Shown here: piece after piece, positions 1-64,000 of the stretch | Numbering within the stretch: position 1 is the first letter of the stretch | Layout: every line of letters begins with the position of its first letter | IMG/VR virus record: IMGVR_UViG_3300046171_000271 | From: a virus | Taxonomy: Duplodnaviria > Caudoviricetes | Length of the DNA stretch: 64,000 nucleotides | Reading direction: 5' to 3' (one strand) | The notes under the pieces: generated by a model | Told to the model about the DNA's origin: nothing | Databases searched by the model: none | The model's input: the letters and a program-made list of their open reading frames with translations, nothing else | Translations under genes and position numbers: made by a program

Positions 1-57
1 TCAGACATGTAGAATGACGAAGTACCCAAAAGCCAAATCTCACAAATACAAAAAACA

Positions 58-1001
58 ATGTCCTTTTCTGATCTCAAAAAGCAATCTTCTATTGGTTCTC
101 TGACTTCTAAACTTGTCAAAGAAGTAGAGAAGATGAACAACAGCGGTGGTGGAGGTGATGATCGCCTCTGGAAACCTGAAGTAGATAAAGTTGGTAACGG
201 GTTCGCTGTCCTCCGTTTCCTTCCTGCCCCAGAAGGAGAAGATCTTCCTTGGGCAAAGATGTACTCTCATGCCTTTCAAGGCCCTGGTGGTTGGTACATT
301 GAGAATTCTCTCACAACTCTGGGACAAAAGATCCCGTATCAGAGCACAATCGTGAACTGTGGAACAGTGGTATCGAATCTAATAAAGATACTGTTCGTAA
401 GCAGAAGCGCAAACTGTCTTACTATGCAAATGTTTATGTCGTGAAGGATCCCACTAATCCTCACAACGAAGGTAGTGTCTTCCTTTATAAGTTTGGTAAG
501 AAGATCTTTGACAAGATCATGGAAGCAATGCAACCTGAGTTTGAAGATGAAACTCCTATTAACCCTTTTGACTTCTGGCAGGGTGCAAACTTTAAACTGA
601 AAATCGTTAAGAAAGACGGTTATTGGAACTATGATAAGTCTGAGTTTGAAGCACCTTCTCCACTTCTTTCAGATGATGATGCTATGGAAGCAATTTGGAA
701 GAAGCAGTATTCTCTCGCAGGATTGACTGATGCAGATCAATTCAAGTCTTATGAGGATCTTGAGCGTCGTCTGAAGTATGTTTTGGGACAGAAGTCCCGT
801 ACTCCTTCCCCTGCAGATGAAGAGACTGAATATGATGATTATGCAGCAAAAGAGTCTGCAGAACGTCAGATTCAAGAGTCATTGACACGTTCTAAGCCTG
901 ACTTTAACTCTCCTGATATCACTGCACCTACACCAGTTGTATCTAAAGATGAAGATGAAGATGATGCACTCTCGTACTTCCAGAAACTGGCAGAGAGTTA
1001 A
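58..1001 (+). CDS. gp32: single-stranded DNA-binding protein (frameshift ~330)
   Basis: DDRLWKPEVDKVGNGFAVLRFLP..YSHAFQGPGGWYIENSLTTLG, LYKFGKKIFDKIM, acidic tail DDALSYFQKLAES; ORFs 58-444 and 441-1001 join on restoring one base. Confidence 0.95.
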
Positions 1002-1666
1002 TTAAACAATCTAATATCTTCTCCTCTCTTTAAGGTTCTACTCACATACTGAGTAGAACCTTTTCTATATTGCATCAATCTTTGAGTATCTTCAAGAATG
1101 ATTTCAATATATTCTGGTTTCAATAGATAGATATTTCTCTTTGCTTCTTCTTTACGAACTTCATAAACATAGTTTGTAACTGCATCTACTTCATTCGTTC
1201 TTATAACATATTGATTCCTCTGTCTATCAAAGTATTCAACTTTATAATTTTTAGGAACAGTCAAACCTTTAGGCGTTACAATCTCCCCAGAATCATTCTT
1301 CAGTTCTCTGGTTTCATAATGATGAATATTATTTGTTTTTTCAATACTTCCATATTTTTTTATTAAAAACTCATTGAATGCCGACTGGTTCATCGGCCAC
1401 TCATTTTGAATATTTACAATATTATTTGATAAAAGAACTAACCAATCAAATGTTTCATCACCATAAATTTTAAAAGCAATATTGTCAGGACGATCATCAC
1501 CAACAATTTGATATTTAGTAAAATATGCTAAGTTATCAAGAATATCTTGACGAAGTTTTACTCTTTTAAATAAGTTTTTTACAACTTGATAATCACCAAT
1601 GCTCTTGCCATCAGAGTCTCTGTTGACATAATCGAAATTTGGTACTTGTCTAAAATAACTTGCCAT
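998..1666 (-). CDS. gp53: baseplate wedge subunit
   Basis: YFRQVPNFDY..VKNLFKRVK..DDRPDNIAFKIYGDETFDWLVLLSNNI..EWPM..HHYET; T4-like synteny. Confidence 0.85.
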   Translation of the reverse strand: MASYFRQVPNFDYVNRDSDGKSIGDYQVVKNLFKRVKLRQDILDNLAYFTKYQIVGDDRPDNIAFKIYGDETFDWLVLLSNNIVNIQNEWPMNQSAFNEFLIKKYGSIEKTNNIHHYETRELKNDSGEIVTPKGLTVPKNYKVEYFDRQRNQYVIRTNEVDAVTNYVYEVRKEEAKRNIYLLKPEYIEIILEDTQRLMQYRKGSTQYVSRTLKRGEDIRLFN

Positions 1667-3060
1667 TAGTAACCTATATTTGTATCTTCATCATCATAAT
1701 TATCGCTAGTGATTGGATCAAGTTCATTGAATAACATATCAATTTTATAAGTCGTCATCGTTCTTGCCGGATCATCAAATGTCATATATGTCGATCCATC
1801 ACCATATGATGTATTTAGACTAACTAATGCACAATCAAGAATTTTTCCAATAGAAGGATGATCTTCGCCTTCACCTGTTTTATATTTTATTTCAAATAAA
1901 TTTGGAGTTACTAAAAACAATTTTTGACTGGATGTTTTAACGGACATTCCTTGTTTAAAAAATCGTATAATTTTTTTAATTTGAGTTGCCTCCCCTCTAC
2001 TTCTTGCAGACATTGTGAATGAAAACTTAAAAGTTCTCATTCCTGGTGCTTGGAAAAGCAATTCCATATTCGGGTTAAGAATACCGCCACCAAGCCTGGA
2101 AAGCATTCCTCTTTTTCCCATACCCGTTTCAGCAAGTTTTACTCTAAGTGCTGATATTATATTACCACCTTCGTTTGATCCAATAATGTCTCTCAATTGT
2201 TCGGGAGTCGCCTTCAATAAATCCGACATTGAATTTATTGCTCCTCCAATCACTTTTCCTGGATTTAATAAAAATCCAAAACCTGCTGCATCAATTGCAT
2301 TAAGTGAATCTGTATTAAAATCTACGTTATTGGTATCATATATTCCTCCGGGAATTGGAAGTGTTACTGATCCTTCAATTATACCTTTTTCTGTTTTTCT
2401 TTTTCCTACGACTAGAGGATCATTTTGTTCAAAATTAAACTCAAAATCTCTTGCCTCTGCAATATATTTCATTGTAAATATTATTCTATCTTGCTTTGAA
2501 GTAGCAATGGTTTCTGGATAATATAGATTATCATATTTTTGCCGTCGATTTTTTGCTTCTAACAATAATGGAACTCCTTCAGGAGATAAACTTTCTTCAT
2601 TAAAACCGATATTGGAGACTACATCCTTTAAATCCTCTACAAAACTAATATCTACATCCATTTCTTCTTGTCGCATCCAAAAAAAAGGATCGTGTGTTTG
2701 GGGATTTAATCCGAGTTCTTTAGATTTTTTTGCAATCGCATCACCACTGGCATCTGCTAGGTTTCTTTTTAATGATAATTTACCACTTTCTTGTAATTCT
2801 TTTTGTAACTCTTCATCTGCAAATTCTGTAAAATTATCTCCATCTTTGATTAATCTATAATACGTATTTCCATCTTTTAAATAATATTTATCCCCTTGAC
2901 TATCCACATCATCGTTGTCTGACTTTTTGTCTTCATATACGTCTTCATCAATTAACTCATATATTCTTACATTTCTTAGTTTTTCCCCTTCAATTAACGA
3001 GCGTGTCCTAAGATTCTTTTTCTTCTTTGTTGTTACAGTTATTGATTCTATATATGACAT
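1666..3060 (-). CDS. gp48: baseplate tail tube cap
   Basis: ILNPNMELLFQAPGMRTFKFSFTMSARSRGEATQIKKIIRFFK; adjacent to gp53. Confidence 0.8.
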   Translation of the reverse strand: MSYIESITVTTKKKKNLRTRSLIEGEKLRNVRIYELIDEDVYEDKKSDNDDVDSQGDKYYLKDGNTYYRLIKDGDNFTEFADEELQKELQESGKLSLKRNLADASGDAIAKKSKELGLNPQTHDPFFWMRQEEMDVDISFVEDLKDVVSNIGFNEESLSPEGVPLLLEAKNRRQKYDNLYYPETIATSKQDRIIFTMKYIAEARDFEFNFEQNDPLVVGKRKTEKGIIEGSVTLPIPGGIYDTNNVDFNTDSLNAIDAAGFGFLLNPGKVIGGAINSMSDLLKATPEQLRDIIGSNEGGNIISALRVKLAETGMGKRGMLSRLGGGILNPNMELLFQAPGMRTFKFSFTMSARSRGEATQIKKIIRFFKQGMSVKTSSQKLFLVTPNLFEIKYKTGEGEDHPSIGKILDCALVSLNTSYGDGSTYMTFDDPARTMTTYKIDMLFNELDPITSDNYDDEDTNIGY

Positions 3061-3079
3061 TAGTCAGACTTTTTTCTAT

Positions 3080-3574
3080 TTATGGGTTTGTGAGATAATA
3101 TGCATAGGGAATATCAAGCAATGATTGAAGTTCACTTGTTCTAACAAGATGCAAACTTCCTGGTATCTCATTCCAGGTATAGTTTCTTACTTTATTCCAG
3201 TGAAAGTTTAGTCCAGTGAATCCCCAACGATTTACGCTAGTCACAGCGACTAGCGGATGTTGATCATATTTAAGTTTGGGAGTTTTTGCATTGTAGATAT
3301 ACGTATATACTTCACCGAGATCTGGAATAACCACAGTTTCATTCAATATTGCCATTATCTCAAGCATCATTTCTTCAGGATCTCCTAAGTCTCTGATAGA
3401 GTCTTTTTCGGGTTCAATGCGATTATCACCAACTTGTTCTTCAAATTGATGTTCATCTGCGGTTTGTCCTTCTTCACGTTTTAGACGCTTTTCTTCTTCT
3501 CTTGCATCAATTTGTGCCTTCACTTCTTCATAGGAAGGCCCACCTGCTCTTCTTCGTTTAGCCCTTCTTGCCAT
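3080..3574 (-). CDS. gp2: DNA end protector-like protein
   Basis: GEVYTYIYNAKTPKLKYDQHPLV..GFTGLNFH resembles gp2; adjacent to gp4. Confidence 0.6.
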   Translation of the reverse strand: MARRAKRRRAGGPSYEEVKAQIDAREEEKRLKREEGQTADEHQFEEQVGDNRIEPEKDSIRDLGDPEEMMLEIMAILNETVVIPDLGEVYTYIYNAKTPKLKYDQHPLVAVTSVNRWGFTGLNFHWNKVRNYTWNEIPGSLHLVRTSELQSLLDIPYAYYLTNP

Positions 3575-4000
3575 AATTGATACCTAACTCGTCTTCTGTG
3601 ATGATTTTAAATTCGATCAATCTATCAGCACACCATTCACGAGCTGCATTCCACTTTGCTTGATTAATAGCATAGGTTTTGCATTCAAACAAAGAAGACT
3701 TACTGGTTGGTTTTTTAGTTTGCTTCTTTGGTTTAACTTCAATAACATATGTCTTCACTTGTCCTGTACTTTCCTTAACTTTTATGATAAAATCGGGGAA
3801 GTATCTGTGAACTCTTTTATCAACTGGTGACAAGTATGGGATAAGAATTCTTCACTACCCCACTCAAGGATATTTTCAGTTAAGTCGCACCACTTACAGA
3901 AACGTCTTTCCCAGTTGCTTCTGCATATAATATTATTCGCATTTCCTTTATATTTTTTAGGATTGGAAGGATTGTAGATACTTTTCTTACTAACTCCCAT
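3558..4000 (-). CDS. gp4: head completion nuclease (frameshift ~3840)
   Basis: YNPSNPKKYKGN..RSNWERRFCKWCD..EWGSEEF + SPVDKRVHRYFPDF..IEVKPKKQT. Confidence 0.9.
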
Positions 4001-4029
4001 ACATAATATATACGGTAACAACTATTTAG

Positions 4030-4884
4030 ATGGCAACGGCAAAACCGACTAAAAAAACAGTTGCTGATTTAAAAACAAATATATTAAATCCAGCACTTAC
4101 ATCTACTTATGAATGTTCCTTTGCTTTTCCTGGTGCAGTCACAAAGTGGGCTAATAATAAAACGACTGGAATCGGCAATGGTATAGATGTAATTAAATCA
4201 CAAAATTTAACGATAGCATGTAGAGAGGCATCACTTCCTGGAACCTTCTTTAGCAACTCATGAGATGTTAAATGACTTTCACTGGTATTAGAGAAAGACA
4301 CGTATATAGAAGACAATATGATGACACTGCATCATTTACATTTTATGTTGATGTAAATTATGACTTGATTTTTATTTTTGAAAACTGGTTAAATTTTATT
4401 GTCAATCAAGATTCATCTGATCCCACTGTAAATAATCCAAATTATTCTTATAGGGTAAATTTTCCTAATGAGTATAAATCTCAAATTTTTATAAGAAAAT
4501 TCGAGAGAGATTATGCTGGAAGAAATTTGGAATATACATTTTTTGATGCATATCCAAGTTCAATTAATTCGATGCCAGTCACTTATGATGAATCTCAGGT
4601 TCTTCAGATGTACGGTAAACTTTAATTTCTCTCGTTATGTAATCAATGCTCCTAGTGGATTCACTCCATATTCAGAATTACTTGCTCCAGAAACTACTAC
4701 TAACCTCCCTGAAGAACAACAAAAATCATCTGTAATCAATGATGCAACTCCTATAGGAACTTTGGGAGGCACAGAAAATAATCGCGGTGTGGAAAGAGAT
4801 ACCGGATCAGGGGCCCCCCTAGATGGATCAACCGATCCAGAACCCATTACCACAAGACAGGCGCTTGGATTAGATCCTCTTTAA
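4030..4884 (+). CDS. tail-tube-fold baseplate initiator, gp54/gp19-like (2 frameshifts)
   Basis: CREASLPG..RRQYDDTASFTFYVD..FENW..YTFFDAYPSSINSMPVTYD..CTVNFNFSRY; precedes gp26. Confidence 0.65.
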
Positions 4885-4888
4885 GGAT

Positions 4889-4896
4889 AATAAATA
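4889..4896 (+). promoter_or_regulatory. T4-type late promoter (AATAAATA)
   Basis: NATAAATA 20 nt upstream of gp26 ATG. Confidence 0.7.
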
Positions 4897-4916
4897 CACA
4901 TACTGAATAACATATC

Positions 4917-5636
4917 ATGCCTTTACCAAAAATTTCTACACCAACTTATGAGTTGGAATTGCCTTCAACTGGAAAAACAATCAAGTTTCGTCCCTTTCTT
5001 GTCAAAGAAGAAAAGTTATTAGTTCTTGCCTTAGAAAGTAACGATACGAAAGAAATCACCAACGCTATTAAGGCAGTATTAAAGGATTGTATTCAAACAA
5101 GAGGTATCAAAGTAGAGAGTCTTCCTACTTTTGACATTGAATATTTGTTCCTTAATATTCGTGGCAAATCTGTTGGTGAAGAAATTGAGGTAAGTATTCT
5201 CTGTCCTGATGATGGGGAAACTTATGCTGAAGTACAAATTAATATTGATGATATAAATGTTTTAAAAGATAGTAAACACTCTAACAAAATTAAAATTGAT
5301 GATGACGTTGATGATGGAAATGAGATATCCCTCATTAAATGAGTTCATTAAGAATAATTTTGATTTTGAAACCACTAATCAAGTAGATCAGTCATTTGAT
5401 CTTATTGCATCTTGTGTAGATAAAATTTATTCTGAAGATGAAGTATGGGCATCTGATGATTTCTCTAAAAAAGAAATCATGGAATTTTTGGAGCAAATGA
5501 ATTCTTCTCAATTTAAAGAAATTGAAAAGTTCTTTTCTACTATGCCCAAGTTAAGTCATGAGATTGAGGTTTTAAATCCAAAGACTAATAAAAAGGAACA
5601 GTAGTTCTAGAGGGACTTTCAAGTTTTTTCGCATAG
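4917..5636 (+). CDS. gp26: baseplate hub subunit (frameshifts ~5300, ~5600)
   Basis: MPLPKISTPTYELELPSTGKTIKFRPFLVKEEKLL..FDIEYLFLNIRGKSVGE..MPKLSHEIEV. Confidence 0.9.
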
Positions 5637-5647
5637 CACTCTCCCAT

Positions 5648-5818
5648 ATGAATTTGGAGAGTTTCTTTAAATTAAATTTTTCTTTGATTCAGTTTCATAA
5701 ATACTCATTAACAGAGATTGAAAATATGATACCTTGGGAGAGAGATGTGTATGTCGAACTTCTGAGATCCCATTTAGAGGAAGAGAAACTTAAGATGCAA
5801 CAGCAGCAAGGGAAATGA
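5648..5818 (+). CDS. gp51: baseplate hub assembly catalyst (not in ORF track)
   Basis: MNLESFFKLNFSLIQFHKYSLTEIENMIPWERDVYVELLRSHLEEE; follows gp26. Confidence 0.85.
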   Translation: MNLESFFKLNFSLIQFHKYSLTEIENMIPWERDVYVELLRSHLEEEKLKMQQQQGK

Positions 5819-8455
5819 TTATTGACATCCCATCAAATTTAAAACTTCCACCAAATTTCCTCTATAGTAAAGGAGTATCTGGAAGATTCAGTGTCGAATT
5901 TGATTCTGATTTTGATGCTGTAATATATTTCGCTGGCAAATCTCCTTCTCCTAAAGGTAAAACTCAAAAACCTTTGATGGATTGGTTGATGAGTCTTGGA
6001 ATTACTTTTGATGATATTAGGGATCATCGCAATAAAATACTTGATGTGATAAGGCAACTAACAGATGTTGCCATGGATTCAAATTATGTTACAGTACCTC
6101 CTATACCTCAAAGTTTTACTGTAGAAAATGAAGAAGAAAGTGAGTCTGAAAATAATGAAAATTTAGATGCTCTTCTTGCATCTATTAGATCAAAAAAGAT
6201 GAGTCTGCCAGTGAGAGAGATTTGGATGCACTTCTTGCATCTGTCAGATCTGAGGAGACATCTACTACAATTAATCCTGCTAAATTTTTCGATAATGATG
6301 AATATGACGATTACTACAAAGAATTAGTTGATGAAGGTTCTATTGACGATCAAAATCTTTCATCAAATGAAAGACAAAGAGGAATTGCTGCCTTTAGAAG
6401 TAATAAATTAGATTTCAAAAAATTTGTTACTGATATACAATCATTAAAACCTGAAGTTGAACAACTTAATCAAGAACCTCTAACAATTAAAGAGCAGTTT
6501 TTTACTGCACCAAAGATTGAACCAGATAAGTTAATACCTTCTAAAGATAAAGAAGCACTTAAAATTGAACCAGATAAGTTAATACCTTCTAAAAATTCAG
6601 AAATAAGTGAGGAATTTAACGAAAAACTTGATGAGCTCATTGCAGTTATCAAGGATGATAATAAGTTAGAAGAAGAAAGTCAAAAATTTGAAAATAGAGA
6701 AAAACAAAGAGAGAAAAGAAAAAATAGAGAAAATAGAATAGAAAATAAAAAACGAACGAAATTATTTTCAATAGATCTGAAAAAAGGCACTGGAAAAGTC
6801 AGTAACTTTTTTGACGATTTGATGAACTTTTTAACATTTGCTGTATTAGGTGGTTTAGTATCTGGGTTATATAATTTTATTATGGATCCCGAAAATAATG
6901 AAAAGATTGAAGCAACCCAGAAATTTTTAAAAAATAATTGGCCTTTACTTTTAGGCGCTGCGGCATATTTTTTAACACCTTTAGGCGGACTTGTTAATTT
7001 TTTAGTGAAAACTATTGGGAGTTTTGCTATAAGACTTGGTGCTTTGATTCTTAAACATCCTTTATTAGCAGCTGCATTGGTTGGTGCAAGTGCCCTTGTC
7101 TTGGCAACAGCCGATGAGGCTGCTGGTGGTATTGTAAAAGAGATGGATGCAGAAGGAAGACTTCCAGGTGATCCAGGGTATGATGAACGCACTAAAGGAA
7201 AGATAACACTAGACAAATTGAAAGAAGTAAGGCCAGATTTAGTACAAGAAGCAGAAAAAGAGGGTACTACTAGCGAAGAGGAGATAGAAGCAGAAAAAAC
7301 AATTATCGGAGATGGTTTAGCTGGATTTAGTCTTGGTGGTATGAATATGGGAACAGACACTGTTCCTGCTTTATTAACTCCAGGTGAAGTTGTTATGAAC
7401 AAACCTGCTGTTGATGCAATTGGTGCAGAATCTCTCTTAGCACTTAATAGACAATTTGGCGGGCCTAATGCTAATCGCCCAAAATTTGGAAAAGTGCCAG
7501 GTTATGCTCTTGGTGGATATATTGGTGACAACCCTCCTAAATCCAGAGATCAATCTCTTTTAGCTTCTAATGTTAGTTTTGGTGGAAATGTTAATGTAAG
7601 TTATGGTGCTAATCCTGCACAAGCAACATATCAATCATTAAGAGATGCTATTAATAATGCAATTAGTAATCCAGGACAAGCACAGTCAGCATCTTCAGAG
7701 ATGGGTGAAACGCGGACTACAATAAGTGGCAACTTAAATTTAAGTGGTACATTTGGTGGTGGAAATGATGTACAGAGAGAAAAGAAAAAGAAGAAGAAAA
7801 AAGAAGAAGAAAGTCAGTATGATCCCGATAATCCTAAGCATAGACTTAAATCAGAGGTATTAAAAATAAGAGAAGAAAGACAAGCAGAACTTCGCAAAGA
7901 GAACAAATTCGAGACAAAAACTATGTTTGCAGTTCCTACTGGAACTGGTGGAAGATTTAACACTAGTCAAGCATCAGGATCCAATAAAGTGTCTCCATTT
8001 AAACCAGTAGGAACAAATATAACTGGCGGCACAAATTTTAGTAGACTGAAAATTATTGGAGATCCTACTGGCCCTGGATCAACTGGACGTGTAATTAGTG
8101 AAAAAAGATATGATAGACTCTTTGGATCCGGAGGAGTATATGCACCTGATGCTACCGGAACTAGAAAAACAGTGCCAAGTACTATTGGAAAACCATATGC
8201 GGGCAGTAAAATGGAGATGACAATACAAAATTTCGGTTTTCAAAGTTCTAGTAAAAATGCTCGTCCTGTAAATACTCCTAATATACCCACAGAAACAAGA
8301 AACTTCATGTTACCTCCAGTCGAAGTTTCAAGCAGTAAACCGAACATGGGTAGTAATCAAATGTAGATGTTCCATCATTTAATATTTCATCATCAAACAC
8401 GATGAGAGATTTTGTTTCTCGTGGTATTGGTATTCATGATCTGGTAGGTGCATGA
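5815..8455 (+). CDS. large tail/baseplate-hub protein, tape-measure-like (frameshifts ~6200, ~8360)
   Basis: charged coiled-coil, hydrophobic helical region, GTDTVPALLTPGEVVM motif; position after gp51. Confidence 0.55.
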
Positions 8456-11177
8456 TGAAATTAACTAATTTTAGTTCAGTTGTCAGTACATATAAAGAAA
8501 ATTTTCTTTTAAGAAAGAAAAGGTTTTTTGATGAAAAAAAACAAATAGGGGATGAAAAGAGAAAAGAAAGAGAAGAAAATATAGAAACCGTTAAGGCAGT
8601 AGAACCTCTTATAAAAACCAGCACGGGTAAAAGAACTAAACCAAATAATTTTCTTGATGGCATATACAGGTTTTTGGGTTTGCTTTAGCTGGATTAGTAT
8701 TGAGTAATCTTGATAGTATAATTTCTATAGCATCTGAAATTTATAAAAAAATAAAAGAACTTAAAGAAGGAATTGAAAATTTTGTAACTAGTATTCAAGA
8801 TACAATTGATTCATTTTATAGTGGTTTTGAATCCTTCAAACAAGACTTAGACGACTTATTATCTCCTATTACAAATGCAGATTTGTCTGTAATTGAACCA
8901 TTTAAAGAGCAACTTGAAGCAGTTTTATTTGCTACATTAGGAGTTGTTGATAATCTTTTTAAAAAAATTCCGGATGGATCACCATCGCCCAAACCATCAC
9001 CTTCAACGCCACAGCCACCAACACCACGTCCTATCTCAAGATTTAGAGCTCCTGGACAATCTCTTGCTGGGGGTACATTTCAAGAAAATTTAAACAGACA
9101 ACAACTAACAAGACAAAGAATGCTGTCGCCAAGAGGCCAGACAGGCCCTCTTGGTAGACTTAACATGATGAGAAGAGGATTTGGAGCTCGTCTTGAAACT
9201 GGAACTGCATTTAGGGGGGTGGGAAGTGGTGCTCAAAGGGGTGCTGTAAGGACATTTAGACAAATAAAAAATCTTAAAAATATTGGTAGAATTGGTGGAC
9301 GTGGACTTGGAGGAAGAATTCCTATTATTGGCCCTCTTCTTTTAGGTTATGATGCTTATATGGAGGATTTAGATGGTGATGGAAATCCAGATAGAAATAT
9401 TGATAAGTCATTATTTGTTGCAGGTGGAGCTGCTATCGGAGGTTTTTTAGGAACATTCATTCCAATTCCAGTACTGGGTTCAATTTTAGGAACATCAATT
9501 GGTGGATACGTTGGAGATTTATTTTATACCTTACTTAAAGGTGGTGGAGCAAAAGAAGTAGGACGAAAACTAAAACAAGATGTTTTAAAAATTATTGATG
9601 CTGGAAATTTAGTTAAAGATTGGATATTAAGAGGTATTGGTAATATACAAAATCAAGACGGTGGAATACTTGGCAATATTCCAATTGGTATACCATTTAC
9701 TAATATGAAGTTTAAACTTGGTGGATGGGCAGAAATATTAAATCCACTTGGTGATCCTTTTAAAAAATTATCTATTCTTAAAAAATCATTCTTCTCAGGA
9801 CAGAATGTAGGAGATTCAACAGTCACAGCATTTATAGGAGATGATTCTTCCGATGATGATTCTCCTGATGATGATTTTCCTGATGGTGGAAGAAATATAG
9901 GATCTCAAAATATAATTCCAAACAGCGCCGAGGAGATAAGAATTGCTGCAGCTTTATATACTGAAGGAGGTAGGGGAAAATCAGCCACAGACGTTTTACA
10001 AGTAGTAGCAAATAGAAAAGCAAGTGGGTACAAGGGTTATAAAGGAGACAATTCTTTTACTGGTTTATTGGCAGCGGATAATCAGTTTCAAGGTGTATAT
10101 GACAGAGGACAAGATGCGTTTGTAAAAATACAAACCCTTGCTGATGCTGCAAGATGGGCTGGGACTACAGAGCAAGTAATTAAGGGTTATATTGCTGATA
10201 TGCGAGATCGAGGTTATAGATCAGATTCTGCAAGATTTGTTAAGGGAGCAGTCGAATTTAGAGGATCTCCCGCAACTGTTTTAAAAGTGAATAGTGACAA
10301 TAATCCAAATAATAATATACCTGCAGATGCAAAAGGAAGAATACGAAACAGTGCATGGCGTGGTGGATCTGGTGATAATCAATTCTTTACAACGCCTGAT
10401 GATCAGGGGGCTGGAACTAAGGCTTCTCCTATACTTTATAAGGGGGTTACTACTACTCTTAATAGGAAAAATGAAAATAATACAAAAACAACTTATGCTA
10501 TTCTTTGCTATGGAACAAATGATTTTAGCTTGAGTGAATCTGAGATTAAGAAGAGAGCCACTAGAATGATTAGGGACTTGAAGTCAAAGGGGTATAATGT
10601 TGTCGTTGTTCCACCAAGTCCTCAACTTTATATTAGCAGAACTAAACAATCATACAAAGCACCATATAGAGGTGTTCTTTCTGCAGCTGCTGAGACAGGA
10701 GTTGATATAGAATTTGGAGTATATGCACCAACAGATCAACTGGGAAAATATGTACACCTTACACAGCGTGAAGCCGATAGAATCCGTAAAGATTATCAAC
10801 CAGCAATTTATGTTGGTGATAGCAATGCGGTGAAAATTGCAGGTAAACTTAAAGAAGCAAAAGCGCAAATAAAGGGTAAATCCATCACCACATCTGTGGA
10901 TGGTTATGGCGGAGATAAAATCCAAGCATTGATTAATAACATAATTTCATCATCACCAACTATAACACCAACCAGACTAACAGTACCATTAGAAGAAATA
11001 TCAAGAAATTTAGACAGTCCTGAGGGAAGAGAATATTTTAGACGTTTAGATGCAGGAGAACTTACGGGCACTCTTGTTAGTAGTGCGGGATTAAATCAAC
11101 CTACTACATATTCTATGAACGGTATACAAACTAGAGAAATAATTAACAATATCATATTACCTATAAGCGTTGCCTAA
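8452..11177 (+). CDS. tail-associated protein with cell-wall-hydrolase-like and SGNH-like domains (frameshift ~8685)
   Basis: Gly-rich helices; AAALYTEGG..DVLQVVANR..NQFQGV; CYGTND and YVGDS motifs. Confidence 0.65.
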
Positions 11178-12474
11178 GATGAAAGGAAACAAACCTGTAA
11201 ATTATAGAAAATTAGAAGTATTTTCTAATGAAAATGATGACTCTGTAGATATCAGAGGTGGTGTTCCTGTGCTTGAATATCGTGAGAGTGTCCTCAGTCC
11301 TTATATTACAATTGATTTAAGTATCATTGATGCTGGAACAGCATCACCAGCAAAAGATGGTTCTAGAGGAACCATAGGAATCTTAGAATCAATCAAACTT
11401 CAAGGGACAGAAAAATTTAAATTAAAGTTAGAGGATCAGTTTGGTAATCAAATTGATCTCTCCGGAGAAGATGATCTACGACTCGCTAAGACAATGTTTG
11501 CCGGTAAGGGAGTTAATCAATCATCCTGCTCTGTAAGAATTGTGTCAAAAGAAGCTTATGACAACACTCTCTTAAAAAATAGAATGATAAATTCTTATCT
11601 CGGAAAAGGTGATGTTATCATAAGAGAAGCACTTAAGTCACTAAAGACTGAAAAAGATTTATTTGCAGATACAACACAGAATGACATACAATTTAATGGT
11701 GATGATAGATATCCTTTTGAGATGTGTTTGGATGTTCAAAAAGTATCAATTCCTGTAGGAATAAAGAGTGCTGGGTTTTTATTTTGGGAAACATCAAAGG
11801 GATATAACTTTAAATCTCTTGATAAGATGTTTGATACGACTGGAAAGACTATCAAAAAATTTGAAGAGACAGGATTTGCAGATAGTCGTGTTAGTCCTGG
11901 TTATGATGGAAAAATTCTTAAATCAAGTTTTCTTCTTATCACTGATATGCTCAAACAGTTTGAAGAAGGAGCACATAACACTGAATTAGATCTTTTCAAT
12001 CCTTTCAATAAAACGTTAGTATTTCAAACTCTTGAAACATCAGAAGATGATTATGAAAAAAATACCATACAAGCTGGGGTTGATACTCCAGTATTAAGTG
12101 ATGAATATAGAAATGAAGCAACTAATAGTTTACATAGAACAAAAGATGTTGGACAGAAGATTAATCCAGGAGGAGGATTAGCAGATATTGATGACACAAA
12201 ATTCGATATTGTCAAGACTTCCGCACAATCATTGCAGAATTATAGGCGAAAATTTGGTTTATCCCTTAATATAGTAATTGATGCAGATCTTTCATTGAGT
12301 GCTGGTGATCTTATCTTCTGCAAATTCCCTGAAACTTCTCAAAAGAAGAGTCAGTCTGGAAGTCCAAAAGATAGTGGCATATATATGATAGCGGATTTGT
12401 GTCATTATAGTACGCCAACACAGGCGTTTACTGGATTAAATTTAGTACGAGATTCTTACGGAGTTAAAAGTTAA
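11170..12474 (+). CDS. putative baseplate hub protein (gp27-like position); likely start ATG 11179
   Basis: 434 aa ORF with FLFWETSKGYNFKSLDKMF and SGIYMIADLCHY; lies before gp5-like gene. Confidence 0.5.
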   Translation: MPKMKGNKPVNYRKLEVFSNENDDSVDIRGGVPVLEYRESVLSPYITIDLSIIDAGTASPAKDGSRGTIGILESIKLQGTEKFKLKLEDQFGNQIDLSGEDDLRLAKTMFAGKGVNQSSCSVRIVSKEAYDNTLLKNRMINSYLGKGDVIIREALKSLKTEKDLFADTTQNDIQFNGDDRYPFEMCLDVQKVSIPVGIKSAGFLFWETSKGYNFKSLDKMFDTTGKTIKKFEETGFADSRVSPGYDGKILKSSFLLITDMLKQFEEGAHNTELDLFNPFNKTLVFQTLETSEDDYEKNTIQAGVDTPVLSDEYRNEATNSLHRTKDVGQKINPGGGLADIDDTKFDIVKTSAQSLQNYRRKFGLSLNIVIDADLSLSAGDLIFCKFPETSQKKSQSGSPKDSGIYMIADLCHYSTPTQAFTGLNLVRDSYGVKS

Positions 12475-12701
12475 TGGAAAGCGTCGAAAAGCACATCCAA
12501 AAAGACAAAGAGATCCTTCAAGATCCTACAACGTCTCCACAACAGCGCCGCCACATCGAAGGAGAACTACATGAGCTTGAAGTTTATGTAGAGAACCACA
12601 AAGAAGAAATTGAAGCAGGGGATCATCATGATCCAACTGCATTAGAACTTTTTTGCGAAGTTGAACCAGACGCTGATGAGTGCAGAATTTACGAAGATTG
12701 A
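12474..12701 (+). CDS. cp12: CP12 Calvin-cycle inhibitor (auxiliary metabolic gene)
   Basis: C-terminal LELFCEVEPDADECRIYED; 75 aa. Confidence 0.9.
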   Translation: MESVEKHIQKDKEILQDPTTSPQQRRHIEGELHELEVYVENHKEEIEAGDHHDPTALELFCEVEPDADECRIYED

Positions 12702-12706
12702 TATAA

Positions 12707-15700
12707 ATGTCAGGACTTTCGGATAAGTACAACTACAAATTAACCTCTGAATACCTCTGGCAACTAACTCATATGCCTGCGGTGATTGTTGGTGTCGAAG
12801 CACAAGACACAACACAATTCTCTGAAAAGTATGGAGATACCCCACCTGATGTAGTTGCTCAGCGTTATAGGATCAGACTTTTAGGTATTGATCCTCCCGA
12901 CAAACCCGAAAATTTACTGCCGCTTGCATATCCTCTTCAACTTACGAGTGGATTGGGTGCTCAAGATTCCGGGATCATTAGATATACGCCCAATACATAT
13001 GTCTATGTTTCAAAAGATCCAAACAGTGAGGCATATTATATTGAAAGAGTCATTCCTAATGCTATTGCCAAACTTTTTAAATCTGACTCAGCTGACTTAT
13101 CAGGAACAGGAATACTCCCTTATAGTGGTTTTATTCCTGGGGTAACTGTCGTTCCTGATCCATTTATTAATGATTTAAAAACAGATTTAAATTCTGCTGA
13201 ACTTTTTAATACTCAACTACCGTCTCTTGCGGATGTAAATCACGATTATAAAACAAAACTTCCAAAAATTAAGAGTGCTTGTGATACTGTAAATGTAGAT
13301 GGTGTCAATGATGCCATCGAGGGCATGATTAAAGATGTTGAATCTCTGAGGACTGGAATTATCGGTGATGATAGTTTCCTTGCTACTACTCAGAATTTTT
13401 TATCAGATGCACAAAATTTCGTTAGTAATACTATACCAAACACATCATTAGGTGTAGGAATTGGAGAAGATAGTTTTGACATAAGTATTGGAAATGCTGC
13501 GGGTGATATCGCAAGAATAATGGCAGCATTAGTTCAAAAAGTTAGAAAATGGATACTTAGAAAAATAACAACTGTTGCGAATGTAGTTATAGGTAAAGTT
13601 CCATTATCCGCAAGATATCTTGCAAATGAAGTGGGGGACAAAGCACTAACCGCCGCATCTTGTGCGATTGCAAAAGTTCTAGCAAATCTTGAGGAAACAA
13701 TTGCTAATATTCTCAAGACTATTGTTAATAAAATTTTAAATGCTGCTGAATGTTTAGTTGAGAATGTTATTGGTGGTATTATAGGAAATATTCTTGGAAA
13801 TATTACTGGGGTTATCAATAGTATATTAAGTAAACTTAGTAGTGTACTCGGTGGACTTGGAGCTTCTGTAGGGGCAATTATTGATCTAGCAGGAGATATG
13901 CTTGATTTTGTGATTAGTATTCTAGATATATTCACTTGTAAAGCAGAAAATCTCTGTCCCGATTCTAGCACCTGGGATTTTCTTCAAGGTTCAAAACCAA
14001 AAAAGAATGAAACTCTAGACTTTGATAGAATATTTGAAAAAGCAAAAGGTGTGACTGCCACCGTGGCAGACACAGTAGGTAATGTAAGTACTGAGGTTTT
14101 ACAATCTTTTGATGAAGTTACACGAGAGGGATTTAAAGAAGTTATATTTACAAAAGACGATGGAACTGAATTTAATCCACTTGATGAAATAGATTCTGGA
14201 ATAATTTGGCAAAATATAATTGATGGCGGGTGTAATACAGATGCTGTTAGTTGTGGCCCTCCCTAATGTTGTATTTTTTGGTGGTGATGGTGACGGAGCA
14301 ACAGGAAATCCCGTCGTTAATTTAGCAGGAGAACTAATTGGTGTTGATATTATAACTCCTGGACAGTATGTTAAACCTCCCTTAGTTTCATTTGAGGATG
14401 ATTGTGGAAATGGTAAAGGTGCGATTGGTAAGGCAATATTAGGGAGAGTTAAAAATAAAATCGTTTATGAATGGAAAGAGAGAGTTATCAATGCTGAAGA
14501 AGGATCGTTTGCTAATTTTACTATAGTTAGATCTGGACGCACTGATGTTAAATCTAGAGTTAAAGTCAAAACTCTTAGAAGTAAGGGAAGTGCCATTGCT
14601 AAGAAAGATTTTAAATTTTTAAAAGAAAAACTTACATTTAAACCTGGAGAAACAGAAATAAATTTCAGGGTTAAAGTGAGAGCAAAAGGTAAAGGTGGTG
14701 AAGGATTCCAAAACACTGAAGAAGAAGGAAAAGAAAAATTCTATGTTAGTATTACAGCACTTAAATTAAAAAAAGAAAAGAATAAAAATATTAAATTAAA
14801 AATTAAAAAGAAAAACAAATATGCAAAATGTATAATTACTGACTCTTTTGATGATGAAGATTTAAGGGAGGATGACATCATCGATGATGATGATGATCTG
14901 GATGATGAGGAGGTTGATGATAATATTGATGATCCTGATGATGATAAGGATGATGATATTATAGGAGTAACAGATGTCGTCATGGATGATTCTGGATATA
15001 ACTATTTGCAAAATCCGACAGGAGAAAAAGGTGGTGGCGGAAGAGTTTGGGCTAATAGATGTCAAACTACAGTTCAGAGAGCCAATTTTAATTGGGATAC
15101 ACCTTATAATAAAGATGATGAAATAACAGCATATTATGGAGATACTATTACTTTACCCGGTAAAAAACCTGTTTTAATAGATCAAAACTTTACTGCTGAT
15201 ATGATTCCAGGTTGTATTGTTAAAGGTACAAATCCTAAAATCAAAGACATGACTAAATTTGATTATAAGGTTGGAAAAGTTTATGAAGAGGGTAAATCAT
15301 ATAAATTTGGAGCGGCTTCAGATTATAAACTTGCCAAGGAACAAGGATTTTCTGATCAAGACATTAGATTTTACTTAGAAAATAAATTCTTCATTAGAAT
15401 TGGTGGAGTGATGAGAGAAAAATTATTAGATCCCAATTTTGGTAAAATTCCTGAATTTAGCGTTACAGTAACTGCACCAGGATGTCCTCCCGGAACGCCT
15501 GAGGATCCAAATGAACGTCCATCACCACCAACACTACCATCATCACTACCAACAGCAAGTCTTATAGCAACAGCATCTGCTGGAGGATCTTATACGTTGA
15601 GATGGAGTTCTACTGGTGGATCAACCTATACTTTGACTGGCGAACCTAATCCAGGAGCTTCTGGTAGTAAGATTGTTTCTCCAAAATCATCAACATCTTA

Positions 15701-16691
15701 TACTTATACTGTTACAGACGCATCTGGTAAATCTACATCTGCTAATGCAACAGTTGTAGTTCCAGAGGCTTCCGTAGCACCACCACCATCAGCAAGTCTT
15801 ATAGCAACAGCATCTGCTGGAGGATCTCATACGTTGACATGGACTTCTACTGGTGGATCAACTTATACGTTAACAGGTGAACCTAATCCAGGATCTTCTG
15901 GTAATAAAAAAGTTTCTCCAAAATCATCAACATCTTATACTTATACTGTTAAAGGGCCTGGTGGAACTACATCTGTATCTGCAACAGTCATAGTTACAGA
16001 GACAACTAAATCACCAACACCACCGACAGCACCAACCGCGCCACCAACCGCGCCAACAGCAAGTCTTACAGCAACGAAAATTTCTGGAGGATCATCCACC
16101 TTGACATGGAGTTCAACTGGCGGATCAAAGTATACTTTAACTGGTGAACCTGATCCCGGATCTACTGGTAGTAAGAGTGTTTCTCCAACATCAACAACAA
16201 CTTATACTTATGTTGTAGAAGATGCATCTGGTAATACTGCATCTGCTAGTGCAATAGTTGTAGTTTCAGCGGCTGCTACACCATCAGCACCGCCGCCACC
16301 ACCGACACCACCGACACCACCAACTCCAGATGACGATGATGATGGTGATAGCGGTAGTAATAAAGAAGTCGTCGCAATATTAGATAATAAAGTTTTTATT
16401 GAAAATGGAGGATTTAAATATTGCGAAGACGATGAATTAATTATTGGTGATGGAAATAATGGATCTGGTAGATTGATTGTCGATAGAAGAGGTACAATCA
16501 GAGGAGTTGTAATTACTAATCCTGGTATTGGTTTTACAAGCATTCCAGAAATGAGAATAAATACGAAGTGTGGTGGATTTAATGCTAATTTGAAACCAAT
16601 ATTGAAATTTATTAATGTTAATGATTCTGGATTTGTTGTTCCACCAGGAACTCCAACTATAAAAGTTATCGATTGTGTAGGTAAGGTATAA
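12707..16691 (+). CDS. gp5-like baseplate hub/spike-associated protein with Calx-beta and three Ig/PKD-like repeats (frameshift ~14260)
   Basis: N-terminal RYRIRLLG..LPLAYP; C-terminal VVITNPGIGFTSIPEMRINT..KVIDCVGK; ORFs 12707-14266 and 14220-16691 join. Confidence 0.6.
15552..16270 (+). repeat. three ~240 nt coding repeats (Ig/PKD-like) with Pro/Thr linkers
   Basis: units start ~15552, ~15790, ~16056: ASL(I/T)AT..GGS.TL.W(S/T)STGGS.YTLTGEP(N/D)PG..VSP.S(S/T)T(S/T)YTY(T/V)V. Confidence 0.9.
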
Positions 16692-17301
16692 TGGGTGCAG
16701 CAAAGTGTCCTGATTTTAAAAGTATCGGTAATACCGTTGGCGAAGTTGCATTTGAACAGGTAGATAGTCAAAATAATAAACAAGCGGTGATGATACGCCG
16801 TATTTTTCCCAATCCTGGATTTAGAAGAAGTCAATATATTGGACTTCAAATGAGTGGAGCACTCAATGGATCTATTAACGTATCAGCACCAGCATGTTAC
16901 AATGTTCGTTGTGGAGAAAAACCAGTAGATGGCATCGCTGGCGTAACATACGCTGAAAACGGTGATTTAATTTTATATGCCCCTAGAGGAAGAATAAGAA
17001 TCGTAGCGCAAGATATTGATCTTATTGCAGAAGGTAATGGTGACACTACTGGGTTCATAAACATTCATTCAAATGCTGCCATTGATATGGACACTGCTGA
17101 AATGAGTGTGCAGGCAGATGATTCTGTTGGTATTGCTGCAGAAAGAAGTGTAAATATTAATTGTATGCAAAAAGTAAAGTGAGTGCAGCAAACTTTAAAG
17201 TAGTTGAAACTGCTGATGTTGCTTCATTGCTAGGCACTGGATCCAATACTGTTTTCCAGACAATTGAAGGAGTTAAAAAACTTATAAGGAGTTTAGTATA
17301 A
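16691..17301 (+). CDS. baseplate/spike-associated protein, beta-helix-like (frameshift ~17170)
   Basis: GDLILYAPRGRIRIVAQDIDLIAEG..INIHSN repeats; frame continues to TAA 17299-17301. Confidence 0.5.
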
Positions 17302-17302
17302 C

Positions 17303-18328
17303 ATGGAAGTAGGAGATATTCATGTAGGAAAACAACTATCTTGTGTTTTCACACCCCAAGGATTAAATCCAACTACAGCAATTAATCCATTTGGTTTTGG
17401 AGAAAAAGCTGTTTGCGGAACAGGACATTTTAATGGTGGTGTGTTAGTTGGAAGTGGTAAATATTTCCCAGTGCCTCACCCAACGGCATCATTGATGGTA
17501 ACTCGTCCATCTCTTGATGAAAATCCATTAGCTATTGCTCCATCAATTGTCCATATTAGAGGTGCTTTACCCATACCACCAACACCAATTGATGTAATTG
17601 TTGGTGATGAAGCATTTGGGCCTGTTGGTGTTAAGATGTTTTGCTCAACTTTAAATATAGTTACCGCATCTCTTACAGTTGAAATAGCACCTCTTAAGAA
17701 AAAGACTATCGCCCTAGAAAAGGCAACAGGTGCTGAAGTAACAACAGGTGCTCAAGTTGAAACTGGTGTTCAAGCACAAGCAGGTGCAGAAGTAAGAGCA
17801 TCTGCTAAGTCAATTATGGGCCCTACAGCTTTTAGTGGAAACGTTACTGCTCCTGTTTTTATAGGAGCTCTTAATGGTGTTGCAACTGGAAATAAAACCA
17901 TAGGTGCTTTTGATATTCCTCATTGGACGAAGAAAAATACCAGAATACGTCACATCATTGCTGAAGGCCCTGAACCTGGAATATATGTTCGTGGAAAAGT
18001 AAAAGGCAATGTTATTGAACTCCCAGAATACTGGGAAGGACTTGTTGATCCAGATACAATCACAGTTACTTTAACTGCTTTTGGCAGGGCTCAGAATTTA
18101 TATGTTAAAGAAATTGAAGATGGTAAGAGAGTGATTATTGCAAATGAAGATCTCTCTACGCCAAATTGTCATTATGAAGTGTGGGTAGCAAGGTGGATTG
18201 ATCCACGAGATCATGATAAAATATTACATGTAACTTATGAAGGAGAAACACCTGCAGATTATCCCGGCGATCCTAAAGATTTCTTAGTAGGTGGTTGGGA
18301 TTATGATCGAAGAGAAACAGAGTGGTAA
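17303..18328 (+). CDS. structural protein with C-terminal chaperone-like (S74-type) domain
   Basis: FDIPH..RIRHIIAEGPEPGIYVRG..IELPEYWEGLVDPDTITVTLT. Confidence 0.55.
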   Translation: MEVGDIHVGKQLSCVFTPQGLNPTTAINPFGFGEKAVCGTGHFNGGVLVGSGKYFPVPHPTASLMVTRPSLDENPLAIAPSIVHIRGALPIPPTPIDVIVGDEAFGPVGVKMFCSTLNIVTASLTVEIAPLKKKTIALEKATGAEVTTGAQVETGVQAQAGAEVRASAKSIMGPTAFSGNVTAPVFIGALNGVATGNKTIGAFDIPHWTKKNTRIRHIIAEGPEPGIYVRGKVKGNVIELPEYWEGLVDPDTITVTLTAFGRAQNLYVKEIEDGKRVIIANEDLSTPNCHYEVWVARWIDPRDHDKILHVTYEGETPADYPGDPKDFLVGGWDYDRRETEW

Positions 18329-18369
18329 TGAATCAAATGATAATCATTTTTTTAATGGGAGAATAAACT

Positions 18370-19812
18370 ATGGCATCAGAGGATATTAAAAAACTTATTA
18401 AAAAATCTGTTGATGTTAAAGTTCAACAAATTGGATTTGTTCAAGATGAAATTGTCATCGCTGATGATGATAAATCATTTTATGATGAAGCAATAGAAAA
18501 GATTGAAAGACATGTTTTTGAAGAAATTGAAGATGTAAATAGATCATTTGTTGATGTCCAGACTGCATATCAGGATCGAATTGATTCACCCTGTAGAACA
18601 GATTTATTTTGGAGATATGTTGGATCAGTGACAGTTGGTAGTGAAAGGCCAACCACCACAAATTATTTCTTATGCACAAAATTAAAAGTTACACCTTATA
18701 GTAATAATGTTGGACTTGGATCAACAACAACAACATCTACTATGGTAAAATTGAATTCTGATGGAACCACTACTACAGTTAATCTTGAAAATGAACTTGC
18801 TTTTGATCGAAGAGATTTTTATGGATTAAAATACTATGAAGAACCATTTAATGAAGATATTGGCAATTCTTTAATCGGTTCATTTATTGGTACATGTAGT
18901 GTTGGATCAACAGAGATCACTATAATGAATCTAACGGAAAATAACACAAAATATGAACCTGGACAGATGATTTCTCGTTGCACTAAGCCTGATGTTCTTT
19001 TAATTGATCCTGTTAAAATTACAGAAGTTGGTATTGGAACATTAACAGTAAATCTTAATCCTGTTGGTATAGATAGCACACAAGCAACAGTTAATATTCT
19101 TAAGACTAATGTTGCGATGGGGAATAGTGCAACTGCTCCAGAACCTGATAATTCACTCGTCAGTTTTAGAGTTATTGCAGATCCTGATGACTTTTTAGAA
19201 GGTACGCAAAAATATCAAATTCCATTTGAAAAAGATCCATTTAATGATCAAGTCATTAGTATTGCTACAACATCTAATATTGGTGCAGGTAAATCAGTTT
19301 ATCTTGTCCAAAATGGAGTTACTACTAAACAAGATGAATGGAATACTGGAGATATATACAAAATAAATGATAATGGAGACTTTTATGTTACCGAACCAGA
19401 AGTTGGCCCTGGAAGAATTTACTTTAAACTTGGATTTGATGAAAAACCAATTCTTTTAAATGGAGATGACGCTGAGGAAGGTGATGTTAGAACAAACATT
19501 GGCGGGATGCCAGGGCCATTTCCTTCTCCATTCTACGAATCATTAAATTCTTGCTCATCTGCAATTAATGATGCAATAACAAATACACTTGGTATTTCAT
19601 CCACAAAGGAGACTGCACTTGCTAATAATGATTCAGTAAATCAAAAATTACTTGTGGCATCTAATGCATTACGAACACAGCGTAATATTTTTTCTCTTAA
19701 AATTTTCGGTATGCGTAAGATTTTGGGAAGTGAGAATAGTGATATAGATACTTTTAATGGACTTAATTCCATTTTAGAAGATCCTACAATTTTGGATGTT
19801 ATAGATGACTGA
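18370..19812 (+). CDS. hypothetical virion protein
   Basis: 480 aa ORF in late operon; VGLGSTT/GIGT motifs as in cyanophage structural genes. Confidence 0.55.
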   Translation: MASEDIKKLIKKSVDVKVQQIGFVQDEIVIADDDKSFYDEAIEKIERHVFEEIEDVNRSFVDVQTAYQDRIDSPCRTDLFWRYVGSVTVGSERPTTTNYFLCTKLKVTPYSNNVGLGSTTTTSTMVKLNSDGTTTTVNLENELAFDRRDFYGLKYYEEPFNEDIGNSLIGSFIGTCSVGSTEITIMNLTENNTKYEPGQMISRCTKPDVLLIDPVKITEVGIGTLTVNLNPVGIDSTQATVNILKTNVAMGNSATAPEPDNSLVSFRVIADPDDFLEGTQKYQIPFEKDPFNDQVISIATTSNIGAGKSVYLVQNGVTTKQDEWNTGDIYKINDNGDFYVTEPEVGPGRIYFKLGFDEKPILLNGDDAEEGDVRTNIGGMPGPFPSPFYESLNSCSSAINDAITNTLGISSTKETALANNDSVNQKLLVASNALRTQRNIFSLKIFGMRKILGSENSDIDTFNGLNSILEDPTILDVIDD

Positions 19813-20047
19813 ACCTAATTTTGAATTTCTGCACGGCAGAACAACGAAGAATATGATTGAACTTCCTAAGTCATGGGAAGATACTGTAGATATGAGTACA
19901 GTGACGATTCACCTTACTCAGGTGGGTTCTAACCAGGACTTGCGTGTGAAGCGTCACCAGGGTACAGAGATTCACCTCTCAACCAATGGACTGCCAGTAG
20001 ATTGCTATTATATGATCGTGGGTGAATTGCTTGACAAGGACGCCTGA
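19805..20047 (+). CDS. stand-alone paralogue of the 17303-gene C-terminal domain
   Basis: MIELPKSWEDTVDMSTVTIHLTQVGSNQDLRVK vs VIELPEYWEGLVDPDTITVTLTAFGRAQNLYVK. Confidence 0.65.
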   Translation: MTEPNFEFLHGRTTKNMIELPKSWEDTVDMSTVTIHLTQVGSNQDLRVKRHQGTEIHLSTNGLPVDCYYMIVGELLDKDA

Positions 20048-20059
20048 GTCCTCTATAAT
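20031..20059 (+). promoter_or_regulatory. consensus sigma70-type promoter
   Basis: TTGACA-17-TATAAT upstream of 20085 ORF. Confidence 0.85.
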
Positions 20060-20084
20060 AAGTGGGTAATCAAGGGAACACCCA

Positions 20085-20267
20085 ATGCAAGACGAGTATC
20101 TCTCCCGAGTCGTCATCGATCCTTCTGCCCGTAACTTTTATCTTTACTCTAGCGAGGGTGATGAAAAAGTTGTTGATTGTACTACTATTGACGAATTCAT
20201 GAGTGTGATGTCTTTTATTCGTTCTACTGCGTCTGACGACGTTATTGCATATGCTAACCCACTCTGA
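20085..20267 (+). CDS. small hypothetical protein
   Basis: 60 aa ORF after perfect promoter. Confidence 0.7.
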   Translation: MQDEYLSRVVIDPSARNFYLYSSEGDEKVVDCTTIDEFMSVMSFIRSTASDDVIAYANPL

Positions 20268-20302
20268 ATCCCTGTATCAAGAAATCCTTAAGTGTTACGA
20301 GT

Positions 20303-20464
20303 ATGAGAGCAGAAACCCGACAATCTATGGAAATGTTATTCGAGTCGAAATGGAATTTGCCAAAAGCAGCAGAAAATTGCGGGTTGACAAATAAAGAAAT
20401 GAAAATAACATTTAACGAATATTGTCGTCTTAATCCACCAACGTATGATTCTCAACAACCTTAA
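20303..20464 (+). CDS. small hypothetical protein (not in ORF track)
   Basis: MRAETRQSMEMLFESKWNLPKAAENCGLTNKEMKITFNEYCRLNPP. Confidence 0.65.
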   Translation: MRAETRQSMEMLFESKWNLPKAAENCGLTNKEMKITFNEYCRLNPPTYDSQQP

Positions 20465-20720
20465 AATTTATTGTCAGACTGAAGAAGATCAAGAATCAAT
20501 TGTTGACTACATACTTGATGAATACCCAGATGTTAAGATTAGCACCTGGGAACCTGATGGAGAACCAGGATCATGGGGAATGTTCGTTGATGACTTCCCT
20601 ATTGAAGTTTGGGAAATGCTCTGCCGATTCCTTGATAGTGAAGATGCATTCGTGCTTGACGAAGAAGTGGAAATGGCGTTAGAATGTGATGAACCAAGGA
20701 TAAACAAATACTATCCTTGA
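20445..20720 (+). CDS. acidic hypothetical protein
   Basis: 91 aa ORF. Confidence 0.6.
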   Translation: MILNNLKIYCQTEEDQESIVDYILDEYPDVKISTWEPDGEPGSWGMFVDDFPIEVWEMLCRFLDSEDAFVLDEEVEMALECDEPRINKYYP

Positions 20721-20744
20721 TTTTTTGGGAGCAATCTCATTTTT

Positions 20745-20818
20745 GCGCGAGTAGTCCAATGGCAGGAGACACCAAACTTAAAATTTGTACAGTGCGGGTT
20801 CGAGTCCCGCCTCGCGTA
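20745..20818 (+). tRNA. trnL: tRNA-Leu(TAA), short variable loop
   Basis: acceptor GCGCGAG/CTCGCGT, anticodon loop CTTAAAA, T arm GCGGG-TTCGAGT-CCCGC, discriminator A. Confidence 0.85.
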
Positions 20819-20866
20819 TTGCTAAACAGTAGACAATACTAAATAACGACAGTATAGTCTTCTGTT

Positions 20867-21328
20867 ATGGCAAAATCTAGGAATTACACTAATGAACAAT
20901 TTGCGGAAGCAGTTGCGAATAGTGGTAGTATACGTCAAGTTCTGCAAAAACTGAATTTGAGAGAAGCTGGAGGAAACTACCAGTGCGCCAAAGAGCGTAT
21001 TGGACAATTAAATTTAGATATTTCTCATTTTCACGGACAAGCATGGAATAAAGGTAAAAACTTACCTAAAAGGCAACCCCTAGAAACTTATCTTGTGGAG
21101 AATAAACTAGTTCAGTCAAATAGTCTCAAAAAACGCCTAATCAGAGAAGGCATCAAACAACACAAATGTGAGATGTGCGGTATTACAGAGTGGAACGGCA
21201 AACCCACTCCCATTGAACTTGATCATATTGATGGAAACCGGTATAATAATACCATAGAGAACCTACGCATTCTCTGCCCCAACTGTCACGCACAGACAGA
21301 TACATATAGGGGCAAAAATAAAAAATAA
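20867..21328 (+). CDS. free-standing HNH homing endonuclease
   Basis: KCEMCG..IELDHIDGNRYNNTIENLRILCPNCHAQT. Confidence 0.9.
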   Translation: MAKSRNYTNEQFAEAVANSGSIRQVLQKLNLREAGGNYQCAKERIGQLNLDISHFHGQAWNKGKNLPKRQPLETYLVENKLVQSNSLKKRLIREGIKQHKCEMCGITEWNGKPTPIELDHIDGNRYNNTIENLRILCPNCHAQTDTYRGKNKK

Positions 21329-21332
21329 CATT

Positions 21333-21404
21333 GCCCCTGTAGCTCAATGGCAGAGCAACGCTTTTGTAAAGCGTAGGTTGTCCGTTCAAATCGGATCGGG
21401 GGCT
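21333..21404 (+). tRNA. trnT: tRNA-Thr(TGT)
   Basis: GCCCCTG/CGGGGGC acceptor, ACGCT-TTTGTAA-AGCGT anticodon arm, GTCCG-TTCAAAT-CGGAT T arm. Confidence 0.92.
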
Positions 21405-21422
21405 TAACGAGAAGACAGCGGT

Positions 21423-21430
21423 AATAAATA
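21423..21430 (+). promoter_or_regulatory. T4-type late promoter
   Basis: AATAAATA upstream of 21458 ATG. Confidence 0.7.
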
Positions 21431-21457
21431 ACTCATACAGAATAGTGTGTTAGTAAG

Positions 21458-24400
21458 ATGCCTCTCAGTCGTCTAGATAATTTTCTAAAGAATGCGCGTG
21501 GCAACATTCTCTACGTAAACCCAAACGATTTAGATGCCACAGACTCTATTGAGAATCAAGGAAATTCTCTAGCACGTCCATTTAAGACGATTCAAAGAGC
21601 ACTTATTGAATCAGCTAGATTTTCATATCAAACTGGATTAGATAACGATAGATTTAGTAAGACAACTATACTTTTATATCCTGGTGAGCACGTAGTTGAT
21701 AATCGTCCTGGATGGATTCCGGACGGAGCAGGTACTTTTAAATTAAGAGACGGATCTACATCTACAGATTTTCCCGATTTTTCACTGAGCACTAATTTTG
21801 ATCTCACATCTGACAACAACGCATTATATAAACTTAACAGTGTTCATGGTGGAGTTATTCTACCTAGAGGAACTTCTCTGGTAGGTTTAGATCTTCGTAA
21901 GACAAAGATTCGTCCTAAGTATATTCCTGATCCTGAAAATGCAAACATTGAAAGATCCGCGTTATTCAGAGTAACTGGCACTTGTTACACATGGCAGTTC
22001 TCCATCTTTGATGGTGATCCTAACGGAACAGTTTTCAAAGATTATTCTTCAAATATTTTTGTTCCAAACTTCTCTCACCATAAACTTACTTGCTTTGAGT
22101 ATGCTGACGGAAAGAATAATGTAAAAATTAATGATGCGTTTATTTCTGATTATGATGGCGGAAGAACCTGATCTTGACATGTATTATGAAAAGGTTGGTT
22201 TAGCATATGGTGTTTCATCTGGAAGACAAATCACACCAAACTATCCTAATTCTGGAGTTGATATTCAACCCAAGATTGATGAGTTCCGTATTGTAGGCCC
22301 TAAGAGTGGTGCAATTGGTATTTCAAGTATCAAAGGCAGGTGATGGCGTAACTGCTACAACAGAAGTTACTGTTACTCTTGAGAGTGCATTATTTGGTTT
22401 AGATGTTGATACGCCAATTAAGGTATCTGATGTTGCTACAGATGCATATAACGGACAGTTTGTTGTTAGTGATGTATTAGCATCAACAACTGAGGGAACC
22501 ACACAGTTTAAGTATAGTGTATCTAATCCTCCTTCTAATGCACTTCCTACCGTCACTGGATCAAAGGTAGATCTTCAGTCTGATAGTGTCACTTCAGCAT
22601 CTCCCTATATCTTCAATATCTCTCTGCGTTCCGTCTTTCGGTATGTGCGGAATGCACGCTGATGGAAGCAAAGCACTAGGATTTAAGTCCATGGTAGTTG
22701 CCCAGTTCACGGGCATTGGACTTCAAAAAGATAAGAATGCATTTGTTAAATATAATCCTACCAGCGGTGAGTATAAGGATTCAACCTTTGCTGGTAATGC
22801 AAACATCAATGAAGATAGTCGTGCTATCTTTAAACCAGATTACGAAAACTATCATATTAAAGCATCAAATGATTCTGTAATTCAGATCGTTTCGTGTTTT
22901 GCCATTGGTTATGCTCAGCACTTTGTAACTGAAAGTGGTGGTGACTTATCAGTCACTAACTCTAACTCAAACTTTGGTGCAAAAGCACTTGTATCTAAAG
23001 GATTCAAGAGCACTTCATTCTCAAGAGATGATGTTGGATATATCACTCACATTATTCCACCGAAAGAACTTGAGACTACAACAGGTGCAATTGAGTTTAA
23101 TGCAATCGATGTTCACAAAACTGTAGTTGGTGTCGCTTCAACTAGCAGACTCTATCTTTATAATCAAACAAATTAAGTGTTCCTCCTGACAGTGTTGTTG
23201 AGGGTTATAGAATTGGTGCTAAAGAGAATGATTCCTTAAATGTTTTAATACCTGATAGTAATGGCACTCCCACGAACTATTCAGCTCGTATTGTAATGCC
23301 AGATACTGAGTTATCATCAACTCAGGATTCGTTCCAAAAACTTCACAAGGTTGGCAGAAACTCTGGTATTAACAGTATTACATCAAATACAATTACACTT
23401 GATGCAGATCATAATATTCTTTCTGGTGAGAGTATACGTGTTGTAGCAGAAGATGGGCATCTTCCTGATGGTTTAGAAAACAATGTAATATATTTTGCTA
23501 TTACATCTGGTGTGGGAGCAGATCAGATTAAGATTGCTAAAACTCTTAATGACTCTATCACTGGTGATGCTATCACTATCAATAATAAAGGTGGTATTCT
23601 TAGAGTTCAAAGTAGAGTATCTGATAAAGTTGCTGGCGACATTGGACACCCAATTCAGTTTGATACTGACGAATCTCAGTGGTATGTTACCTGTAGGAAC
23701 TGCGTCCACAGATAATAACATCTATTCCACAATTTCAGGACTTGGAACTGCATCACTTGGATCTGCCACTCCAAGAACCTTTATTAATCGTCAACCTGAC
23801 ACAAGAAATGTCATTGATACGATTTATAGAGCACGTTATGTAATTCCTGCTGGTTCTGGAATCACTTCTGCTCGTCCTCCTGTTGATGGTTACATCCTGC
23901 AGGATTCTTCAACAGTTGTTGGATCAACTGATACTGAAGTTGCATCACACTTTAGTCCTACTACAGTTTCAATTAGCAATGTAGACGAACAGAGAAACTT
24001 TAGATTTATTGCCAATGCAAGTTGGAGTAGCAATGTTGCAAATATTTTAACAGAACTTCCTCACGATCTTAAAGTTGGTTCGGAGGTTGAGATTAAGAAT
24101 ATTACCAGTGCAAATAATCCTGTTGGCACTGCAAATTCTGGATTTAATGGTAAGTTCAATGTTACGGGAATTACTAGTGCAAGAGAATTTGCTATTTCTC
24201 TTGTAAGTTCTGCTGGCCCTGGTTCGTTCACTAATGATACATCTAGTAGAACAACCAGTCTGCCTACATTCACTCAGACAAGAACAAAGGGAACATATCA
24301 AGCATATCGTTCACAGCAGATTCAAAAGTATGTTCCTGGTGAGCAAGACGGTATTTACCATCTGCTGATTGTTAATAATTCTAACTCTCCTACAGTATCT

Positions 24401-27344
24401 CCTTTCTCTACAGAAAGGTTCTCTCAACCCATTCAACAACTATATCCACAGACTAATAGAGATAATCCTAAGAGTGATCCTACACCATCTGTTTCATTTG
24501 CATTACCATCGCCAATTGGTGAAACTGCAATTAATGATCCTCAAAATAGTGTCACAAGAGAAACTCTGAACTCTCAAATATTTGATTATAATATTGGTTT
24601 TGGTTTGACTGCAGTTCAGTCAAATAGCACTGGAACCGCTCATACGTTCTTCTCTACAATTGATCACGGACTTAATCGGGTAGTCAATGTCAGTATTGCT
24701 GATAGTGGTTCTGGATATGGAAACGGTAGTGCAGGATTTATTTACAATGCAAAATTAGTTTCTGCAGGTGCAGCAAGCACTCAAGGACAACATGGAACCG
24801 CTAGATTGCAGGTTGACGCCTCTGGTGGTATTATTGGTGCAAAGATTATGGATGGCGGTAGTGCATATGCTGTCGGGGATTCTTTACAAGTTGTTGGCGT
24901 TGGAACTACTTCCGGATACTCTGTTGGTATTCTTGAAGTAACCAAGATTCATGATAACTCTGGAGATGTCATTCAACTTTTCAATGCAAAACCAGAAGAT
25001 AATAATTCATACAATACATTATACAGAATCACCAGTGTTCCTACAGGATCTTCTAAAGAAGTACAAGTAGCATCTGCTACAACTGTTAGTAGTGCATCTG
25101 GAATTGGAGTCACTGATCTTGCTTCTGCTACTGCTTTAAATGTTGGAAGAGAATTAAACGTTAGTTCCTTTAATTATGATAAAAACACTGGTGTTGCTGT
25201 CGTTACAACAACTCAAAATCATGGATTAAGAGTTAATAATAAGATAAAAATTGCAGGTGTTGAACAATCACTTTATCGTGGTGATTTTATCATTAAGAAG
25301 ACTAATGCACTTAATACCTTTGAAATAAGTGTAGGCATCGGAACTGTTGATCCAACTGCCTCTGGAACTATAAGAGCATTCCCCTTCGGATATGCATCTG
25401 CAGGTGGTAATGTTGTTATAGAAAATGAAAATCTGAATGGAAGACAACAATCAACATATGCTGGTATTACTACTACAATTTCATCTTCTATACTAACTGC
25501 AACAACATCTGATGTTGATATTTTGAATATCACTGATACTGATATCAATATTGGCGACTATCTGATGATTGATGAAGAAATCGTTAGAGTTAAGACTACC
25601 GTAACCGGAAATCCAGTCAAAGTATTCAGAGGAGTTCTTGGAACAAAGGCAGTTCCACATGATATCAATTCTGTTATTAAGAGAATCGATTGCCGCCCAG
25701 TTGAATTTAGAAGAAACTCAATCATTCGTGCATCTGGACATACATTTGAGTATGTTGGATACGGCCCTGGAAACTATTCTACTGCATTACCTGAAAAGCA
25801 AGACAGAGATTTAAGCACCAAAGAAGAACTTATCTCTCAATCACTGAAGTTTGATGGTGGTGTAAATGTCTACACTGGTATGAATGATGCTGGTGATTTC
25901 TATGTTGGAAACAAAAAAGTAAGTTCTGCTACCTGGACAAGAAGAAGTATTTGATGCACCGATCCCAACAGTAACAGGGTGAAGATGTATCAACTAGCGG
26001 TATTAGTGTCGGATTTGATGTTCTCACGCCTCTTGAAGCATCTATCAGTCGTTCTTTAAGAGTTGAAGGTGGCCCAGATGGAAACATTGTTTCTGAGTTT
26101 GACGGGCCCAGTAATCTTTAATGAAAAGATTACTTCAACTTCGAGTAAAGGAATTGAGTCTAATTCCTTATTCTTACAAGGTGATACAACTGTTTCAAGA
26201 AAGTATACAGTTGGTATCGCTACCCCATCACTTTCCGGAAACCCCGGTGATTTAGTATATAATGCAAACCCAACAAAGAGTGGTTATGTTGGTTGGATTT
26301 ACACAACCGAGAATGACTGGTATCGTTTCGGTAATGTAAGTCTTGAGAAGACTTTGAGTGTTGGAATCTTTGATTCTGTTGGTATTGCTACAACAACTCC
26401 AGGTACAAATGTCCTGAAAGTTGGTAGTGGTGGAACTCAGTTTAGTGTTGATACCTCTGGTAGAGTTGGTGTTGGAACGGATGCAAATGTCTTCCAGTTC
26501 AGAGTTGAAGGTGACTCATACTTAAGCGGTAATGTTAATTCTGCTGGTATAATAACTGCCGCTCAATTTATAGGTGATGGTTCTGGCATTAACTAATCTT
26601 CAGAATGATAGTTTGTTTAGCGGCACTGCTGTTGGACTTGGAACTGGTATCTTCCCCAACAATCTTGTTCGCGTGGGTGTTGGAACTTCTGTACCTCACT
26701 TCCCACTTGATGTTGGAACAACTGGAACCGGAACAACAGATCTGAAGGTAAGAAACAACGCTATCTTTGATGAAAGAATTGATGTAAACAATGTAAATGT
26801 TACTGGAATATTAACTGCTACATCTTACAAACTAGATAGTACAACCGGTGAGATTCGTGTTGGTATTATTACTGCCAATAACATTGTAGTTGGAACTGCA
26901 CTCTCAACAACAAGTAATCAAACTGGATTTGGTACGGCAACACCAAGAGCAAAAGTTGATATTGAAGGATCTGCTAAGTTTAAAACATATTCAGAATATG
27001 TTGAAGAACTTGACATCTCTGGCGGTAATGTAAATGTTGATCTGTCAATCGCTCAATCATTTACATTGACAGTTGATGAAGAAGTAACACAGTTTACACT
27101 TCTGAATCCTCCCTCAGGTGCTACCGCATTCTCAATTCTTATCACTCAGGATAGCACTGGATATTCTGTTGGAATCGCCACATTTAAGGATAGTGGAGGA
27201 TCTGCAATTCCTGTTAAGTTCCCCGCAGGTGGCGTCTTGCCCATCGTTACAACCACCGCTGCTAAATCAGATATCTATTCATTCAAGACATTTGATGGCG
27301 GATCAACACTCTTCGGTGTAGTTGGAGGACAAAACTTCGCATGA
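21458..27344 (+). CDS. large virion structural/proximal tail-fibre protein (~1960 aa, about 8 frameshifts)
   Basis: MPLSRLDNFLKN..PFKTIQRALIE start; fragments 21458-22171, 22131-22343, 22306-22662, 22586-23176, 23296-23715, 23495-25954, 26063-26596 and 26574-27344 read as one protein ending GGQNFA. Confidence 0.75.
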
Positions 27345-29354
27345 TAGGATTAGGTTTCTATAACGCACACAATACAACTCTGGACATCAATGGGCCTTTC
27401 CTAAGGTTCACTGATGAACCAGCGGCAGCAACAGCAAATGATGGCGGTAGTGTTACTATAAGTGGCACTGCCGTTGCTGAATTTAAGCACAACCCATCAA
27501 CTATTCCAGGAGAACGAGTCACAAATACTGGGACAATAAAATATCAATGGTACATTGATGGTGTCGCTGCAGTAGATGCCTACAGATAGAATAAGTGGTT
27601 CTCAGACAAATGAAATCACAATATCAAATCTTGTAAGTCCTACTGATAATGCTAAATCTGTTTTTTTGAGAGCAACATATGAAGGTTCTGCATATCAATC
27701 TGAATCTGGTGCAATTACAGCAGGTATTGCAAGATCAACAGGTAATGGTGTTAATGAACCATTAGATACAAGTGCTGCTAATTATCACAGTAAATCCAAC
27801 AATTTCTATCACAACTCAACCAGTTGATGCAACTGCTGCCCAAGGATTAAACGCTACATTTCACAGTGTTGCAGCAGCATCCGATGAAGTGATGTTTTGT
27901 ATCAGTGGAATAAAGATGGAGTTGCTTTAACAGATGACAGTAATATAAGTGGTTCAAATACATCTACACTTACCATTTCTAGTCCTAACAAGGGAACATC
28001 AAATATAACAGTTACAATATCACATCCTACTGCTGGAAATTCCCCTTTGACTTCTAATACAGCAGTATTTACTGTTGTATCTTCAAGAGATATTATTTCA
28101 TACGTTGAGCATGATGGTGACGGAAACTTCTTCACTGATGATGAGAAAAATTTATTTGATGGATCACTCACTATTACAGCAAATCCAACTAATCCAGGAA
28201 GACTTATATCATTCCATTCTCCAGAGAAAGATATCACAATTAAGATGATTATGGCAGCTGGTGCTGGACAAACAAAAAATACACAAATAGGTGGTGAAGG
28301 AGGAAAATCTGAATTTGTTATTACTCTTGAACAAAATCAAGAATATGTTATTGAACTTGGATCATCTTCCGCTCTTAGTGGTGGTGCCAATGGTGGTGGA
28401 GGAGGGGCATTTCTTTATAAAAAAGGAAGACTTCTTGTTGCATTAGGTGGTGGTGGAGGAGCTGGAAAAAATGATAAAGGTGGAAAAGGTGGTGGTATTG
28501 GATTTGCTGGAGAAAATGGATCTGGAAGAGATGCAGGATCTGGTGGTTCTTCAATAGTAGCAGGTGCGCTTCCTACTATTGGACAGAATAAAAACGGTGC
28601 TACTGGAGGAAGAGTATCTGGTTGTACTGTAGGAACTCAATATTTTGCTAATTTATATTCTCCATGTGATGACTATGGGTTATCTAAATTCCTCAATTTT
28701 TCTGGAGTTCCTATGGCACAATCTCCTGAAATTCAGAGAGGATTTAAAGTCGGTGATGTGAATAGAAATAATGGCGGCGACGGATTTGGTGGTAATTCTT
28801 TTTATGAATATTCTAATAAAATTACAAGAACTGCTACAAGTGGATTTAATGAAAAACCATCATGTACTAGTATTCAAAATGGTTGGTATACAAGAACAGG
28901 AAGGCCAATATCGGAAACTGGAGGAGATGGATATTATGGCGCAAGAACTATAGAGATTTTGTGGGATGGTGCTTTGATAACTGGCACGACTAATGAAGAT
29001 GGATATATCATTTCCGGAAATTATGCTTACACTTTTGGTGAGTATAGATCACCTAGTCACTATGGATGGAGAAATGACAATCAATGTGGATATTCAGGGC
29101 CTGAAGGATTTGGCCCTGGTGATTTTGGCAATGGTTTTGATGTAGTCAGATACGAATATGTAATTAGAAGTGGAGATGGAAGTGGAGGTGGTGGATCAGG
29201 TGCAAATGGCGGGGACGCTGCAACTATATTAAGTGGATCAGGTGGTGGAGGTGGTAGTGGATACTCAAGTGGTGAGGTTACTGTGCTTAGTTCTAAATTA
29301 GGTGGTAACACCTCCGAAAATGCATTTGTTACTTTTGAGTATTACACTCCATAA
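27341..29354 (+). CDS. fibre tip/adhesin with Ig-like domains and Gly-rich C-terminus (3 frameshifts)
   Basis: KYQWYIDG, YQWNKDG..SGSNTSTLTIS Ig motifs; many GGGGxG motifs. Confidence 0.7.
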
Positions 29355-29357
29355 ATA
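29350..29357 (+). promoter_or_regulatory. late promoter
   Basis: CATAAATA upstream of 29389. Confidence 0.6.
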
Positions 29358-29388
29358 GTAAAAAACTAACGGGGGATAGTGAACCCAA

Positions 29389-31017
29389 ATGGCAGTAGAT
29401 AAGAATTTTGTCGTCAAGAATGGAATTGAAGTAAATTCCAATCTTATCATTGCAAACGCTAACACTAAAAAAGTAGGTATCGGTAGTACGAATCCTCGCG
29501 TTACTCTTGATGTTCGTGGTGGTATTGCCGCTACAGATGGACATTTTACGGGTGTTCTGACTTGCTCAACTCTTCGGGGCATTGAAAATTATGGAGTATT
29601 AAACGGAACAGGTGCAAATGTAAGTGGATTTTCTACATTTGCTAGTGGTGTAAGTATTGAACACTTAACTGTTACTGGATTTACTACCATTGCAGACATC
29701 GCATTAGATGAAGTAAACGCAAGGAACTTAAATCTTACTGGTATTGCCACTGCTCCCACATTTGTAGGACTTACTAAATTTGATAAAATTTCTGTAAGTG
29801 GAATCAGTACGATCACTTCTCTTGATAGTACAAATGCCAGCATAAGTGGTATTACTACTGCCACTAATAGAATTTTAATTAAAAGTGACGATTCTACTCC
29901 CGGTAGAATTGATTATTTTTGTGAAGTATCTAATGCACATTATACAAGAGTTCAGTCAGCACCACATGCAGAATACAGCGGTAATGTAACTGCAATTCTT
30001 CCAACAATAAGTGGTGATATTCTTGTTGGTGACACTGCTACTAATATTTCACAAAGTGTAAGAACTTCAGGTATTGTTACTGCATCAGCGTTTCATGGCG
30101 ATGGTGCTAATGTTACTGGTATCTCCACACTTAATATCGTAAATTACAGTGGTGGAGCAGGAGTTGGTGATACAGGTATTTCTATTAATACTAGCGGTAT
30201 AATAACTGCAGCTGCATTTTTTACTTCAGGGATTATTACTGCTTCGACATTTTCTGGTGATGGATCGCAATTAACTGGGTTAGGTGTTGGAATTAATACC
30301 GAAACTGGATTAGTTGGATATGGATTCACACAACTTGATTTTAGAGGTTCTGGTGTTACAACAGCAAATTACAATACAAGTTTAGGAATTGCTACTTTCT
30401 TTATTGAAAGTGGTGAAGGAATTGCAAATCTCGTTGAAGATCTTACTCCTCAACTTGGTGGAAATTTAGATCTTAATGGCAATAATATTACCGGAACGGG
30501 TGATATTCCAGCTGCTAATTTGACAGGTACACTTCCTACAATTAGTGGTGCAAATCTTACTAATTTAAATGGTTCAAATATTGCTAGTGGAACTGTTGCA
30601 GCAGCAAGAGTAGGTGATCTTGCTGCAAGTAAAATAACAAGTGGTACATTTGATGCTGCAAGAATCCCAACACTTAATCAAGATACCACTGGAAATGCTG
30701 CAACTGCAACAGAAGCAACAAATGTCACCGTAACTGCTAATAATTCTACAAATGAAACTGTATATCCAGTATTTGTGGACGGTGCAACTGGAACACAAGG
30801 TGCAGAGACTGATACAGGATTAAATTATAATCCAAGCACAGGTAATCTTACAGCAACAAAATTTACTGGAGATGGATCATCTCTTACCAATGTTACCGTG
30901 AGTAGTGCTACTTTAGCAGTTGGATCTCGCTCTGGAAGCGTAAATGTTTCAGTTTCTGCTGGAACAATTACTGTAATTGGTAGATCGTCTAATACTACAG
31001 TAACAGTAGATTTCTAA
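29389..31017 (+). CDS. tail fibre protein
   Basis: MAVDKNFVVKNG, VGIGSTNP, GIVTASAFHGDG repeats, VEDLTPQLGGNLDLNG. Confidence 0.8.
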   Translation: MAVDKNFVVKNGIEVNSNLIIANANTKKVGIGSTNPRVTLDVRGGIAATDGHFTGVLTCSTLRGIENYGVLNGTGANVSGFSTFASGVSIEHLTVTGFTTIADIALDEVNARNLNLTGIATAPTFVGLTKFDKISVSGISTITSLDSTNASISGITTATNRILIKSDDSTPGRIDYFCEVSNAHYTRVQSAPHAEYSGNVTAILPTISGDILVGDTATNISQSVRTSGIVTASAFHGDGANVTGISTLNIVNYSGGAGVGDTGISINTSGIITAAAFFTSGIITASTFSGDGSQLTGLGVGINTETGLVGYGFTQLDFRGSGVTTANYNTSLGIATFFIESGEGIANLVEDLTPQLGGNLDLNGNNITGTGDIPAANLTGTLPTISGANLTNLNGSNIASGTVAAARVGDLAASKITSGTFDAARIPTLNQDTTGNAATATEATNVTVTANNSTNETVYPVFVDGATGTQGAETDTGLNYNPSTGNLTATKFTGDGSSLTNVTVSSATLAVGSRSGSVNVSVSAGTITVIGRSSNTTVTVDF

Positions 31018-31073
31018 TGAACTTTTTTCTTAATTAAAGTATTGAAAGAAAGAAAAATGAAAATATCCTGTTC

Positions 31074-31081
31074 AATAAATA
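31074..31081 (+). promoter_or_regulatory. late promoter
   Basis: AATAAATA upstream of 31109. Confidence 0.65.
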
Positions 31082-31108
31082 ACTCAGTAATGCCTAGTTA
31101 ATACGAAG

Positions 31109-31330
31109 ATGGCTATTAAGATCTCTGGAACAACTGTCATTGATGACAGTAGAAATGGAGCAAATTTAGGTATTGTCACGGCTACATCATTTCATGGCGA
31201 TGGTTCTAACTTAAGCGGACTTAGTCGTTTTGTTGCTGTACAAACGAGAGTTGGCATAAGCACTGTGAATACATTCGTAGGAGTTGTTACAGTATTTGGA
31301 AGAGATTCCAATATTAATGTCCCTATCTAA
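31109..31330 (+). CDS. short tail-fibre-related protein
   Basis: MAIKISGTTVIDDSRN..GIVTATSFHGDGSNLSG. Confidence 0.7.
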   Translation: MAIKISGTTVIDDSRNGANLGIVTATSFHGDGSNLSGLSRFVAVQTRVGISTVNTFVGVVTVFGRDSNINVPI

Positions 31331-31371
31331 ATATAAAAAAGTACATTAAATAACCTCACCCCACAATACCC

Positions 31372-31896
31372 ATGGCTAACAGATTTCCATTAATCGTCGA
31401 TTCTTCAAGTCAACAACTAAAAGAACTTCCGGCAAGCGATAATATAGATTTAACAAATAGTGGCATTGTTAAAGCCACAAGCATTGGTTCTACAACTATA
31501 ACTGCTTCAACAAGTGTTGGCGTCAATACTGATCCTGAGCATGTTCCAACTAATCTTTATGTTCTGGGGACTGCAGCTGGTAGCGTTGTATCACTTGGAA
31601 CAACTGATGCAAACACAACATTAGATTTAAGCACCTCAAATAATTTTGCCATAACTCTTGGCGCAAGCATCACCCTTAATAATCCCACTGGATTACAAAC
31701 AGGACAATCTGGCATCATTATGATGACTCAAGATGGAACAGGAAGTCGTACTGTAGCTTATGGCTCCAACTGGAAATTCCCAGCTTCAACAGCACCAACA
31801 CTTACCACAGCAGGTGGTTCGCTTGATGTATTGACATATTTTGTCAATTCTCCTACAAGTATTGTTGCAAATTCAATCCTCAATTTGGGTTCATAA
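31372..31896 (+). CDS. tail fibre adaptor protein
   Basis: MANRFPLIVD; C-terminal LDLSTSNNF..TQDGTGSRT..WKFP..LDVLTY domain. Confidence 0.75.
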   Translation: MANRFPLIVDSSSQQLKELPASDNIDLTNSGIVKATSIGSTTITASTSVGVNTDPEHVPTNLYVLGTAAGSVVSLGTTDANTTLDLSTSNNFAITLGASITLNNPTGLQTGQSGIIMMTQDGTGSRTVAYGSNWKFPASTAPTLTTAGGSLDVLTYFVNSPTSIVANSILNLGS

Positions 31897-31898
31897 TA

Positions 31899-34800
31899 AT
31901 GAGTTTACCTAACGAATTAATATCTGCTGCTCTTGGTGGGGGAGCAGCAGCGGATACTGACTATCAGATCCAAAGAAGCCTGAGATTTAACAGTGGCGAT
32001 ACGGCCTATCTTTCCAGAACTCCCTCATCTGCAAGTAATCGCAGGACGTGGACTTGGAGTGGGTGGGTAAAGTTGATCAGCCTTACGGGTGAAGTTAATT
32101 TTTTTAATGGCGGCACAAGCAGCTCAAATGATTTCACTATAAAACTACGAGATGGAAGCTTGTGGGTTCAAGAATACTCTGGCCTTTGGGCATGGCGATT
32201 GAGAACTGATGGCTTGTTTAGAGATCCTTCTGCTTGGTATCACCTTGTGGTTGCATTTGACTCTACGCAAACTACTAGCACAAATAGAATTAAAATCTAT
32301 ATTAACGGTATTCAAGAAACCTCTTTTACTACTGCTGAATACCCGTCGGAGAATTTTGAAAGCCTTGTAAATAAAACTGATCCTCGCTATTTTGGATATA
32401 GTCCTGCATACAACTATAGTTCTTTTTATTTAGCTGAGACACACTTTATTGACGGTCAAGCACTTGCACCGACTGACTTCGGCGAGTTTGACGACAGCAA
32501 TGTGTGGCAGCCGAAAAATGTTTCAATTAGAAGTATTAACAACGGCACAAACTGGGCAAGCTCTAGTTATAACGCAGTGACTGGAACAACTGGTTCCACA
32601 GACATGACAAATGCGTTTGACGGCAGTCTTTCTACATATACATCATTAGGTTCTGGAGATGGATCAGCCACTTCCACTGTTACTTTTACGCCACCGTCAT
32701 CAATAACAGTAACCAAAAGTGTGCGTGTTTACATTGGCGTAGATAGAGGGCAGTCAATTTCAGTCAATGGATCTCAGACTAATGCTTCTGTATCAGCAGG
32801 ATGGAACGATACCGGGTTTACGGGCACTCTTTCAAGTCTTGCTATCGGTCCAACCAATGCAGGCTCAAGCAGTAACATTGCTGCAATAGAAATCAACGGA
32901 GAAATTTTAATTAGTAGCTACAACAATTCCAGCGGCTATGGCACAAATGGCTTCCACCTAGATTTCAGCGACAATAGCAACGCCCCCGCATTAGGACTGA
33001 ATGCAAACGAGGCAACTACTTTTAACGGTGTTGATTTTAATAATGCTTCTTATTTGCTGCACGCTTACAATGCAGATTTTAACTTTGGCACGGGTTCTTT
33101 TACAGTTGAGACGTATGTCTATCTTAAAAGCAACACTACAATAGAGGGAATATACGCTACAAGCGGTGGCGCTGGTGCTAGTCCAAAAATTGTGTTTTAT
33201 ATAGATAATGGAACACCAAAAATCCATCATAACGGATTTGGCAGTAGTACTTATTTGAGTGCAACTTCAACTATATCTACCAATACGTGGACTCATCTAG
33301 CTTTTGTGAGAAATGGAAGTTCTTGGTCTTGGTACATTGATGGCACGCAAAGCGGTACAGGCTCAGACAGCACTAATTTTACTTTTACTAACCAAGGGAC
33401 TGAAATAGGCCAAGGAGGCGAGTCATATTTTTCTCCTTTCGATGGTGTAATCTCAAATCTTAGAGTAGTTAAGGATGCTGTTTACACATCTGGTTTTACT
33501 GCACCTTCTACCCCTCTCAGCAATATCTCTAATACTGTATTGCTGTGTTGTCAATCTAGCAGTAGTGCTACAGCCGCGACTGTGATACCTAGTAATTTTA
33601 CCACGTCTGGTACTCCAATCGCTGGTACATTTGGAAATACTAGTTGGACTGTTGGTAACCTGTCAGCTCCTCCGAGCAACACTGGTGTGTATGCCTCAAA
33701 CTTTGTATCAAGCAATGGATTTAATGCTTCTTATCCTTCAATAAGAGCATTTGACGGAAACACCGGAACTTATGCCCAGGCATCAACAACAGGAGGAACT
33801 TTAACTTTCACTCCGCCTAGTGCTATTTCATATTCATCATCAATAAAAATATACATGCCATCTGCAGGCGCTACTGCCACAATAAATGGTGGCAGTGCTA
33901 TTTCAGTGGCAAACTCTTCGGAAACTACGATTGCTTCAGGTTCTGGAACACTTACGTCGTTAGTGTTAGCTGCGAGTAATTTGCCGGGTCTTGCGTATAT
34001 CAAGATTGATGATCAAATTTTAGTTAATACAGGATTAGATTCAGGAACTGACAGCCTTGTAGACACGCCGACGAACTACGGCGATGACACTGGCGCGGGT
34101 GGTGAAGTCCGTGGCAACTATGCGACGTTTAACCCTCTTTCCATTAAAGCCAACCAAGGCACAATGGAGAATGGAAATTTAACGTTGAAGGCTAGTGGCT
34201 CATACTACATTGAAGGTAAGTCAACAATTGATGTATTCAGTGTTGACAATTATTCTGAACTAACAGTTACTTCAGTAAGTGGTATTGATTCTTTTGCCTA
34301 TGGAATTGGCGATATTGACGCTTGGGTTATTACTGGCGGCGGATCATATGTTGTTTACAGAGAAAACGGTGCGATTATTTCTTACCCTGGGAATACAACT
34401 TTAGGGACAGTCAGCAGTTATACGCAAGGTGATGTTCTTGGCATGGCTGTTGATTCTACAAATGTCAAGTTCTACAAGAACGGGACATTGCAAGGTACAT
34501 ACGCGCATGGCAAGTCTGGAACATTTTTTGCGATGGCAATGAATGTTCCTAACACAGGAAGTGCTCAGCTAGACATTAACTTCGGTCAACGTGAGTGGGC
34601 TTTCTCGGCACCAAGTGGTTACAAGGCGTTATGCACGCAGAACCTATCTGAGCCAACGATTGCTGATGGTTCGGCTTATTTTGACACCAAGCTGTACACC
34701 GGCAATGGCAGCACACAGACAATTTCAGGTCTTTCGTTTAGCCCAGATTTAACCTGGGTAAAAGGACGTTCTGCTACCCAACATCATTTTTACGATACTG

Positions 34801-36515
34801 TGCGTGGTGCTGGTGAAGGAAAATCACTGCAATCAACCACTACAAACGCCGAAGGCTCTGCCTTGGATAATGCAACTTATGGATATCTAAGTGCTCACAC
34901 GTCTGATGGCTTTACAGTAGATGCCGGAAGTTCTCCTACCTATTTGAACGTTAATAACATTAACTACGTTGCCTGGGCATGGGACGCAGGTGCAAACAGC
35001 AGCAAGACTTATAACGTCACCGTTGTTTCAGATAGCGGCAACAAGTATCGCTTTGATGGGCATGGAACGAGTGCTGTAACGCTTGATCTTGAGGAAGGCA
35101 GCACATATACATTTGATCAATCAGATAGCAGCAATGCAGGGCATCCCATACGGTTCTCTACAACGTCTGATGGAACGCATGGCAGTGGCAGTGAGTACAC
35201 CACTGGTGTTGTAACTAGTGGAACGCCAGGATCTGCTGGTGCATACACGAAGATTACAATTGCATCTGGTGCTCCAACGCTTTATTACTACTGCTCAGTG
35301 CATAGCGGAATGGGCGGTCAGGCAAATACAAACAGCACTGCTGGTGCGACAGTGTTGTCAGGCAGTTTGAATGATGACTTGTACGATCAAAGCCAGAATT
35401 GGACTAGCTTCGGGACTGGCACTCATTGGGGAACTAGAAGTTGGGCTAATTCATTTAATGGTGTTATAGGGACTGGCCCCAATGATCATACATTGCCTGC
35501 AGCGGGTCAGACTATGACCTGGACTCCTTCTTCAGCTATAACTGTAAATGAGTCCGTAGTTATTTACGGCAACAATGATACTGACAATTCAACTTACGGA
35601 ATCAAACTGAATGGAGGTAACTTTGTACTTCCTGCCAACGCTGGGGTGTATGGAGCCCCTGTGACTATTCTGGCTGCAGAACTTAGTGGTTCTCTGACTA
35701 GTATCGAATTAATATCTGATGCATCGCATAACGCACCATATCTGACAGCCGTTAAAGTTGACGGCAAACTCCTGGTTGACTCTAGCGTTAGTATTACTAC
35801 CCCATCAATCAATTCTGTAGTCCGCGCCAATCCGGCTGCTGGGTTCTCGATTGTTTCTGTAACTGAAGCGGCAGCGTCAGGCGGTAGCACTGTGGGGCAT
35901 GGATTAAACGCGAAACCTCATATGATCATAGAGAAAAGTAGAACTGGTTCTACGCCTTGGTACATACATAATTCCGAGTTAGGTGATATGTCTGGATCAT
36001 TTCTTCGTTTTGACACTGGTACCAAACAAGTTGATAACGCTTGGAATTTAGTTGAGCCCACTTCCACAACTTTTGGAATTGATCCCACTTATGTACTTGG
36101 CGACGCAAATGCTGATGTAATATATTACCTTTTCACCCCAGTGGAAGGCTATAGCGCGATTGGTTCGTACACAGCAAATGCTTTAGATGACGGGCCCTAT
36201 GTATATACCGGCTTCAGGCCGAAATGGATCATGATCAAACATGCGACTGGTACTGGCAGTGCCTATTCGAGTTGGATAATTCTTGATACAGAGAGAGATA
36301 CTTACAATGTGTCTGACGCAAGCTTGCTTGCAAACAGGACTTCGGTTGAAGGCACTCGTGGTGATGGCGCAGGAACTGCTGGGCCATGGATGGATATTCT
36401 TTCCAACGGCTTTAAAATTAGATACTCTTGGCAAGTTGTAAATGGAACAAGCGGTGATAAGTACATCTACATGGCCTTCGCCGAGAATCCTTTCAAAACC
36501 GCCCGTGCGCGGTAA
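31899..36515 (+). CDS. receptor-binding fibre tip: LamG/ConA x2, SPRY, cupredoxin-like insert
   Basis: RSLRFNS..TWTWSGWVK..RDPSAWYHLVV; SPRY GDVLGMAVD..FYKNG; YYYCSVHSGMGG; ends YIYMAFAENPFKTARAR. Confidence 0.85.
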   Translation: MSLPNELISAALGGGAAADTDYQIQRSLRFNSGDTAYLSRTPSSASNRRTWTWSGWVKLISLTGEVNFFNGGTSSSNDFTIKLRDGSLWVQEYSGLWAWRLRTDGLFRDPSAWYHLVVAFDSTQTTSTNRIKIYINGIQETSFTTAEYPSENFESLVNKTDPRYFGYSPAYNYSSFYLAETHFIDGQALAPTDFGEFDDSNVWQPKNVSIRSINNGTNWASSSYNAVTGTTGSTDMTNAFDGSLSTYTSLGSGDGSATSTVTFTPPSSITVTKSVRVYIGVDRGQSISVNGSQTNASVSAGWNDTGFTGTLSSLAIGPTNAGSSSNIAAIEINGEILISSYNNSSGYGTNGFHLDFSDNSNAPALGLNANEATTFNGVDFNNASYLLHAYNADFNFGTGSFTVETYVYLKSNTTIEGIYATSGGAGASPKIVFYIDNGTPKIHHNGFGSSTYLSATSTISTNTWTHLAFVRNGSSWSWYIDGTQSGTGSDSTNFTFTNQGTEIGQGGESYFSPFDGVISNLRVVKDAVYTSGFTAPSTPLSNISNTVLLCCQSSSSATAATVIPSNFTTSGTPIAGTFGNTSWTVGNLSAPPSNTGVYASNFVSSNGFNASYPSIRAFDGNTGTYAQASTTGGTLTFTPPSAISYSSSIKIYMPSAGATATINGGSAISVANSSETTIASGSGTLTSLVLAASNLPGLAYIKIDDQILVNTGLDSGTDSLVDTPTNYGDDTGAGGEVRGNYATFNPLSIKANQGTMENGNLTLKASGSYYIEGKSTIDVFSVDNYSELTVTSVSGIDSFAYGIGDIDAWVITGGGSYVVYRENGAIISYPGNTTLGTVSSYTQGDVLGMAVDSTNVKFYKNGTLQGTYAHGKSGTFFAMAMNVPNTGSAQLDINFGQREWAFSAPSGYKALCTQNLSEPTIADGSAYFDTKLYTGNGSTQTISGLSFSPDLTWVKGRSATQHHFYDTVRGAGEGKSLQSTTTNAEGSALDNATYGYLSAHTSDGFTVDAGSSPTYLNVNNINYVAWAWDAGANSSKTYNVTVVSDSGNKYRFDGHGTSAVTLDLEEGSTYTFDQSDSSNAGHPIRFSTTSDGTHGSGSEYTTGVVTSGTPGSAGAYTKITIASGAPTLYYYCSVHSGMGGQANTNSTAGATVLSGSLNDDLYDQSQNWTSFGTGTHWGTRSWANSFNGVIGTGPNDHTLPAAGQTMTWTPSSAITVNESVVIYGNNDTDNSTYGIKLNGGNFVLPANAGVYGAPVTILAAELSGSLTSIELISDASHNAPYLTAVKVDGKLLVDSSVSITTPSINSVVRANPAAGFSIVSVTEAAASGGSTVGHGLNAKPHMIIEKSRTGSTPWYIHNSELGDMSGSFLRFDTGTKQVDNAWNLVEPTSTTFGIDPTYVLGDANADVIYYLFTPVEGYSAIGSYTANALDDGPYVYTGFRPKWIMIKHATGTGSAYSSWIILDTERDTYNVSDASLLANRTSVEGTRGDGAGTAGPWMDILSNGFKIRYSWQVVNGTSGDKYIYMAFAENPFKTARAR

Positions 36516-36539
36516 ACACCACCTACTATAATCACAATC

Positions 36540-37205
36540 ATGTTTACTATCAACGGCCAAACAATTCCATACGATCGCGCATGGACACATCCAGAAACAG
36601 GTAGTCATTACCCAGCTAATTGGTTACGTTTAGCATCACCAGAAATGAAATCAGCTGCTGGTTTAGTTGAAACAACTTCATCACCTTCTTCAGTTCATGA
36701 TCAACGTTTCTACTGGAATGCAACTACTCCCAAGCAGTTAAATGATGAACCAGTCCTTGATGAAGAGGGTAATGATACTGGCGAAGTTACAACTGGGTTA
36801 AAGACACTGTATAAGAATGAGCAAAATACAACTGCTAATACATTGCTCGCTCCATCTGACTGGAGAGTTGTTAAAGCACTAGAAGTTAGTGGTAGTTATG
36901 ATGCTGCTCAGTCTGCGCTTCCAGATTCATGGAAAACATATCGTGCTGCTGTTCGTACAACTTGCAACACACGTCAAACTGAAATTGATGCGTGTTCTGA
37001 TGTTGATGAATTAAAAGAACTTCTTTATGGTTTAGTTACTATCACTCGTCAACAAACTGACAGTGAGGGTAACGGTATTGTAGAACCTGACACTATTACA
37101 GATGAGTCAGGTAACGAAATAGATAACCCCATTGCAGGACAACCTGTAATGGAAACTGTTGCCAACCCAAATCTTGCTACTGCCTGGCCTGATCTTCCTG
37201 CTTGA
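36540..37205 (+). CDS. tail fibre assembly/chaperone protein
   Basis: HYPANWLRL..DQRFYW..LLAPSDWRVVK..YRAAVR; follows fibre tip. Confidence 0.7.
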   Translation: MFTINGQTIPYDRAWTHPETGSHYPANWLRLASPEMKSAAGLVETTSSPSSVHDQRFYWNATTPKQLNDEPVLDEEGNDTGEVTTGLKTLYKNEQNTTANTLLAPSDWRVVKALEVSGSYDAAQSALPDSWKTYRAAVRTTCNTRQTEIDACSDVDELKELLYGLVTITRQQTDSEGNGIVEPDTITDESGNEIDNPIAGQPVMETVANPNLATAWPDLPA

Positions 37206-37220
37206 TAAAAAATAATTTAT

Positions 37221-37278
37221 AGGACACTTTTTAAAGTGGCACACACCCGTCAGGTTTTCGCTTGACGGGTTTTATAAT
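37221..37278 (+). promoter_or_regulatory. early promoter element copy 1
   Basis: AGGACA-N10-TGGCACA; TATAAT at 37273. Confidence 0.7.
37246..37273 (+). terminator. intrinsic terminator of tail-fibre operon
   Basis: CCCGTCAG/TTGACGGG stem followed by TTTT. Confidence 0.75.
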
Positions 37279-37300
37279 ATGTGCATCCACACAGAACAGG

Positions 37301-37762
37301 ATGACTGCACTCGGAACAAAAAGCAGAAATTTTAATCCCATTGGAATTTTCGAGGATTGCAAAAAAAGGCATAATGTAGTGGACAAATCTATTCAACTCG
37401 CACAATTTATTTTTACTAAAAAGGGATACACCTGTTTTGTTCCAAACAATCCAGATACAGACTGTGATTGCGATTTCATTGCATTAAAAGGTTCTGTCAC
37501 CGAACTAGTTTCAGTCAAATCAACGACACAAATGACAAGAAACTCTTCTGATCCAAAACCAGAAATAAACATTAGAACTAATAGCAAATCAAAAGATAAT
37601 TGTGGAGAGGTTACAATCCCAAAAAATTATGACAAAATGATTGGCATCTCTCATCTTGGAACATATTGCATTTGGAGTAAAGAAGATCTCAAAGATGTTA
37701 AAAGTACAAGAGCTTTTGGTGTTAAAGAACATCAAGAATGTGGAGAAATTAAATTAGTATGA
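37301..37762 (+). CDS. putative PD-(D/E)xK endonuclease
   Basis: KKGYTCFVP..CDFIALKG..LVSVKST pattern; ATG 37301 lies downstream of promoter. Confidence 0.5.
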   Translation: MTALGTKSRNFNPIGIFEDCKKRHNVVDKSIQLAQFIFTKKGYTCFVPNNPDTDCDCDFIALKGSVTELVSVKSTTQMTRNSSDPKPEINIRTNSKSKDNCGEVTIPKNYDKMIGISHLGTYCIWSKEDLKDVKSTRAFGVKEHQECGEIKLV

Positions 37763-37857
37763 CTGTCACTGAAAAACTTGTCTTCATTGCATCATTTTTC
37801 TGGTTGATGAACTGGGGAACCCGTGTAACTTCTGCTGCGATCAATGCTTTATCTTGA
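37759..37857 (+). CDS. 32 aa hydrophobic peptide
   Basis: MTVTEKLVFIASFFWLMNWGTRV; ATGA overlap with upstream gene. Confidence 0.45.
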   Translation: MTVTEKLVFIASFFWLMNWGTRVTSAAINALS

Positions 37858-38308
37858 CATCACTGGAAAAGCACCTAAAAGGCGCTGTAAGAAGATTGTA
37901 GAGTGGTTCAAGGCAAAGTATATGCCTAACCACCACTTAGACATTACAGTAGCTCACAGAGGACTTAAGAGGGAACATGCTCAAGGGTTCTGCACTGTTA
38001 TGGACTGCGATCATCGCCCCCGTGAGTTTTTGATTGAAATGGAAACTACTCTTAAGGAGCAAGATTACATCACTGTTCTTCTACATGAACTCTGGCATGT
38101 TTATCAGCATGTTAATGGTTCACTTCGTGATAAGCGTGGTGTGAGACATTGGAAAAATGTTGATTCTGATACTCTTGCCTATAAAGATCAACCTTGGGAG
38201 CATGAAGCAGTAGAGATGGAGAAGAAACTCTATAGTTGCTACATGGGACTAGGCCCCGAATCTTACGGAAAGGGAACACCATTTCCAAACCGCTTGACAA
38301 ATTACTAA
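37844..38308 (+). CDS. zincin (HExxH) metallopeptidase-like protein
   Basis: VLLHELWHVYQ..PWEHEA. Confidence 0.75.
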   Translation: MLYLDITGKAPKRRCKKIVEWFKAKYMPNHHLDITVAHRGLKREHAQGFCTVMDCDHRPREFLIEMETTLKEQDYITVLLHELWHVYQHVNGSLRDKRGVRHWKNVDSDTLAYKDQPWEHEAVEMEKKLYSCYMGLGPESYGKGTPFPNRLTNY

Positions 38309-38321
38309 ATTCTCCTATAAT
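38294..38321 (+). promoter_or_regulatory. sigma70-type promoter
   Basis: TTGACA-16-TATAAT. Confidence 0.7.
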
Positions 38322-38345
38322 ACCTTTGTGAAGGTTGATCAAACT

Positions 38346-38540
38346 ATGAAAAACGAGTTCATCTGTGTCAAACCAAAGTCTTCTAAGGCTAAAAACCGCT
38401 TTGCAAATGAGATGGATCTCTTACATTCTTGTAGGGTTGAGAAACGAGAGAATGGCAAGGTTTTTCTAGCATCAATCAGTGGTAAATACTTCTTTTGGAT
38501 GAATGAATTATCCGATGATCATTGGGAGGTTATCACATGA
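38346..38540 (+). CDS. small hypothetical protein (PKS.KAKNRF family)
   Basis: paralogue at 50500. Confidence 0.7.
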   Translation: MKNEFICVKPKSSKAKNRFANEMDLLHSCRVEKRENGKVFLASISGKYFFWMNELSDDHWEVIT

Positions 38541-38710
38541 TAGAATTTTTTCTTAGTTCATCATTATCATGTGGTGATGCTAGGATTTTAATTAATAAAC
38601 TAGAAAAGCGTCGTACTGACATGGGTGATCATGTTGTCAACGAGCTCATCTATGAAGTAAAAAACCATGTACCGGAGTGTTTTAATGAAAGATCAGTACA
38701 GCATCGATGA
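38537..38710 (+). CDS. small hypothetical protein
   Basis: MIEFFLSSSLSCGDA..PEC. Confidence 0.55.
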   Translation: MIEFFLSSSLSCGDARILINKLEKRRTDMGDHVVNELIYEVKNHVPECFNERSVQHR

Positions 38711-38882
38711 CGGAGAATCAAAACAAGAAAAATGGAACAGAGGATTAGATTTATTCATTGAATCTGTGTTAAAACCAGATCCTGCATTACGTCAATGTGC
38801 TCACAATCAACGTTGTTATCATGAACTAATGGATGTCAGGAATGACATTCTCGAACATCTTAAATCAAAACGCTGGAACTAA
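38667..38882 (+). CDS. small hypothetical protein
   Basis: WNRGLDLFIESVLKPDPALRQCAHNQRCYHELM. Confidence 0.7.
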   Translation: MYRSVLMKDQYSIDDGESKQEKWNRGLDLFIESVLKPDPALRQCAHNQRCYHELMDVRNDILEHLKSKRWN

Positions 38883-39094
38883 TGACTGCACTAATTGAAC
38901 CATCAGATTCTCAGTATTTTACTGAATCGTCTGATAAATTATATGATCGACACACCTACAAAATTGTTAGTAAGTCAGGTGAATCAACGATAGTTGATAA
39001 TTGGATGCAAGTCAGAGAAATCTGGTGGAACAGTAAAAAGTTTTTATCTCATGTTGAAGTTCTTGATGTAAAAAAATTAAAGGGATTCAAATGA
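38882..39094 (+). CDS. small hypothetical protein
   Basis: coupled ORF, 70 aa. Confidence 0.65.
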   Translation: MTALIEPSDSQYFTESSDKLYDRHTYKIVSKSGESTIVDNWMQVREIWWNSKKFLSHVEVLDVKKLKGFK

Positions 39095-39243
39095 AAACCA
39101 CATTAACAGTTAGCAATGATGGTATTCTAACATTTCCAGATGAAGTGCTTGAAGAATTTGGATGGAAAGAGGGAGATGTGTTAGAATGGATTGATAACAA
39201 AGATGGTTCATTTTCTCTCGTTAAATCTGACGATCATGGTTAA
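39091..39243 (+). CDS. AbrB/MazE-like DNA-binding protein (not in ORF track)
   Basis: DGILTFPDEVLEEFGWKEGDVLEW matches AbrB swapped-hairpin pattern (l.iP..i...lg...Gd.l.). Confidence 0.65.
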   Translation: MKTTLTVSNDGILTFPDEVLEEFGWKEGDVLEWIDNKDGSFSLVKSDDHG

Positions 39244-39379
39244 ACATACAAATGAAAAAATACCTCTAGTTCTATCATTTTTAGCATGTTTGTTGTTTGC
39301 TGTTAGTATTATTATTGCCGGATACTTTCATAGCAATATGCATCTTTTTACATTACTAAAAAACACTTCTAATTCTTAG
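39236..39379 (+). CDS. small membrane protein
   Basis: LVLSFLACLLFAVSIIIAGY hydrophobic stretch. Confidence 0.5.
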   Translation: MVKHTNEKIPLVLSFLACLLFAVSIIIAGYFHSNMHLFTLLKNTSNS

Positions 39380-39380
39380 T

Positions 39381-39854
39381 ATGAGTTTTGTTCAATATAA
39401 AAAACATCGAGTCTTTCGTGAAACAGAAGATGTAACTTTCTATGATATTTCAGTAGAAGATTCTAATGCGTCTGACTTAGTTGTTCATAATGGCCCAGCA
39501 ATATCGCCACCTGATGACATTGTAGGTGCAAAACAGTTCTATATTCACTATCATCAAATCGATCATAATCGTGTTCTTTCTGGAACAAGGATATTTGAGT
39601 TAGTTAATCTTGATTGGAAATTTCCATATCATATTGTTCATTTAAATCGTCAAAGTGGAGCATTGATTATTCCTACTAAAACATATCATAGAAGTATTTC
39701 AGGAGAGGACGGATCAATCGTTATCAATCAAGCAATTCGAGATGATGATTTTGATTCTGAAAAGGAGTTCATTCCAGTATCCTCTGGACAAAATAAAGAA
39801 CTTTATAATATACTGGTTAATGAAAAGCCTGTAATTCATAATATAGGTGAGTGA
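39381..39854 (+). CDS. RmlC-like cupin-fold protein
   Basis: FYIHYHQIDHNRVLSG..ALIIP..TYHRSISG. Confidence 0.6.
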   Translation: MSFVQYKKHRVFRETEDVTFYDISVEDSNASDLVVHNGPAISPPDDIVGAKQFYIHYHQIDHNRVLSGTRIFELVNLDWKFPYHIVHLNRQSGALIIPTKTYHRSISGEDGSIVINQAIRDDDFDSEKEFIPVSSGQNKELYNILVNEKPVIHNIGE

Positions 39855-39864
39855 CAAAGAAAAA

Positions 39865-40026
39865 ATGAACTTTACCTCAGAAGAATTGAAGTATCTGCAT
39901 CATGTTCTATCTACTACCAGTTCTTATACTATTGCTAGAGGTGAGCAAATCGATCATCCAACAGTAAAGCATCAAAAATTACAACAAAAAATTCAAGAAC
40001 AACTTGACAAAATCCACTGGAAATAA
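39865..40026 (+). CDS. small hypothetical protein
   Basis: MNFTSEELKYLHHVLS; 53 aa. Confidence 0.5.
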   Translation: MNFTSEELKYLHHVLSTTSSYTIARGEQIDHPTVKHQKLQQKIQEQLDKIHWK

Positions 40027-40282
40027 ATTTGGTTTCAATATGCTATTGGCAACTACAAAAATGAAACGTCCTAGTTTACTTGATTCAACAGGTTCAGTTC
40101 AATTTCCTTTTGAAACATTTCCCTGGAGACTTGAACTAAAAGACGTAGTGTGTCACTTTGAGTGTAAAGAACACATGATAAAGTATCTGAACAGATACGA
40201 ATTTAAACCAAAAGATGTGAAAATTTCTAATCGTTATGGCGAAAAGTATCAGTACAGAGGTAAAAAAAAGAAATCTACATAG
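40004..40282 (+). CDS. small hypothetical protein
   Basis: FPFETFPWRLE..CHFECKEHMIKYLNRY. Confidence 0.65.
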   Translation: MTKSTGNKFGFNMLLATTKMKRPSLLDSTGSVQFPFETFPWRLELKDVVCHFECKEHMIKYLNRYEFKPKDVKISNRYGEKYQYRGKKKKST

Positions 40283-40781
40283 TGGTAGATGCGAAACAGG
40301 TATGAGTGATGAATTGCCTATTAAACCGCACACACAAATCTTAGTTCTCAACAATAGTTACGAACCAATTAATGTTACAAATTGGAAACGTGCTATTGTT
40401 CTTCTTCTTAAGGAAAAAGCACAAGCATTATCAAAACGAGTCATCAGATTAGTTAATTATATTCGTATCCCTTTTGCAAAAATCATCGCTCATACACCAT
40501 CAAGAGCGATGATTTACAAGAGGGACAATAATAAGTGTCAGTATTGTGGGGCTACAAGATCACTTACTATTGATCATGTTATCCCCAGAAGTCGTGGAGG
40601 TGGGGACACTTGGGATAATTTAGTTATTGCATGTTCATCATGTAATGTCAAGAAAGGAGATAAATTTCTTGAACAAACTAACATGAAACTTGCAAGAAAA
40701 CCTTTTACCCCCTATAATAAGGTACAATTTTCATTATCTGGTACTCAAGTGCCTGAATGGCAGGAGTTTTTATTTGTATGA
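40236..40781 (+). CDS. HNH endonuclease (likely start 40302)
   Basis: LVLNNSYEP..IYKRDNNKCQYCG..LTIDHVIPRSRGGGDTWDNLVIACSSCNVKKG. Confidence 0.9.
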   Translation: MAKSISTEVKKRNLHSGRCETGMSDELPIKPHTQILVLNNSYEPINVTNWKRAIVLLLKEKAQALSKRVIRLVNYIRIPFAKIIAHTPSRAMIYKRDNNKCQYCGATRSLTIDHVIPRSRGGGDTWDNLVIACSSCNVKKGDKFLEQTNMKLARKPFTPYNKVQFSLSGTQVPEWQEFLFV

Positions 40782-40978
40782 AAGAAAAAGTTAGAGCACA
40801 AGTAAAGAGTCGCTGGTATTATATTTTCTGGGGACTTGCAACAATTTTTGTAGTATGGGGGCAGATTTATGTTGGAACTGGTTACCGTATTGTGGCAAAT
40901 AAAATGATTGAACTATTAAATAAGGTAGACGGTGTTTTATTGTATAAAAGTGAAGAATCGCTTAAAGATTACTTTTAA
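40757..40978 (+). CDS. small membrane protein
   Basis: WYYIFWGLATIFVVWGQIYVG. Confidence 0.6.
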   Translation: MAGVFICMKEKVRAQVKSRWYYIFWGLATIFVVWGQIYVGTGYRIVANKMIELLNKVDGVLLYKSEESLKDYF

Positions 40979-41049
40979 TGTAAAGAAATATAAATTAAGT
41001 TAGTATATCACCATAATAGTGATATAATACTGTTAATTAAGAAACTCTC

Positions 41050-41313
41050 ATGACTCTTCCAAAGGATAAAAAACCAAAAAAAGAGGAAATTGATAGCATG
41101 AAAATTGCAGTAAAAGAGGTTGATATCAGAGCAATTCATCCAGATAAAATGGAAGATTTCGCTGCACATATGGTAGAACAATTAAAAGAAGAAACACAAA
41201 GTTTTTATGATAAACTATGGGAACTTTTGGAAACTGAACTTGGTGATACTGTTTTCTGTGATCAGATGGCAGATAGAATCTATGATTTGGTAAAGGAACA
41301 CTACAATGACTGA
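41050..41313 (+). CDS. hypothetical protein
   Basis: MTLPKDKKP..AIHPDKMEDFA. Confidence 0.6.
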   Translation: MTLPKDKKPKKEEIDSMKIAVKEVDIRAIHPDKMEDFAAHMVEQLKEETQSFYDKLWELLETELGDTVFCDQMADRIYDLVKEHYND

Positions 41314-41340
41314 AAAAGAAGGACAACTAAAAGAATCTCA

Positions 41341-42192
41341 ATGAATCAAATTTTGTTATCTGATTGTGTGTCGGGGATGAAGACACTTGGTAGTGAATCT
41401 ATTGACTTATGCGTCACATCCCCTCCTTATGATGATCTTCGTTCATATAATGATAGTTCATCATGGAACTTTGATACATTTAAGAATGTCGCCACTGAAC
41501 TTTATCGTGTGATGAAGATTGGCGGTGTTGTTGTATGGGTGATTGGAGATGCTACAGTCAAAGGTAGTGAAACTGGTTCTAGTTTCCGTCAGGTTCTACA
41601 CTTTATGGATCTTGGGTTTCTATTACATGACACCATGATCTATGAGAAAAATGGTAGTCCTTTTCCAGCAAAGAGGACAGGTAACAGATATTCACAAATC
41701 TTTGAGTATATGTTTGTCTTCTCAAAGAAAACTAAACCAAAGACTGCACATTTGCTGTGTGATAAACCAAATCGATGGGCAGGATATACACACTTTGGCA
41801 AGGGAACTATCAGGACTAAAGATGGACAACTAAAAGATAGGCAAATTAAACCCATCCCGGAATTTAGTCCAAGAAATAACATCTGGAAATATAATACAGG
41901 CAAAGGATACTCAACTAAAGATGATGTTGCCTTTGAACATCCCGCAATCTTTCCCGAAAAGTTAGCTAAAGATCATATTCTTACATGGAGTGATGAGGGA
42001 GATATAGTTTTAGATCCTTTTATGGGTTCAGGAACTACTGCTGTTTGTTGTTTAGAAACGAAGAGAAAGTTTATAGGATTTGAGATTGATAAAACTTATC
42101 ATGACATCTGCACTAGGAGATTAGAACAGCATGTGACAGTTGAAGAAGCGTCACTACCGGAGTCGAACCCTCTGGAGGATGCTCTATATTGA
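41341..42192 (+). CDS. beta-class amino DNA methyltransferase (N4-C likely)
   Basis: motif IV DLCVTSPPY N-terminal; HPAIFPEKL; motif I VLDPFMGSGTT C-terminal. Confidence 0.92.
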   Translation: MNQILLSDCVSGMKTLGSESIDLCVTSPPYDDLRSYNDSSSWNFDTFKNVATELYRVMKIGGVVVWVIGDATVKGSETGSSFRQVLHFMDLGFLLHDTMIYEKNGSPFPAKRTGNRYSQIFEYMFVFSKKTKPKTAHLLCDKPNRWAGYTHFGKGTIRTKDGQLKDRQIKPIPEFSPRNNIWKYNTGKGYSTKDDVAFEHPAIFPEKLAKDHILTWSDEGDIVLDPFMGSGTTAVCCLETKRKFIGFEIDKTYHDICTRRLEQHVTVEEASLPESNPLEDALY

Positions 42193-42213
42193 TTGTGTTA
42201 AAGCAATTTACAC

Positions 42214-42867
42214 ATGACTGCAACAACAATCCGCGACTACTTCAGCGATTCTAATATCGTTGCTGAAATTGTCCGCGAACTCAACACGGAGATCGGGTTC
42301 TGTCCCATTCTTCGCAATCTCAAACGAGAGAAGGATTATGGCGTCATTGATAACGACAGCATCACATTCCGTGAACTAGGGGCCGAAGATCGGAATGAGG
42401 TGTTTGTCTATCTGGGACGTATCCTTGAGTCTGTTCTTACCTGCCAACTGGCAAAGTGCGATTCTTTCGATGTAAAGAAGGATCGCAGTTCTTCTGGTGA
42501 TGTTACCATCAACGGACGCATCTGGGAGATCAAAGGAACATCTGGTAAGAACTCTTGGACTGGTTCTACACATGCCACCAAGAAAGAAGACGACAAGATG
42601 GACTTCATCGGTATCAAGTATGGACTGAATGAAGACATCAACGTCTTTGATATCTTTACTGGTGACTCTAAACTGATTGAAGAAATCTTCATCGGTGTAT
42701 TCGATCAGATCGAATTGATCCGCCGGGGTAGTGCTACTCAGTCCAATTCTCGCACTTCTCTTCTCATCGGTATTGATGAGTATGAGACAGTTAAGGAGCA
42801 AATTGCATGGGGTTGGCTCAAGAAACCACAACGCAATGGTAAGTATCTTCAACTATGTGCCGCCTGA
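42214..42867 (+). CDS. putative type II restriction-like PD-(D/E)xK endonuclease
   Basis: E..LT..SSGDVTINGRIWEIKG; starts 21 nt after the MTase. Confidence 0.55.
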   Translation: MTATTIRDYFSDSNIVAEIVRELNTEIGFCPILRNLKREKDYGVIDNDSITFRELGAEDRNEVFVYLGRILESVLTCQLAKCDSFDVKKDRSSSGDVTINGRIWEIKGTSGKNSWTGSTHATKKEDDKMDFIGIKYGLNEDINVFDIFTGDSKLIEEIFIGVFDQIELIRRGSATQSNSRTSLLIGIDEYETVKEQIAWGWLKKPQRNGKYLQLCAA

Positions 42868-42928
42868 GGTAGTGGCACACGGGGGGTTTCGCACCTCCCT
42901 TTTTCATGTATTATTAAAGAGTCAAAGG
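42856..42928 (+). promoter_or_regulatory. early promoter element copy 2 with terminator-like hairpin
   Basis: TGTGCCG-N10-TGGCACA, GGGGGG/CCTCCC stem + T-run, TATTAT at 42909, AGAGTCAAAGG. Confidence 0.8.
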
Positions 42929-42936
42929 AACACACC

Positions 42937-43371
42937 ATGGCAACCCGCTCACGCATCGGCATCGAACTCAAAGATGGTTCTATTCTGTCTGCCTATCATC
43001 ACTGGGATGGTTATCCGCAGTGGTTGGGACGTATTCTGAACACACATTACACCTCCCGTGAACAGGCAGCAGATCTGATTGACGGTGGCGATATGTCATC
43101 TTGCTGGAGTAATGAGTGCTGGACTGGTAAAGAAATTGCTCCTTATGTGAGAGAGATTAAAGAAACCGCAGAATATGGTCCCCAGTATTATTCTCAACGT
43201 GGTGAGAATTGCCCTCCTCGTTATGATCAAACCCGTGAAGAGTTTCTGTCTAATGGCGAAGAGTATTCTTATATTTTTACGAGTGCAGGATGGATATGCT
43301 ATAATATGAATGAGTTCAATGACAATGATCCCGAAATCGTTGAAATTCCCTCTGGAGCACTTGCAGTATGA
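42937..43371 (+). CDS. hypothetical early protein
   Basis: MATRSRIGI..YHHWDGYP..GGDMSS. Confidence 0.75.
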   Translation: MATRSRIGIELKDGSILSAYHHWDGYPQWLGRILNTHYTSREQAADLIDGGDMSSCWSNECWTGKEIAPYVREIKETAEYGPQYYSQRGENCPPRYDQTREEFLSNGEEYSYIFTSAGWICYNMNEFNDNDPEIVEIPSGALAV

Positions 43372-43550
43372 ACGGAGCACCATTGATTGTGGATTTGGAA
43401 GAACTGGAGGTGCTGCAAACCGCCCTCCAGAAGTTACCTAAATCTGATAGCAAAAGTCCAAAAGTCTCTTTGCTTTATAATAAAATTGTTTCTGTTAAAG
43501 AAGCGATTGAACTTCAAGAACTCTACCTTACAGATCCGCGCAATGACTGA
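43368..43550 (+). CDS. small hypothetical protein
   Basis: ATGA-coupled ORF. Confidence 0.5.
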   Translation: MNGAPLIVDLEELEVLQTALQKLPKSDSKSPKVSLLYNKIVSVKEAIELQELYLTDPRND

Positions 43551-43668
43551 CACCGAAAAGCAGTATTGGCAAGAAATAGCCATCGATTTCTGGAAAGAAA
43601 TTGAAAAAGAAGCAGAAGAACTTGAGGTAACTGTTGATTATTACATCGAGGAGTTTTTTACATCATGA
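43543..43668 (+). CDS. small acidic hypothetical protein
   Basis: EAEELEVTVDYYIEEF. Confidence 0.55.
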   Translation: MTDTEKQYWQEIAIDFWKEIEKEAEELEVTVDYYIEEFFTS

Positions 43669-43841
43669 CTGAAGAACAAAAGTTTAAAGTTATCATCGAG
43701 GAAACTAATGGTTGGTTTCTCTATGATAAAAATGCACAAAATCTGACTCGCGCTGATGGTATTAAGTGGGTTGATGATGCCATGAGAGATGGTATCTCAC
43801 CCGATAGATTGCGCGTTGTTCGACAGGAGTGGGGACAATGA
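43665..43841 (+). CDS. small hypothetical protein (not in ORF track)
   Basis: MTEEQKFKVIIEETNGW..DGISPDRLRVVR. Confidence 0.6.
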   Translation: MTEEQKFKVIIEETNGWFLYDKNAQNLTRADGIKWVDDAMRDGISPDRLRVVRQEWGQ

Positions 43842-44260
43842 ACGGAAATCTTGAACCTGAAGAATCTGTAATGAATGACAAAGTTATTGCTTCTCGTAAG
43901 TCAGCGTCTGTAATGAAAACTGTATCAGGAAAATTGTCTGATATTATTGCTGCTCTGGGGTGGGATTGCTATGATGATGTTGTAGTTGAAATTGGTGGTA
44001 CTCAGGTTTCTGGTATTCATCAACCCGAAAATTACAATAAAAAATGGGCAGCACCTTATGGTGCTCGCAAGTACAATAAAGATGCGTTCATTGTTATCAA
44101 GAATCGCACACGTTCTCCATTTGAGCCATCAAAACCAAACCCTGATCTTGTAGCACATCATCTTAAACCAGAAGTTGTTGAAGAGAAAAGTGAAAAAGAA
44201 ATCGCTGCTGAAATGAAGAAAGCAGATGATGAAAAGGGATATGACACTTACAGTAAATGA
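43838..44260 (+). CDS. hypothetical protein
   Basis: LGWDCYDDVVVEIGGT..KYNKDAFIVIKN. Confidence 0.7.
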   Translation: MNGNLEPEESVMNDKVIASRKSASVMKTVSGKLSDIIAALGWDCYDDVVVEIGGTQVSGIHQPENYNKKWAAPYGARKYNKDAFIVIKNRTRSPFEPSKPNPDLVAHHLKPEVVEEKSEKEIAAEMKKADDEKGYDTYSK

Positions 44261-44269
44261 GGGAGAAAA

Positions 44270-44521
44270 TTGATGAAACCTGACATGATTGTGACATGGA
44301 AAGATCATCTTAAAAAAGGATGGATCTGGAAAGCAAATGTTGAACTTGCAATGGAAGATGTTGGAGAATCCAGTTTTTATTCTGTCGATGTTTATGTTGT
44401 AGCACCAAATCAAAGTCTTGCTCAATACATTGTGACTACGATGTATCCAGAGTTTGAGAGTTTGTGTATTGATGATGAACCTATGACATCAGAGACTTAT
44501 GGTAAAGTCACTACACAATGA
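44270..44521 (+). CDS. small hypothetical protein
   Basis: 83 aa ORF. Confidence 0.6.
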   Translation: MMKPDMIVTWKDHLKKGWIWKANVELAMEDVGESSFYSVDVYVVAPNQSLAQYIVTTMYPEFESLCIDDEPMTSETYGKVTTQ

Positions 44522-44808
44522 TTGAACTTCCGCCTGATTTTATTCATGAACCACCAAAAGGATACCACTACGAAGTTGAACAATTTCGACACAATCTTCA
44601 TCGCATTTGCATTGTCAATGATGGTGAGTTCTCCTATACTGATGTGGCACCTAAGTCCGTCTGGGGATTCTACAATTCAAAAAAGAGAGTCTATTTCGCG
44701 CCTATTAACTTCTCCAAGTGCGGAAATCAGGTAGACATTACTAAAACTCGCCCCTATACTGCAATGCAGTTGAACTTAAATCCACTTGAATATGTCTTAT
44801 ATTCCTAA
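44518..44808 (+). CDS. small hypothetical protein
   Basis: MIELPPDFIHEPPKGYHYEV..TRPYTAMQLNLNPL. Confidence 0.7.
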   Translation: MIELPPDFIHEPPKGYHYEVEQFRHNLHRICIVNDGEFSYTDVAPKSVWGFYNSKKRVYFAPINFSKCGNQVDITKTRPYTAMQLNLNPLEYVLYS

Positions 44809-45016
44809 GGTTAATGACTATGTAAAATGGAGAAACCACGAAGGTTGGGTGTATTTCAAGTGCAATGAAACAATCAGCATTGAAATAGCTGTTAAGGACA
44901 AGTATTCCCGAGCAGGTGGAACACATCATAAAAAAGATCATGTCCTGTTAGTGTGTCAACGCTTTCAATGGGGTGAATTAGAGTACATTAAATCCAGAAA
45001 AAGTATCCATGATTAA
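44786..45016 (+). CDS. small hypothetical protein
   Basis: YIPKVNDYVKW..EGWVYFKC. Confidence 0.65.
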   Translation: MNMSYIPKVNDYVKWRNHEGWVYFKCNETISIEIAVKDKYSRAGGTHHKKDHVLLVCQRFQWGELEYIKSRKSIHD

Positions 45017-45161
45017 GTATCAAGTTTCATACAAAAAAGCGAAGAAGAAAGGTTATGCTTGTCATAAAGCAGTTTTCTATAAGATTGAAGATGCAATGTT
45101 CTGGGAAGAACATGTAAAGAATAACCTTGAGGGCAGGGACGTTCAACTAACTGTCCACTGA
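45009..45161 (+). CDS. small basic hypothetical protein
   Basis: MIKYQVSYKKAKKKG..FYKIEDAMFWE. Confidence 0.6.
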   Translation: MIKYQVSYKKAKKKGYACHKAVFYKIEDAMFWEEHVKNNLEGRDVQLTVH

Positions 45162-45203
45162 TCCAACTACTGCCACCTAATCCCTGTATATTAAAAAAGT
45201 CAA
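45136..45203 (+). promoter_or_regulatory. early promoter element copy 3
   Basis: GGGACG-N10-TGTCCAC, TATATT at 45187, AAGTCAAA. Confidence 0.7.
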
Positions 45204-45215
45204 ACAAACGACATC

Positions 45216-45362
45216 ATGAACAACGATTTCACCGACACCCCTCAAATTGAAGAAGTTCTTTACATGAACGATGAATCTATCGATCAATTCCTTGATGAGC
45301 AAGGTGACATCATTGGTATGAATGTTGAATGTGATGAGTTTGATACAAATATGACTGTGTAA
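45216..45362 (+). CDS. small acidic hypothetical protein
   Basis: 48 aa ORF after promoter. Confidence 0.55.
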   Translation: MNNDFTDTPQIEEVLYMNDESIDQFLDEQGDIIGMNVECDEFDTNMTV

Positions 45363-45430
45363 TTATCAACTCACATAGATACCTTTGTATCGGTTGTTGA
45401 GGAAACTTTAACAACTTCTAAAGAACATTA

Positions 45431-45465
45431 AAGGCATCCTAAATAAGGGTGCCTTATTTCTTTTT
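45431..45465 (+). terminator. hairpin terminator with late-promoter-like CTAAATA at the loop
   Basis: AAGGCATCCT-AAATA-AGGGTGCCTT then ATTTCTTTTT. Confidence 0.65.
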
Positions 45466-45621
45466 ATGACACCTCACAAATACGATCACATACTAATCCA
45501 TAGAAATCCATACAATAACAAACCAATCACAATCGAATACAGAGATCCTAAATTCATACAAACACGAATCTATTTTCAGTGTGAGAGTGATTATTTCAGG
45601 AGTAAAAAGACAAAAGTATAA
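45466..45621 (+). CDS. 51 aa hypothetical protein
   Basis: MTPHKYDHILIHRNPYNNKP..YFRSKKTKV. Confidence 0.5.
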   Translation: MTPHKYDHILIHRNPYNNKPITIEYRDPKFIQTRIYFQCESDYFRSKKTKV

Positions 45622-45665
45622 CTGTCACAGTGGGGGTTGCTAAACCCCTTTTTTAATGCAATAAT
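45608..45665 (+). promoter_or_regulatory. early promoter element copy 4
   Basis: AGACA-N10-TGTCACA; TTGCTA..CAATAAT. Confidence 0.65.
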
Positions 45666-45671
45666 ATATTC

Positions 45672-46554
45672 ATGAAAAACATTCATCTCCAACACCCCGA
45701 AGATTCTATTCTCTCGGGTGATCTTTCCGTTCTCGATTGGTTCCTGACTCCTTCACATCTTTCTGTAAAGATGGACGGATCACCAGCTATTGTGTGGGGT
45801 AAAAATCCTGCCACTGGTAATCATTTTGTCGGAACTAAATCTGTCTTCAATAAAGTTAAAATCAAGATCAATGAATCGCATGATGACATCGACAGGAATC
45901 ATGAAGATGCAGTCGCTGAGATCCTTCATGCTTGCTTCGATTATCTTCCTTTCACGGATCACGTCATCCAAGGTGATTTTATTGGTTTCGGAGGGAGTGA
46001 TACTTTCACTCCTAATACACTCACTTATGTCTTCGACGAGACTGTAACTGAAAATATCATCGTAGCACCTCATACTTTCTATGAATGTGAGAATGATCTG
46101 CGCGATGCTATTGCACATCCGATGGAGTATTTCAACATTCCAAGCACCGAGCATGTGAAAATGGTGCAACCAAAGTGTTGGGAAGTTGATGAAGATTTTG
46201 ATGAAATTGTTGGTTTCGCTCGTCAGATGGCACAACTGGTGAAGTTTGTTGACGAGAAAGAAGCAGCTAAACTTAGAATCGAACTGAACAAATGTATCCG
46301 CAGAAGGTGTCGATGTGGTGCCAGATACATTCGACAATTCTATGCTGATTTCATTCTGGTTCTTGATCAAATCTATCAAGGATGATGTGTTGTTTATGTG
46401 TCGCAACAATGGTGCTAAAGCATACATTGGCAACAAACAATGTGAGGGTGAAGGTTATGTTCGCAGCAATGAGTTTGGCATCTATAAGTTAGTCAATCGC
46501 TATGAGTTTTCTCGCGCAAACTTCAACAATATGAAGGCATGGGGACAGTCCTGA
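45672..46554 (+). CDS. protein with ligase/nucleotidyltransferase motifs (frameshift ~46300)
   Basis: SVKMDGSP (I), VIQGDF (III), EGEGYV (IV), YKLV (V). Confidence 0.6.
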
Positions 46555-46612
46555 TAGTGTCCACAGAGGTGCCCAGAAGCGCCTGTAGCGTGTATTATTA
46601 AAGAGTCAAAGG
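46541..46612 (+). promoter_or_regulatory. early promoter element copy 5
   Basis: GGGGACA-N10-TGTCCAC, TATTAT at 46593, AGAGTCAAAGG. Confidence 0.8.
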
Positions 46613-46621
46613 GATTTCACC

Positions 46622-46984
46622 ATGACTACTGAATTTGCTGATTTCGTTGCAACTCAAGACGCTCGCAATCAAATTCAACTTAACATCAGAAAGTATTGCC
46701 TGATGTTGTGTGATTGCCTGCTGCAGGACATGCAAAGCAAGCATCCCAATTGTAATTATGATTTTTATATTAAAGAAGGTGGGCGAAAGTATCACAAAAT
46801 TGTGATGAATACTGGTAATCAACGTTCTGTCCATGCTTTCGTTGATAAGAAGACTGGTGAAGTTTACAAGGCAGCATCATGGAAAGCACCTGCAAAGCAC
46901 GTTCGTTTTAACTTGCTAGAGATCAATTCCCGTGAGGAATGTTTTGTTCGTGCAGATTGGGCAGGAGATTATCTCTACATGTGA
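46622..46984 (+). CDS. hypothetical early protein
   Basis: GRKYHKIV..SVHAFVDKKTGEVYKAASWKAPAK. Confidence 0.75.
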   Translation: MTTEFADFVATQDARNQIQLNIRKYCLMLCDCLLQDMQSKHPNCNYDFYIKEGGRKYHKIVMNTGNQRSVHAFVDKKTGEVYKAASWKAPAKHVRFNLLEINSREECFVRADWAGDYLYM

Positions 46985-47036
46985 CAATGATCAAGGTGTC
47001 CACTGCATTGCCAGGGACACCTTTTTCGTGTAAACT
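46980..47036 (+). promoter_or_regulatory. early promoter element copy 6
   Basis: TGTGACA-N10-TGTCCAC; TTGCCA-17-TAAACT. Confidence 0.75.
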
Positions 47037-47057
47037 GTTATCAACAACAAAGGTTCA

Positions 47058-48229
47058 ATGTTTTCCCTCCGTCCACATCAGCAGCGTGCATGTGAATCAA
47101 TGCGGAAATATGAGAAGGGAACTGTCATCATCCCCGACAGGTGGTGGCAAGACGATGTGCATGATTCAGGATACATTGACTGCGTTCGATGATAGTGTGA
47201 ATCGCACAGTTGTTGTAGTTGCACCGCGTATTTTGTTGGCGGAGCAGTTATGTTCTGAGTTCTTAGAACATATCACAAACGTCAGTGTTCTTCATGTTCA
47301 CTCAGGGGAGACACATTTCTTCAGCACAACTAAAACAAAGCAGATTAAGTTGTGGAGTAAGTACACTCGTGGGAGAAAACTTATCTTCACGACTTACAAC
47401 AGTTTGCAGAAGATTGTTGATGCTGAGATTGACATTCACACCGCTTACTTTGACGAAGCACATAACAGTGTGAAGCGTAACTTCTTCGCTCCGACAGAAC
47501 AACTTAGTCAATCTAATTCACGGGCGTTCTTTTTCACTGCGACACCAAAGTACAGCAGCACAGTGTTCAAACCTGGCATGAATATGCCTGAGATTTATGG
47601 TAACACAATCTGCAATGTGCCTGCTCCTGAGTTAGTCGAAGGTGGATACATCTTGCCGCCCAAAGTTGTAGTGAAAGAGATGGAAATGGCAGAGAAAGGT
47701 TTGAACTATGATCGTGATGCAAATTATATGCTTCATGCGATCAATGATGAGAATGTTGATAAGATCTTGATTGCTGCTCGTACTACCAAACAGATCATCG
47801 GGTTGGTATCACAAACTGATTTTTGTGTTCAGTTACAAGCAGCGTGGTTATTCTTGGATGATGATCACATCGAAGACTGGTGCAATTATCGACGGTGAGA
47901 AGGTTGATCGTGAGACATTCTTCGAGACATTGAATACATGGGGCAAGACAAAAGGCAAGCGGTTTGTTGTCATTCACCATAGCATTTTGTCGAAGGTATC
48001 AATGTCAATGGATTGGAAGCAGTTCTTTTCATGCGAAACATGGACTACATTGGTATCAGTCAAACTATCGGACGTGTTATCAGATTGGGTGACAAGTCTA
48101 AGCAGTTTGGTTTAGTTGTTGTCCCTGTATTTGACAAGGTTGGTATCACTACCAGTCGCAAAGTTCAAGCAGTTGTTGATACCGTATTTCAACAAGGTGA
48201 ACCCGCCTATTTCTACCATCAAACGCTAA
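47058..48229 (+). CDS. SF2 (DEAH) helicase, type III Res-like (about 4 frameshifts)
   Basis: LRPHQQRA, PTGGGKT, VVAPR, FDEAH, TATP, QTIGRVIR. Confidence 0.85.
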
Positions 48230-48233
48230 TCTC

Positions 48234-48761
48234 ATGCTTAATTTCAAAACTTTTGAACTGAATTGTTTAGCACATCTTATTCCAAATCTTGTGGAATATA
48301 CTGACAACAACCTACGCTTTCCTAAAGCAGGAGAAATGATTGAAAAAGCGTATGAAGTTTATAGTAACGGACAACTGAAAAGAGTTAATTAACCTGGTGT
48401 TGATCTTATCACTCCCGATGGTGTAACTTATGAGTCAAAAGTAACACAATTCAGGAACAAATCTCAGATGGCAGTGAGAAGTTTAATTCTTAAGAATCGT
48501 AGAGCAGCAACACCTCATGAAGACAAATTAGCAGATTATTTTATCATCACTGACATTAAAAAGGGACAGCATGTTGTATTCCATCATCGAAACTTTTTAA
48601 TTTCAAAGACAATGGTGCAACACTTACTGCAAGTGCTAATCCTACCTATCGATGACTTTTTCTTGACTGGATGTAAATCAAAAGATACAAGTTCTGATGA
48701 TTATTTTGCAGAATCTGAACAATTTGATTATGAGTATATCAGAAGTTTTCGCAGTGCATGA
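48234..48761 (+). CDS. putative PD-(D/E)xK nuclease with one in-frame TAA (48390-48392)
   Basis: GEMIEKA..PGVDLITPDGVTYESK..ADYFII; same frame before and after the stop. Confidence 0.5.
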
Positions 48762-48904
48762 TTATGTTAGATTATGACATTGAAAAGTCTATCCTTGAGT
48801 TATCATTAAGGAAGACAAGTTTGCAGAAAGAAATAGAAGAAATTGATTTGCAGATTGCGTTCTTGATTGAACAGAAGGAGGAGCAAGAGAAAATGTAAAC
48901 AATA

Positions 48905-48977
48905 TGTGCCAAAAGTATTGGTGGCACAAACATTTACCAAACACACTTATTTCCTGTATATTAAAAGAGTCAAAGGG
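48905..48977 (+). promoter_or_regulatory. early promoter element copy 7
   Basis: TGTGCCA-N10-TGGCACA, TATATT at 48957, AGAGTCAAAGG. Confidence 0.85.
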
Positions 48978-48986
48978 ATTCTTCCT

Positions 48987-49274
48987 ATGAACTACACTCT
49001 CCAACAACTGAAAGATCGAGTCAACACTCTCATCGAACAACAGGGAGAAACTGCATACTGTGCAGCATGGATTTACACTGCCGAAGATTGTGTTGTGTAC
49101 GATGAAAATGATGAACCACAATATCCTGCTCATACAGATCAGGAGTTGAGTGAAAGAATCTTTAATGATGTTGGGAACATTGATTACATCTATCAGGTGA
49201 TTCAAGAATGTGTTGATGAGGTTGTAGAAGAGCAAGTTATGCTTCAACAACAAGAATTGGCGGAGGTTGAATGA
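48987..49274 (+). CDS. hypothetical early protein
   Basis: MNYTLQQLKDRVNTLIEQQGE..CAAWIYT; start follows promoter. Confidence 0.65.
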   Translation: MNYTLQQLKDRVNTLIEQQGETAYCAAWIYTAEDCVVYDENDEPQYPAHTDQELSERIFNDVGNIDYIYQVIQECVDEVVEEQVMLQQQELAEVE

Positions 49275-49516
49275 ACACTCTCGCACAACTTCGCAAACTT
49301 TCTATCTACAAACCAATGCAAGAATCTAAGTTCAATCTCTACGGCGAACTTATCCGCCCTAATGGTTTTCAAAAGTATGACATTCTGAGTTACATTGCCG
49401 AGACAAGAGAGGAAGCAATCGCTACATGTAGGAAGAACAATCCTTACTTCAATATCATCACAATTCAGGTAGATGATACTGTACCTGAAGTCGTCAAAGT
49501 TCAATCTATCGCCTAA
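49271..49516 (+). CDS. small hypothetical protein
   Basis: ATGA-coupled, 81 aa. Confidence 0.6.
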   Translation: MNTLAQLRKLSIYKPMQESKFNLYGELIRPNGFQKYDILSYIAETREEAIATCRKNNPYFNIITIQVDDTVPEVVKVQSIA

Positions 49517-49519
49517 CTG

Positions 49520-49717
49520 ATGCAAACAACGACTGCAACTTATCAGATTCAGGTAACAACTGATGAAGGTTCGATGTCATTTTACAAGTCAATGCCCACC
49601 AAACCAAAGACATCGAAGGGGATCAAATCACAGAACAATAAATTATCAAAATGGGTAGAAAAAACCTATCCTAATTTCATCTCTTACGAAATTATTCCCA
49701 CTGACTTAATCTTCTGA
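49520..49717 (+). CDS. small hypothetical protein
   Basis: MQTTTATYQIQVTT..GIKSQNNKLSKWVE. Confidence 0.65.
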   Translation: MQTTTATYQIQVTTDEGSMSFYKSMPTKPKTSKGIKSQNNKLSKWVEKTYPNFISYEIIPTDLIF

Positions 49718-49878
49718 TGAAAGTAACTAAATCCACAAGAGCACCAAGAATGGGCAGGCAAATTGTCTGTCCTGAGTGTAACACAGTCGCAACAGTTTAT
49801 CACTTTGCATGGAGTGGATTACAGTGTCAACATTGTGAACAAATGATTGATAAGTATGATTGGGGTGTAAAACAATGA
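49717..49878 (+). CDS. small zinc-ribbon protein (not in ORF track)
   Basis: CPEC..VYHFAWSGLQCQHC. Confidence 0.65.
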   Translation: MKVTKSTRAPRMGRQIVCPECNTVATVYHFAWSGLQCQHCEQMIDKYDWGVKQ

Positions 49879-50087
49879 CAAATAATAATATCAAAGATGT
49901 CACAAATTCACCAAAAGATTGGGAAGATTTTTGGTACTCTCCTGAGAAGTTTGGTGTGTGGGCTTACTATGACTCAGAAAGTGAGGGACGAGAGTATAAG
50001 AAACCGGACAAGGTTAGTAGATATGTCGAGGACGTATTGAACGGAAGAAATATAATGTGCAAACGTGAATCACCATTATCAGAGTGA
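49875..50087 (+). CDS. small hypothetical protein
   Basis: KDVTNSPKDWEDFW. Confidence 0.5.
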   Translation: MTNNNIKDVTNSPKDWEDFWYSPEKFGVWAYYDSESEGREYKKPDKVSRYVEDVLNGRNIMCKRESPLSE

Positions 50088-50095
50088 AAACAATA

Positions 50096-50170
50096 TGTGC
50101 CAAAAGTATTGGTGGCACATAACATCACCAAACACGATCAAATCGTGTATTGTATACACAAGTCAAGGGA
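50096..50170 (+). promoter_or_regulatory. early promoter element copy 8
   Basis: TGTGCCA-N10-TGGCACA, dyad identical to copy 7; TATTGT at 50148. Confidence 0.85.
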
Positions 50171-50179
50171 TTCACCCAA

Positions 50180-50503
50180 ATGTCACTCTTCACACAAGGT
50201 TGGAAAGCGGAAACTACTTTCGGTGATGATGTTACTGCACATCACATGAACACCCGTTCAGTGTATCGTTTCAAGGAGAATAGTGACTTCGCTATCACTC
50301 ATTCTGCGCGATATGTTGGTGACGAGAGTGTTGATCAATTCGCACTAACTTTCACTGAGGTTACTGCATACCATGACAGTGGAAATGTGTTATCTCAAGT
50401 CACAAAAACACTGGGAGTTTATGACACTTGGTTAGAGGCATTTTACCATGCCATTGATCTCATTCTTCAAAAGTCCGGTAAAATCACTGCACCTACATCA
50501 TGA
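50180..50503 (+). CDS. hypothetical early protein
   Basis: MSLFTQGWKAETTFG; start after promoter. Confidence 0.6.
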   Translation: MSLFTQGWKAETTFGDDVTAHHMNTRSVYRFKENSDFAITHSARYVGDESVDQFALTFTEVTAYHDSGNVLSQVTKTLGVYDTWLEAFYHAIDLILQKSGKITAPTS

Positions 50504-50679
50504 CTGCTTTTGTAACACCCAAGTCCAAAAAAGCAAAAAACAGATTCTCTAATCTGATGCAAAATCAACCAGAATGTTTCATCGAGCAGGATAAAGGTGA
50601 TCGGGTGTTTCTAACATCTGCCAATGGTAAAAATCACTTTTGGGTGTCACTTATTGATGATAAAGATTGGGAGCATTGA
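50500..50679 (+). CDS. small hypothetical protein (PKS.KAKNRF family; not in ORF track)
   Basis: MTAFVTPKSKKAKNRFSN..GDRVFLTSANGKNHFW..DKDW. Confidence 0.65.
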   Translation: MTAFVTPKSKKAKNRFSNLMQNQPECFIEQDKGDRVFLTSANGKNHFWVSLIDDKDWEH

Positions 50680-50761
50680 AATGTGATGATCAAAACTAAA
50701 AAGGAGTGGGCAAAATCCTACTCCTTGTTTTACACTTTTCTGCTGTTACTTTTCCTCTAAG

Positions 50762-51095
50762 ATGTTATTTGTCTCTGGCGAATCACCATTCAAAAGTATC
50801 ACCCATGATGTCTATGAGTTCTTTACATCACTGTATGAAATCTGCATCTGATGTTGAAGTATTTCACACAGACTTGAGTGATGATAATGCCTTAGGATTT
50901 ACAGAGGTTAATGGTGATGAACAGTTTGTTCAGATTCATAATGATCTGAGTGAGAAAGACTTTACCATCACATTATTGCATGAACTTGTGCATGTGTTTC
51001 AGAATGAATGGGGTGTAAATGATGAGATTGAGAGAGAAGATGAAGCCTATAGATTGGAGGGGATTCTATACAATAACTGGTGCATGACAAAATGA
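50762..51095 (+). CDS. zincin (HExxH) metallopeptidase-like protein (frameshift ~50845)
   Basis: ITLLHELVHVFQ..EDEAY. Confidence 0.65.
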
Positions 51096-51103
51096 TAAGA
51101 ATA

Positions 51104-51178
51104 TGTGTCACAAATACAAGTGGCACATAATATCACCAAACAGGATTAAAACCTGTATTGTATAAGAGTCAAAGAGAT
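51104..51178 (+). promoter_or_regulatory. early promoter element copy 9
   Basis: TGTGTCA-N10-TGGCACA, TATTGT at 51156, AGAGTCAAAG. Confidence 0.8.
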
Positions 51179-51190
51179 TCAATCAATCCG

Positions 51191-51433
51191 ATGAAATTCG
51201 CAACCATCAACTTCTGTATTTCCGGCAGCAACACTTCTCGTTGTCATCACACTTGTTCTGTCACTGACATTATGGGGACAGCAATCCAGAATCTGATTGA
51301 TACCAATGGACACAACACATTTAAGTTGAATGATGGCACAATCTTGAGCAATGTTGTTATCTGTTCAATGACAGATCGTCCCGTCGCAACTATGAACCAC
51401 TTCGGATTTTTGACACGCTTGCTTGGTATCTGA
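51191..51433 (+). CDS. hypothetical early protein
   Basis: start 13 nt after promoter leader. Confidence 0.5.
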   Translation: MKFATINFCISGSNTSRCHHTCSVTDIMGTAIQNLIDTNGHNTFKLNDGTILSNVVICSMTDRPVATMNHFGFLTRLLGI

Positions 51434-51475
51434 TTCTGTTCCTTATCTAACACAAACTTCCTTTTCTTCATTATC

Positions 51476-51743
51476 ATGCAAGTCACCAATTCTGCCACCA
51501 TTGTTGATTATTTCCCTGAGGCATTTATTGCTGAAGCAGATGACACCAAAGGGATGAAAGTAACAATCAAAAGGTTCATCAAACGAGTGTATTTCCGCGC
51601 TAATGGTATGAAATCGTATTCAGTGAGTTGTTGCAACTGATGCCAAGAATGAGTGGCAATCTCGTATCGCTAAGGGTGCAATAGTTACTGACTTCAATAC
51701 AGACAAAATGGATCGTTCTGAGTACATGCCTATGAGTTGCTGA
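51476..51743 (+). CDS. hypothetical protein (frameshift ~51630)
   Basis: MQVTNSATIVDYFPEAFIAEAD..KRFIKRVYF. Confidence 0.5.
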
Positions 51744-51813
51744 TAACATTCACTCTGTTCATTCTTACCCTACGGGTATGTCTTTTCTCTCCAACTTTAC
51801 CTACTCAAAACTA

Positions 51814-51957
51814 ATGCAAACTACTGTCACCTTAAATGATACTCAATGGGATATAATCCTAGAAGCAGTAGAAGATTATGCTGTGTTGGTAAGTGAAGAT
51901 GTATCAGATAAATGTGGTGAGATTCTAGACATTATAGAGGCAGAAAGAACCAATTAG
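51814..51957 (+). CDS. 47 aa acidic hypothetical protein
   Basis: LNDTQWDIILEAVEDYA; weakly like the 53055 ORF. Confidence 0.5.
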   Translation: MQTTVTLNDTQWDIILEAVEDYAVLVSEDVSDKCGEILDIIEAERTN

Positions 51958-51984
51958 ACTAATACCTAGGATGTTTATGTTTAT

Positions 51985-52020
51985 GGGTAAAATGTAAGTA
52001 ATTCTACTTATGTTTTACCC
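51985..52020 (+). other. 16-bp stem-loop
   Basis: GGGTAAAATGTAAGTA-ATTC-TACTTATGTTTTACCC, fully paired with two G-U on + strand. Confidence 0.75.
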
Positions 52021-52153
52021 TAAAATGTATTAAAAAACGTTTTAAAATGCCTTTATAAATATACCTCGCTATTTTATCTTATTGAGAGTTATTCTCTGGA
52101 TACTACCCATTAATACCCTTTTAAATGTGCTGAGTCTTGTGATCTTGGCGTCC

Positions 52154-52182
52154 ATTCTATCAGCAACTCCCAGAAAAGTCAA
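52154..52182 (-). promoter_or_regulatory. minus-strand sigma70-type promoter
   Basis: TTGACT-17-TAGAAT. Confidence 0.65.
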
Positions 52183-52258
52183 CACCCCTCGATATAATTT
52201 TCCCAGCGTCAGTGTTTGCTAATTTCTGAGATTTGTGCCTATAAATATGTTCGGCGCG

Positions 52259-52287
52259 TTGACAATAATACTCCGATAGATTAGACT
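52259..52287 (+). promoter_or_regulatory. sigma70-type promoter
   Basis: TTGACA-17-TAGACT upstream of 52317. Confidence 0.7.
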
Positions 52288-52316
52288 CTAAAAGCATCAC
52301 CAACTGGAGCAGATTC

Positions 52317-52493
52317 ATGTCGGTTTCTTACAACCAATCACAGAAGCAACGTTACAGAATCACCCTGGATATAGAGGTGTACGATGACTTCAATCCCCAT
52401 CAAATTGACTTCGAGGAGTTATTTGGAATGGAAGGAACCGAGCGGGTTGTTGATAGTTACGTAGAGGATTTAAGTAACCCTATCAGTTGGTGA
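52317..52493 (+). CDS. 58 aa hypothetical protein (not in ORF track)
   Basis: MSVSYNQSQKQRYRITLDIEVYDDFNPHQIDFEELF. Confidence 0.65.
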   Translation: MSVSYNQSQKQRYRITLDIEVYDDFNPHQIDFEELFGMEGTERVVDSYVEDLSNPISW

Positions 52494-52533
52494 TTAACAG
52501 GCCTATCATATTTTGCGTGGAATGACAGTGTTA

Positions 52534-52591
52534 TGTGCCAGTCTTATTTGCGGCACACGATATAAGCACGGGGGTGTAGATGCCTTATATT
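52534..52591 (+). promoter_or_regulatory. early promoter element copy 10
   Basis: TGTGCCA-N10-CGGCACA; TATATT at 52586. Confidence 0.75.
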
Positions 52592-52656
52592 AGGTACATC
52601 GGAGGGGGATCACACTCAACCCTCCACTAACACTCTCCACCCACACTTTCTTTACC

Positions 52657-53007
52657 ATGCGTAAGATCGAAACCCAGATGATTTCCGCAATCAAAAATGG
52701 TATCGATTGGAAATCTGCAAACACTGAGGTAGTTTCTCAGCAGAATGGTGTCTCTATTGTTTACCTCTACGGTTCTAAGATTGCTGAGATTGGTGATGAT
52801 TATCTGACTCTGTTTGATGGTGGTGAACAGACCAAAACTACAAAGTCACGATTGAATGCAATTCTTGGTGAGTTTGGTTATACTTGCGGAACCAAACGTG
52901 AGTATGTTTTCCAGAAGCAATTTGAATGGTTTGTTAATTTCTTCAACATGAAATCTAATCAGATTGAAGTTGTTCCTTTTGTTGATGGAATGGTTCTTGC
53001 TGCCTGA
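52657..53007 (+). CDS. hypothetical early protein
   Basis: MRKIETQM..WKSANT..VYLYGSKIA..TKTTKSRLNA. Confidence 0.75.
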   Translation: MRKIETQMISAIKNGIDWKSANTEVVSQQNGVSIVYLYGSKIAEIGDDYLTLFDGGEQTKTTKSRLNAILGEFGYTCGTKREYVFQKQFEWFVNFFNMKSNQIEVVPFVDGMVLAA

Positions 53008-53054
53008 AACTTACTGTTAGTTCGTTACACTTTCCACCTCACATTCTTTTCGTT

Positions 53055-53216
53055 ATGAACACCACCAACACTTATAGTCTCTCTAACTTAACTGAAGAGC
53101 AGTTAGATGCTATCAGTTCCGCTCTAAAAGATTACGCGGATTATGGTGAAGAAGAGGCGACAATCGCTGACGAGATTGATGCTAAAATCAACAGCATCTT
53201 TCGTATCACTGAGTGA
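53055..53216 (+). CDS. 53 aa acidic hypothetical protein
   Basis: LTEEQLDAISSALKDYADY. Confidence 0.55.
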   Translation: MNTTNTYSLSNLTEEQLDAISSALKDYADYGEEEATIADEIDAKINSIFRITE

Positions 53217-53275
53217 TATAAACCTAGGGTAATCGTTCGCCAGTTCTTTACACTCTCCACCTCACAATCGTCACC

Positions 53276-53491
53276 ATGTATCAACTCCAACGTGTTCCGG
53301 GTAATGATTACGCAACCGATCTTATTAACGCACGAAAGTATTACGGAGAGATGCTAGATGCGTATGCGAAAGTAGATTCTCCAGATGACGATTATCTGCT
53401 CAAACTATCAGAAACTGTTGGGGAGATTGAAACACTTTGGCAGCAGTATTTGAGAATGATTGACAACAAGCGTCAAGGATGTGCGTGGTGA
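53276..53491 (+). CDS. small hypothetical protein
   Basis: 71 aa; shares leader motif. Confidence 0.55.
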   Translation: MYQLQRVPGNDYATDLINARKYYGEMLDAYAKVDSPDDDYLLKLSETVGEIETLWQQYLRMIDNKRQGCAW

Positions 53492-53777
53492 GTGTTGCTA
53501 ACCGTGGGGACAGTAAGTGTTACATAGTCCCCACACCAGTTCTTTACACAACCAACGAAATGTGCTAATCTATTACTAATTCAAACTCAATCGTCTATCT
53601 ATTACTAATGCTTACTCCAGTTACTATTACTAACACACAGTGAGTTTCTATTAGTAATAACGAAAAAGTATGATTGCAGGATATTCGTGTTAGGCAGTTA
53701 TTTTATTTGTGGTTAATTATAATAAGCGAAGCGATGCCCCCCGTTATAAAAACGCCTAACTACCCTAACCTACAGAG

Positions 53778-53966
53778 GTGACAAAACGCGAGAGTGATTT
53801 CGCTTTTATAAAAAAAATTTTCGGTATGAAAAAAACGCCCTATTGGAATTTTTGGAGAGTTGTATTTGCAGGCTGGATGATCAGATATCCTGGAAAGTTT
53901 ATGCGCCCCTTTGCATTTGTCGGAGGGTTTCTTATTGTGCTGATATATAATGCGCTTACAAATTAA
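53778..53966 (+). CDS. small membrane protein (likely start ~53826)
   Basis: TPYWNFWRVVFAGWMIRYPGK. Confidence 0.55.
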   Translation: MTKRESDFAFIKKIFGMKKTPYWNFWRVVFAGWMIRYPGKFMRPFAFVGGFLIVLIYNALTN

Positions 53967-54001
53967 AAGTAAGCAAAAAAATTTTCGGAGGAAAAAATTG
54001 C

Positions 54002-54211
54002 ATGTCCAGGATTTATCACATTTATGCGAAAGGAGAGTGTTTATATCACAGTTTAAATGAGCAACAGTTTCAAGATACATGGAAACAATTGCAAGGTATG
54101 GTAGGATTAATGAAGACAGAGTATAATGTAGAAGATCTCTCATATGAAACTGTGCAATTACTCACAGAACATCGCGTGTACGGTGAACCGTCAGGAAGTG
54201 ATTCCTATTGA
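54002..54211 (+). CDS. small hypothetical protein
   Basis: IYHIYAKGECLYHSL..WKQLQGMVGLMKT. Confidence 0.65.
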   Translation: MSRIYHIYAKGECLYHSLNEQQFQDTWKQLQGMVGLMKTEYNVEDLSYETVQLLTEHRVYGEPSGSDSY

Positions 54212-54236
54212 CAACTACATATCACTGAACTATAAT
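54208..54236 (+). promoter_or_regulatory. consensus sigma70-type promoter
   Basis: TTGACA-17-TATAAT. Confidence 0.85.
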
Positions 54237-54259
54237 TGAACTGAAGTTAATTCCAACTC

Positions 54260-55040
54260 ATGGCAAAAGGATTTACTGTTAAGACTGTTCCACCGAAGAA
54301 AAAAGAATCTGATACCGGATGGGACATTGATGCGATTAAGCAACGTATGCAAGGTAAGAAGATTGTATTCTGTCTTCCTGGGCGCGGTTGCTCGTATGTA
54401 TTTTTAAAGAACTTTGTACAACTTTGTTTTGATCTTGTACAAAATGGAATGAGTATTCAAATTAGTCAAGATTACTCATCAATGGTTAATTTTGCACGAT
54501 GCAAATGTCTTGGTGCAAATGTATTGCGCGGCCCTGATCAATTACCTTGGGACGGGAAGCTCGAATATGATTATCAACTATGGATTGATAGTGATATTGT
54601 ATTCACTACTGAAAAGTTTTGGCAACTATGTGACTTAGCAATTAATGCTGAGGGCGAAGAGAAAGCAAATTGTTGCTGGATGGTATTCCACAGAAGATGG
54701 ACAGACTACTTCCGTTGCACACTGGTTGGAAGAAGATGACTTCCGTAAGAACGGTGGTGTGATGAATCATGAAACCATTGAATCTATTTCCAAGCGTAAG
54801 AAACCATTTACTGTTGACTACACAGGTTTTGGATGGGTAATGATTCAGAATGGTGTCTTCGAGAATGAAGAGATGAAGTATCCATGGTTTGCTCCTAAGA
54901 TGCAAATCTTTGAAAGTGGTGCAGTTCAGGACATGTGTGGCGAAGATGTGTCATTCTGTCTGGATGCTATTGAAGCAGGATATGAGATCTGGTGTGATCC
55001 TCGTATTCGTGTAGGCCACGAAAAAACTCGCGTTATTTGA
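54260..55040 (+). CDS. GT-A-fold glycosyltransferase-like protein (frameshift ~54660)
   Basis: IVFCLPG, YQLWIDSDIVF (DxD), YTGFGWVMI, CGEDVSFC..RVGHEK. Confidence 0.75.
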
Positions 55041-55051
55041 GGACTTAAATT

Positions 55052-55201
55052 ATGGCAGTACGTGCAAAGGTTGGTTTGGTTAAAGACGGGTTTATGCCCG
55101 GCAAACCAAAAAACACTCGTCAAGGAGAAGGTAAAAATACTAAGTATGCCGCAACTTCTCGTAACGGAAAACGCAAAGCATATCGTGGACAAGGTAAATA
55201 G
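55052..55201 (+). CDS. 49 aa basic hypothetical protein (not in ORF track)
   Basis: PKNTRQGEGKNTKYAATSRNGKRKAYRGQGK. Confidence 0.65.
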   Translation: MAVRAKVGLVKDGFMPGKPKNTRQGEGKNTKYAATSRNGKRKAYRGQGK

Positions 55202-55221
55202 GTATAACGATATGTTACGTT

Positions 55222-55875
55222 ATGGCAGCATTAATTTGCAACTTACCTTCAGTTGAAGTATGGGTAAGAAAAGAATATCTAACTGATCATCAATCTGGTT
55301 GGGGAGAATATGTAAAGGGCGTTTGGGTTTCGGCAAAGTCGATTCCTGGACGCGCTTTTTATTTTGAGACATACTTACCAGAGTATGCAGCAATGTATGA
55401 TAAGTTACCTATTAGTGCATTTCTATCAGAACCAAAGAAACCTGATCCTGATATGAGTCTACAAAATCTTCAGTTTTGGAATTGTATGGATTATGGTGTA
55501 GTTGCAGTTAAGAAACAGTTTATTGGTAGTATGGATTATGAAGTCTATACAAGAGATCATGGTACAATGAAAGGTACATATGTCTGTACTATTGATAACT
55601 ATCATCAAGATCCTGATGTAATTGATTATGCTACAAGTGAAAACCCATCAGAACATAAGTCACATAATTTAATTGAACTTGTTAATGGACAATATTGTTT
55701 GTATCCTAATAATAGAACAAGAATATATGATAATAGTTTGACTCCTGAGAAACCAAAAACACCAGAATTCAAAGTGTCAACTGAATATTATCAAGTTGAG
55801 AATGGATATGACAGAATGGGCCTTGGTGATCAAGAAAGTTACTTCTGGAAAACCTCTAAGGAACGAGATAAATAA
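55222..55875 (+). CDS. hypothetical protein
   Basis: ICNLPSVEVWVRKEYL..YDKLPISAF..LQFWNCMDY..EHKSHN..YPNNR. Confidence 0.75.
   Translation: MAALICNLPSVEVWVRKEYLTDHQSGWGEYVKGVWVSAKSIPGRAFYFETYLPEYAAMYDKLPISAFLSEPKKPDPDMSLQNLQFWNCMDYGVVAVKKQFIGSMDYEVYTRDHGTMKGTYVCTIDNYHQDPDVIDYATSENPSEHKSHNLIELVNGQYCLYPNNRTRIYDNSLTPEKPKTPEFKVSTEYYQVENGYDRMGLGDQESYFWKTSKERDK
55867..55874 (+). promoter_or_regulatory. late promoter
   Basis: GATAAATA upstream of gp25. Confidence 0.6.
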
Positions 55876-55895
55876 ACTATACTTGCGTGTAAATA

Positions 55896-56297
55896 GTGCC
55901 AGTTCAACGTGCCAGTAAATCATTTAAGGACATTTCAATGTCCTTTAAAGTAAGTCCGCTTACTTATGATTTGATTGCAAATAAAAATGAAAATGCAATT
56001 GCGCGTTCAATTCGCAATTTAATTCTTACTACTCCTGGTGAGCGTCCTTTTAATCCAGTATTAGGATCACAAGTTAGTCGTTTATTATTTGAACCAATTG
56101 ATAGCATTACGACTCAAGCATTGAAGGAGCAGATTGAGAACACAATCAATAATTTTGAACCTAGAGTAAGACTTCGTCAAGTTGTTGTAAAACCAAACTA
56201 TGACGCAGAAGAGTATGATATCTCTATTCGTTATGACATTGTTGGGATAGAAGCAAATTCTCAACAACTATCATTCGCATTACAACCGACACGATAA
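55896..56297 (+). CDS. gp25: baseplate wedge subunit
   Basis: AIARSIRNLILTTPGERPFNPVLGS..LFEP..FEPRV. Confidence 0.93.
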   Translation: MPVQRASKSFKDISMSFKVSPLTYDLIANKNENAIARSIRNLILTTPGERPFNPVLGSQVSRLLFEPIDSITTQALKEQIENTINNFEPRVRLRQVVVKPNYDAEEYDISIRYDIVGIEANSQQLSFALQPTR

Positions 56298-58348
56298 TGG
56301 CACTAGTCAACTTTGCCAATTTAGATTTCGATCAGATTAAGCAGTCAATCACAGATTATCTGCGATCTAATTCTAATTTTACTGATTACGACTTTGAAGG
56401 ATCTAATCTTTCGACGATTATTGATGCCTTAGCATATAATACGTATATAACCTCATATAATGCCAATATGGTATCTAATGAGGTATTCATTGATTCCGCC
56501 ACTCTCAGAGAGAATGTGGTGTCTTTGGCGAGGAATATAGGTTATACACCAAGATCTAGTAAGTCATCAAGAGCTAATATTACTTTTATTGTTGACACCG
56601 CTAATTATAGCGTTAAACCTCAAACGATAACTCTGAATAAAGGTATTGTTGCAACATCTAATTCCTTTGGAAATGAGAACTACACGTTCTCTATAATGGA
56701 GGATATTACGGTTCCTGTTGTTAATAATATTGCAACTTTTAGTAACATTGATGTATATGAAGGCACGTATATAACAAGTGAGTTTAGTTATAACACTTAT
56801 GATCCAAATCAAAGATTTATCTTAGATAATCCCAACATTGATATATCTACAATCAACGTTATTTGGAAACCTTCACAATTATCATCTGTAAAGAGAAAAT
56901 TTCATAGATCTAATAGTTTATTTGAAGTAGATAGTCAATCGCCAGTCTATTGGGTACAAGAAATCGAGAATGAGAGATATGAGTTAATATTTGGTGATGG
57001 AATCTTTGGTATTGCTCTTGAAGAACCAAACTTCTTAGAAGTAAGATATCTCGTTAATAACGGTAGTAATTCAAACGGTGTATTTGATTTATCATTTAAT
57101 GGAAAACTAACCACATCTAGAGATAATATTTCAATTAATTCAGGCATATCTCGTATAACTGTAAACACACCGGCATACGCTGGATCCGATATTGAAAGTA
57201 TTGAGTCTATCAAAAAATATGCTACCCAAACATATGCTTCTCAGAATAGAGCAGTAACATCAACTGATTATGAATATATCATTCCTAAAATTTATCCCGA
57301 AGCTGAATCAATTTCAGTATTTGGTGGTGAAGAATTAAGTCCACCACAGTTTGGAAAAGTATTTGCTAGTATTAAACCAATCAATGGTGCATATCTCTCA
57401 AATTTAGTAAAAGATAATATTAAGAGAGAAATCAAAAAATATTCAGTTGGTGGTATTGATTTAGAGATTACTGATCTAAAGTATCTCTACATCGAAGCAT
57501 TAGTGAATGTGTATTATAACTCTAATAACGCAAATAGTGGTGATCAAATAAAATCTATTGTTTCTACTAATATTGATCAATACGGATCTTCAACTGAAAT
57601 TAATAAGTTTGGAGCAAGATTTAAGTATAGTAAGTTTCTTAATGTCGTAGATAATAGTAATTCTGCTATTACATCTAATATTACTACAATTCAAATGAGA
57701 AGAGACTTAAGAGCTTCTCTGAACACATTTGCTGAATATGAAATTTGCTTTGGAAATAGATTTCATGTTGTAAATCATGGACACGGAACATATAACGGTA
57801 AAATAGGATACAATATAAAGTCCTCTGGATTCCGAGTAAGTGGAGTTGCGGGAACTGTGTATCTTGCAGACACTGCTAATCGATCTTTAGAAACTGGATC
57901 CGTAAATTTAATTAGATTAAATTCTTCTAGTGAGGCAGTTATTGTACGAAGAAATATTGGATCTATTGACTATATTAAAGGAGAAATAAAATTAAATCCA
58001 ATTAACATTGTTTCAACAAATATTAATAGACAATTTCCCTTAATTGAAATATCAGCTATTCCTTATTCTAATGATGTTATCGGATTACAGGATCTTTATA
58101 TTCAACTAGATACTAGTAACGTAACAATAAATTGTGTTAATGACAGAATATCTTCTGGGTACGATGTTTCGGGATCTGACTATATCGTTTCCTCAAGTTT
58201 TGCACAAGGAAGTTTAGTCCGTGGCACGGTTGATTCGACGACATCACCACAAACATCTAGAACAAGTTCATCCATAACAGCATCATCAACAAGTTCTACA
58301 AGATCTACTTCTACTCCTACTTCTCCAACTACTACTTATTCATACTAA
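56297..58348 (+). CDS. gp6: baseplate wedge subunit
   Basis: LDFDQIK..FTDYDFEGSNLS..LAYNTY..SATLRENVVSLARNIGY..QNRAVT..DY. Confidence 0.95.
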   Translation: MALVNFANLDFDQIKQSITDYLRSNSNFTDYDFEGSNLSTIIDALAYNTYITSYNANMVSNEVFIDSATLRENVVSLARNIGYTPRSSKSSRANITFIVDTANYSVKPQTITLNKGIVATSNSFGNENYTFSIMEDITVPVVNNIATFSNIDVYEGTYITSEFSYNTYDPNQRFILDNPNIDISTINVIWKPSQLSSVKRKFHRSNSLFEVDSQSPVYWVQEIENERYELIFGDGIFGIALEEPNFLEVRYLVNNGSNSNGVFDLSFNGKLTTSRDNISINSGISRITVNTPAYAGSDIESIESIKKYATQTYASQNRAVTSTDYEYIIPKIYPEAESISVFGGEELSPPQFGKVFASIKPINGAYLSNLVKDNIKREIKKYSVGGIDLEITDLKYLYIEALVNVYYNSNNANSGDQIKSIVSTNIDQYGSSTEINKFGARFKYSKFLNVVDNSNSAITSNITTIQMRRDLRASLNTFAEYEICFGNRFHVVNHGHGTYNGKIGYNIKSSGFRVSGVAGTVYLADTANRSLETGSVNLIRLNSSSEAVIVRRNIGSIDYIKGEIKLNPINIVSTNINRQFPLIEISAIPYSNDVIGLQDLYIQLDTSNVTINCVNDRISSGYDVSGSDYIVSSSFAQGSLVRGTVDSTTSPQTSRTSSSITASSTSSTRSTSTPTSPTTTYSY

Positions 58349-58357
58349 AGACGTAAG

Positions 58358-61300
58358 ATGATATCAACCGATTTACAGAGAGTACAGATTCAGGACATTA
58401 TCGAATACCAATTACCTGCATTTGTAAGGGATGATTTTCCCTTGGTTGGTGAATTTTTAAAGCAGTATTATATTTCACAAGAATATCCTACCGCACCGTC
58501 TGATATTGTACAAAATATTGACGAATATGTTAAATTAGAGACTCTTCTTGATACTCAGGATGAAACAAATTTATCTGAAGACATTTCATTTTCCGATACA
58601 GAAATTCCTGCAGGATTTAATATTGAATCGAATCAATATGGAACATATCAGTTTCCAGAGAGATATGGTTTAATTAAAATTGATGATGAAATAATTTTAT
58701 ATACTTCTAAAGATAGAAATTCTTTTAATGGTTGCATTCGCGGATTTAGTGGGGTAACTAAACTAGGCAATGATAATAAAAGATTAACATTTTCATCATC
58801 AGAATCTGCATCTCATTTACAAGGTGCTAAAATAATTAATCTTAGTAATATTTTACTTAAAGAATTCTTAGAAAAGTTAAAGAAACAAATTGCACCAGGG
58901 TTTGAAGGAAGAAAAATCAATTCTGATGTAAATCAAAAACTTTTCTTATCAAGATCTAAAGATTTTTATGAATCTAAAGGAACTGATGAGTCATTCAAAA
59001 TTTTATTTGCTGCACTTTATGGAGAAAAAGTAGAAGTTATAAAACCTAAAGAATTTTTGTTTAGGGCTTCTGATGCTCAATTTAGAAAAACTAGAGATAT
59101 TGTTGTAGAATCAATTGTAGGAGATCCTTCAAAATTAAAGAATCAAACACTTTATCAAAATGCATTCCCAGAATATGGTATTACGGAAGCATATGCTACA
59201 GTTGTAGATTGCGAAAAGATTGCAAGAGAAAATAAGACTTACTATCAATTGAGTGTAGACTTTGATTTCAGTAAAGATATAGATCTTACTGGTGGAACCA
59301 TATTTGGAAAATTTTCTGCTCATCCTAAAACTCAAAACACGATTTTAGTTTCAACTGGTTCATCAGTAATTGATGTTGATTCAACAATTGGATTTCCAGA
59401 AAAAGGAGAAATTTTTGTTAATGGCCAGAGTGGAATTTTAACTTATCGTTCAAAAACTATCAATCAGTTTACTGAAGTTGGTTTAGCAAACACTACTACT
59501 TTCGGAACAAACTATAACATTAATCCAGGAACTGAATTAAATCTAAACGTTAGTGCATATGGGTTTGAAGGAATTAGCGCCGTCTCAGTCGCTTCTAGCG
59601 ATGTCTCAGCAGTAGGTATAGGCACTACCTCAAAGATTGAAGTTAGAATAGGAAAAGTTTTAGGAGAGAATGTAATTTATGATGACACCTCATATTTCAC
59701 TAATAACGATAACATTAGAATTAAGTCACTTGGTATCAATGCACCAAGAGAATTAGATAATAGTTGGTTTATTAACGTAAATCCCAAATATAGTATTAAG
59801 AATATATCAATTATTGATTCTTCTAATTTTACGTATTCTATTGAGACAATAGCAAGAAATAATTTTAGGATAGGAGATAAAGCAAGTGTAATTCAATCAA
59901 ATGGTGTTGAAAAAACGGGTGTTATAATTGACGTTGCTTCTGCGAATACCTTCACATTTGCAAGAGCAGGAGAATTATTAGGAACTAAATTTTTTATTAG
60001 AAGAGACGTTCTTAAACCAGTTGTAAGTAATTTAAATGTAAATGAATACTCTTACATTGAGAAATCTTTTGCAAATGTTCAAAACACGTATACAAAGTTT
60101 GATGGCGATGTTTTGGTTGCATCATCTTCTATTCCATCATATCATGATAGTCCATTAAACTTTTATGATGGAAAAGTCTCTTTAAATGGAGAGTATAATG
60201 GAGAACTTTTTACAGTAGAACGCAATCATGGTTTTTATACTGGCGATAGAGTTTATTATGAACCATCAATCAAAAGCAATACCATTTCTATCGATAATCA
60301 AGATGTAGTAGTAGATTCAGTTATAAGCAAGTTTCCTGAGATTGATTCGGGTGTTTATTATATTAAAAGAATAAGCGATAAACAATTCAAGATTGCTTCG
60401 AGTGTCGCCAATTTATATAATGACACTTTTGTTTCAGTATCCGGTATTGTTACTGACAACTATTTCTGTCCTAGTAATTTTTATAATAAAAATTTAAAAC
60501 ATCAAAAATTATACAGACAATTTAAATCTCCAGTTAATGATGGAAGAGAATATACAACTCTTCCTGGTAAAACTGGAATGCTTGTTAATGGTGTTGAAAT
60601 TTTAAATTATAAATCTGGAGATAGTGTATATTTTGGAAATATCAATAGCGTAACAGTTTCTGCTCCAGGAAGCGGTTATGATATTATTAATCCGCCTATT
60701 CTTTCTATTCAGGATTCTACTGGAATTGGTGCTACTGGACTTGTTAATGTTAAAGGTTCTTTAGAAAGAATTGAAATTTTAGATCCTGGATTTGATTACG
60801 TATCAGAACCAATAATTACAATTACTGGGGGAAATGGATCGGAAGCTAATGCACACGCTAATACTAAATTAGTCACACATTCAGTTTCTTTTTATTCAAC
60901 ATCAGATAATGATCAAGTTGGACTTTCGTCTGACACGATTGGATTTACTACTTTTCATAGATTTAGAGAATCTGAAAGGGTAGTTTATAAAACAGATGGA
61001 CAAACTGCTATTGGTGGTATTACTGATAATGCAGAATATTATGTAAAACTGGTTGATCAAAAAACGATTAAATTATTTGCAAATGCAAGTGATTCCATTA
61101 CCGGGACTAATCCTATCAACATAACTTCAAATGGAGAAGGAGTTCATAGATTTGAATCGTTCAGTAAAAAACGTGTTCTCTCTGATATTGTAGTAACATC
61201 ATCAGGGTATAATTATGAAAATAAAAAGAGAGTATCTGGAGTTTCAGGAATAAACACAGCATTAAATCAAATTAATATTTTTAATCATGGGTTCTACTCT

Positions 61301-64000
61301 GGCGAAACTGTAACCTATTCTGGAAATGCATCGGGACTTAGCAGTGATCAAACATATATTGTCACTGTAGTTGATTCTAATAATTTTAAACTGTCATCGG
61401 TTGGTGTAGGAACAACTGCAAAATTATTCTATTATGATACTAATCAGTATGTAAATATTAAATCATCGGGTTCTGGATCTCATACTTTCAACTATCCAAG
61501 TATTTCGGTTAATATTTCAGGTGAAATTGGAGTATCTACTTTTAGTGGACAGGATTTTAACGCAAAACTACAACCAGTATTCAGAGGTTCAATTGAATCA
61601 ATTCATTTAACCGATACTGGTGTCGGTTATGGTGCAAGTGAGGTTATCAATTTTAATAGGCAACCATTAGTATCTCTTTTAAGTGGAAGAGATGCAGAAC
61701 TTCTTCCAATTATTAATAATGGAAAAATAGAACAAGTTTTAATATCAAATGGCGGACATGATTACAATTCTCCCCCCAATTTAGTTGTAAATGGTGTTGG
61801 AAAGTTTGCGAAACTAACTCCAGTAATTAGTGACGGACAAATTACCAAAATTATTGTTGATAATCCTGGATTTAACTATACAAATTCAACAACCATCAAG
61901 GTAATTTCTAGTGGATTGAGTGCAGATCTCACTGCAGATATAAATCAGTGGACTATTAATCTTTTTGAGAGGTATCAAGATATTATTAGTGAAGATGATG
62001 GTATATTAGATGCATCACTTAATGAAAAGTATGGTATCGAATATACTCACCTTTATGCTCCTAGAAAACTTAGAGAATCTGTATTTGGAAAGGTTATTTC
62101 TCAGGGAGATGGTGTTAAGTACGGAGTTTCTGATTTAAGATTAGATTCTTCTAATTCCGAAATTGAAGCACAATTTCACTCACCAATAATTGGATGGGCA
62201 TATGATGGAAATCCAATTTATGGCCCTTATGGATATGATAAAAATAATGGAGGGACTGTAAGAGCACTTAGAAGTGGTTATAAACCTACGCAATCAAGTA
62301 ATAGGCCTTCTCTTTCTTCTTGGAAACAAGGATTCTTCTGTGAAGATTTTGTATTTACTGAAGAAGGTGATCTCGACGAGCATAATGGTAGATATTGTGT
62401 AACTCCAGATTTTCCAAATGGTGTCTATGCATACTTTGCAACTATAAATGACGGATTTGTTGAAAGTTCAGGGCCTTTTGAGAATTTTAAATTACCACAA
62501 TATCCATACTTTATTGGTAATAAGTTTAAATCAAAACCAAACGATTTTAATTTCAAAAATGATTCATACCAAGACACATATGACATTGCAAGTAATAACT
62601 GGTTAAGAAATACTACTCCTTATGGACTAACATCAGATAATGTTTCCTATGAATTTGTTGCAGAGCCATATAAAATTTACGATGAACAAATTGATGTCAT
62701 CTCTACATCTGTTGGAACAATTGATGGTGTTGGTATTATCACGGGAGGAAGTGGTTATCAAGTGGGAGATAGAATTGTATTTGAAACTCTCCCCGGTTCT
62801 ACATCGGCAAAAGCAAAAGTATCTGAAGTTACTGGTAAAATAATTACAAATGTTAGTGTTGCTTCTTCTACAGTTTCTGAAATTGAAGTTTTACCTATCG
62901 ATTCTTCTGGAAGATTTGTAGCATTCTCTCAATCACCCCATGGATTTACAAATACTGATTTAGTTTCTTTATCTGGATTTAATACTTCTATTAGTTTAAA
63001 TAATAATTCTTTTAATATCGGTGTTTCGACTAATTTCTTTAATCTTGCAAATGCAGTAGGAACAACTTCTGCAACAGGTATCGTTACTTATTTTTCAATA
63101 AGTGGTGGAATCATTGATAGAGGTGAACTTTCAATAAGAGAGAATGATATTTTAGCAATTGGAACAGAAAAAGTTCGCGTTTTAAATGTTGATAAACTTA
63201 ATTCAAGATTAAGAGTTGAAGAGGCAGTAGATGGAACCGTTTCTTCCGCTCATACTGCTACGACATCTATCTCCGAACAAAGTCGCAAATTCACTTTTAT
63301 TAGCTCTAGAGAAAATAAAGTTAAATTTGAACCCAATAAACAAATCTACTTTGATCCAAGAGAAACTTTAGGAATCGGTACTTTAAGTGGCGTTGGTATT
63401 GGATCTACAATCTTCTTCTCAAATCCAGGTGCGGGTGTTACTCAAGTCTTTATTGAGAATAGAGGTATTTTCTTACCTAATCACGATCTGAAAACAGGTG
63501 ACATTGTTTTGTATAACAATGGTGGAGGACAATCCATTGAAGTGGTATCTAATCCCTCTATAGGCGCTACTTATAGAATTGCAAATAGTACACCACTTTA
63601 TGTTGCGAAAATAAGTGAAGATATTATTGGAATTCAAACTTTTAAAGTTGGTATCGGATCAACAGGAACTTTTGTTGGTATTGCAGATACCACAATGAAC
63701 TCTGGACTTCTATTCTTTACGGGTATTGGTACTGGAACTAAGCATAGCATTAAGACTGTTAGGACTAATGTAGTTTCTGCTGAAGCTACTAGAAATACTG
63801 TTACTGTATCAACCGCATCAACTCATGGATTAATTATTGGTGAAACAGTAAAAATGACTGTAAAACCAGGAATAACCACAACAGTTACGGTTAAGTATAA
63901 CGATCACAATAGGAGAATTGTATTCAATCCTCTTGGATTTACTACATCAGCGGTAAACACAAGTCAAAATACTATAACAATAGCAAATCACGGATTAAAA
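58358..64000 (+). CDS. gp7: giant baseplate wedge initiator, runs off window (at least 1881 aa)
   Basis: QLPAFVRDDFPLVGEFLKQYY..KDFYESKGTDESFKILFAALYG; YHYH-type HSPIIGWAYDGNPIYGPYGY..GDLDEHNGR; follows gp6. Confidence 0.85.
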   Translation, partial: MISTDLQRVQIQDIIEYQLPAFVRDDFPLVGEFLKQYYISQEYPTAPSDIVQNIDEYVKLETLLDTQDETNLSEDISFSDTEIPAGFNIESNQYGTYQFPERYGLIKIDDEIILYTSKDRNSFNGCIRGFSGVTKLGNDNKRLTFSSSESASHLQGAKIINLSNILLKEFLEKLKKQIAPGFEGRKINSDVNQKLFLSRSKDFYESKGTDESFKILFAALYGEKVEVIKPKEFLFRASDAQFRKTRDIVVESIVGDPSKLKNQTLYQNAFPEYGITEAYATVVDCEKIARENKTYYQLSVDFDFSKDIDLTGGTIFGKFSAHPKTQNTILVSTGSSVIDVDSTIGFPEKGEIFVNGQSGILTYRSKTINQFTEVGLANTTTFGTNYNINPGTELNLNVSAYGFEGISAVSVASSDVSAVGIGTTSKIEVRIGKVLGENVIYDDTSYFTNNDNIRIKSLGINAPRELDNSWFINVNPKYSIKNISIIDSSNFTYSIETIARNNFRIGDKASVIQSNGVEKTGVIIDVASANTFTFARAGELLGTKFFIRRDVLKPVVSNLNVNEYSYIEKSFANVQNTYTKFDGDVLVASSSIPSYHDSPLNFYDGKVSLNGEYNGELFTVERNHGFYTGDRVYYEPSIKSNTISIDNQDVVVDSVISKFPEIDSGVYYIKRISDKQFKIASSVANLYNDTFVSVSGIVTDNYFCPSNFYNKNLKHQKLYRQFKSPVNDGREYTTLPGKTGMLVNGVEILNYKSGDSVYFGNINSVTVSAPGSGYDIINPPILSIQDSTGIGATGLVNVKGSLERIEILDPGFDYVSEPIITITGGNGSEANAHANTKLVTHSVSFYSTSDNDQVGLSSDTIGFTTFHRFRESERVVYKTDGQTAIGGITDNAEYYVKLVDQKTIKLFANASDSITGTNPINITSNGEGVHRFESFSKKRVLSDIVVTSSGYNYENKKRVSGVSGINTALNQINIFNHGFYSGETVTYSGNASGLSSDQTYIVTVVDSNNFKLSSVGVGTTAKLFYYDTNQYVNIKSSGSGSHTFNYPSISVNISGEIGVSTFSGQDFNAKLQPVFRGSIESIHLTDTGVGYGASEVINFNRQPLVSLLSGRDAELLPIINNGKIEQVLISNGGHDYNSPPNLVVNGVGKFAKLTPVISDGQITKIIVDNPGFNYTNSTTIKVISSGLSADLTADINQWTINLFERYQDIISEDDGILDASLNEKYGIEYTHLYAPRKLRESVFGKVISQGDGVKYGVSDLRLDSSNSEIEAQFHSPIIGWAYDGNPIYGPYGYDKNNGGTVRALRSGYKPTQSSNRPSLSSWKQGFFCEDFVFTEEGDLDEHNGRYCVTPDFPNGVYAYFATINDGFVESSGPFENFKLPQYPYFIGNKFKSKPNDFNFKNDSYQDTYDIASNNWLRNTTPYGLTSDNVSYEFVAEPYKIYDEQIDVISTSVGTIDGVGIITGGSGYQVGDRIVFETLPGSTSAKAKVSEVTGKIITNVSVASSTVSEIEVLPIDSSGRFVAFSQSPHGFTNTDLVSLSGFNTSISLNNNSFNIGVSTNFFNLANAVGTTSATGIVTYFSISGGIIDRGELSIRENDILAIGTEKVRVLNVDKLNSRLRVEEAVDGTVSSAHTATTSISEQSRKFTFISSRENKVKFEPNKQIYFDPRETLGIGTLSGVGIGSTIFFSNPGAGVTQVFIENRGIFLPNHDLKTGDIVLYNNGGGQSIEVVSNPSIGATYRIANSTPLYVAKISEDIIGIQTFKVGIGSTGTFVGIADTTMNSGLLFFTGIGTGTKHSIKTVRTNVVSAEATRNTVTVSTASTHGLIIGETVKMTVKPGITTTVTVKYNDHNRRIVFNPLGFTTSAVNTSQNTITIANHGLK

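Follow-up and report, generated by a model that had tools for sequence, protein, structure and literature searches.

A palindrome phased to a −10 box marks eleven putative early-promoter cassettes in the accessory region of a T4-like cyanophage

The window analyzed here is a 64,000-nt stretch of DNA from a T4-like cyanophage (IMG/VR record IMGVR_UViG_3300046171_000271), a phage known from metagenomes only. Its accessory region contains 11 promoter cassettes between 37.2 and 52.6 kb, all having a 24-bp palindrome (dyad) at a fixed distance upstream of a −10 box, and the genes downstream of these cassettes are mostly DUFs or genes having no assigned function. The original prediction comprised ten of the cassettes. 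Their right arms are located exactly where predicted, each with a 10-nt spacer and a left arm of the kind described, and with small departures from the predicted arm pattern at three: left arm TGTGCCG for the right arm starting at 42873, left arm GGGACG for that at 45152, and right arm CGGCAC at 52551. The eleventh copy, absent from the original prediction, has dyad TGTGACA-gttgaagaag-CGTCACT, with the right arm starting at 42149.

All 11 copies are on the + strand. Copy 1 (37220–37278) contains dyad TAGGACA-N10-TGGCACA (37220–37243), a terminator-like hairpin (37245–37270), and TATAAT at 37273, and precedes an ATG at 37301. The additional copy (42132–42190) has its dyad (TGTGACA-N10-CGTCACT, 42132–42155) within the 3′ end of a methyltransferase ORF, followed by TATATT at 42185 and an ATG at 42214. 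In copy 2 (42856–42914; TGTGCCG-N10-TGGCACA), the upstream stop codon lies within the spacer; a G6/C6 terminator hairpin with a T-run (42881–42899), TATTAT at 42909, the UTR AAAGAGTCAAAGG, and an ATG at 42937 follow. Copy 3 (45135–45192; AGGGACG-N10-TGTCCAC) has TATATT at 45187 and an ATG at 45216. Copy 4 (45606–45665; AAAGACA-N10-TGTCACA) has a terminator hairpin at 45632–45649 and an ATG at 45672. Copy 5 (46541–46598; GGGGACA-N10-TGTCCAC) has TATTAT at 46593, the same UTR as copy 2, and an ATG at 46622, and copy 6 (46980–47036; TGTGACA-N10-TGTCCAC), in which a hairpin plus T-run takes in the right arm, has TAAACT at 47031 upstream of a helicase gene (ATG 47058). The dyads of copies 7 (48905–48962) and 8 (50096–50153) are perfect (TGTGCCA-N10-TGGCACA in copy 7), with TATATT at 48957 and an ATG at 48987 in the former and TATTGT at 50148 and an ATG at 50180 in the latter, and the copy 8 cassette is paralogous to those of copies 7 and 9. 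Copy 9 (51104–51161; TGTGTCA-N10-TGGCACA) has TATTGT at 51156 and an ATG at 51191; copy 10 (52534–52591; TGTGCCA-N10-CGGCACA) has TATATT at 52586 and lies upstream of a gene for a Kyano_Gp96 family protein (ATG 52657). The gap from the −10 box to the ATG is 21–29 nt in nine of the eleven copies, and at six sites a TGTAT-type −10 box is followed by A(A/G)AGTCAAAG(G) and then the ATG.

The ten-site observation is real and non-random. Specifically, GTGCC-N12-GGCAC is the strongest dyad in the window (4 observed vs. 0.011 expected), and TGTGCCA-N10-TGGCACA with up to 3 mismatches has 8 matches in the window, compared with 2.2 ± 1.4 in shuffled sequences (0 of 100 shuffles reach 8). A joint matrix for the arms and the phased −10 box, trained solely on other phages, yields 7 matches in the window, every one of them on the + strand within 42.8–52.6 kb; for both strands together, 1.9 ± 1.4 would be expected.

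The dyad is phased to the −10 box. At nine of the ten predicted sites, as proposed, a −10-like hexamer begins 34–36 nt downstream of the first position of the right arm; the exception is copy 4 (right arm at 45623), where the −10 box is ambiguous because the best hexamer, AATAAT at 45660, lies at +37 and merely 6 nt ahead of the ATG, and the transcript is possibly leaderless. In a set of 72 non-redundant promoters anchored on the UTR rather than on the dyad, 60 have the right-arm start 35 or 36 nt ahead of the −10 box, and the phasing holds although the sequence between dyad and −10 box is unrelated among copies. The upstream stop codon is variable in position: it may precede the dyad by up to 41 nt, fall inside it, or lie beyond it. 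The predicted lack of a −35 element is borne out by the absence of an information peak between −40 and −18 (57 non-redundant elements), and a −35/−10 consensus scan of the window sites finds weak 9/12 matches at three sites and nothing better. The missing −35 element is no proof that an activator is needed, since many picocyanobacterial promoters have a weak −35 box or no clear one. A sigma-54 promoter (TGGCAC-N5-TTGC, with GG/GC at −24/−12) was considered and rejected: TGGCAC is one arm of the palindrome, has no conserved TTGC 5 nt downstream, and lies 35–36 nt before a sigma-70-type −10 box.

The same architecture (TGTG[C/A]CA-N10-TG[G/T]CACA followed at 35–36 nt by TATNNT, with a short conserved 5′ UTR and no −35 element) occurs upstream of small genes in Syn9 (43–53 kb), P-TIM40, P-SSM2, S-PM2, P-HM2, and ~100 metagenomic cyanophage contigs. 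In Syn9, the genes having the dyad, the phased −10 box, and the conserved 5′ UTR are gp55, gp61, gp63, gp68, gp73, gp75, gp78, gp79, and gp90; P-TIM40 has seven sites with dyad and phased −10 box at 48.9–55.0 kb. Element counts on forward plus reverse strands exceed those for the control in P-TIM40 (24 vs. 2), P-SSM2 (27 vs. 2), S-PM2 (16 vs. 5), and P-HM2 (28 vs. 9), and full dyads can be read directly in P-TIM40, P-SSM2, and S-PM2. The spacer of exactly 10 nt holds throughout the window but not in relatives, where N11 variants occur (e.g., the Syn9 gp63 promoter). Among the orthologous promoters of one gene (~50 contigs), the arms are kept, and the spacer and hairpin vary.

Doron et al. 2016 reportedly described a non-sigma-70 early-gene regulatory element that is abundant and conserved in T4-like cyanophages, including Syn9 and P-TIM40, and are said to have placed the Syn9 and P-TIM40 genes concerned in early clusters. 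Like that element, the window motif lies upstream of small early-region genes and is not of the sigma-70 −35/−10 type. The suggested relationship is upheld by the presence of the same motif in the matching region of Syn9 and P-TIM40; on this match, the window cassette is very probably the element of Doron et al. 2016. By sequence comparison, the cassette class is not new in kind, being already widespread among T4-like cyanophages. What we add is a single half-site preference shared by both arms, unconserved RNA pairing, no enrichment in hosts, nested terminators, and breakpoints at dyads; the dyad symmetry, the center at −53, the host absence, and the nested terminators may or may not already be in Doron et al. 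2016.

The two arms have one half-site preference: the left-arm matrix and the reverse-complemented right-arm matrix correlate with r = 0.95, and the symmetry reaches into the spacer, where positions 2–3 are symmetric too. The half-site is TGTG[C/A]CA[G/C]TT, with core CA-N10-TG and outer elements GTG-N16/18-CAC. The left arm, which often lies within upstream coding sequence, is weaker than the right (6.0 vs. 8.9 bits). The right arm occurs in two types, TGGCACA and TGTCCAC, and these types together with the N11 variants indicate that the dyad geometry is not rigid. The symmetry of the arms predicts a two-fold symmetric binding protein. It supports the dimeric part of the dimeric activator proposed originally; as to the sign of regulation, the geometry would fit a repressor operator just as well.

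Terminator-like hairpins lie between right arm and −10 box at copies 1, 2, 4, and 6, the copy 6 hairpin including the right arm. In a wider set, 32 of 66 elements can form a hairpin at least as stable as −8 kcal/mol, more than in shuffles (p = 1e-5); a T-run is present as well in 10 of the 66. This arrangement resembles the PeSL (promoter-early stem-loop) cassettes of T4-type phages (Arbiol et al. 2010, PMC2839356; Comeau et al. 2014, PMC4122927), which are ~100-nt repeated cassettes in hyperplastic regions that run from an upstream stop codon to a downstream ATG between ORFans, combine an early promoter, a terminator stem-loop, and a Shine-Dalgarno sequence, and lie at indel or replacement junctions of close relatives. 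The window cassettes are likewise repeated, intergenic, and flanked by small ORFans, often have a stem-loop terminator within or beside the promoter, and end in a Shine-Dalgarno sequence and an ATG. PeSL promoters differ in having near-consensus −35 and −10 elements 17 nt apart; the window cassettes have a −10 box, no −35, and a distal 24-bp dyad instead, and so are PeSL-like in architecture and not PeSLs as defined. The phages of the PeSL papers did not include cyanophages (PMC2839356, PMC4122927), and a study of S-PM2 found few classical PeSLs (PMC4503421).

We think it fairly probable that the 11 sequences are early-promoter cassettes having an operator on which a dimeric factor, more likely phage-specified, would act, most likely as an activator, and that they double as homology patches. 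Each cassette would span ~95 nt, starting near the stop codon of a small gene and ending at the ATG of the gene that follows, and would comprise, in order, the 24-bp operator; 27–29 nt of variable sequence, in many cases the terminator hairpin belonging to the preceding gene; a −10 box of the sigma-70 type (TATNNT, usually with TG ahead, and with no −35); and a short leader that includes a ribosome-binding site. If transcription starts ~7 nt after the hexamer, as we assume, the operator center would lie at about −53, approximately four helical turns from the −10 box, slightly closer than the −55 suggested originally. A dimeric DNA-binding protein on the operator would touch host RNA polymerase at the −10 box, most likely as an activator substituting for the −35 contact. 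The factor may enter the cell together with the phage DNA or be synthesized within the first minutes, and the repeated cassettes would provide homology for accessory-gene exchange between related phages. Gene conversion or recombination between cassettes, rather than selection on binding, may account for part of the similarity among the copies.

Alternatively, the dyad may be a repressor operator through which a phage early protein shuts off the early promoters when early expression gives way to middle expression; at first, these promoters would fire through the TG-TATNNT element alone. Such a protein could be the product of a 50-aa ORF (39091–39243, + strand) having an AbrB/MazE (SpoVT-AbrB) domain, which belongs to the Syn9 gp92 family, is conserved in cyanomyovirus early regions, and is, from sequence, a weak candidate for the dyad-binding factor. 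We consider repression unlikely. It would require no factor at time zero, weak −35 boxes are frequent among picocyanobacterial promoters, and a phage-private site agrees with the absence of the dyad from hosts (see below). Moreover, the AbrB/SpoVT domain is that of a dimeric DNA-binder family, and such an ORF is conserved within the element-rich region or next to it in five phages (the present one, Syn9, P-TIM40, S-PM2, and P-SSM2), is weakly conserved in P-HM2, and was not detected in S-SM2, a phage with few elements. However, this co-occurrence is based on six genomes, phage MazE-like proteins may be antitoxin mimics, classical repressor sites overlap the polymerase footprint in a way that an operator at −65 to −42 does not, and the tight phasing to the −10 box suits stereospecific contact.

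It is improbable that the dyad is bound by a transcription factor of the host, shared by Synechococcus and Prochlorococcus, that the phage borrows for immediate expression. A borrowed factor would explain expression at time zero with no packaged proteins, and also why phages of the two host genera have one motif in common. However, the exact dyad is not enriched in five marine Synechococcus genomes (13.6 Mb; 7 matches vs. 4 for the control), all exact matches lying within long open reading frames with no phased −10 box, and is not enriched in marine Synechococcus genomes at up to 2 mismatches (66 vs. 67). The joint dyad and −10 model has 1 match in 1.2 Mb (half) of WH7803 vs. 0.4 expected, compared with 7 in the 64-kb window. 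These counts weaken the original suggestion of a hijacked host regulator, and because host genomes do not use the dyad, the factor is more likely phage-specified. The dyad also matches neither the NtcA site (GTA-N8-TAC) nor a CRP-like site (TGTGA-N6-TCACA). A site for the NtcA/CRP family, which would be centered at −41.5 or −61.5 and have a host regulon, was rejected on the CA-N10-TG core, the center at ~−53, and the lack of host enrichment. NtcA promoters, which have GTA-N8-TAC at −41.5 in cyanobacteria and cyanophages (Sullivan et al. 2010, PMC3037559), resemble the window cassettes in having the dyad of a dimeric factor in place of a −35 element, upstream of the −10 box, and in occurring in cyanophage genomes, but the window dyad has another half-site, spacing, and position (−53) and no host regulon.

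We regard as very improbable a mainly recombinational role, in which accessory genes would be shuffled at the cassettes, acting like PeSLs as sites of homology or recognition, and the symmetry would be that of a target for a recombinase or nuclease. Homology to close relatives is interrupted, through indels, at the dyads of copies 2, 3, 4, and 6, and in one relative (L047) the left arm of copy 6 is duplicated at both ends of an insertion. Block endpoints have a density of 19 per 100 nt in elements vs. 9.8 at other gene junctions, a modest, approximately two-fold enrichment that is biased by the choice of loci around one gene and includes many endpoints that are simply the ATG, where coding homology begins. 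The paralogy of cassettes 7, 8, and 9 is confined to the intergenic regulatory unit, and PeSLs provide a precedent (PMC2839356, PMC4122927). A recombination site would nevertheless have no need for a fixed 35–36 nt to the −10 box across unrelated sequence, and recombination can coexist with a promoter role. Action of the dyad as RNA, in which a 7-bp hairpin would end the upstream transcript at its 3′ side and either stabilize it or form part of a tandem terminator, is highly unlikely: perfect copies fold as hairpins and a second terminator-like hairpin comes next at four sites, but 14 of 46 non-redundant elements form just 3 of 7 pairs between the arms, a left-arm class (AAACCA) retains a perfect right arm, the 10-nt loop lacks a T-run, and the dyad position is tied to the downstream −10 box rather than to the upstream stop codon.

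For the favored reading, a phage-specified dimeric factor, the late promoters of P2 and P4 offer a parallel. There, a small phage-encoded zinc-finger activator (P2 Ogr or P4 Delta) acts on host polymerase at promoters having a dyad, TGT-N12-ACA, near −55 and no good −35. Both are phage promoter classes with no good −35 and a dyad ~53–55 nt upstream of the start; they differ in sequence, arm spacing, and temporal class (late in P2/P4, putatively early for the window element). The sole zinc-ribbon ORF of the region (49717–49878) is absent from Syn9, S-PM2, P-HM2, and P-TIM40. T4-like cyanophages lack Alt, Mod, MotA, and AsiA (PMC2984593). We tentatively suggest that the cassettes may constitute a phage-private promoter class through which a cyanomyovirus-encoded dimeric protein, for which the AbrB/SpoVT-like product of 39091–39243 is one candidate, would time the whole accessory region, as activator, as shut-off repressor, or as both. 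If true, T4-like cyanophages would have a regulatory circuit of their own, using a palindrome that the host genome never uses.

Ten copies of a dyad element (right arms starting at 37237, 42873, 45152, 45623, 46558, 46997, 48922, 50113, 51121 and 52551; copies 1–10) had been predicted from the sequence, and at each of them both the coordinate and the 10-nt spacer between the two 7-nt arms are correct. The prediction is therefore confirmed, and an eleventh, overlooked copy enlarges it slightly: TGTGACA-N10-CGTCACT (right arm at 42149) lies within the 3′ end of a methyltransferase ORF, and its TATATT at +36 is followed after 23 nt by the next ATG. When all 5-mer inverted repeats in the window with 0–24 nt between the repeats are counted without bias, GTGCC-N12-GGCAC ranks first (4 observed versus 0.011 expected), and the 14-base palindrome, with up to three mismatches, has 8 matches in the window versus 2.2 ± 1.4 in shuffled sequences. 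A joint matrix comprising the 14 arm positions and a −10 box at +34 to +38, trained on other phages only, returns seven matches, all on the plus strand and all among the ten predicted sites, versus 1.9 ± 1.4 expected for both strands; this model was used in place of a full-length position weight matrix including the spacer, which was noisy, shuffled sequences scoring similarly. The remaining three predicted sites, at 37237, 45623 and 46997, combine good arms with different hexamers. A TGTAT-type −10, then A(A/G)AGTCAAAG(G) and then an ATG, is common to six sites, and this UTR word with its −10 has no other occurrence in the window. In nine of the eleven copies, 21–29 nt separate the −10 from the ATG. 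The best −10 of copy 4 (45606–45672) is TGC-AATAAT at 45660–45665, and since it ends only 6 nt before the ATG, the downstream gene may be expressed from a leaderless mRNA.

Judged from its sequence, the element is a putative operator with two-fold symmetry, held at a constant distance from the −10 and on a constant face of the helix. In 46 non-redundant N10 elements, the matrix of the left arm correlates with the reverse complement of that of the right arm at r = 0.95, and the information content is 6.0 bits for the left arm and 8.9 bits for the right arm. The weaker left arm may be explained by overlap with the end of the ORF upstream, seen in 6 of the 11 window dyads. Dyad symmetry continues inside the spacer, where positions 2–3 are T on both sides, which makes the half-site approximately TGTG[C/A]CA[G/C]TT and the full site a palindrome of 24 bp. 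RNA pairing between the arms is not kept: 14 of the 46 elements are able to form no more than 3 of 7 pairs, and in a class whose left arm is AAACCA the right arm is still perfect. The strict 10-nt spacing of the original prediction holds at all ten of its sites but gives way to N11 in some relatives, and the geometry relative to the −10 is tight, not rigid (TGGCACA arms at 36 nt, TGTCCAC arms at 35 nt). If the hexamer occupies −12 to −7, the dyad would run from approximately −65 to approximately −42; its centre would be near −53, about 43 bp, i.e. four turns, from the centre of the −10. As predicted, no conserved −35 was found. The possibility that TTGAC in the spacer (CCAGTTGAC), frequent in relatives, is a displaced −35 moved into proximity by hairpin extrusion was rejected as a general explanation, because 9 of the 11 window spacers lack TTGAC though the arms are kept.

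The same geometry recurs in promoters gathered independently of the dyad, by the leader word in IMG/VR and from 80 contigs around orthologues of the 42937–43371 gene: the right arm starts 35 or 36 nt 5′ of the hexamer in 60 of 72 non-redundant promoters anchored on −10 and leader. In orthologous promoters, the arms are retained, and the spacer and the 27–29 nt 5′ of the −10 vary freely. In Syn9, the same architecture is present 5′ of gp55, gp61, gp63, gp68, gp73, gp75, gp78, gp79 and gp90, with a leader nearly identical to that of the window (TATTCTATAAGAGTCAAAGGGATTCAC); a scan for the arms only gives 70 matches versus 22 in shuffled sequences, a high background that makes it informative only in combination with the −10. 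A search of both strands of named phages for CA-N10-TGKCMM-N26-31-TANNNT, with the reversed pattern as control, gives 16 matches in S-PM2 (control 5), 27 in P-SSM2 (control 2), 28 in P-HM2 (control 9), 24 in P-TIM40 (control 2) and 8 in S-SM2 (control 2). Full TGTG[C/A]CA-N10-TG[G/T]CACA dyads are seen directly in P-TIM40, P-SSM2 and S-PM2 sequences.

Two variations accompany this distribution. The P-TIM40 copies (L201–L207, 48.9–55.1 kb) have an additional conserved block, CACTACCG, approximately 10–17 nt 3′ of the right arm, which is missing from the Synechococcus-phage copies. Eleven related contigs (L041, L070, L073, L074, L076, L081, L083, L086, L090, L093 and L095) carry a 42937 orthologue without a dyad in the 100 nt upstream and have another conserved motif near the ATG, approximately CCTCTAAAG-N-GTC-N5-6-TAGTGTAA, which looks like a second promoter class for this gene family.

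Doron et al. (2016) reportedly found early genes of Syn9 and P-TIM40 to be under the control of a novel element, conserved in T4-like cyanophages. The window element is very probably this early element, and so adds one more example to a known kind, with nothing new in kind. We found no description of the motif sequence in the open literature, and the contigs from 2015 infection RNA-seq runs of Syn9 (X25–X28) span the whole early region and carry no 5′-end information. The proposed interpretation stands, very probably, as regards a cyanophage early-promoter element with a symmetric operator; its host regulator is weakened and its activator is unproven.

The window has a GC content of 37%, and its top sequencing-run matches are seawater and marine metagenomes. 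The region at 36.5–53 kb is a series of small plus-strand ORFs with long structural ORFs on either side, and is the counterpart of the Syn9 gp40–gp93 region between tail-fibre and baseplate genes; nucleotide matches at 44–52 kb are patchy (78–93%) and all from Synechococcus T4-like cyanophages. It includes an HNH endonuclease ORF (40236–40781; PF01844, E = 4e-17) and a duplicated pair, at 37844–38540 and 50500–51095, encoding a small basic protein (PKS.KAKNRF) and an HExxH peptidase, of which the copy at 50805–51095 matches Peptidase_M78 (IrrE/ImmA-like, E = 1e-5). Compared with contig L047 (94% identical), in which the ORF is intact (389 aa), the plus-strand helicase gene 3′ of copy 6 (47058–47898; ATG at 47058, MFSLRPHQ...) has one additional G near 47127, reflecting either a frameshift or an assembly error.

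The cassettes appear to double as swap junctions for accessory genes. Homology with the closest relatives is interrupted inside several elements: copy 2 breaks at the right arm relative to L047, which lacks the methyltransferase-nuclease block and has a different left arm; copy 3 breaks immediately 3′ of the right arm relative to L067; copy 4 breaks immediately 3′ of the right arm, L058 and L033 carrying a 1.75-kb insertion exactly between right arm and ATG; and copy 6 breaks at the left arm, with insertions in L058, L089 and L047, the last having the left arm repeated at both ends. Copies 7, 8 and 9 are homologous over approximately 95 nt, from just past the upstream stop to the ATG and no further. 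Block endpoints number 19.1 per 100 nt in elements versus 9.8 at other gene junctions, a density that is supportive only, many endpoints being the anchor gene ATG. Terminator-like hairpins with T-runs lie between right arm and −10 in copies 1, 2, 4 and 6; in a wider set, this segment averages −7.9 kcal/mol versus −5.6 kcal/mol in shuffled sequences (p = 1e-5), with a hairpin of −8 kcal/mol or better in 32 of 66. The promoter-early stem-loop (PeSL) cassettes reported in T4 relatives, coliphage and vibriophage (PMC2839356, PMC4122927) have the same architecture and behaviour, but the window cassettes have a distal dyad where PeSL has a −35. Cassettes acting as swap junctions would extend the PeSL idea to cyanophages.

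Two insertion–deletion differences were observed among the accessory genes. The N6/N4 DNA methyltransferase (PF01555; 41341–42192, next ORF 42214–42867) is missing in L067, L063, L058, L032 and L033; in these five contigs the downstream 217-aa ORF is still present, preceded by a canonical dyad cassette. L047 has the 217-aa ORF at another position, after a copy-7-like cassette. The 153-aa ORF at 37301–37762 is an insertion relative to L047, L067, L075 and L076, in which the copy-1 promoter continues directly into sequence starting at window position 37759; in L047, the flanking alignments overlap by 8 nt.

We know of no factor that binds the dyad. A circumstantial case can be made for the product of a 50-aa plus-strand ORF (39091–39243) with an AbrB/MazE (SpoVT-AbrB) domain (PF04014, E = 2.6e-7, above the curated cut-off), a family also matched by 17 of its 18 homologues. 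Proteins of the AbrB/MazE family are DNA-binding dimers, which makes this ORF a testable candidate. In Syn9 (gp92), P-TIM40, S-PM2 and P-SSM2, AbrB-like homologues are encoded within the element-rich region or next to it; the match in P-HM2 is weak, and element-poor S-SM2 yielded none. A homodimer prediction scored 0.14, well short of the mark of 0.42, speaking neither for nor against, and a PDB sequence search gave spurious repeat-protein matches only. These phage proteins may instead be antitoxin-like. Among approximately 49 ORFs at 36.5–53.5 kb, there is no Pfam match to a helix-turn-helix, and Syn9 gp230, annotated as 'transcriptional regulator', has no match in a Pfam search. A local host regulator with one or two sites is possible. 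A host factor with a native regulon is unlikely, because host scans show no excess of dyads: five marine Synechococcus genomes, including WH7803, contain 7 matches to GTGMCA-N10-TGKCAC versus 4 for the reversed control, all 7 within long open reading frames and without a phased −10, and the joint dyad and −10 model finds one match in 1.2 Mb of WH7803 (0.4 expected) versus seven in the 64-kb window. The hijacked host regulator of the original prediction is likewise weakened by a host-genome scan allowing up to two mismatches to the 14-base dyad (66 matches versus 67 in the control). A zinc-ribbon ORF (49717–49878), considered as an Ogr-like activator, was rejected as the general factor because it is missing in Syn9, S-PM2, P-HM2 and P-TIM40.

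T4-like cyanophages account for the death of a sizeable fraction of marine Synechococcus and Prochlorococcus, and we know of no mechanism by which they switch on their first genes ahead of host-like promoters on the same DNA. Alt, Mod, MotA and AsiA, the T4 proteins that retarget host RNA polymerase, are missing in T4-like cyanophages (PMC2984593). A host genome that makes no use of the element suggests that the factor should be sought among phage proteins. The element is common to phages of both host genera, and the window supplies eleven clean instances, whose comparisons sharpen the question of how the early genes are switched on.

Follow-up and report, generated by a model that had tools for sequence, protein, structure and literature searches.

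Overview of the locus

The window analysed here, a stretch of 64,000 nucleotides, belongs to a T4-like cyanomyovirus. Over its first 25 kb it resembles Synechococcus phages in the gp32, baseplate and tail genes, at 73–80% nucleotide identity. No near-identical record of the window was found in the phage collection searched. The two genes of interest, denoted MT and NU (Table 1), sit in an early-type cassette array within a hypervariable region of this lytic phage. An earlier annotation made from the letters alone (the sequence-only reading) had described them as two open reading frames separated by 21 nt and closed by a dyad/terminator. Both frames were confirmed on the plus strand, with the spacing as described, and a hairpin (42881–42899) followed by TTTTT does lie just past the stop codon of NU.

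Table 1. Genes and intergenic features of the MT-NU locus (window coordinates).
Feature	Position	Strand	Basis of assignment
MT, beta-class DNA methyltransferase, 283 aa	41341–42192	+	Pfam, PHROG, PADLOC, solved relatives
MT-NU spacer, exactly 21 nt	42193–42213	+	sequence
NU, predicted PD-(D/E)xK endonuclease, 217 aa	42214–42867	+	predicted fold and invariant residues
Composite intergenic element closing the MT-NU unit	42868–42936	+	terminator scan, repeat alignment, megablast
Next gene after NU, GC 44%	42937–43371		

Neither a terminator nor the repeated promoter element described below occurs in the MT-NU spacer, and MT occupies the place where the promoter element of NU itself would be, an organization which suggests that the two genes are probably co-transcribed. 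The search for a separate NU promoter within MT gave one sigma-70-like match (9 of 12 positions, 41980–42008), and the number of such matches was not above that in shuffled sequence.

The methyltransferase

MT shows a strong match to the Pfam model PF01555 (N6_N4_Mtase; E-value 1.1e-45, 156.8 bits against a cut-off of 26.7), and also matches PHROG 67 ('DNA methyltransferase', 9e-65) and the PADLOC model PDLC03714 (oMTase, 'orphan methyltransferase', 1.5e-92). Motif IV (SPPY, residues 27–30) lies ahead of motif I (DPFMGSGTT, near residue 225), as is typical of the beta class, and together with the PF01555 match this bears out the proposal that MT is a full beta-class enzyme. Both the catalytic motif IV and the SAM-binding motif I are intact, as is to be expected for the methyltransferase of a Type II restriction-modification (R-M) system, and SPPY and motif I are retained in all 76 of the 76 MT relatives checked.

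Among beta-class enzymes, S-P-P-Y/F usually indicates methylation of cytosine at N4 and D/N-P-P-Y methylation of adenine, a rule that is not absolute. The best solved relatives of MT are DNA cytosine-N4 methyltransferases (8s9m/8s9n), in which the SPPY segment is aligned with that of MT. The nearest NCBIfam models are adenine-specific, with scores far under their cut-offs. On the strength of the motif rule and of the best solved relatives, the product of MT is probably N4-methylcytosine (m4C). Characterized beta-class N4-cytosine enzymes (M.PvuII, 1boo; N4CMT, 8s9m) share with MT the PF01555 domain, an SPPY/SPPF-type motif IV, and the order motif IV, target-recognition region, motif I, but the full-length relationship is weak beyond the motifs.

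MT also has relatives among the solitary methylases of cultured cyanomyoviruses (Syn9, S-RIM4, S-MbCM6 and P-TIM40). These belong to the same family as MT (~54–56% identity), carry SPPY, and occur in a similar T4-like cyanophage context, but the genomes that encode them are without NU. The methylases linked to NU form a clade that is nearer to MT (at least 64% identity) than are the enzymes of these four phages.

Proposed active site and predicted structure of the putative nuclease

The sequence-only reading had noted a G-D-x7-E-I-K signature in NU. The signature is present, as G95-D96 and E105-I106-K107, and needs a minor correction in its spacing: eight residues separate the aspartate from the glutamate, so that the pattern is GD-x8-EIK. 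The signature is no coincidence, since E72, D96, E105 and K107 do not vary among 36 close homologues of NU. A scan of methylase loci uncovered two further NU subfamilies, 17–27% identical to the window protein, and across 24 sequences from all three subfamilies the same four residues remain invariant, down to 17% identity. They are proposed here, from this conservation, as the catalytic residues. G117, T119, H120, G172, S179 and T181 are likewise invariant across the three subfamilies, and G117-x-T119-H120 and S179-x-T181 are probably motifs that contact DNA.

The AlphaFold2 (AF2) model of NU (pLDDT 90) has a PD-(D/E)xK core. Secondary structure assigned to the model by DSSP places E72 in a helix (57–80), D96 at the start of a strand (97–99), and E105 and K107 in the following strand (102–109). 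The order of elements corresponds to the canonical layout of PD-(D/E)xK enzymes, with an alpha-beta-beta-beta-alpha-beta core and with E, D and (D/E)xK carried on helix 1, strand 2 and strand 3, respectively. Prediction and conservation thus agree on a nuclease fold with a complete active site, the combination looked for in the endonuclease of a Type II R-M system, and the earlier description of NU as a restriction-like nuclease holds for the modelled restriction-endonuclease fold and its invariant PD-(D/E)xK site.

The top structural matches of the model are all Type II restriction enzymes, and the similarity to solved members of the EcoRV branch exceeds that to unrelated folds. The scores themselves are modest (Foldseek E-value of 0.02; best Z of 9.6, only moderately above the typical background), and this counts against the R-M reading. 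Compared with the Type IIP endonucleases of the EcoRV branch (ThaI, 3ndh; NaeI, 1ev7; EcoRV, NlaIV, SwaI and ScaI), NU differs in sharing just 10–14% identity, in matching none of the Pfam models of those families, and in belonging to a family that is almost solely viral and metagenomic.

NU is also predicted to form a symmetric homodimer, by way of the N-terminal helices and helix 62–81. The ipSAE of the predicted dimer is 0.81, against 0.00 for the best control, with agreement between runs of at least 95% of contacts and a partner pLDDT of 86; 20 of 30 proteins whose solved structures are pairs of one chain attained the ipSAE mark applied, against 1 of 23 whose structures are single chains. 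Such a dimer would fit a Type IIP enzyme acting on a palindromic site.

Distribution of the NU family

About 100 close homologues of NU, of the same length and 47–94% identical, were found in marine and freshwater metagenomes, all of them unnamed, and an exhaustive profile search extended the family to 120 representative clusters, again all metagenomic and unnamed. NU has no match among the Pfam, PHROGs, NCBIfam and PADLOC profiles. The same is true of 24 members of the family, and ten distant representatives gave no profile match other than a sub-threshold one to Mrr_cat (E-value 0.038). A profile search of PDB sequences with NU found nothing, and the phmmer matches to designed Kelch-like 'SAKe' proteins in the PDB proved to be an artefact, in which six weak repeat matches had been summed.

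Cellular homologues were sought in 185,579 species genomes, in a scan with two short peptides per pattern, and the only one detected was on a 2.9-kb contig binned in a Candidatus Uhrbacteria MAG. Phage copies match it at 92% identity, and the contig is probably phage DNA. The family appears to be restricted to viruses. Three truncated copies (P0031, P0069 and P0102) were considered as cases of gene decay and set aside: they come from 'pilon'-polished long-read contigs in which MT is fragmented as well, and indel errors are the most likely cause.

Linkage and co-divergence of MT and NU

The association of the two genes was assessed from both sides. Among the best 80 of 482 MT relatives, an NU-family gene was present within 3 kb at 34 of the 58 viral loci where MT is at least 64% identical to that of the window (and directly abuts MT, on the same strand, in 30 of these 34), as against 1 of the 22 loci below 64% identity. 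Starting from NU, 32 viral contigs have close relatives of this gene, and MT abuts it in 15 of them. The gene order is MT followed by NU in the clade of the window, and NU followed by MT in the clade at 64–71% NU identity, where stop and start codons touch or overlap. An overlapping N6_N4 methylase also directly follows the NU gene in three distant members of the family (P0248, P0200 and L147), and none directly follows it in a fourth (P0136). Two contigs carry both genes without adjacency, at a distance of 6–7 kb from each other.

Pairwise identities of MT and NU are correlated (Spearman 0.72; 496 pairs from 32 loci), a value which is descriptive and no formal test, as the loci are interrelated. 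NU diverges much faster than MT, so that NU identity is down to ~28% where that of MT is 55–65%. Restriction enzymes usually diverge faster than methylases. The genes are therefore linked and co-inherited, as in Type II R-M systems, with exceptions in which either one occurs alone.

Occurrence of each gene without the other

A tblastn search with NU of 50,697 phage records gave a single match, in Synechococcus phage DSL-LC02. This cultured cyanophage has a complete genome of 167,928 bp, and its NU is 67% identical to that of the window, with every conserved motif intact. Methylases of the families PF01555 (N6_N4), PF02086 (D12), PF00145 (C5) and PF05869 (T4-Dam-type) were not found in the genome, and none is annotated. 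The same four families were also not found on a 94-kb contig (G001) and a 20-kb contig that carry NU. The closest relatives of the window locus (L002–L006, one of them on a 20-kb contig) likewise have NU without MT nearby. The converse, MT without NU, is seen in two contigs of 18 kb (G010) and 59 kb (G012), and in a clade near 67% MT identity.

The dN/dS of NU is 0.02–0.07, including copies without MT (0.023 for L002 against L005). Purifying selection on NU is equally strong in genomes without MT, which argues that the gene has no strict need of its neighbour. In a Type II R-M system, a solitary restriction gene would be expected to be rare or decaying, yet the NU genes of DSL-LC02 and of L002–L006 are intact and under purifying selection. 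By this sequence comparison, MT and NU can persist apart. The proposal of a complete R-M system has accordingly fared unevenly, as it is favoured by the nuclease fold and by the linkage to one MT clade in both gene orders, and weakened in so far as it implies a strict dependence on MT. Site avoidance, or some other form of protection, could reconcile the NU-only genomes with R-M.

Cassette organization and composition

The element that closes the MT-NU unit is composite. It holds the dyad GTGGCACA, the G+C hairpin and T-run noted above, and then a conserved promoter/RBS-like stretch, TGTATTATTAAAGAGTCAAAGG, ahead of the next gene. The element is repeated, with eight copies in the window that align with copies preceding NU in loci L002 and L009, and short megablast matches to Synechococcus phages Bellamy, S-P4 and S-E7 map precisely to it. 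In the MT-less loci L002–L006, a copy of the 60-nt hairpin/promoter element found after NU in the window precedes NU and stands at the position of the MT-NU spacer. Homology to these relatives restarts at 42197, 17 nt 5' of the NU start codon.

The arrangement of the genes around this site varies. In the window, in L008 and L011, and on a 205-kb contig, the order is an HNH gene, a small gene, MT, NU and the next gene (arrangement A). In arrangement B, seen on one contig (L041 and L016), MT is at the site and NU lies ~7 kb downstream, past a helicase operon, preceded by a counterpart of the window element at ~48922; a comparable separation of MT and NU, 6.3 kb, occurs on the contig of L042 and L017. 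Arrangement C has NU at the site and no MT there (L002–L006). MT is an indel relative to near-identical loci, and the breakpoints of both the MT and the NU indels fall at repeated elements. From these comparisons, MT and NU are separately movable cassettes bounded by putative terminator-promoter elements, and the breakpoints point to recombination at the repeats.

Similar organization is known from T4-type phages, where short conserved elements combining a terminator and an early promoter (PeSL, promoter-early stem-loop) bound small genes in hypervariable regions (PMC2839356, PMC4122927). The locus shares with PeSL cassettes the hairpin with T-run, the repetition of the element and the coincidence of elements with indel breakpoints between close relatives, the promoter being putative; it differs in the sequence of the element, which is specific to the present cyanophage group.

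The two genes are also distinct in composition. NU has a GC3 of 0.48 and a C3 of 0.31, compared to 0.30 and 0.12 for MT, in a window with 37% GC overall, and the statement that NU uses more C-ending codons than MT is correct. As for synonymous divergence, the dS of the window NU is 0.25–0.31 to copies without MT, against 0.64–1.6 to the NU genes of other MT-NU loci, and the dS of MT is ~0.55 to its nearest relatives. The contrasts in dS and in composition, together with the indel of MT and the separate histories of the two genes, support the hint of a mosaic origin given by the sequence-only reading. With separate cassettes of differing composition, some of the adjacency of MT and NU could stem from their sharing a common hypervariable region.

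The gene downstream of NU is also GC-richer than the window mean, and NU is not the sole compositional outlier in this part of the genome.

Short palindromes and a possible recognition site

Palindrome avoidance was explored as a guide to the recognition site. CCGG occurs 17 times in DSL-LC02 (79 expected) and twice in G001 (54 expected), and CGCG occurs 12 times in DSL-LC02 (44 expected). The window shows no depletion of either (CCGG 47 observed, 53 expected; CGCG 40 and 41), and CCGG is also missing from several contigs that carry both MT and NU and from small loci. None of the eight genomes and contigs contains GTGCAC, GACGTC or GCATGC, irrespective of gene content. The assignment of a site from avoidance was rejected, as residual sites persist and the depletion of CCGG and CGCG does not consistently follow MT status. 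That avoidance yielded no clear candidate site counts against the R-M reading.

Possible functions of the pair

The explanation that we favour, and consider reasonably probable, is that MT and NU form a Type II R-M module in a lytic T4-like cyanomyovirus, with NU representing a new, virus-restricted family of restriction enzymes. It is recommended by the fold and the dimer predicted for NU, by the invariance of the active site, and by a repeated linkage that is independent of gene order and accompanied by co-divergence. In such a module, MT would mark a short site on phage DNA, likely as N4-methylcytosine, and NU would be a Mg-dependent PD-(D/E)xK endonuclease that acts as a homodimer, belongs structurally to the EcoRV/ThaI/NaeI branch, and cuts the site of MT when it is unmethylated. 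We infer here that both proteins recognize the same site, that methylation blocks cleavage, and that MT is the cognate protector of NU. Packaged and replicating phage DNA would be protected by the mark, and host chromosomes and co-infecting phages without it would be cut, with nucleotide release, host shut-off, or recombination biased toward the carrier as possible outcomes. A role as a weapon, either in degrading host DNA or in excluding unmarked co-infecting phages, is suggested by analogy with the chlorovirus precedent discussed below.

The solitary occurrences of NU and of MT keep alive a different account, in which NU acts independently as a nuclease, MT serves in anti-restriction as 'orphan' methylases ordinarily do, and the two are neighbours mainly as small early cassettes shuffled within one hypervariable region. 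NU might then be an enzyme for host-DNA degradation, or one of the selfish endonucleases, of homing or marker-exclusion type, that are common in T4-type phages. We regard this account as unlikely, though it deserves serious consideration. Chance co-location leaves unexplained why three NU subfamilies, with 17–27% identity, should lie directly next to a single MT clade, in many cases with stop and start codons that overlap; nor does it account for the sharp difference in linkage on either side of 64% MT identity (34/58 versus 1/22, among the best 80 of 482 relatives) or for the co-divergence of the pair. That the best structural matches of NU are without exception Type II restriction enzymes also argues against it, and NU is neither inside nor beside a recognizable target gene.

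NU could also be imagined as modification-dependent (Type IIM or IV-like), cutting DNA that carries either the marks of the host or those of MT. This is improbable, as DpnI ranks beneath ThaI, NaeI and EcoRV among the structural matches and has only the catalytic core in common with NU, and since NU is a single domain of 217 aa, neither the model nor the Pfam scans revealing a separate modified-base reader domain. In a tight operon with a methylase, such an enzyme would moreover be self-destructive unless phage DNA were protected otherwise. Restriction-enzyme folds have in some cases been turned to DNA binding, and NU might by the same route have become a catalytically inactive protein, for example a DNA-binding regulator of MT. 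Invariance of the E-D-ExK tetrad across the superfamily (120 representative clusters) is not what would be expected once catalysis had been lost, and makes this the least credible of the alternatives, with very little chance of being right.

The Type II R-M reading may be extended to the family as a whole. NU would then found a large family of restriction endonucleases confined to viruses (~120 clusters at 50% identity), used offensively against host chromosomes or rival phages in lytic marine cyanophages, for which a methylase is optional. Phages with a 'naked' NU, such as DSL-LC02, would survive by purging of sites or by some other protection, and the restriction and modification genes would shuffle independently and would not constitute an addictive pair. 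This broader scheme is speculative, and on balance we doubt that it is correct in full.

Relation to known viral systems

R-M is a known kind of system. Complete R-M systems are reported to be nearly absent from phages, with nine in 831 phage genomes, and to be rarer still in virulent ones (PMC4176335). In the literature searched, the methylases of cyanophages are given solely a role in counter-defence. A close parallel is provided by the chloroviruses, which have adjacent pairs of methylase and restriction-enzyme genes that are thought to degrade host DNA (PMC7019647). As in the present case, those pairs (e.g. CviAII of PBCV-1) belong to lytic viruses, consist of adjacent genes, and exist alongside orphan methylases; the role proposed for them is the rapid degradation of unmethylated host DNA (PMC7019647). 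The differences are that the chlorovirus host is a eukaryotic alga, that the chlorovirus enzymes are packaged in virions, that no sequence relationship was found between those enzymes and NU, and that NU occurs also without a methylase.

What is new at this locus is a sizeable family with a predicted restriction-enzyme fold, apparently confined to viruses, which is recognized by no annotation library, and its repeated association with a single methylase clade of abundant marine T4-like cyanophages, alongside genomes that have the nuclease only. If the pair is active, NU would represent a new restriction-enzyme family, possibly with a new specificity, and a bacteriophage parallel to the restriction enzymes that chloroviruses use against host DNA. 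It would also provide a means by which phages compete, and by which nucleotides are scavenged, during infections of picocyanobacteria. The nuclease-only genomes are a natural experiment on the tolerance of a restriction enzyme by a phage that lacks a methylase.

Genes and repeated elements around the methyltransferase–nuclease pair

The HNH endonuclease gene that lies ∼560 nt upstream of the beta-class methyltransferase gene (MT) is syntenic in relatives, with or without MT or the PD-(D/E)xK nuclease gene (NU). Conservation of the small ORF upstream of MT is limited in relatives to its first 47–50 residues, and the matching family, PHROG 23474, is ∼51 positions long. Its C-terminal extension coincides with ∼130 nt (41190–41320) that two other MT–NU loci (L008 and L011) lack, and thus has the appearance of a by-product formed at the junction when a cassette was inserted. 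The next gene 3' of NU encodes a 144-aa protein with no Pfam family. It is also found close to NU or MT at a large number of related loci, that of the cultured cyanophage DSL-LC02 among them. The GC content of this gene (44%) is above that of the window, and NU is likewise GC-richer.

Small early genes of the window are bounded by a repeated intergenic element, present in eight copies. Each consists, in order, of a dyad of GTGGCACA type, a variable hairpin with a T-run, and a conserved TGTATTATTAAAGAGTCAAAGG stretch; the element is similar to the PeSL (promoter-early stem-loop) elements of T4-type phages. In related phages the NU cassette is inserted at one of two alternative positions, which are marked by the copies at ∼42873 and ∼48922.

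Features of the window and of related loci
Feature	Location	Match or note
HNH endonuclease	window 40236–40781	Pfam HNH, 3.6e-17; PHROG 16726, 1.5e-58
Small ORF, 87 aa in window	window 41050–41313	upstream of MT
Conserved 144-aa protein, function unassigned	window 42937–43371	PHROG 1987, E 5e-44
Repeated element, copies 1–4	window 37222–37300, 42858–42936, 45137–45215, 45608–45686	
Repeated element, copies 5–8	window 46543–46621, 46982–47060, 48907–48985, 50098–50176	
330-aa protein annotated ParB/RepB/Spo0J	L001 (DSL-LC02) 5779–6771	directly downstream of solitary NU
Genes of L123 (JGI 3300022690 contig, 7.7 kb)	1114–2109, 3001–3756, 3753–4568, 4591–5031	

Related loci

The 330-aa protein encoded after the solitary NU of DSL-LC02 has only sub-threshold matches (ParB_N, E 7e-4; GmrSD_N, E 5e-3). 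By Pfam it is not a methylase. In three ENA 'pilon' long-read contigs of 62–205 kb (L144–L146) the gene arrangement is HNH-MT-NU, as in the window, but the gene calls for MT (159–207 aa) and NU (137–159 aa) are both fragmentary. The fragments most likely reflect homopolymer indel errors rather than pseudogenes. The sole 'cellular' match of the NU family, a 2.9-kb contig from a Candidatus Uhrbacteria MAG (L147, JAERTI010000004.1), is probably phage DNA binned into that MAG, judging from its 92% identity to the phage copies and from the same overlapping pair, NU then MT. On the phage contig L123, an N6_N4 methylase gene overlaps with a distant member of the NU family; the same contig encodes a PurZ-like adenylosuccinate synthetase and a dCMP deaminase, a hint that the phage has modified bases in addition to an NU–methylase module.

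Palindrome avoidance

Palindromes were counted in eight cyanophage genomes or contigs: the window, DSL-LC02 (L115–L118), G001, G002 and G005–G008 (L124–L143). None of the eight contains GTGCAC, GACGTC or GCATGC, against expected counts of up to 12. Single genomes have strong avoidances of their own: of GGCC in G005, G007 and G008, of AGCT in G001, G002 and G008, of GATC in G008, and of CCGG in DSL-LC02 and G001. The pattern is probably due to restriction by the hosts.

Follow-up and report, generated by a model that had tools for sequence, protein, structure and literature searches.

The nucleotidyltransferase domains of polynucleotide ligases share six motifs, with the lysine of motif I becoming adenylylated (PMC7261155, PMC6379707). 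RNA ligases fall into six clades that carry diverse flanking modules, and an OB domain is present in all DNA ligases (PMC7261155, PMC6379707). T4-like cyanophages are among the ocean's most abundant viruses. Since 2005 they have been described as being without DNA ligase, RNA ligase and polynucleotide kinase, with the host assumed to supply these activities (PMC1079782, PMC2984593, PMC7824862). [quoted passage not shown]

We analysed a gene of the Pfam family DUF6267 in a stretch of viral DNA of 64,000 nucleotides (IMG/VR record IMGVR_UViG_3300046171_000271), hereafter the window. The window phage is a T4-like cyanomyovirus (Kyanoviridae-type) of roughly 201 kb, one protein encoded in the window being located on a contig of 200,936 nt. 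Its nearest isolates are Synechococcus phage S-SM2 and relatives, with DNA-level matches in short patches only. We predict, with a probability of about 0.6, that DUF6267 represents a divergent, previously unnamed clade of lysine-adenylylating polynucleotide ligases without an OB domain. Gene structure, family membership, fold class, invariant residues and phyletic pattern are shown below; the chemistry, nucleotide donor and substrate are predicted. We found no prior description of DUF6267 in the literature; the account of RNA repair systems by Burroughs & Aravind (2016) may mention it.

The gene is made up of the following parts:

45672..46301, + strand: codons 1-210 of the DUF6267 gene, frame 0 (ORF list, Pfam, alignments and restored translation)
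46302..46305, + strand: frameshift site AGAA, which is one codon (AGA, AAA or GAA) in every relative and so holds one extra base
46303..46554, + strand: codons 211-293 of the DUF6267 gene and the TGA stop, frame +1 (Pfam, alignments and model)

Two overlapping open reading frames cover this segment, 45672-46385 in frame 0 and 46315-46554 in frame +1. The first matches DUF6267 (PF19782) at profile positions 1-257 of 376 (E 2.4e-60, 205.3 bits) and the second at positions 310-376 of 376 (E 1.3e-13, 51.5 bits), both exceeding the curated cut-off of 27 bits. Both also match phrog_455 ('unknown function'; E 6.8e-94 and 3e-22). Since the two frames belong to the same family, they form one gene, and positions 45672-46554 are a single gene of 293 codons split by one extra base. 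A tblastn comparison with the S-SM2 orthologue SSM2_070 (302 aa) maps the join between ...LNKCIR and EGVDVVPDTF.... At the shift the window reads ATC CGC AGAA GGT. DNA alignment to the closest IMG/VR loci (91-94% identity) shows a codon that varies among relatives, being AGA in L012, AAA in L014 and L020, and GAA in L011 and L017. The extra base at 46302-46305 is the sole indel within 1,020 bases aligned to L012, and the related IMG/VR loci encode a single-frame protein in 80 of 80 cases, none having the extra base. The sequence-only reading of this DNA had merged the two frames into one frameshifted gene, and the shared family and the single indel bear this out. Removal of base 46302 yields a 293-residue protein that is identical at 253 of 293 positions (86%), with no gaps, to P0003, the intact metagenomic relative that served as our reference for identity. 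All 18 family-invariant residues are retained in the restored protein, six of them downstream of the shift.

Translated as given, frame 0 stops at 46383-46385, and the product would be a 237-residue fragment lacking motifs IV and V. It is possible, but on balance unlikely, that the gene is dead in this phage and makes this fragment only, with programmed +1 frameshifting as a minor variant. The sequence as given is indeed out of frame, and a conserved neighbour is likewise broken, which could mean that the region is decaying:

47058..48761, + strand: gene for a ResIII/DEAD helicase, a conserved neighbour, frame-broken in the window

Compared with four independent relatives, the helicase gene has six single-base indels, at 47135, 47839, 47992, 48206, 48566 and 48647. 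Its frame pieces, however, all stay open and are 92-94% identical to the relatives, and the DUF6267 gene is, aside from one base, gapless and complete in its invariant residues. The extra base moreover lies within a codon that varies among relatives, as expected of a consensus or assembly artefact. The two genes together hold seven one-base indels within 2.4 kb of coding sequence that is otherwise well conserved, and because these indels are isolated we favour a local problem of sequence quality over decay. The extra base is most likely a sequence error; a real and very recent inactivating lesion is a distinctly less probable explanation. We rejected programmed +1 frameshifting, which we regard as very improbable, because the site ATC-CGC-A-GAA holds no slippery sequence and the shift is shared by none of the 80 relatives. 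The stretch from 46.3 to 48.7 kb, with its roughly seven single-base indels, calls for caution in labelling its genes as pseudogenes.

The restored protein contains the ordered motifs of a covalent nucleotidyltransferase:

within 45672..46301, + strand: N-terminal HLQHPED segment (family form H-L-E-H-P-E-D)
45768-45779, + strand: motif I, K33-M-D35-G (KMDG)
within 45672..46301, + strand: motif Ia-like VGTK56S
45966-45980, + strand: motif III-like IQGD102F
within 45672..46301, + strand: motif IIIa-like TY119VF
within 45672..46301, + strand: APH134T, then the start of the helical insert
within 46303..46554, + strand: rest of the helical insert, including K236
46444-46461, + strand: motif IV, E258-G-E260-G261-Y-V (EGEGYV)
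46483-46500, + strand: motif V, Y-K272-L-V..R276 (YKLV at 46483-46494), then the C-terminal helix

KxDG, IQGDF, EGEGYV and YKLV, which had been picked out from the letters as a set in ligase order, are all located where they had been claimed. Among 1.84 billion representatives searched, 1,259 proteins matched at E<=1e-3; from these we aligned 45 diverse members that are 30-89% identical to P0003 (mean column identity ∼29%). Only 18 columns are invariant in this alignment, and six of them (K33, D35, D102, E260, G261 and K272) are among the 19 residues that make up the four motifs (hypergeometric P = 4e-4), so the motif set goes beyond chance. The remaining invariant residues are H8 (of the N-terminal segment), G43, F52, K56, K61, L85, Y119, H134, N206, K236, R276 and N283. 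In motif I, Gly-36 is conserved in at least 90% of the 45 members alongside the invariant K33 and D35. D102 (in Q-G-D) and Y119 lie on model strands 98-106 and 118-120, with motifs III and IIIa being assigned by order only. Two features speak against a lysine-dependent ligase and weaken this reading: the motif III residue is an aspartate (D102), where ligases usually have glutamate, and motif V reads K-L-V-x-R in place of K-x-K, its second lysine being replaced by V274 and the invariant R276 following two residues further on.

An AlphaFold2 model calculated on the family alignment (pLDDT 93.7, pTM 0.88) comprises a nucleotidyltransferase core whose strands bear the motifs. Two short helices are all that precedes the motif I lysine K33. 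A three-helix insert (residues 177-241, ∼65 residues) lies between motif IIIa and motif IV, and the extra length of 'long' family members (360-416 aa) is located in this insert. Beyond motif V there is one 17-residue helix (276-292), and the protein ends 21 residues after K272. The model has no OB domain, motif VI, flanking or DNA-binding domain, in agreement with the minimal architecture first read from the sequence.

A Foldseek search of the PDB with this model gave no match at E<=1e-3, and ∼47 of the best 50 rows are ATP-dependent DNA ligases, RNA ligases or capping enzymes, in line with the ligase fold that had been anticipated. VIA-align, which is independent of Foldseek, placed covalent nucleotidyltransferases at all of ranks 1-26 among 48,161 representative chains, with RNA ligases first. 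In a second look at the Foldseek candidates, NgrRnl (Naegleria gruberi RNA ligase) obtained values of 8.2-8.6 and T4 Rnl1 (K99M) 7.9; every one of the first 29 entries is an RNA ligase, and no DNA ligase exceeds 5.9. [quoted passage not shown]

We judged the correspondence of individual residues by two indirect checks, aligned ranges and hhalign, and not by residue-level superposition. Model residues 1-282 match T4 Rnl2 3-234, which places K33 on K35. Model residues 1-286 match NgrRnl 142-339; here K33/D35 come within four residues of K170/D172, and E260/K272 (spacing 12) fall near E312/K326 (spacing 14). In NgrRnl, K170 is the nucleophile and D172 the metal ligand of motif I, E312 is the motif IV metal ligand, and K326 makes the motif V phosphate contact (PMC7261155). 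When we aligned the family profile by hhalign to a 10-member Rnl1 alignment assembled from phage records, we obtained two co-linear local matches with E 0.016 and 0.063, each at a probability below 3% (2.8%). The first pairs P0003 26-60 with T4 Rnl1 92-123 (K33-K99, D35-D101, G36-G102, K56-K119), and the second pairs P0003 255-273 with T4 Rnl1 222-241 (E260-E227, G261-G228, K272-K240). The matched Rnl1 residues other than K99 are known as essential positions from mutational work on Rnl1. K99 is the Rnl1 nucleophile (title of PDB 5TT6). The higher structural rank of RNA ligases over DNA ligases and the alignment of the motif I/Ia and IV/V stretches with T4 Rnl1 uphold the likeness to an RNA ligase that the sequence-only reading had seen.

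At the sequence level, PDB searches with a single protein (phmmer) and with the 45-member profile (hmmsearch) returned nothing relevant, and hhalign against single T4 Rnl1, Rnl2 and gp30 sequences gave weak local motif matches only, with no significant probability. One of the 45 members matched PF09511 (Rnl1), at E 0.023 and under the cut-off; none matched PF01068 (at E<=10) or PF09414. Atlas feature similarity of DUF6267 to PF09414 clusters is only 0.75-0.79. By these profile searches, DUF6267 has no significant sequence-level tie to any ligase family and falls outside the Pfam families of Rnl1 and Rnl2. Because the fold and motifs I, IV and V agree with the superfamily, while an OB domain, flanking domains and HMM matches are missing, we place DUF6267 in it as a candidate new clade.

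By analogy, Lys33 of motif I (K-x-D-G) would attack the α-phosphate of a donor nucleotide (probably ATP), giving an enzyme-(lysyl-N)-AMP intermediate. Asp35, Asp102 and Glu260 would hold the catalytic metal, and Lys272 together with Arg276 the phosphates. AMP would then be passed to the 5'-phosphate end of a polynucleotide, followed by sealing to a 3'-OH. A nucleotidyltransferase core on its own, elaborated by the ∼65-residue three-helix insert, would amount to an RNA-ligase-like architecture.

The distribution of the family is consistent with such a role. A tblastn search located DUF6267 in 467 phage records, nearly all from cyanomyoviruses. S-SM2, P-SSM2, S-RIM2, ACG-2014e and the pelagiphage HTVC008M have one DUF6267 gene each, and no match to PF01068, PF01653, PF09414 or PF09511 at E<=1 was found in these five genomes. 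T4 has gp30, Rnl1 and Rnl2 and no DUF6267; Synechococcus phage B3, the only Kyanoviridae genome we encountered without DUF6267, carries an Rnl1-like gene and a weak PF01068 match instead. This phyletic pattern, with DUF6267 present where canonical ligases are absent, supports a real ligase role. As it is the only ligase-like gene in the five genomes examined, DUF6267 is probably the source of polynucleotide-sealing activity in these Kyanoviridae.

An RNA-repair ligase akin to T4 Rnl1, which would reseal tRNA or other RNA cut by ribonucleases of the host or of rival phages, is a tentative assignment for the substrate. The RNA ligases that fill the top 29 structural rows argue for it, as do the motifs aligned with T4 Rnl1, the Rnl1-like gene of phage B3, which is without DUF6267, and the missing OB domain, which typifies RNA ligases (PMC7261155). 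HTVC008M has a P-loop kinase gene of the PNK/PSTK clade (Zeta_toxin 3e-13, AAA_33 4e-11, PSTK 2.5e-10) between DUF6267 and the cytidyltransferase gene described below. This kinase linkage is, however, found in one genome only; no end-healing kinase, phosphatase or phosphoesterase was recognised among those ORFs of the window that were scanned around the gene, and according to the literature cyanomyoviruses have no pseT (PMC1079782). A counterpart of the C-terminal tRNA-specificity domain of Rnl1 is also missing, and the near-universal presence of DUF6267 in Kyanoviridae would be more readily expected of a core function than of a defence counter-measure. Repair of tRNA against anticodon nucleases, which the sequence-only reading had put forward, may be one of several options.

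We consider it doubtful that DUF6267 is instead a replicative or recombinational ligase of DNA (or RNA-primer/DNA) nicks that replaces T4 gp30 despite having no OB domain, perhaps aided by a partner protein. The gene does lie just after uvsX-gp41(-mazG), within the replication module, in S-RIM2, ACG-2014e and HTVC008M, travels with the ResIII/DEAD helicase in the window's clade, and occurs in five genomes that have no canonical DNA ligase and no other ligase for Okazaki fragments. The missing gp30 is treated as an open gap in the literature (PMC2984593, PMC7824862), and the best structural match, NgrRnl, seals duplex nicks (PMC7261155). Yet every known DNA ligase has an OB domain after its nucleotidyltransferase domain (PMC7261155), and DUF6267 ends ∼20 residues past motif V; host LigA could also perform nick sealing. 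The adjoining gene does not supply the domain:

46622..46984, + strand: gene for a DUF7717 protein of 120 aa, conserved downstream neighbour in the window's clade

The DUF7717 model consists of a long helix and a five-stranded sheet, which is not an OB fold, and has no recognisable fold relative. A stand-alone protein resembling a ligase DNA-binding domain (AAX44695.1) was reportedly pointed out by Iyer et al. We rejected this protein (PSSM2_317, DUF6433) as a neighbour: in P-SSM2 185 kb separate it from the DUF6267 gene, and the window encodes no homologue of it. We divide the probability of the ligase reading between RNA repair, placed first, the sealing of nicks in DNA or hybrids, placed second, and a ligase for another substrate, which takes the rest.

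DUF6267 is associated with a second domain. In S-PM2 and many uncultured phages it is fused to a cytidylyltransferase-like (PF01467) domain, and the fusion is found in 10 of 21 longer metagenomic relatives (blastp E 1e-18 to 1e-45). A cytidylyltransferase-like gene adjoins DUF6267 in S-RIM2 and ACG-2014e and is two genes away in HTVC008M. The partner is of the HIGH type and has weak matches to NMN/NaMN adenylyltransferases (E 1e-3 to 1e-4). We found no prior description of this link in the literature, and such a partner has no place in any ligase pathway known to us; it might, for instance, regenerate NAD+ for a ligase that uses this donor. The tight association could point to a different chemistry. 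DUF6267 would then join no strands and would be a lysine nucleotidyltransferase that acts with its weakly NMNAT-like partner in the use or recycling of NAD+ or a dinucleotide, or in adenylylating or capping a nucleic-acid end or a small molecule. The fusions, the adjacent genes and the partner's weak matches would all fit this, which we nevertheless hold to be quite improbable. The partner's family matches lie under curated cut-offs, the two genes are separated in the window's clade, where DUF7717 follows DUF6267 in place of the partner, and the full ligase motif set is invariant, including the motif IV and V residues that are used in all three ligase steps. To our knowledge, a non-ligase lysine nucleotidyltransferase with such a partner has no precedent.

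Upstream of the gene we located two elements that overlap:

45632..45649, + strand: hairpin GGGGGTTGCTAAACCCCT followed by a T-run, terminator-like, the 'dyad' of the sequence-only reading
45637..45665, + strand: sigma-70-like TTGCTA, 17-nt spacer and TG-extended AATAAT (9/12 consensus match)

The sequence-only reading had given the gene a dyad promoter of its own. The sigma-70-like site is there, and its putative -10 element ends 6 nt before the ATG. The dyad, though, is terminator-like: with its GC hairpin and T-run it looks like the terminator of an upstream 51-codon ORF (45466-45621), and it is conserved in relatives with a G-run of varying length. No Shine-Dalgarno sequence is visible before the ATG at 45672. 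Since promoter-like sites in the region do not exceed the number expected from shuffled sequence, an early gene with its own promoter, as suggested by the consensus match alone, is plausible and no more.

If the ligase reading is true, a conserved single-copy enzyme with a ligase fold changes the picture of ligase-less cyanophages, and a compact OB-less ligase would present a new architecture, relevant to the evolution of ligases and perhaps useful as a reagent. The ligase question for these phages is directly testable with one recombinant protein. As a far-reaching and rather speculative version, for which the odds are low, DUF6267 could be the long-missing ligase of the Kyanoviridae, the T4-like phages of cyanobacteria and SAR11, and a seventh structural class of ATP-dependent polynucleotide ligase, whose specificity module is not a flanking domain but the helical insert within the nucleotidyltransferase domain itself. 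Such an enzyme would seal nicks of replication or recombination without an OB domain and would, in many phages, work as a unit with the fused HIGH-type nucleotidyltransferase.

Among the closest known relatives are SSM2_070 of S-SM2 and PSSM2_075 of P-SSM2 ('T4-GC 71', hypothetical), which are orthologues with 65% and 59% identity, respectively, over the N-terminal part. Both are intact, unlike the window copy, and the annotation of PSSM2_075 omits 26 N-terminal codons. In S-SM2 the neighbours are again DUF7717 and the helicase; in P-SSM2, T4-GC 68, the cluster of the DUF7717 gene of S-SM2, is nearby.

Among characterized enzymes, T4 Rnl1 (PF09511) is likewise a phage enzyme without an OB domain, and shares with DUF6267 the K-x-D-G motif I (K-x-D-G-S in Rnl1), the motif Ia lysine, and a motif IV E-G-Y-V followed 12-13 residues later by the motif V lysine, as aligned by hhalign. 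Unlike Rnl1, DUF6267 has no C-terminal tRNA-specificity domain and contains the three-helix insert between motifs IIIa and IV, a K-L-V-x-R rather than K-x-K motif V, and a distinct N-terminal H-x-E-H-P-E-D segment. In most genomes examined we recognised no Pnk partner. It differs from the Rnl2 family (T4 RNA ligase 2/REL1, PF09414) in having neither the C-terminal helical domain nor a PF09414 match. Rnl5, the nick-sealing RNA ligase of Naegleria gruberi and Deinococcus, also has K-x-D-G and a comparable distance between the motif IV glutamate and the motif V lysine (14 in NgrRnl vs 12). Its N-terminal OB-like domain, which helps to bind the ATP γ-phosphate (PMC7261155), is missing in DUF6267, whose motif I starts at residue 33, and identity is ∼13%. 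Compared with T4 gp30 and the minimal ATP-dependent DNA ligases (PF01068; Chlorella virus and Lig E type), DUF6267 has no OB domain, motif VI, DNA-binding domain or PF01068 match and stands structurally closer to RNA ligases; it would fill the ligase gap in the replication modules of T4-like cyanophages.

In front of the ligase-like DUF6267 gene, an AATAAT hexamer resembling a -10 element, with a TG upstream, stops 6 nt short of the ATG. No Shine-Dalgarno sequence is visible before this ATG (window 45637-45674), and the mRNA may have no leader or almost none. The -35 element falls within the hairpin of the preceding terminator, and the G-run of the hairpin 5' of the gene (window 45631-45636) varies in length among relatives, reading GGGGG in the window and GGGG in the related phage locus L011. 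The gene and its surroundings comprise:

Window 40236-40781: HNH endonuclease, 5' of the DUF6267 gene
Window 41341-42192: N6/N4 DNA methyltransferase, 5' of the DUF6267 gene
Window 45637-45674: -10-like element and start of the DUF6267 gene
Window 46622-46984: DUF7717 gene (120 aa), immediately 3' of DUF6267
Window 47058-48761: ResIII/DEAD helicase gene, its frame disrupted by six single-base indels when set against related loci

The endonuclease and methyltransferase (window 40236-42192) share an accessory region with the DUF6267 gene.

In P-SSM2, the orthologue PSSM2_075 (L086, 4001-4891) is annotated from record position 58678 versus a homology start at 58600, and the deposited protein thus lacks the first 26 conserved residues, among them an invariant H-x-E-H-P-E-D segment.

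DUF7717 directly follows DUF6267 in most related loci with room for it. Its confident predicted model comprises a helix (residues 3-40) and a five-stranded sheet and matches no known fold; invariant residues include K56, Y57, K83, P90-A91-K92 and R95. Compared with four independent IMG/VR relatives, the helicase gene carries indels at 47135 (+1), 47839 (+1), 47992 (-1), 48206 (+1), 48566 (-1) and 48647 (+1). All frame pieces are open and 92-94% identical to the relatives, and the stretch looks like a low-quality assembly region.

We compared DUF6267 neighbourhoods in other Kyanoviridae:

L089 (S-RIM2): 5001-8964
L088 (ACG-2014e): 3977-5736
L090 (HTVC008M): 3974-8167

In all three, DUF6267 follows uvsX-gp41(-mazG) and a 'cytidyltransferase' (PF01467) gene adjoins it or lies nearby; in HTVC008M, gp129, a P-loop kinase of the PNK/PSTK clade, is located between the two. 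S-PM2 and 10 of 21 long metagenomic relatives carry DUF6267 and PF01467 as a single fusion.

Synechococcus phage B3 (Kyanoviridae) lacks DUF6267. It has a weak match to the DNA ligase family PF01068 (record position 75234-75392) and encodes an Rnl1-like protein, annotated as hypothetical:

L097 (Synechococcus phage B3): 341-1534, Rnl1-like gene

The ligase content of B3 complements that seen in the other five genomes, which carry one DUF6267 gene each and no canonical ligase family. The Rnl1-like protein shares 25% identity with T4 Rnl1.

Follow-up and report, generated by a model that had tools for sequence, protein, structure and literature searches.

What purpose is served by a gene-free stretch of 350 bases that carries divergent promoters, one of them pointing against all the surrounding genes? 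The question arises at 51960-52310 of a 64,000-nt piece of viral DNA (IMG/VR record IMGVR_UViG_3300046171_000271), referred to here as the window, which BLAST places in a Synechococcus T4-like myovirus of the Kyanoviridae. Its nearest isolates, S-SM2 and Bellamy, share ~70-77% nucleotide identity across common genes, and none is close. A preliminary description had placed a minus-strand promoter in an otherwise all-plus region, converging on a late promoter at 52054. The gene layout agrees with this picture: between 5.8 and 64 kb, all ORFs of at least 150 aa that are not nested within a longer plus-strand ORF lie on the plus strand. The gene-free stretch, termed the hub, sits where a block of small accessory genes ends. 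An upstream 59-aa gene has its stop 28 nt before a hairpin at 51985-52020, and 4 kb downstream of the hub are a baseplate wedge gene and a gene of the PHROG 'ferredoxin' family, whose S-SM2 counterpart carries the annotation purM. The features of the hub and its adjoining gene are as follows.

51985-52020, plus strand: hairpin of 16 bp with a 4-nt loop and two plus-strand G-U pairs (RNA fold)
52021-52066, no strand: AT-rich tract, 17% GC, holding the palindrome AAAAAACGTTTT and the first TATAAATA
52054-52061, plus strand: late-promoter motif TATAAATA, first copy, pointing right and converging with the predicted leftward transcript
52079-52118, no strand: lineage cassette of 40 nt, in the place of the DnaA-box cluster of relatives
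52122-52143, no strand: iteron-like unit TAAATGT-N10-GTGAT, abutting the predicted leftward start
52139-52182, minus strand: predicted leftward sigma-70-type promoter, with -35 TTGACT at 52182-52177, TG at 52162-52161 and -10 TAGAAT at 52159-52154
52191-52201: inter-promoter block, GATATAATTTT in the window and GATAAGTTTT as consensus in the information profile
52240-52247, plus strand: late-promoter motif TATAAATA, second copy, 11 nt ahead of the rightward -35
52259-52287, plus strand: predicted rightward sigma-70-type promoter TTGACA-17-TAGACT, serving the 58-aa gene
52317-52493, plus strand: gene of a 58-aa acidic protein, phrog_12516 (E 1e-26), with a GGAG ribosome-binding site at 52306-52309

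The preliminary description had already drawn attention to the hairpin, to two perfect late promoters and to two -35/-10 pairs (TTGACT-17-TAGAAT on the minus strand and TTGACA-17-TAGACT on the plus strand). All of them are present: the late promoters at 52054 and 52240 both read on the plus strand, the hairpin has the G-U pairs that favour the plus strand, and the promoter status of the two pairs rests on conservation. It is therefore conservation that has to be described first.

The module consists of positions 52020-52316 together with the 58-aa gene and occurs once per genome; its carriers are 187 fetched loci and no fewer than nine Synechococcus myovirus isolates. By BLAST, the core (52121-52190) matches non-coding DNA of Bellamy, S-SM2, S-SCSM1 and S-8S55, and positions 52071-52129 match S-T4 as well; a 24-nt degenerate core pattern matched 105 IMG/VR stretches. 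To avoid the bias of a core-based search, a second set of loci was fetched through the 58-aa protein. The core is present in 64 of the 64 protein-fetched loci that have at least 215 nt of upstream DNA, 30 of which fit the strict core pattern and 34 of which are off by a few bases. An information profile of 59 distinct protein-found sequences resolves two sets of near-invariant blocks: the first comprises TTAAATGT, GTGATCT and the leftward -10 and -35; the second comprises GATAAGTTTT, TATCAG, TTATAAATA, the rightward -35 and -10, and the gene leader. Across these 59 sequences, the non-coding blocks of the hub are conserved to the same degree as the 58-aa gene itself.

Copy number was read from a core profile searched with nhmmer. 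The window yields a single match (52118-52203, E 3.5e-18), the 187 loci yield one match each over 1.1 Mb searched, and the nine isolates have one hub place per record. A genome contig search gave a single match, a mis-binned phage contig. NHGE01000016.1 (L111), labelled as a metagenome-assembled genome (MAG) of the Euryarchaeota archaeon TMED129, encodes a cyanophage 58-aa protein (66% identity) with a hub upstream; this contig belongs to a phage and was assigned to the archaeal MAG in error. From these comparisons we conclude that the hub is a predicted control region of T4-like cyanophages (Kyanoviridae), non-coding and single-copy, and nearly unchanged in well over a hundred related viruses.

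One feature of the metagenome data touches on the same region. Among the 80 contigs found through the 58-aa protein (L112-L191), 16 have less than 200 nt upstream of the gene, and seven of these 16 end at -169 to -180, at or a few bases from the left edge of the core. Metagenome assemblies seem commonly to break here, where the conserved hub borders a hypervariable flank.

A motif scan by itself would not single out the promoters of the hub. Across 8 kb it returns 30 sigma-70-like sites against 26.3 expected, which is not above chance, and both sites in the hub score 10/12; their significance thus comes from conservation. The leftward promoter of the window has a 17-nt spacer, a GC-rich discriminator and an invariant (A)GATCAC at 52145-52139, and the predicted transcript start lies at 52145-52147. 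This geometry is kept in 118 of 121 distinct sequences. Among the 118, the -35 is TTGACA in 107 and TTGACT in 11; the spacer, free in sequence, measures 17 nt in 106 and 18 nt in 12; TG stands at -15/-14 in every one; and the gap between the -10 and GATCAC is exactly 9 nt, again in 118 of 118. The -10 follows the form TAnnnT, with T1, A2 and T6 fixed and positions 3-5 varying (TAGACT, TAGAAT, TAGAGT, TAAACT and others). Such a pattern of variation, seen in 118 of 121 distinct relatives, is the one expected of a working promoter. Base pairing of the start region with the promoter spacer (GCGAG/CTCGC) was considered and discarded, as it is lost in variants such as GGCAG and GCCCG.

Two relatives add comparative evidence that the leftward promoter fires. 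S-8S55 and S-BM3 carry minus-strand genes ~100-170 nt behind it, a 2OG-Fe(II) oxygenase gene in the former and two small genes in the latter. The lineage of the window has no conserved ORF downstream of this promoter, so that its predicted product is a non-coding transcript starting near 52145-52147.

The right half of the hub is conserved in a similar manner. Across 138 distinct relatives, the rightward -35 is TTGACA in 123 and the spacer is 17 nt in 122, with TATACT, TATAAT, TAGACT and TATAGT as variants of the -10. The late-promoter motif NATAAATA is kept in 118 of the 138, standing 12 nt ahead of the rightward -35 in 110. Motifs of the form TATAAATA/NATAAATA correspond to the T4-type late promoter as defined for cyanomyoviruses (PMC2984593). 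The 64-kb window holds TATAAATA only twice, both times in the hub and on the plus strand, where shuffled sequences lead one to expect ~6; the looser ATAAATA occurs nine times on the plus and twice on the minus strand, mainly ahead of structural genes. At the first late-promoter site, (N)ATAAATAT is retained within the subfamily of the window, and 37 of 77 loci carry TTATAAAT in their left flank. Conservation had been named beforehand as a check on the description. More than 100 distinct relatives keep the two sigma-70-type promoters as well as the late promoter at 52240, and judged by these alignments all three are under strong purifying selection.

An early promoter placed beside a late one has been put forward as the layout of 'middle' genes in cyanomyoviruses, which have no MotA (PMC2984593). 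The rightward and late promoter pair of the hub would give the 58-aa gene both early and late expression. A homologue of this gene follows the core in 94 of 110 loci, mostly starting 176-180 nt after it. The 58-aa protein belongs to no Pfam family; its AF2 model is a strand-helix-strand arrangement (pLDDT 75) in which no DNA-binding fold is seen, and a fold search gave no PDB match at E <= 0.001. The protein does not vary with the type of cassette found to the left of the promoter, and is thus unlikely to be a specificity factor. Distant homologues (39-52% identity) occur in P-TIM68, S-CAM7 and S-B05 (L192, L193 and L194), within tight gene arrays that leave only 34-126 nt upstream and have no hub, which confines the linkage of gene and hub to one clade. 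Beyond the gene, at 52535-52560 and ahead of the next gene (52657), lies a palindrome TGTGCC-N12-GGCACA, a dyad of another type than the two -35/-10 promoters of the hub.

What, then, lies in the path of the leftward transcript? Reading leftward, the window presents the iteron-like unit, the 40-nt cassette, a conserved GCTATTTTATC block, the AT-rich tract and the hairpin. The information profile is near-invariant for TTAAATGT at the iteron-like unit. One full unit is present in the window, together with a 13-nt copy at 51909 and TAAAATGT fragments; relatives have one to five copies ~33 nt apart, and 69 of 112 left flanks have two or more copies of TWAATSY, against a background of 0.21 per 320 nt. 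The cassette consists of a palindrome GAGAGTTATTCTC (52084-52096) followed by GGATACTACCCATTAATACCC (52098-52118), which admits two readings, a pair of TAnTAYCC repeats at a distance of 10 nt or an inverted repeat with imperfections. It is almost invariant in 13 relatives, including Bellamy and S-T4, is found in 31 IMG/VR stretches, including an S-T4-like lineage with another core, and is more conserved than the adjoining gene.

The AT-rich tract at 52021-52066 is a candidate unwinding element. It lies 80-125 nt downstream of the predicted leftward start, with the cassette between, and is homologous to the ATTAAAAAAC/GGTTTTT...TATA tract of relatives that carry DnaA boxes. When the 40-100-nt stretches of the window are ranked by stability, it falls within the lowest 0.6-0.7% without being the lowest of all. 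The hairpin beyond it folds at -18.0 kcal/mol on the plus strand (z -7.6) and at -13.2 kcal/mol on the minus strand (z -4.2), where the two G-U pairs turn into A-C mismatches. Both sides of its helix change at 11 of the 16 pairs among 13 relatives. A U-tract is absent from it on either strand, and no minus-strand intrinsic terminator is found; the same position in DnaA-box relatives is occupied by a bidirectional rho-independent terminator (GGGG..CCCC-T-run).

The cassette is exchanged among relatives while the flanks stay conserved. Among 113 distinct left flanks, 49 have at least two perfect TGTGGWWAA boxes, ~30 have an AGTTACT-type cassette, 13 have the type of the window (with three close variants), ~10 have a TATCTGTGGRG type and a few have other repeats. 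A fifth type is found in IMGVR_UViG_3300017725_000648 (L015), where TGTAACACA occurs ~5 times, once as TGTTACACA, over ~130 nt and within 200 nt left of the core, in the place where DnaA boxes otherwise sit. The sequence TGTGGWWAA corresponds to the cyanobacterial DnaA box TTTTCCACA or to the general box TTATCCACA (PMC4674748). There are 102 perfect boxes in 93 left flanks of 400 nt versus 36 in 755 kb of background, an enrichment of ~58-fold. The boxes lie mostly in one orientation, ~22 nt apart and 40-140 nt from the core, and the DnaA-box cassettes of sister phages hold two to four perfect host-type boxes.

The window has no DnaA box between 51700 and 52600. Alignments with homologous flanks show that its hub is a DnaA-box-free member of the same family as the DnaA-box variants. 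When the DnaA-box flank of S-SM2 was compared with isolates by BLAST, only S-SM2 itself was returned, for which the low-complexity filter is probably responsible. In S-SM2 (GU071095 57841-58355; L002 1240-1754), three annotated 'hypothetical proteins' of 33-47 aa, SSM2_085, 086 and 087, overlie the DnaA-box cluster and inter-promoter region, and are probably over-annotations. A second repeat-bearing non-coding region occurs in the window 1.4 kb right of the hub, at 53560-53760: inside a gene-free gap, CTATTACTAA is present three times (53570, 53599 and 53624) with an inverted copy near 53651, followed by an AT-rich stretch and a C-run. The sole TGTGGWWAA of the 64-kb window, at 53708, falls in this gap.

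The S-T4 lineage is instructive, since it combines the cassette of the window with a minus-strand promoter of its own (TTGACA-17-TGnTATGAC), its own iterons (ATCTCGACTAGAT) and a distant homologue of the small gene. The layout is the same and the core is different, which indicates that the architecture outlives the core sequence. In S-T4 (L003 1640-1960) and in L195-L211, at least four ATCTCGACTAGAT-like iterons are interleaved with TATAAT boxes, and sit between the minus-strand promoter and the small-gene homologue. An unannotated Cys-rich ORF is also present in S-T4 (L003 1060-1313).

Taken together, a single copy, a strong promoter set against all genes, lineage-specific repeat or initiator sites and an AT-rich tract match a transcription-fired origin. 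We tentatively propose, with somewhat less than even confidence, that the hub is a replication-origin-like cis element that is fired or primed by the leftward transcript. Early in infection, host RNA polymerase would fire the leftward promoter, and the transcript would open the AT-rich tract, or form an R-loop in it, as at T4 oriF and oriG. The cassette would serve as docking site for an initiator or loader, which would be host DnaA in the DnaA-box variants and some other factor here, and the phage replisome would be loaded after docking and opening. The promoters at 52054 and 52240 would read in the opposite direction late in infection and oppose the leftward transcript. A broader proposal, which we hold more loosely, extends this to the Kyanoviridae: they may share one conserved origin, in which a fixed sigma-70 promoter, serving as primer or activator, and an AT-rich tract enclose an exchangeable cassette where the initiator docks. 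The cassette would provide host DnaA boxes in about half of the lineages and the site of another factor in this phage, Bellamy and the S-T4 lineage, and its specificity would be swapped by recombination.

Several observations count against an origin. The hub of the window lacks a DnaA box and has only one full iteron-like unit, the AT-rich tract is set back 80-125 nt from the start, the promoter drives ordinary genes in S-8S55 and S-BM3, and the distant homologues of the 58-aa gene in P-TIM68, S-CAM7 and S-B05 occur without a hub. The cumulative GC skew curve is flat around 52 kb and is uninformative. For cyanophage Syn9, the literature predicts a single theta origin (PMC2984593); beyond this prediction, our literature search found no mapped origin in T4-like cyanophages, and no paper linking cyanophages with DnaA boxes.

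The preliminary description had offered two readings, a small RNA or a primer-transcript origin. A non-coding transcript is indeed predicted, and the family-wide evidence (DnaA-box and repeat cassettes, AT-rich tract, single copy) favours the origin; a structured RNA and a relation to the cyanophage RNA CfrI find no such backing. The main rival, a regulatory RNA without a role in replication, is on balance unlikely. It would be a small early leftward RNA of ~100-170 nt. Its action in cis would combine transcriptional interference with an antisense effect on the leader of the late transcript begun at 52054; alternatively, its conserved 5' end AGAUCACAAG...ACAUUUAA would act in trans. Either way, it would set the timing of expression of the 58-aa gene and its neighbours. 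The promoter is conserved with no ORF after it, the first ~30 nt of the transcript are conserved, the transcript converges with the late promoter at 52054 over an overlap of ~80 nt, and cyanophages offer an antisense precedent in CfrI (PMC2984593). However, only about one relative in two has that late promoter. Past the first 30 nt, what is transcribed is a patchwork of exchanged cassettes, and in half of the relatives it holds phased DnaA boxes, which are DNA sites. The region left of the promoter therefore most likely acts at the level of DNA.

The two small hairpins predicted for the leftward transcript in the cassette reach only ~-3 kcal/mol and are invariant, and the covariation that had been suggested as a check is not seen in the predicted internal hairpins; being weak and invariant, these give no support to a structured RNA. 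An 8-bp cassette hairpin, formed on the minus strand only and with two G-U pairs, was rejected (-2.9 kcal/mol, z -0.6, invariant, and broken in GGATAGTATCC variants). An Rfam covariance-model search with E up to 10 gave three weak unrelated matches, all outside 51960-52310, and thus no family match for the RNA. The earlier length estimate of ~130-190 nt was a guess: the hairpin has no U-tract and the window no minus-strand intrinsic terminator, so that the 3' end is undefined. A relation to CfrI was likewise dropped, as neither an Rfam match nor the context of psbA and a homing-endonuclease gene is found in the neighbourhood. Coding readings fare no better, and the earlier statement that the stretch has no credible ORF holds, since the candidates are broken or lost in relatives. 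ORFs of 38-52 aa within the stretch are broken by indels of 1 nt and ~35 nt; a 46-aa plus-strand ORF (52082-52222), resembling a hydrophobic peptide, is also broken by indels; and a 13-codon minus-strand ORF after the promoter has its ATG changed to TTG, is frame-shifted in L166 and is interrupted by a stop in S-T4.

In another reading, which is improbable, the hub is a cluster of promoters that sits at a recombination joint and mainly controls the 58-aa gene; the repeats would be operators of transcription factors, and the leftward promoter a ready expression site for cargo genes, empty here and filled in S-8S55 and S-BM3. The minus-strand genes behind the promoter in these two phages fit such a joint, as do the fixed distance from core to gene and the hypervariable left flank, at which seven of 80 contigs end (-169 to -180 from the gene). 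An empty promoter, however, is not expected to be invariant in more than 100 distinct sequences, and the adjoining cassettes are conserved within lineages, that of the window exceeding the adjoining gene. Another DNA-level role of the repeat region, such as a partition-like site or one that titrates a host factor, would draw on the repeats and on the DnaA boxes of relatives, but is very improbable given that the copy in the window has no DnaA boxes, that neighbourhood annotation shows no partition genes near the hub, and that T4-like phages package by the headful without a fixed site.

Whichever of these roles applies, the hub is a short, single-copy target that can be aligned across genera and is carried by cultured phages (S-SM2, Bellamy, S-SCSM1 and SynMITS9220M01). 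Under the origin reading, the DnaA-box-free variant described here is of particular use. It shows which parts are constant, namely the promoter, the GATCAC start region, the TAAATGT unit and the AT tract, and which part, the cassette, is exchangeable. In this way, firing as a general mechanism can be told apart from recognition as a step specific to each lineage. Even without a role in replication, few non-coding elements of these abundant marine viruses would be as constrained as the hub, and the hub would account for a frequent break point of metagenome assembly.

Three known systems can be set beside the hub. CfrI is an antisense RNA of cyanophage S-PM2, transcribed opposite psbA and a homing-endonuclease gene (PMC2984593). 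It resembles the predicted hub transcript in being a non-coding minus-sense RNA of a T4-like cyanophage, and differs in its psbA/homing-endonuclease context, which is missing here, and in sequence, with no match of the hub to it or to Rfam.

Iteron/DnaA-box theta origins are those of phage P1 and of plasmids. The hub of the window is unlike them in having no DnaA box and one full iteron, and in that the adjacent 58-aa protein has no DNA-binding fold and stays constant despite changes in the repeats. The hub family is like them in its direct repeats by a promoter and an AT-rich tract, in the DnaA boxes of sister variants and in the small gene adjacent. The direct repeats also recall T4 oriE, which has evenly spaced 12-nt iterons (PMC3016281).

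The third comparison is with T4 oriF (uvsY) and oriG, which consist of a promoter and a downstream unwinding element, with an R-loop as primer (Kreuzer and Brister 2010, PMC3016281). T4 has several unrelated origins, whereas the hub, a candidate origin, is one copy per genome. The T4 promoters are MotA-dependent middle promoters inside genes, and the hub, free of genes, has a simple sigma-70 promoter of the extended -10 kind; the T4 unwinding element follows the promoter directly, and in the hub the repeat and cassette sites stand between the promoter and the AT tract. What the two have in common is a T4-like phage, a promoter for host polymerase and an A+T-rich stretch downstream of it, and, in the mechanism proposed for the hub, a transcript that would open the duplex and prime leading-strand synthesis as it does at oriF and oriG.
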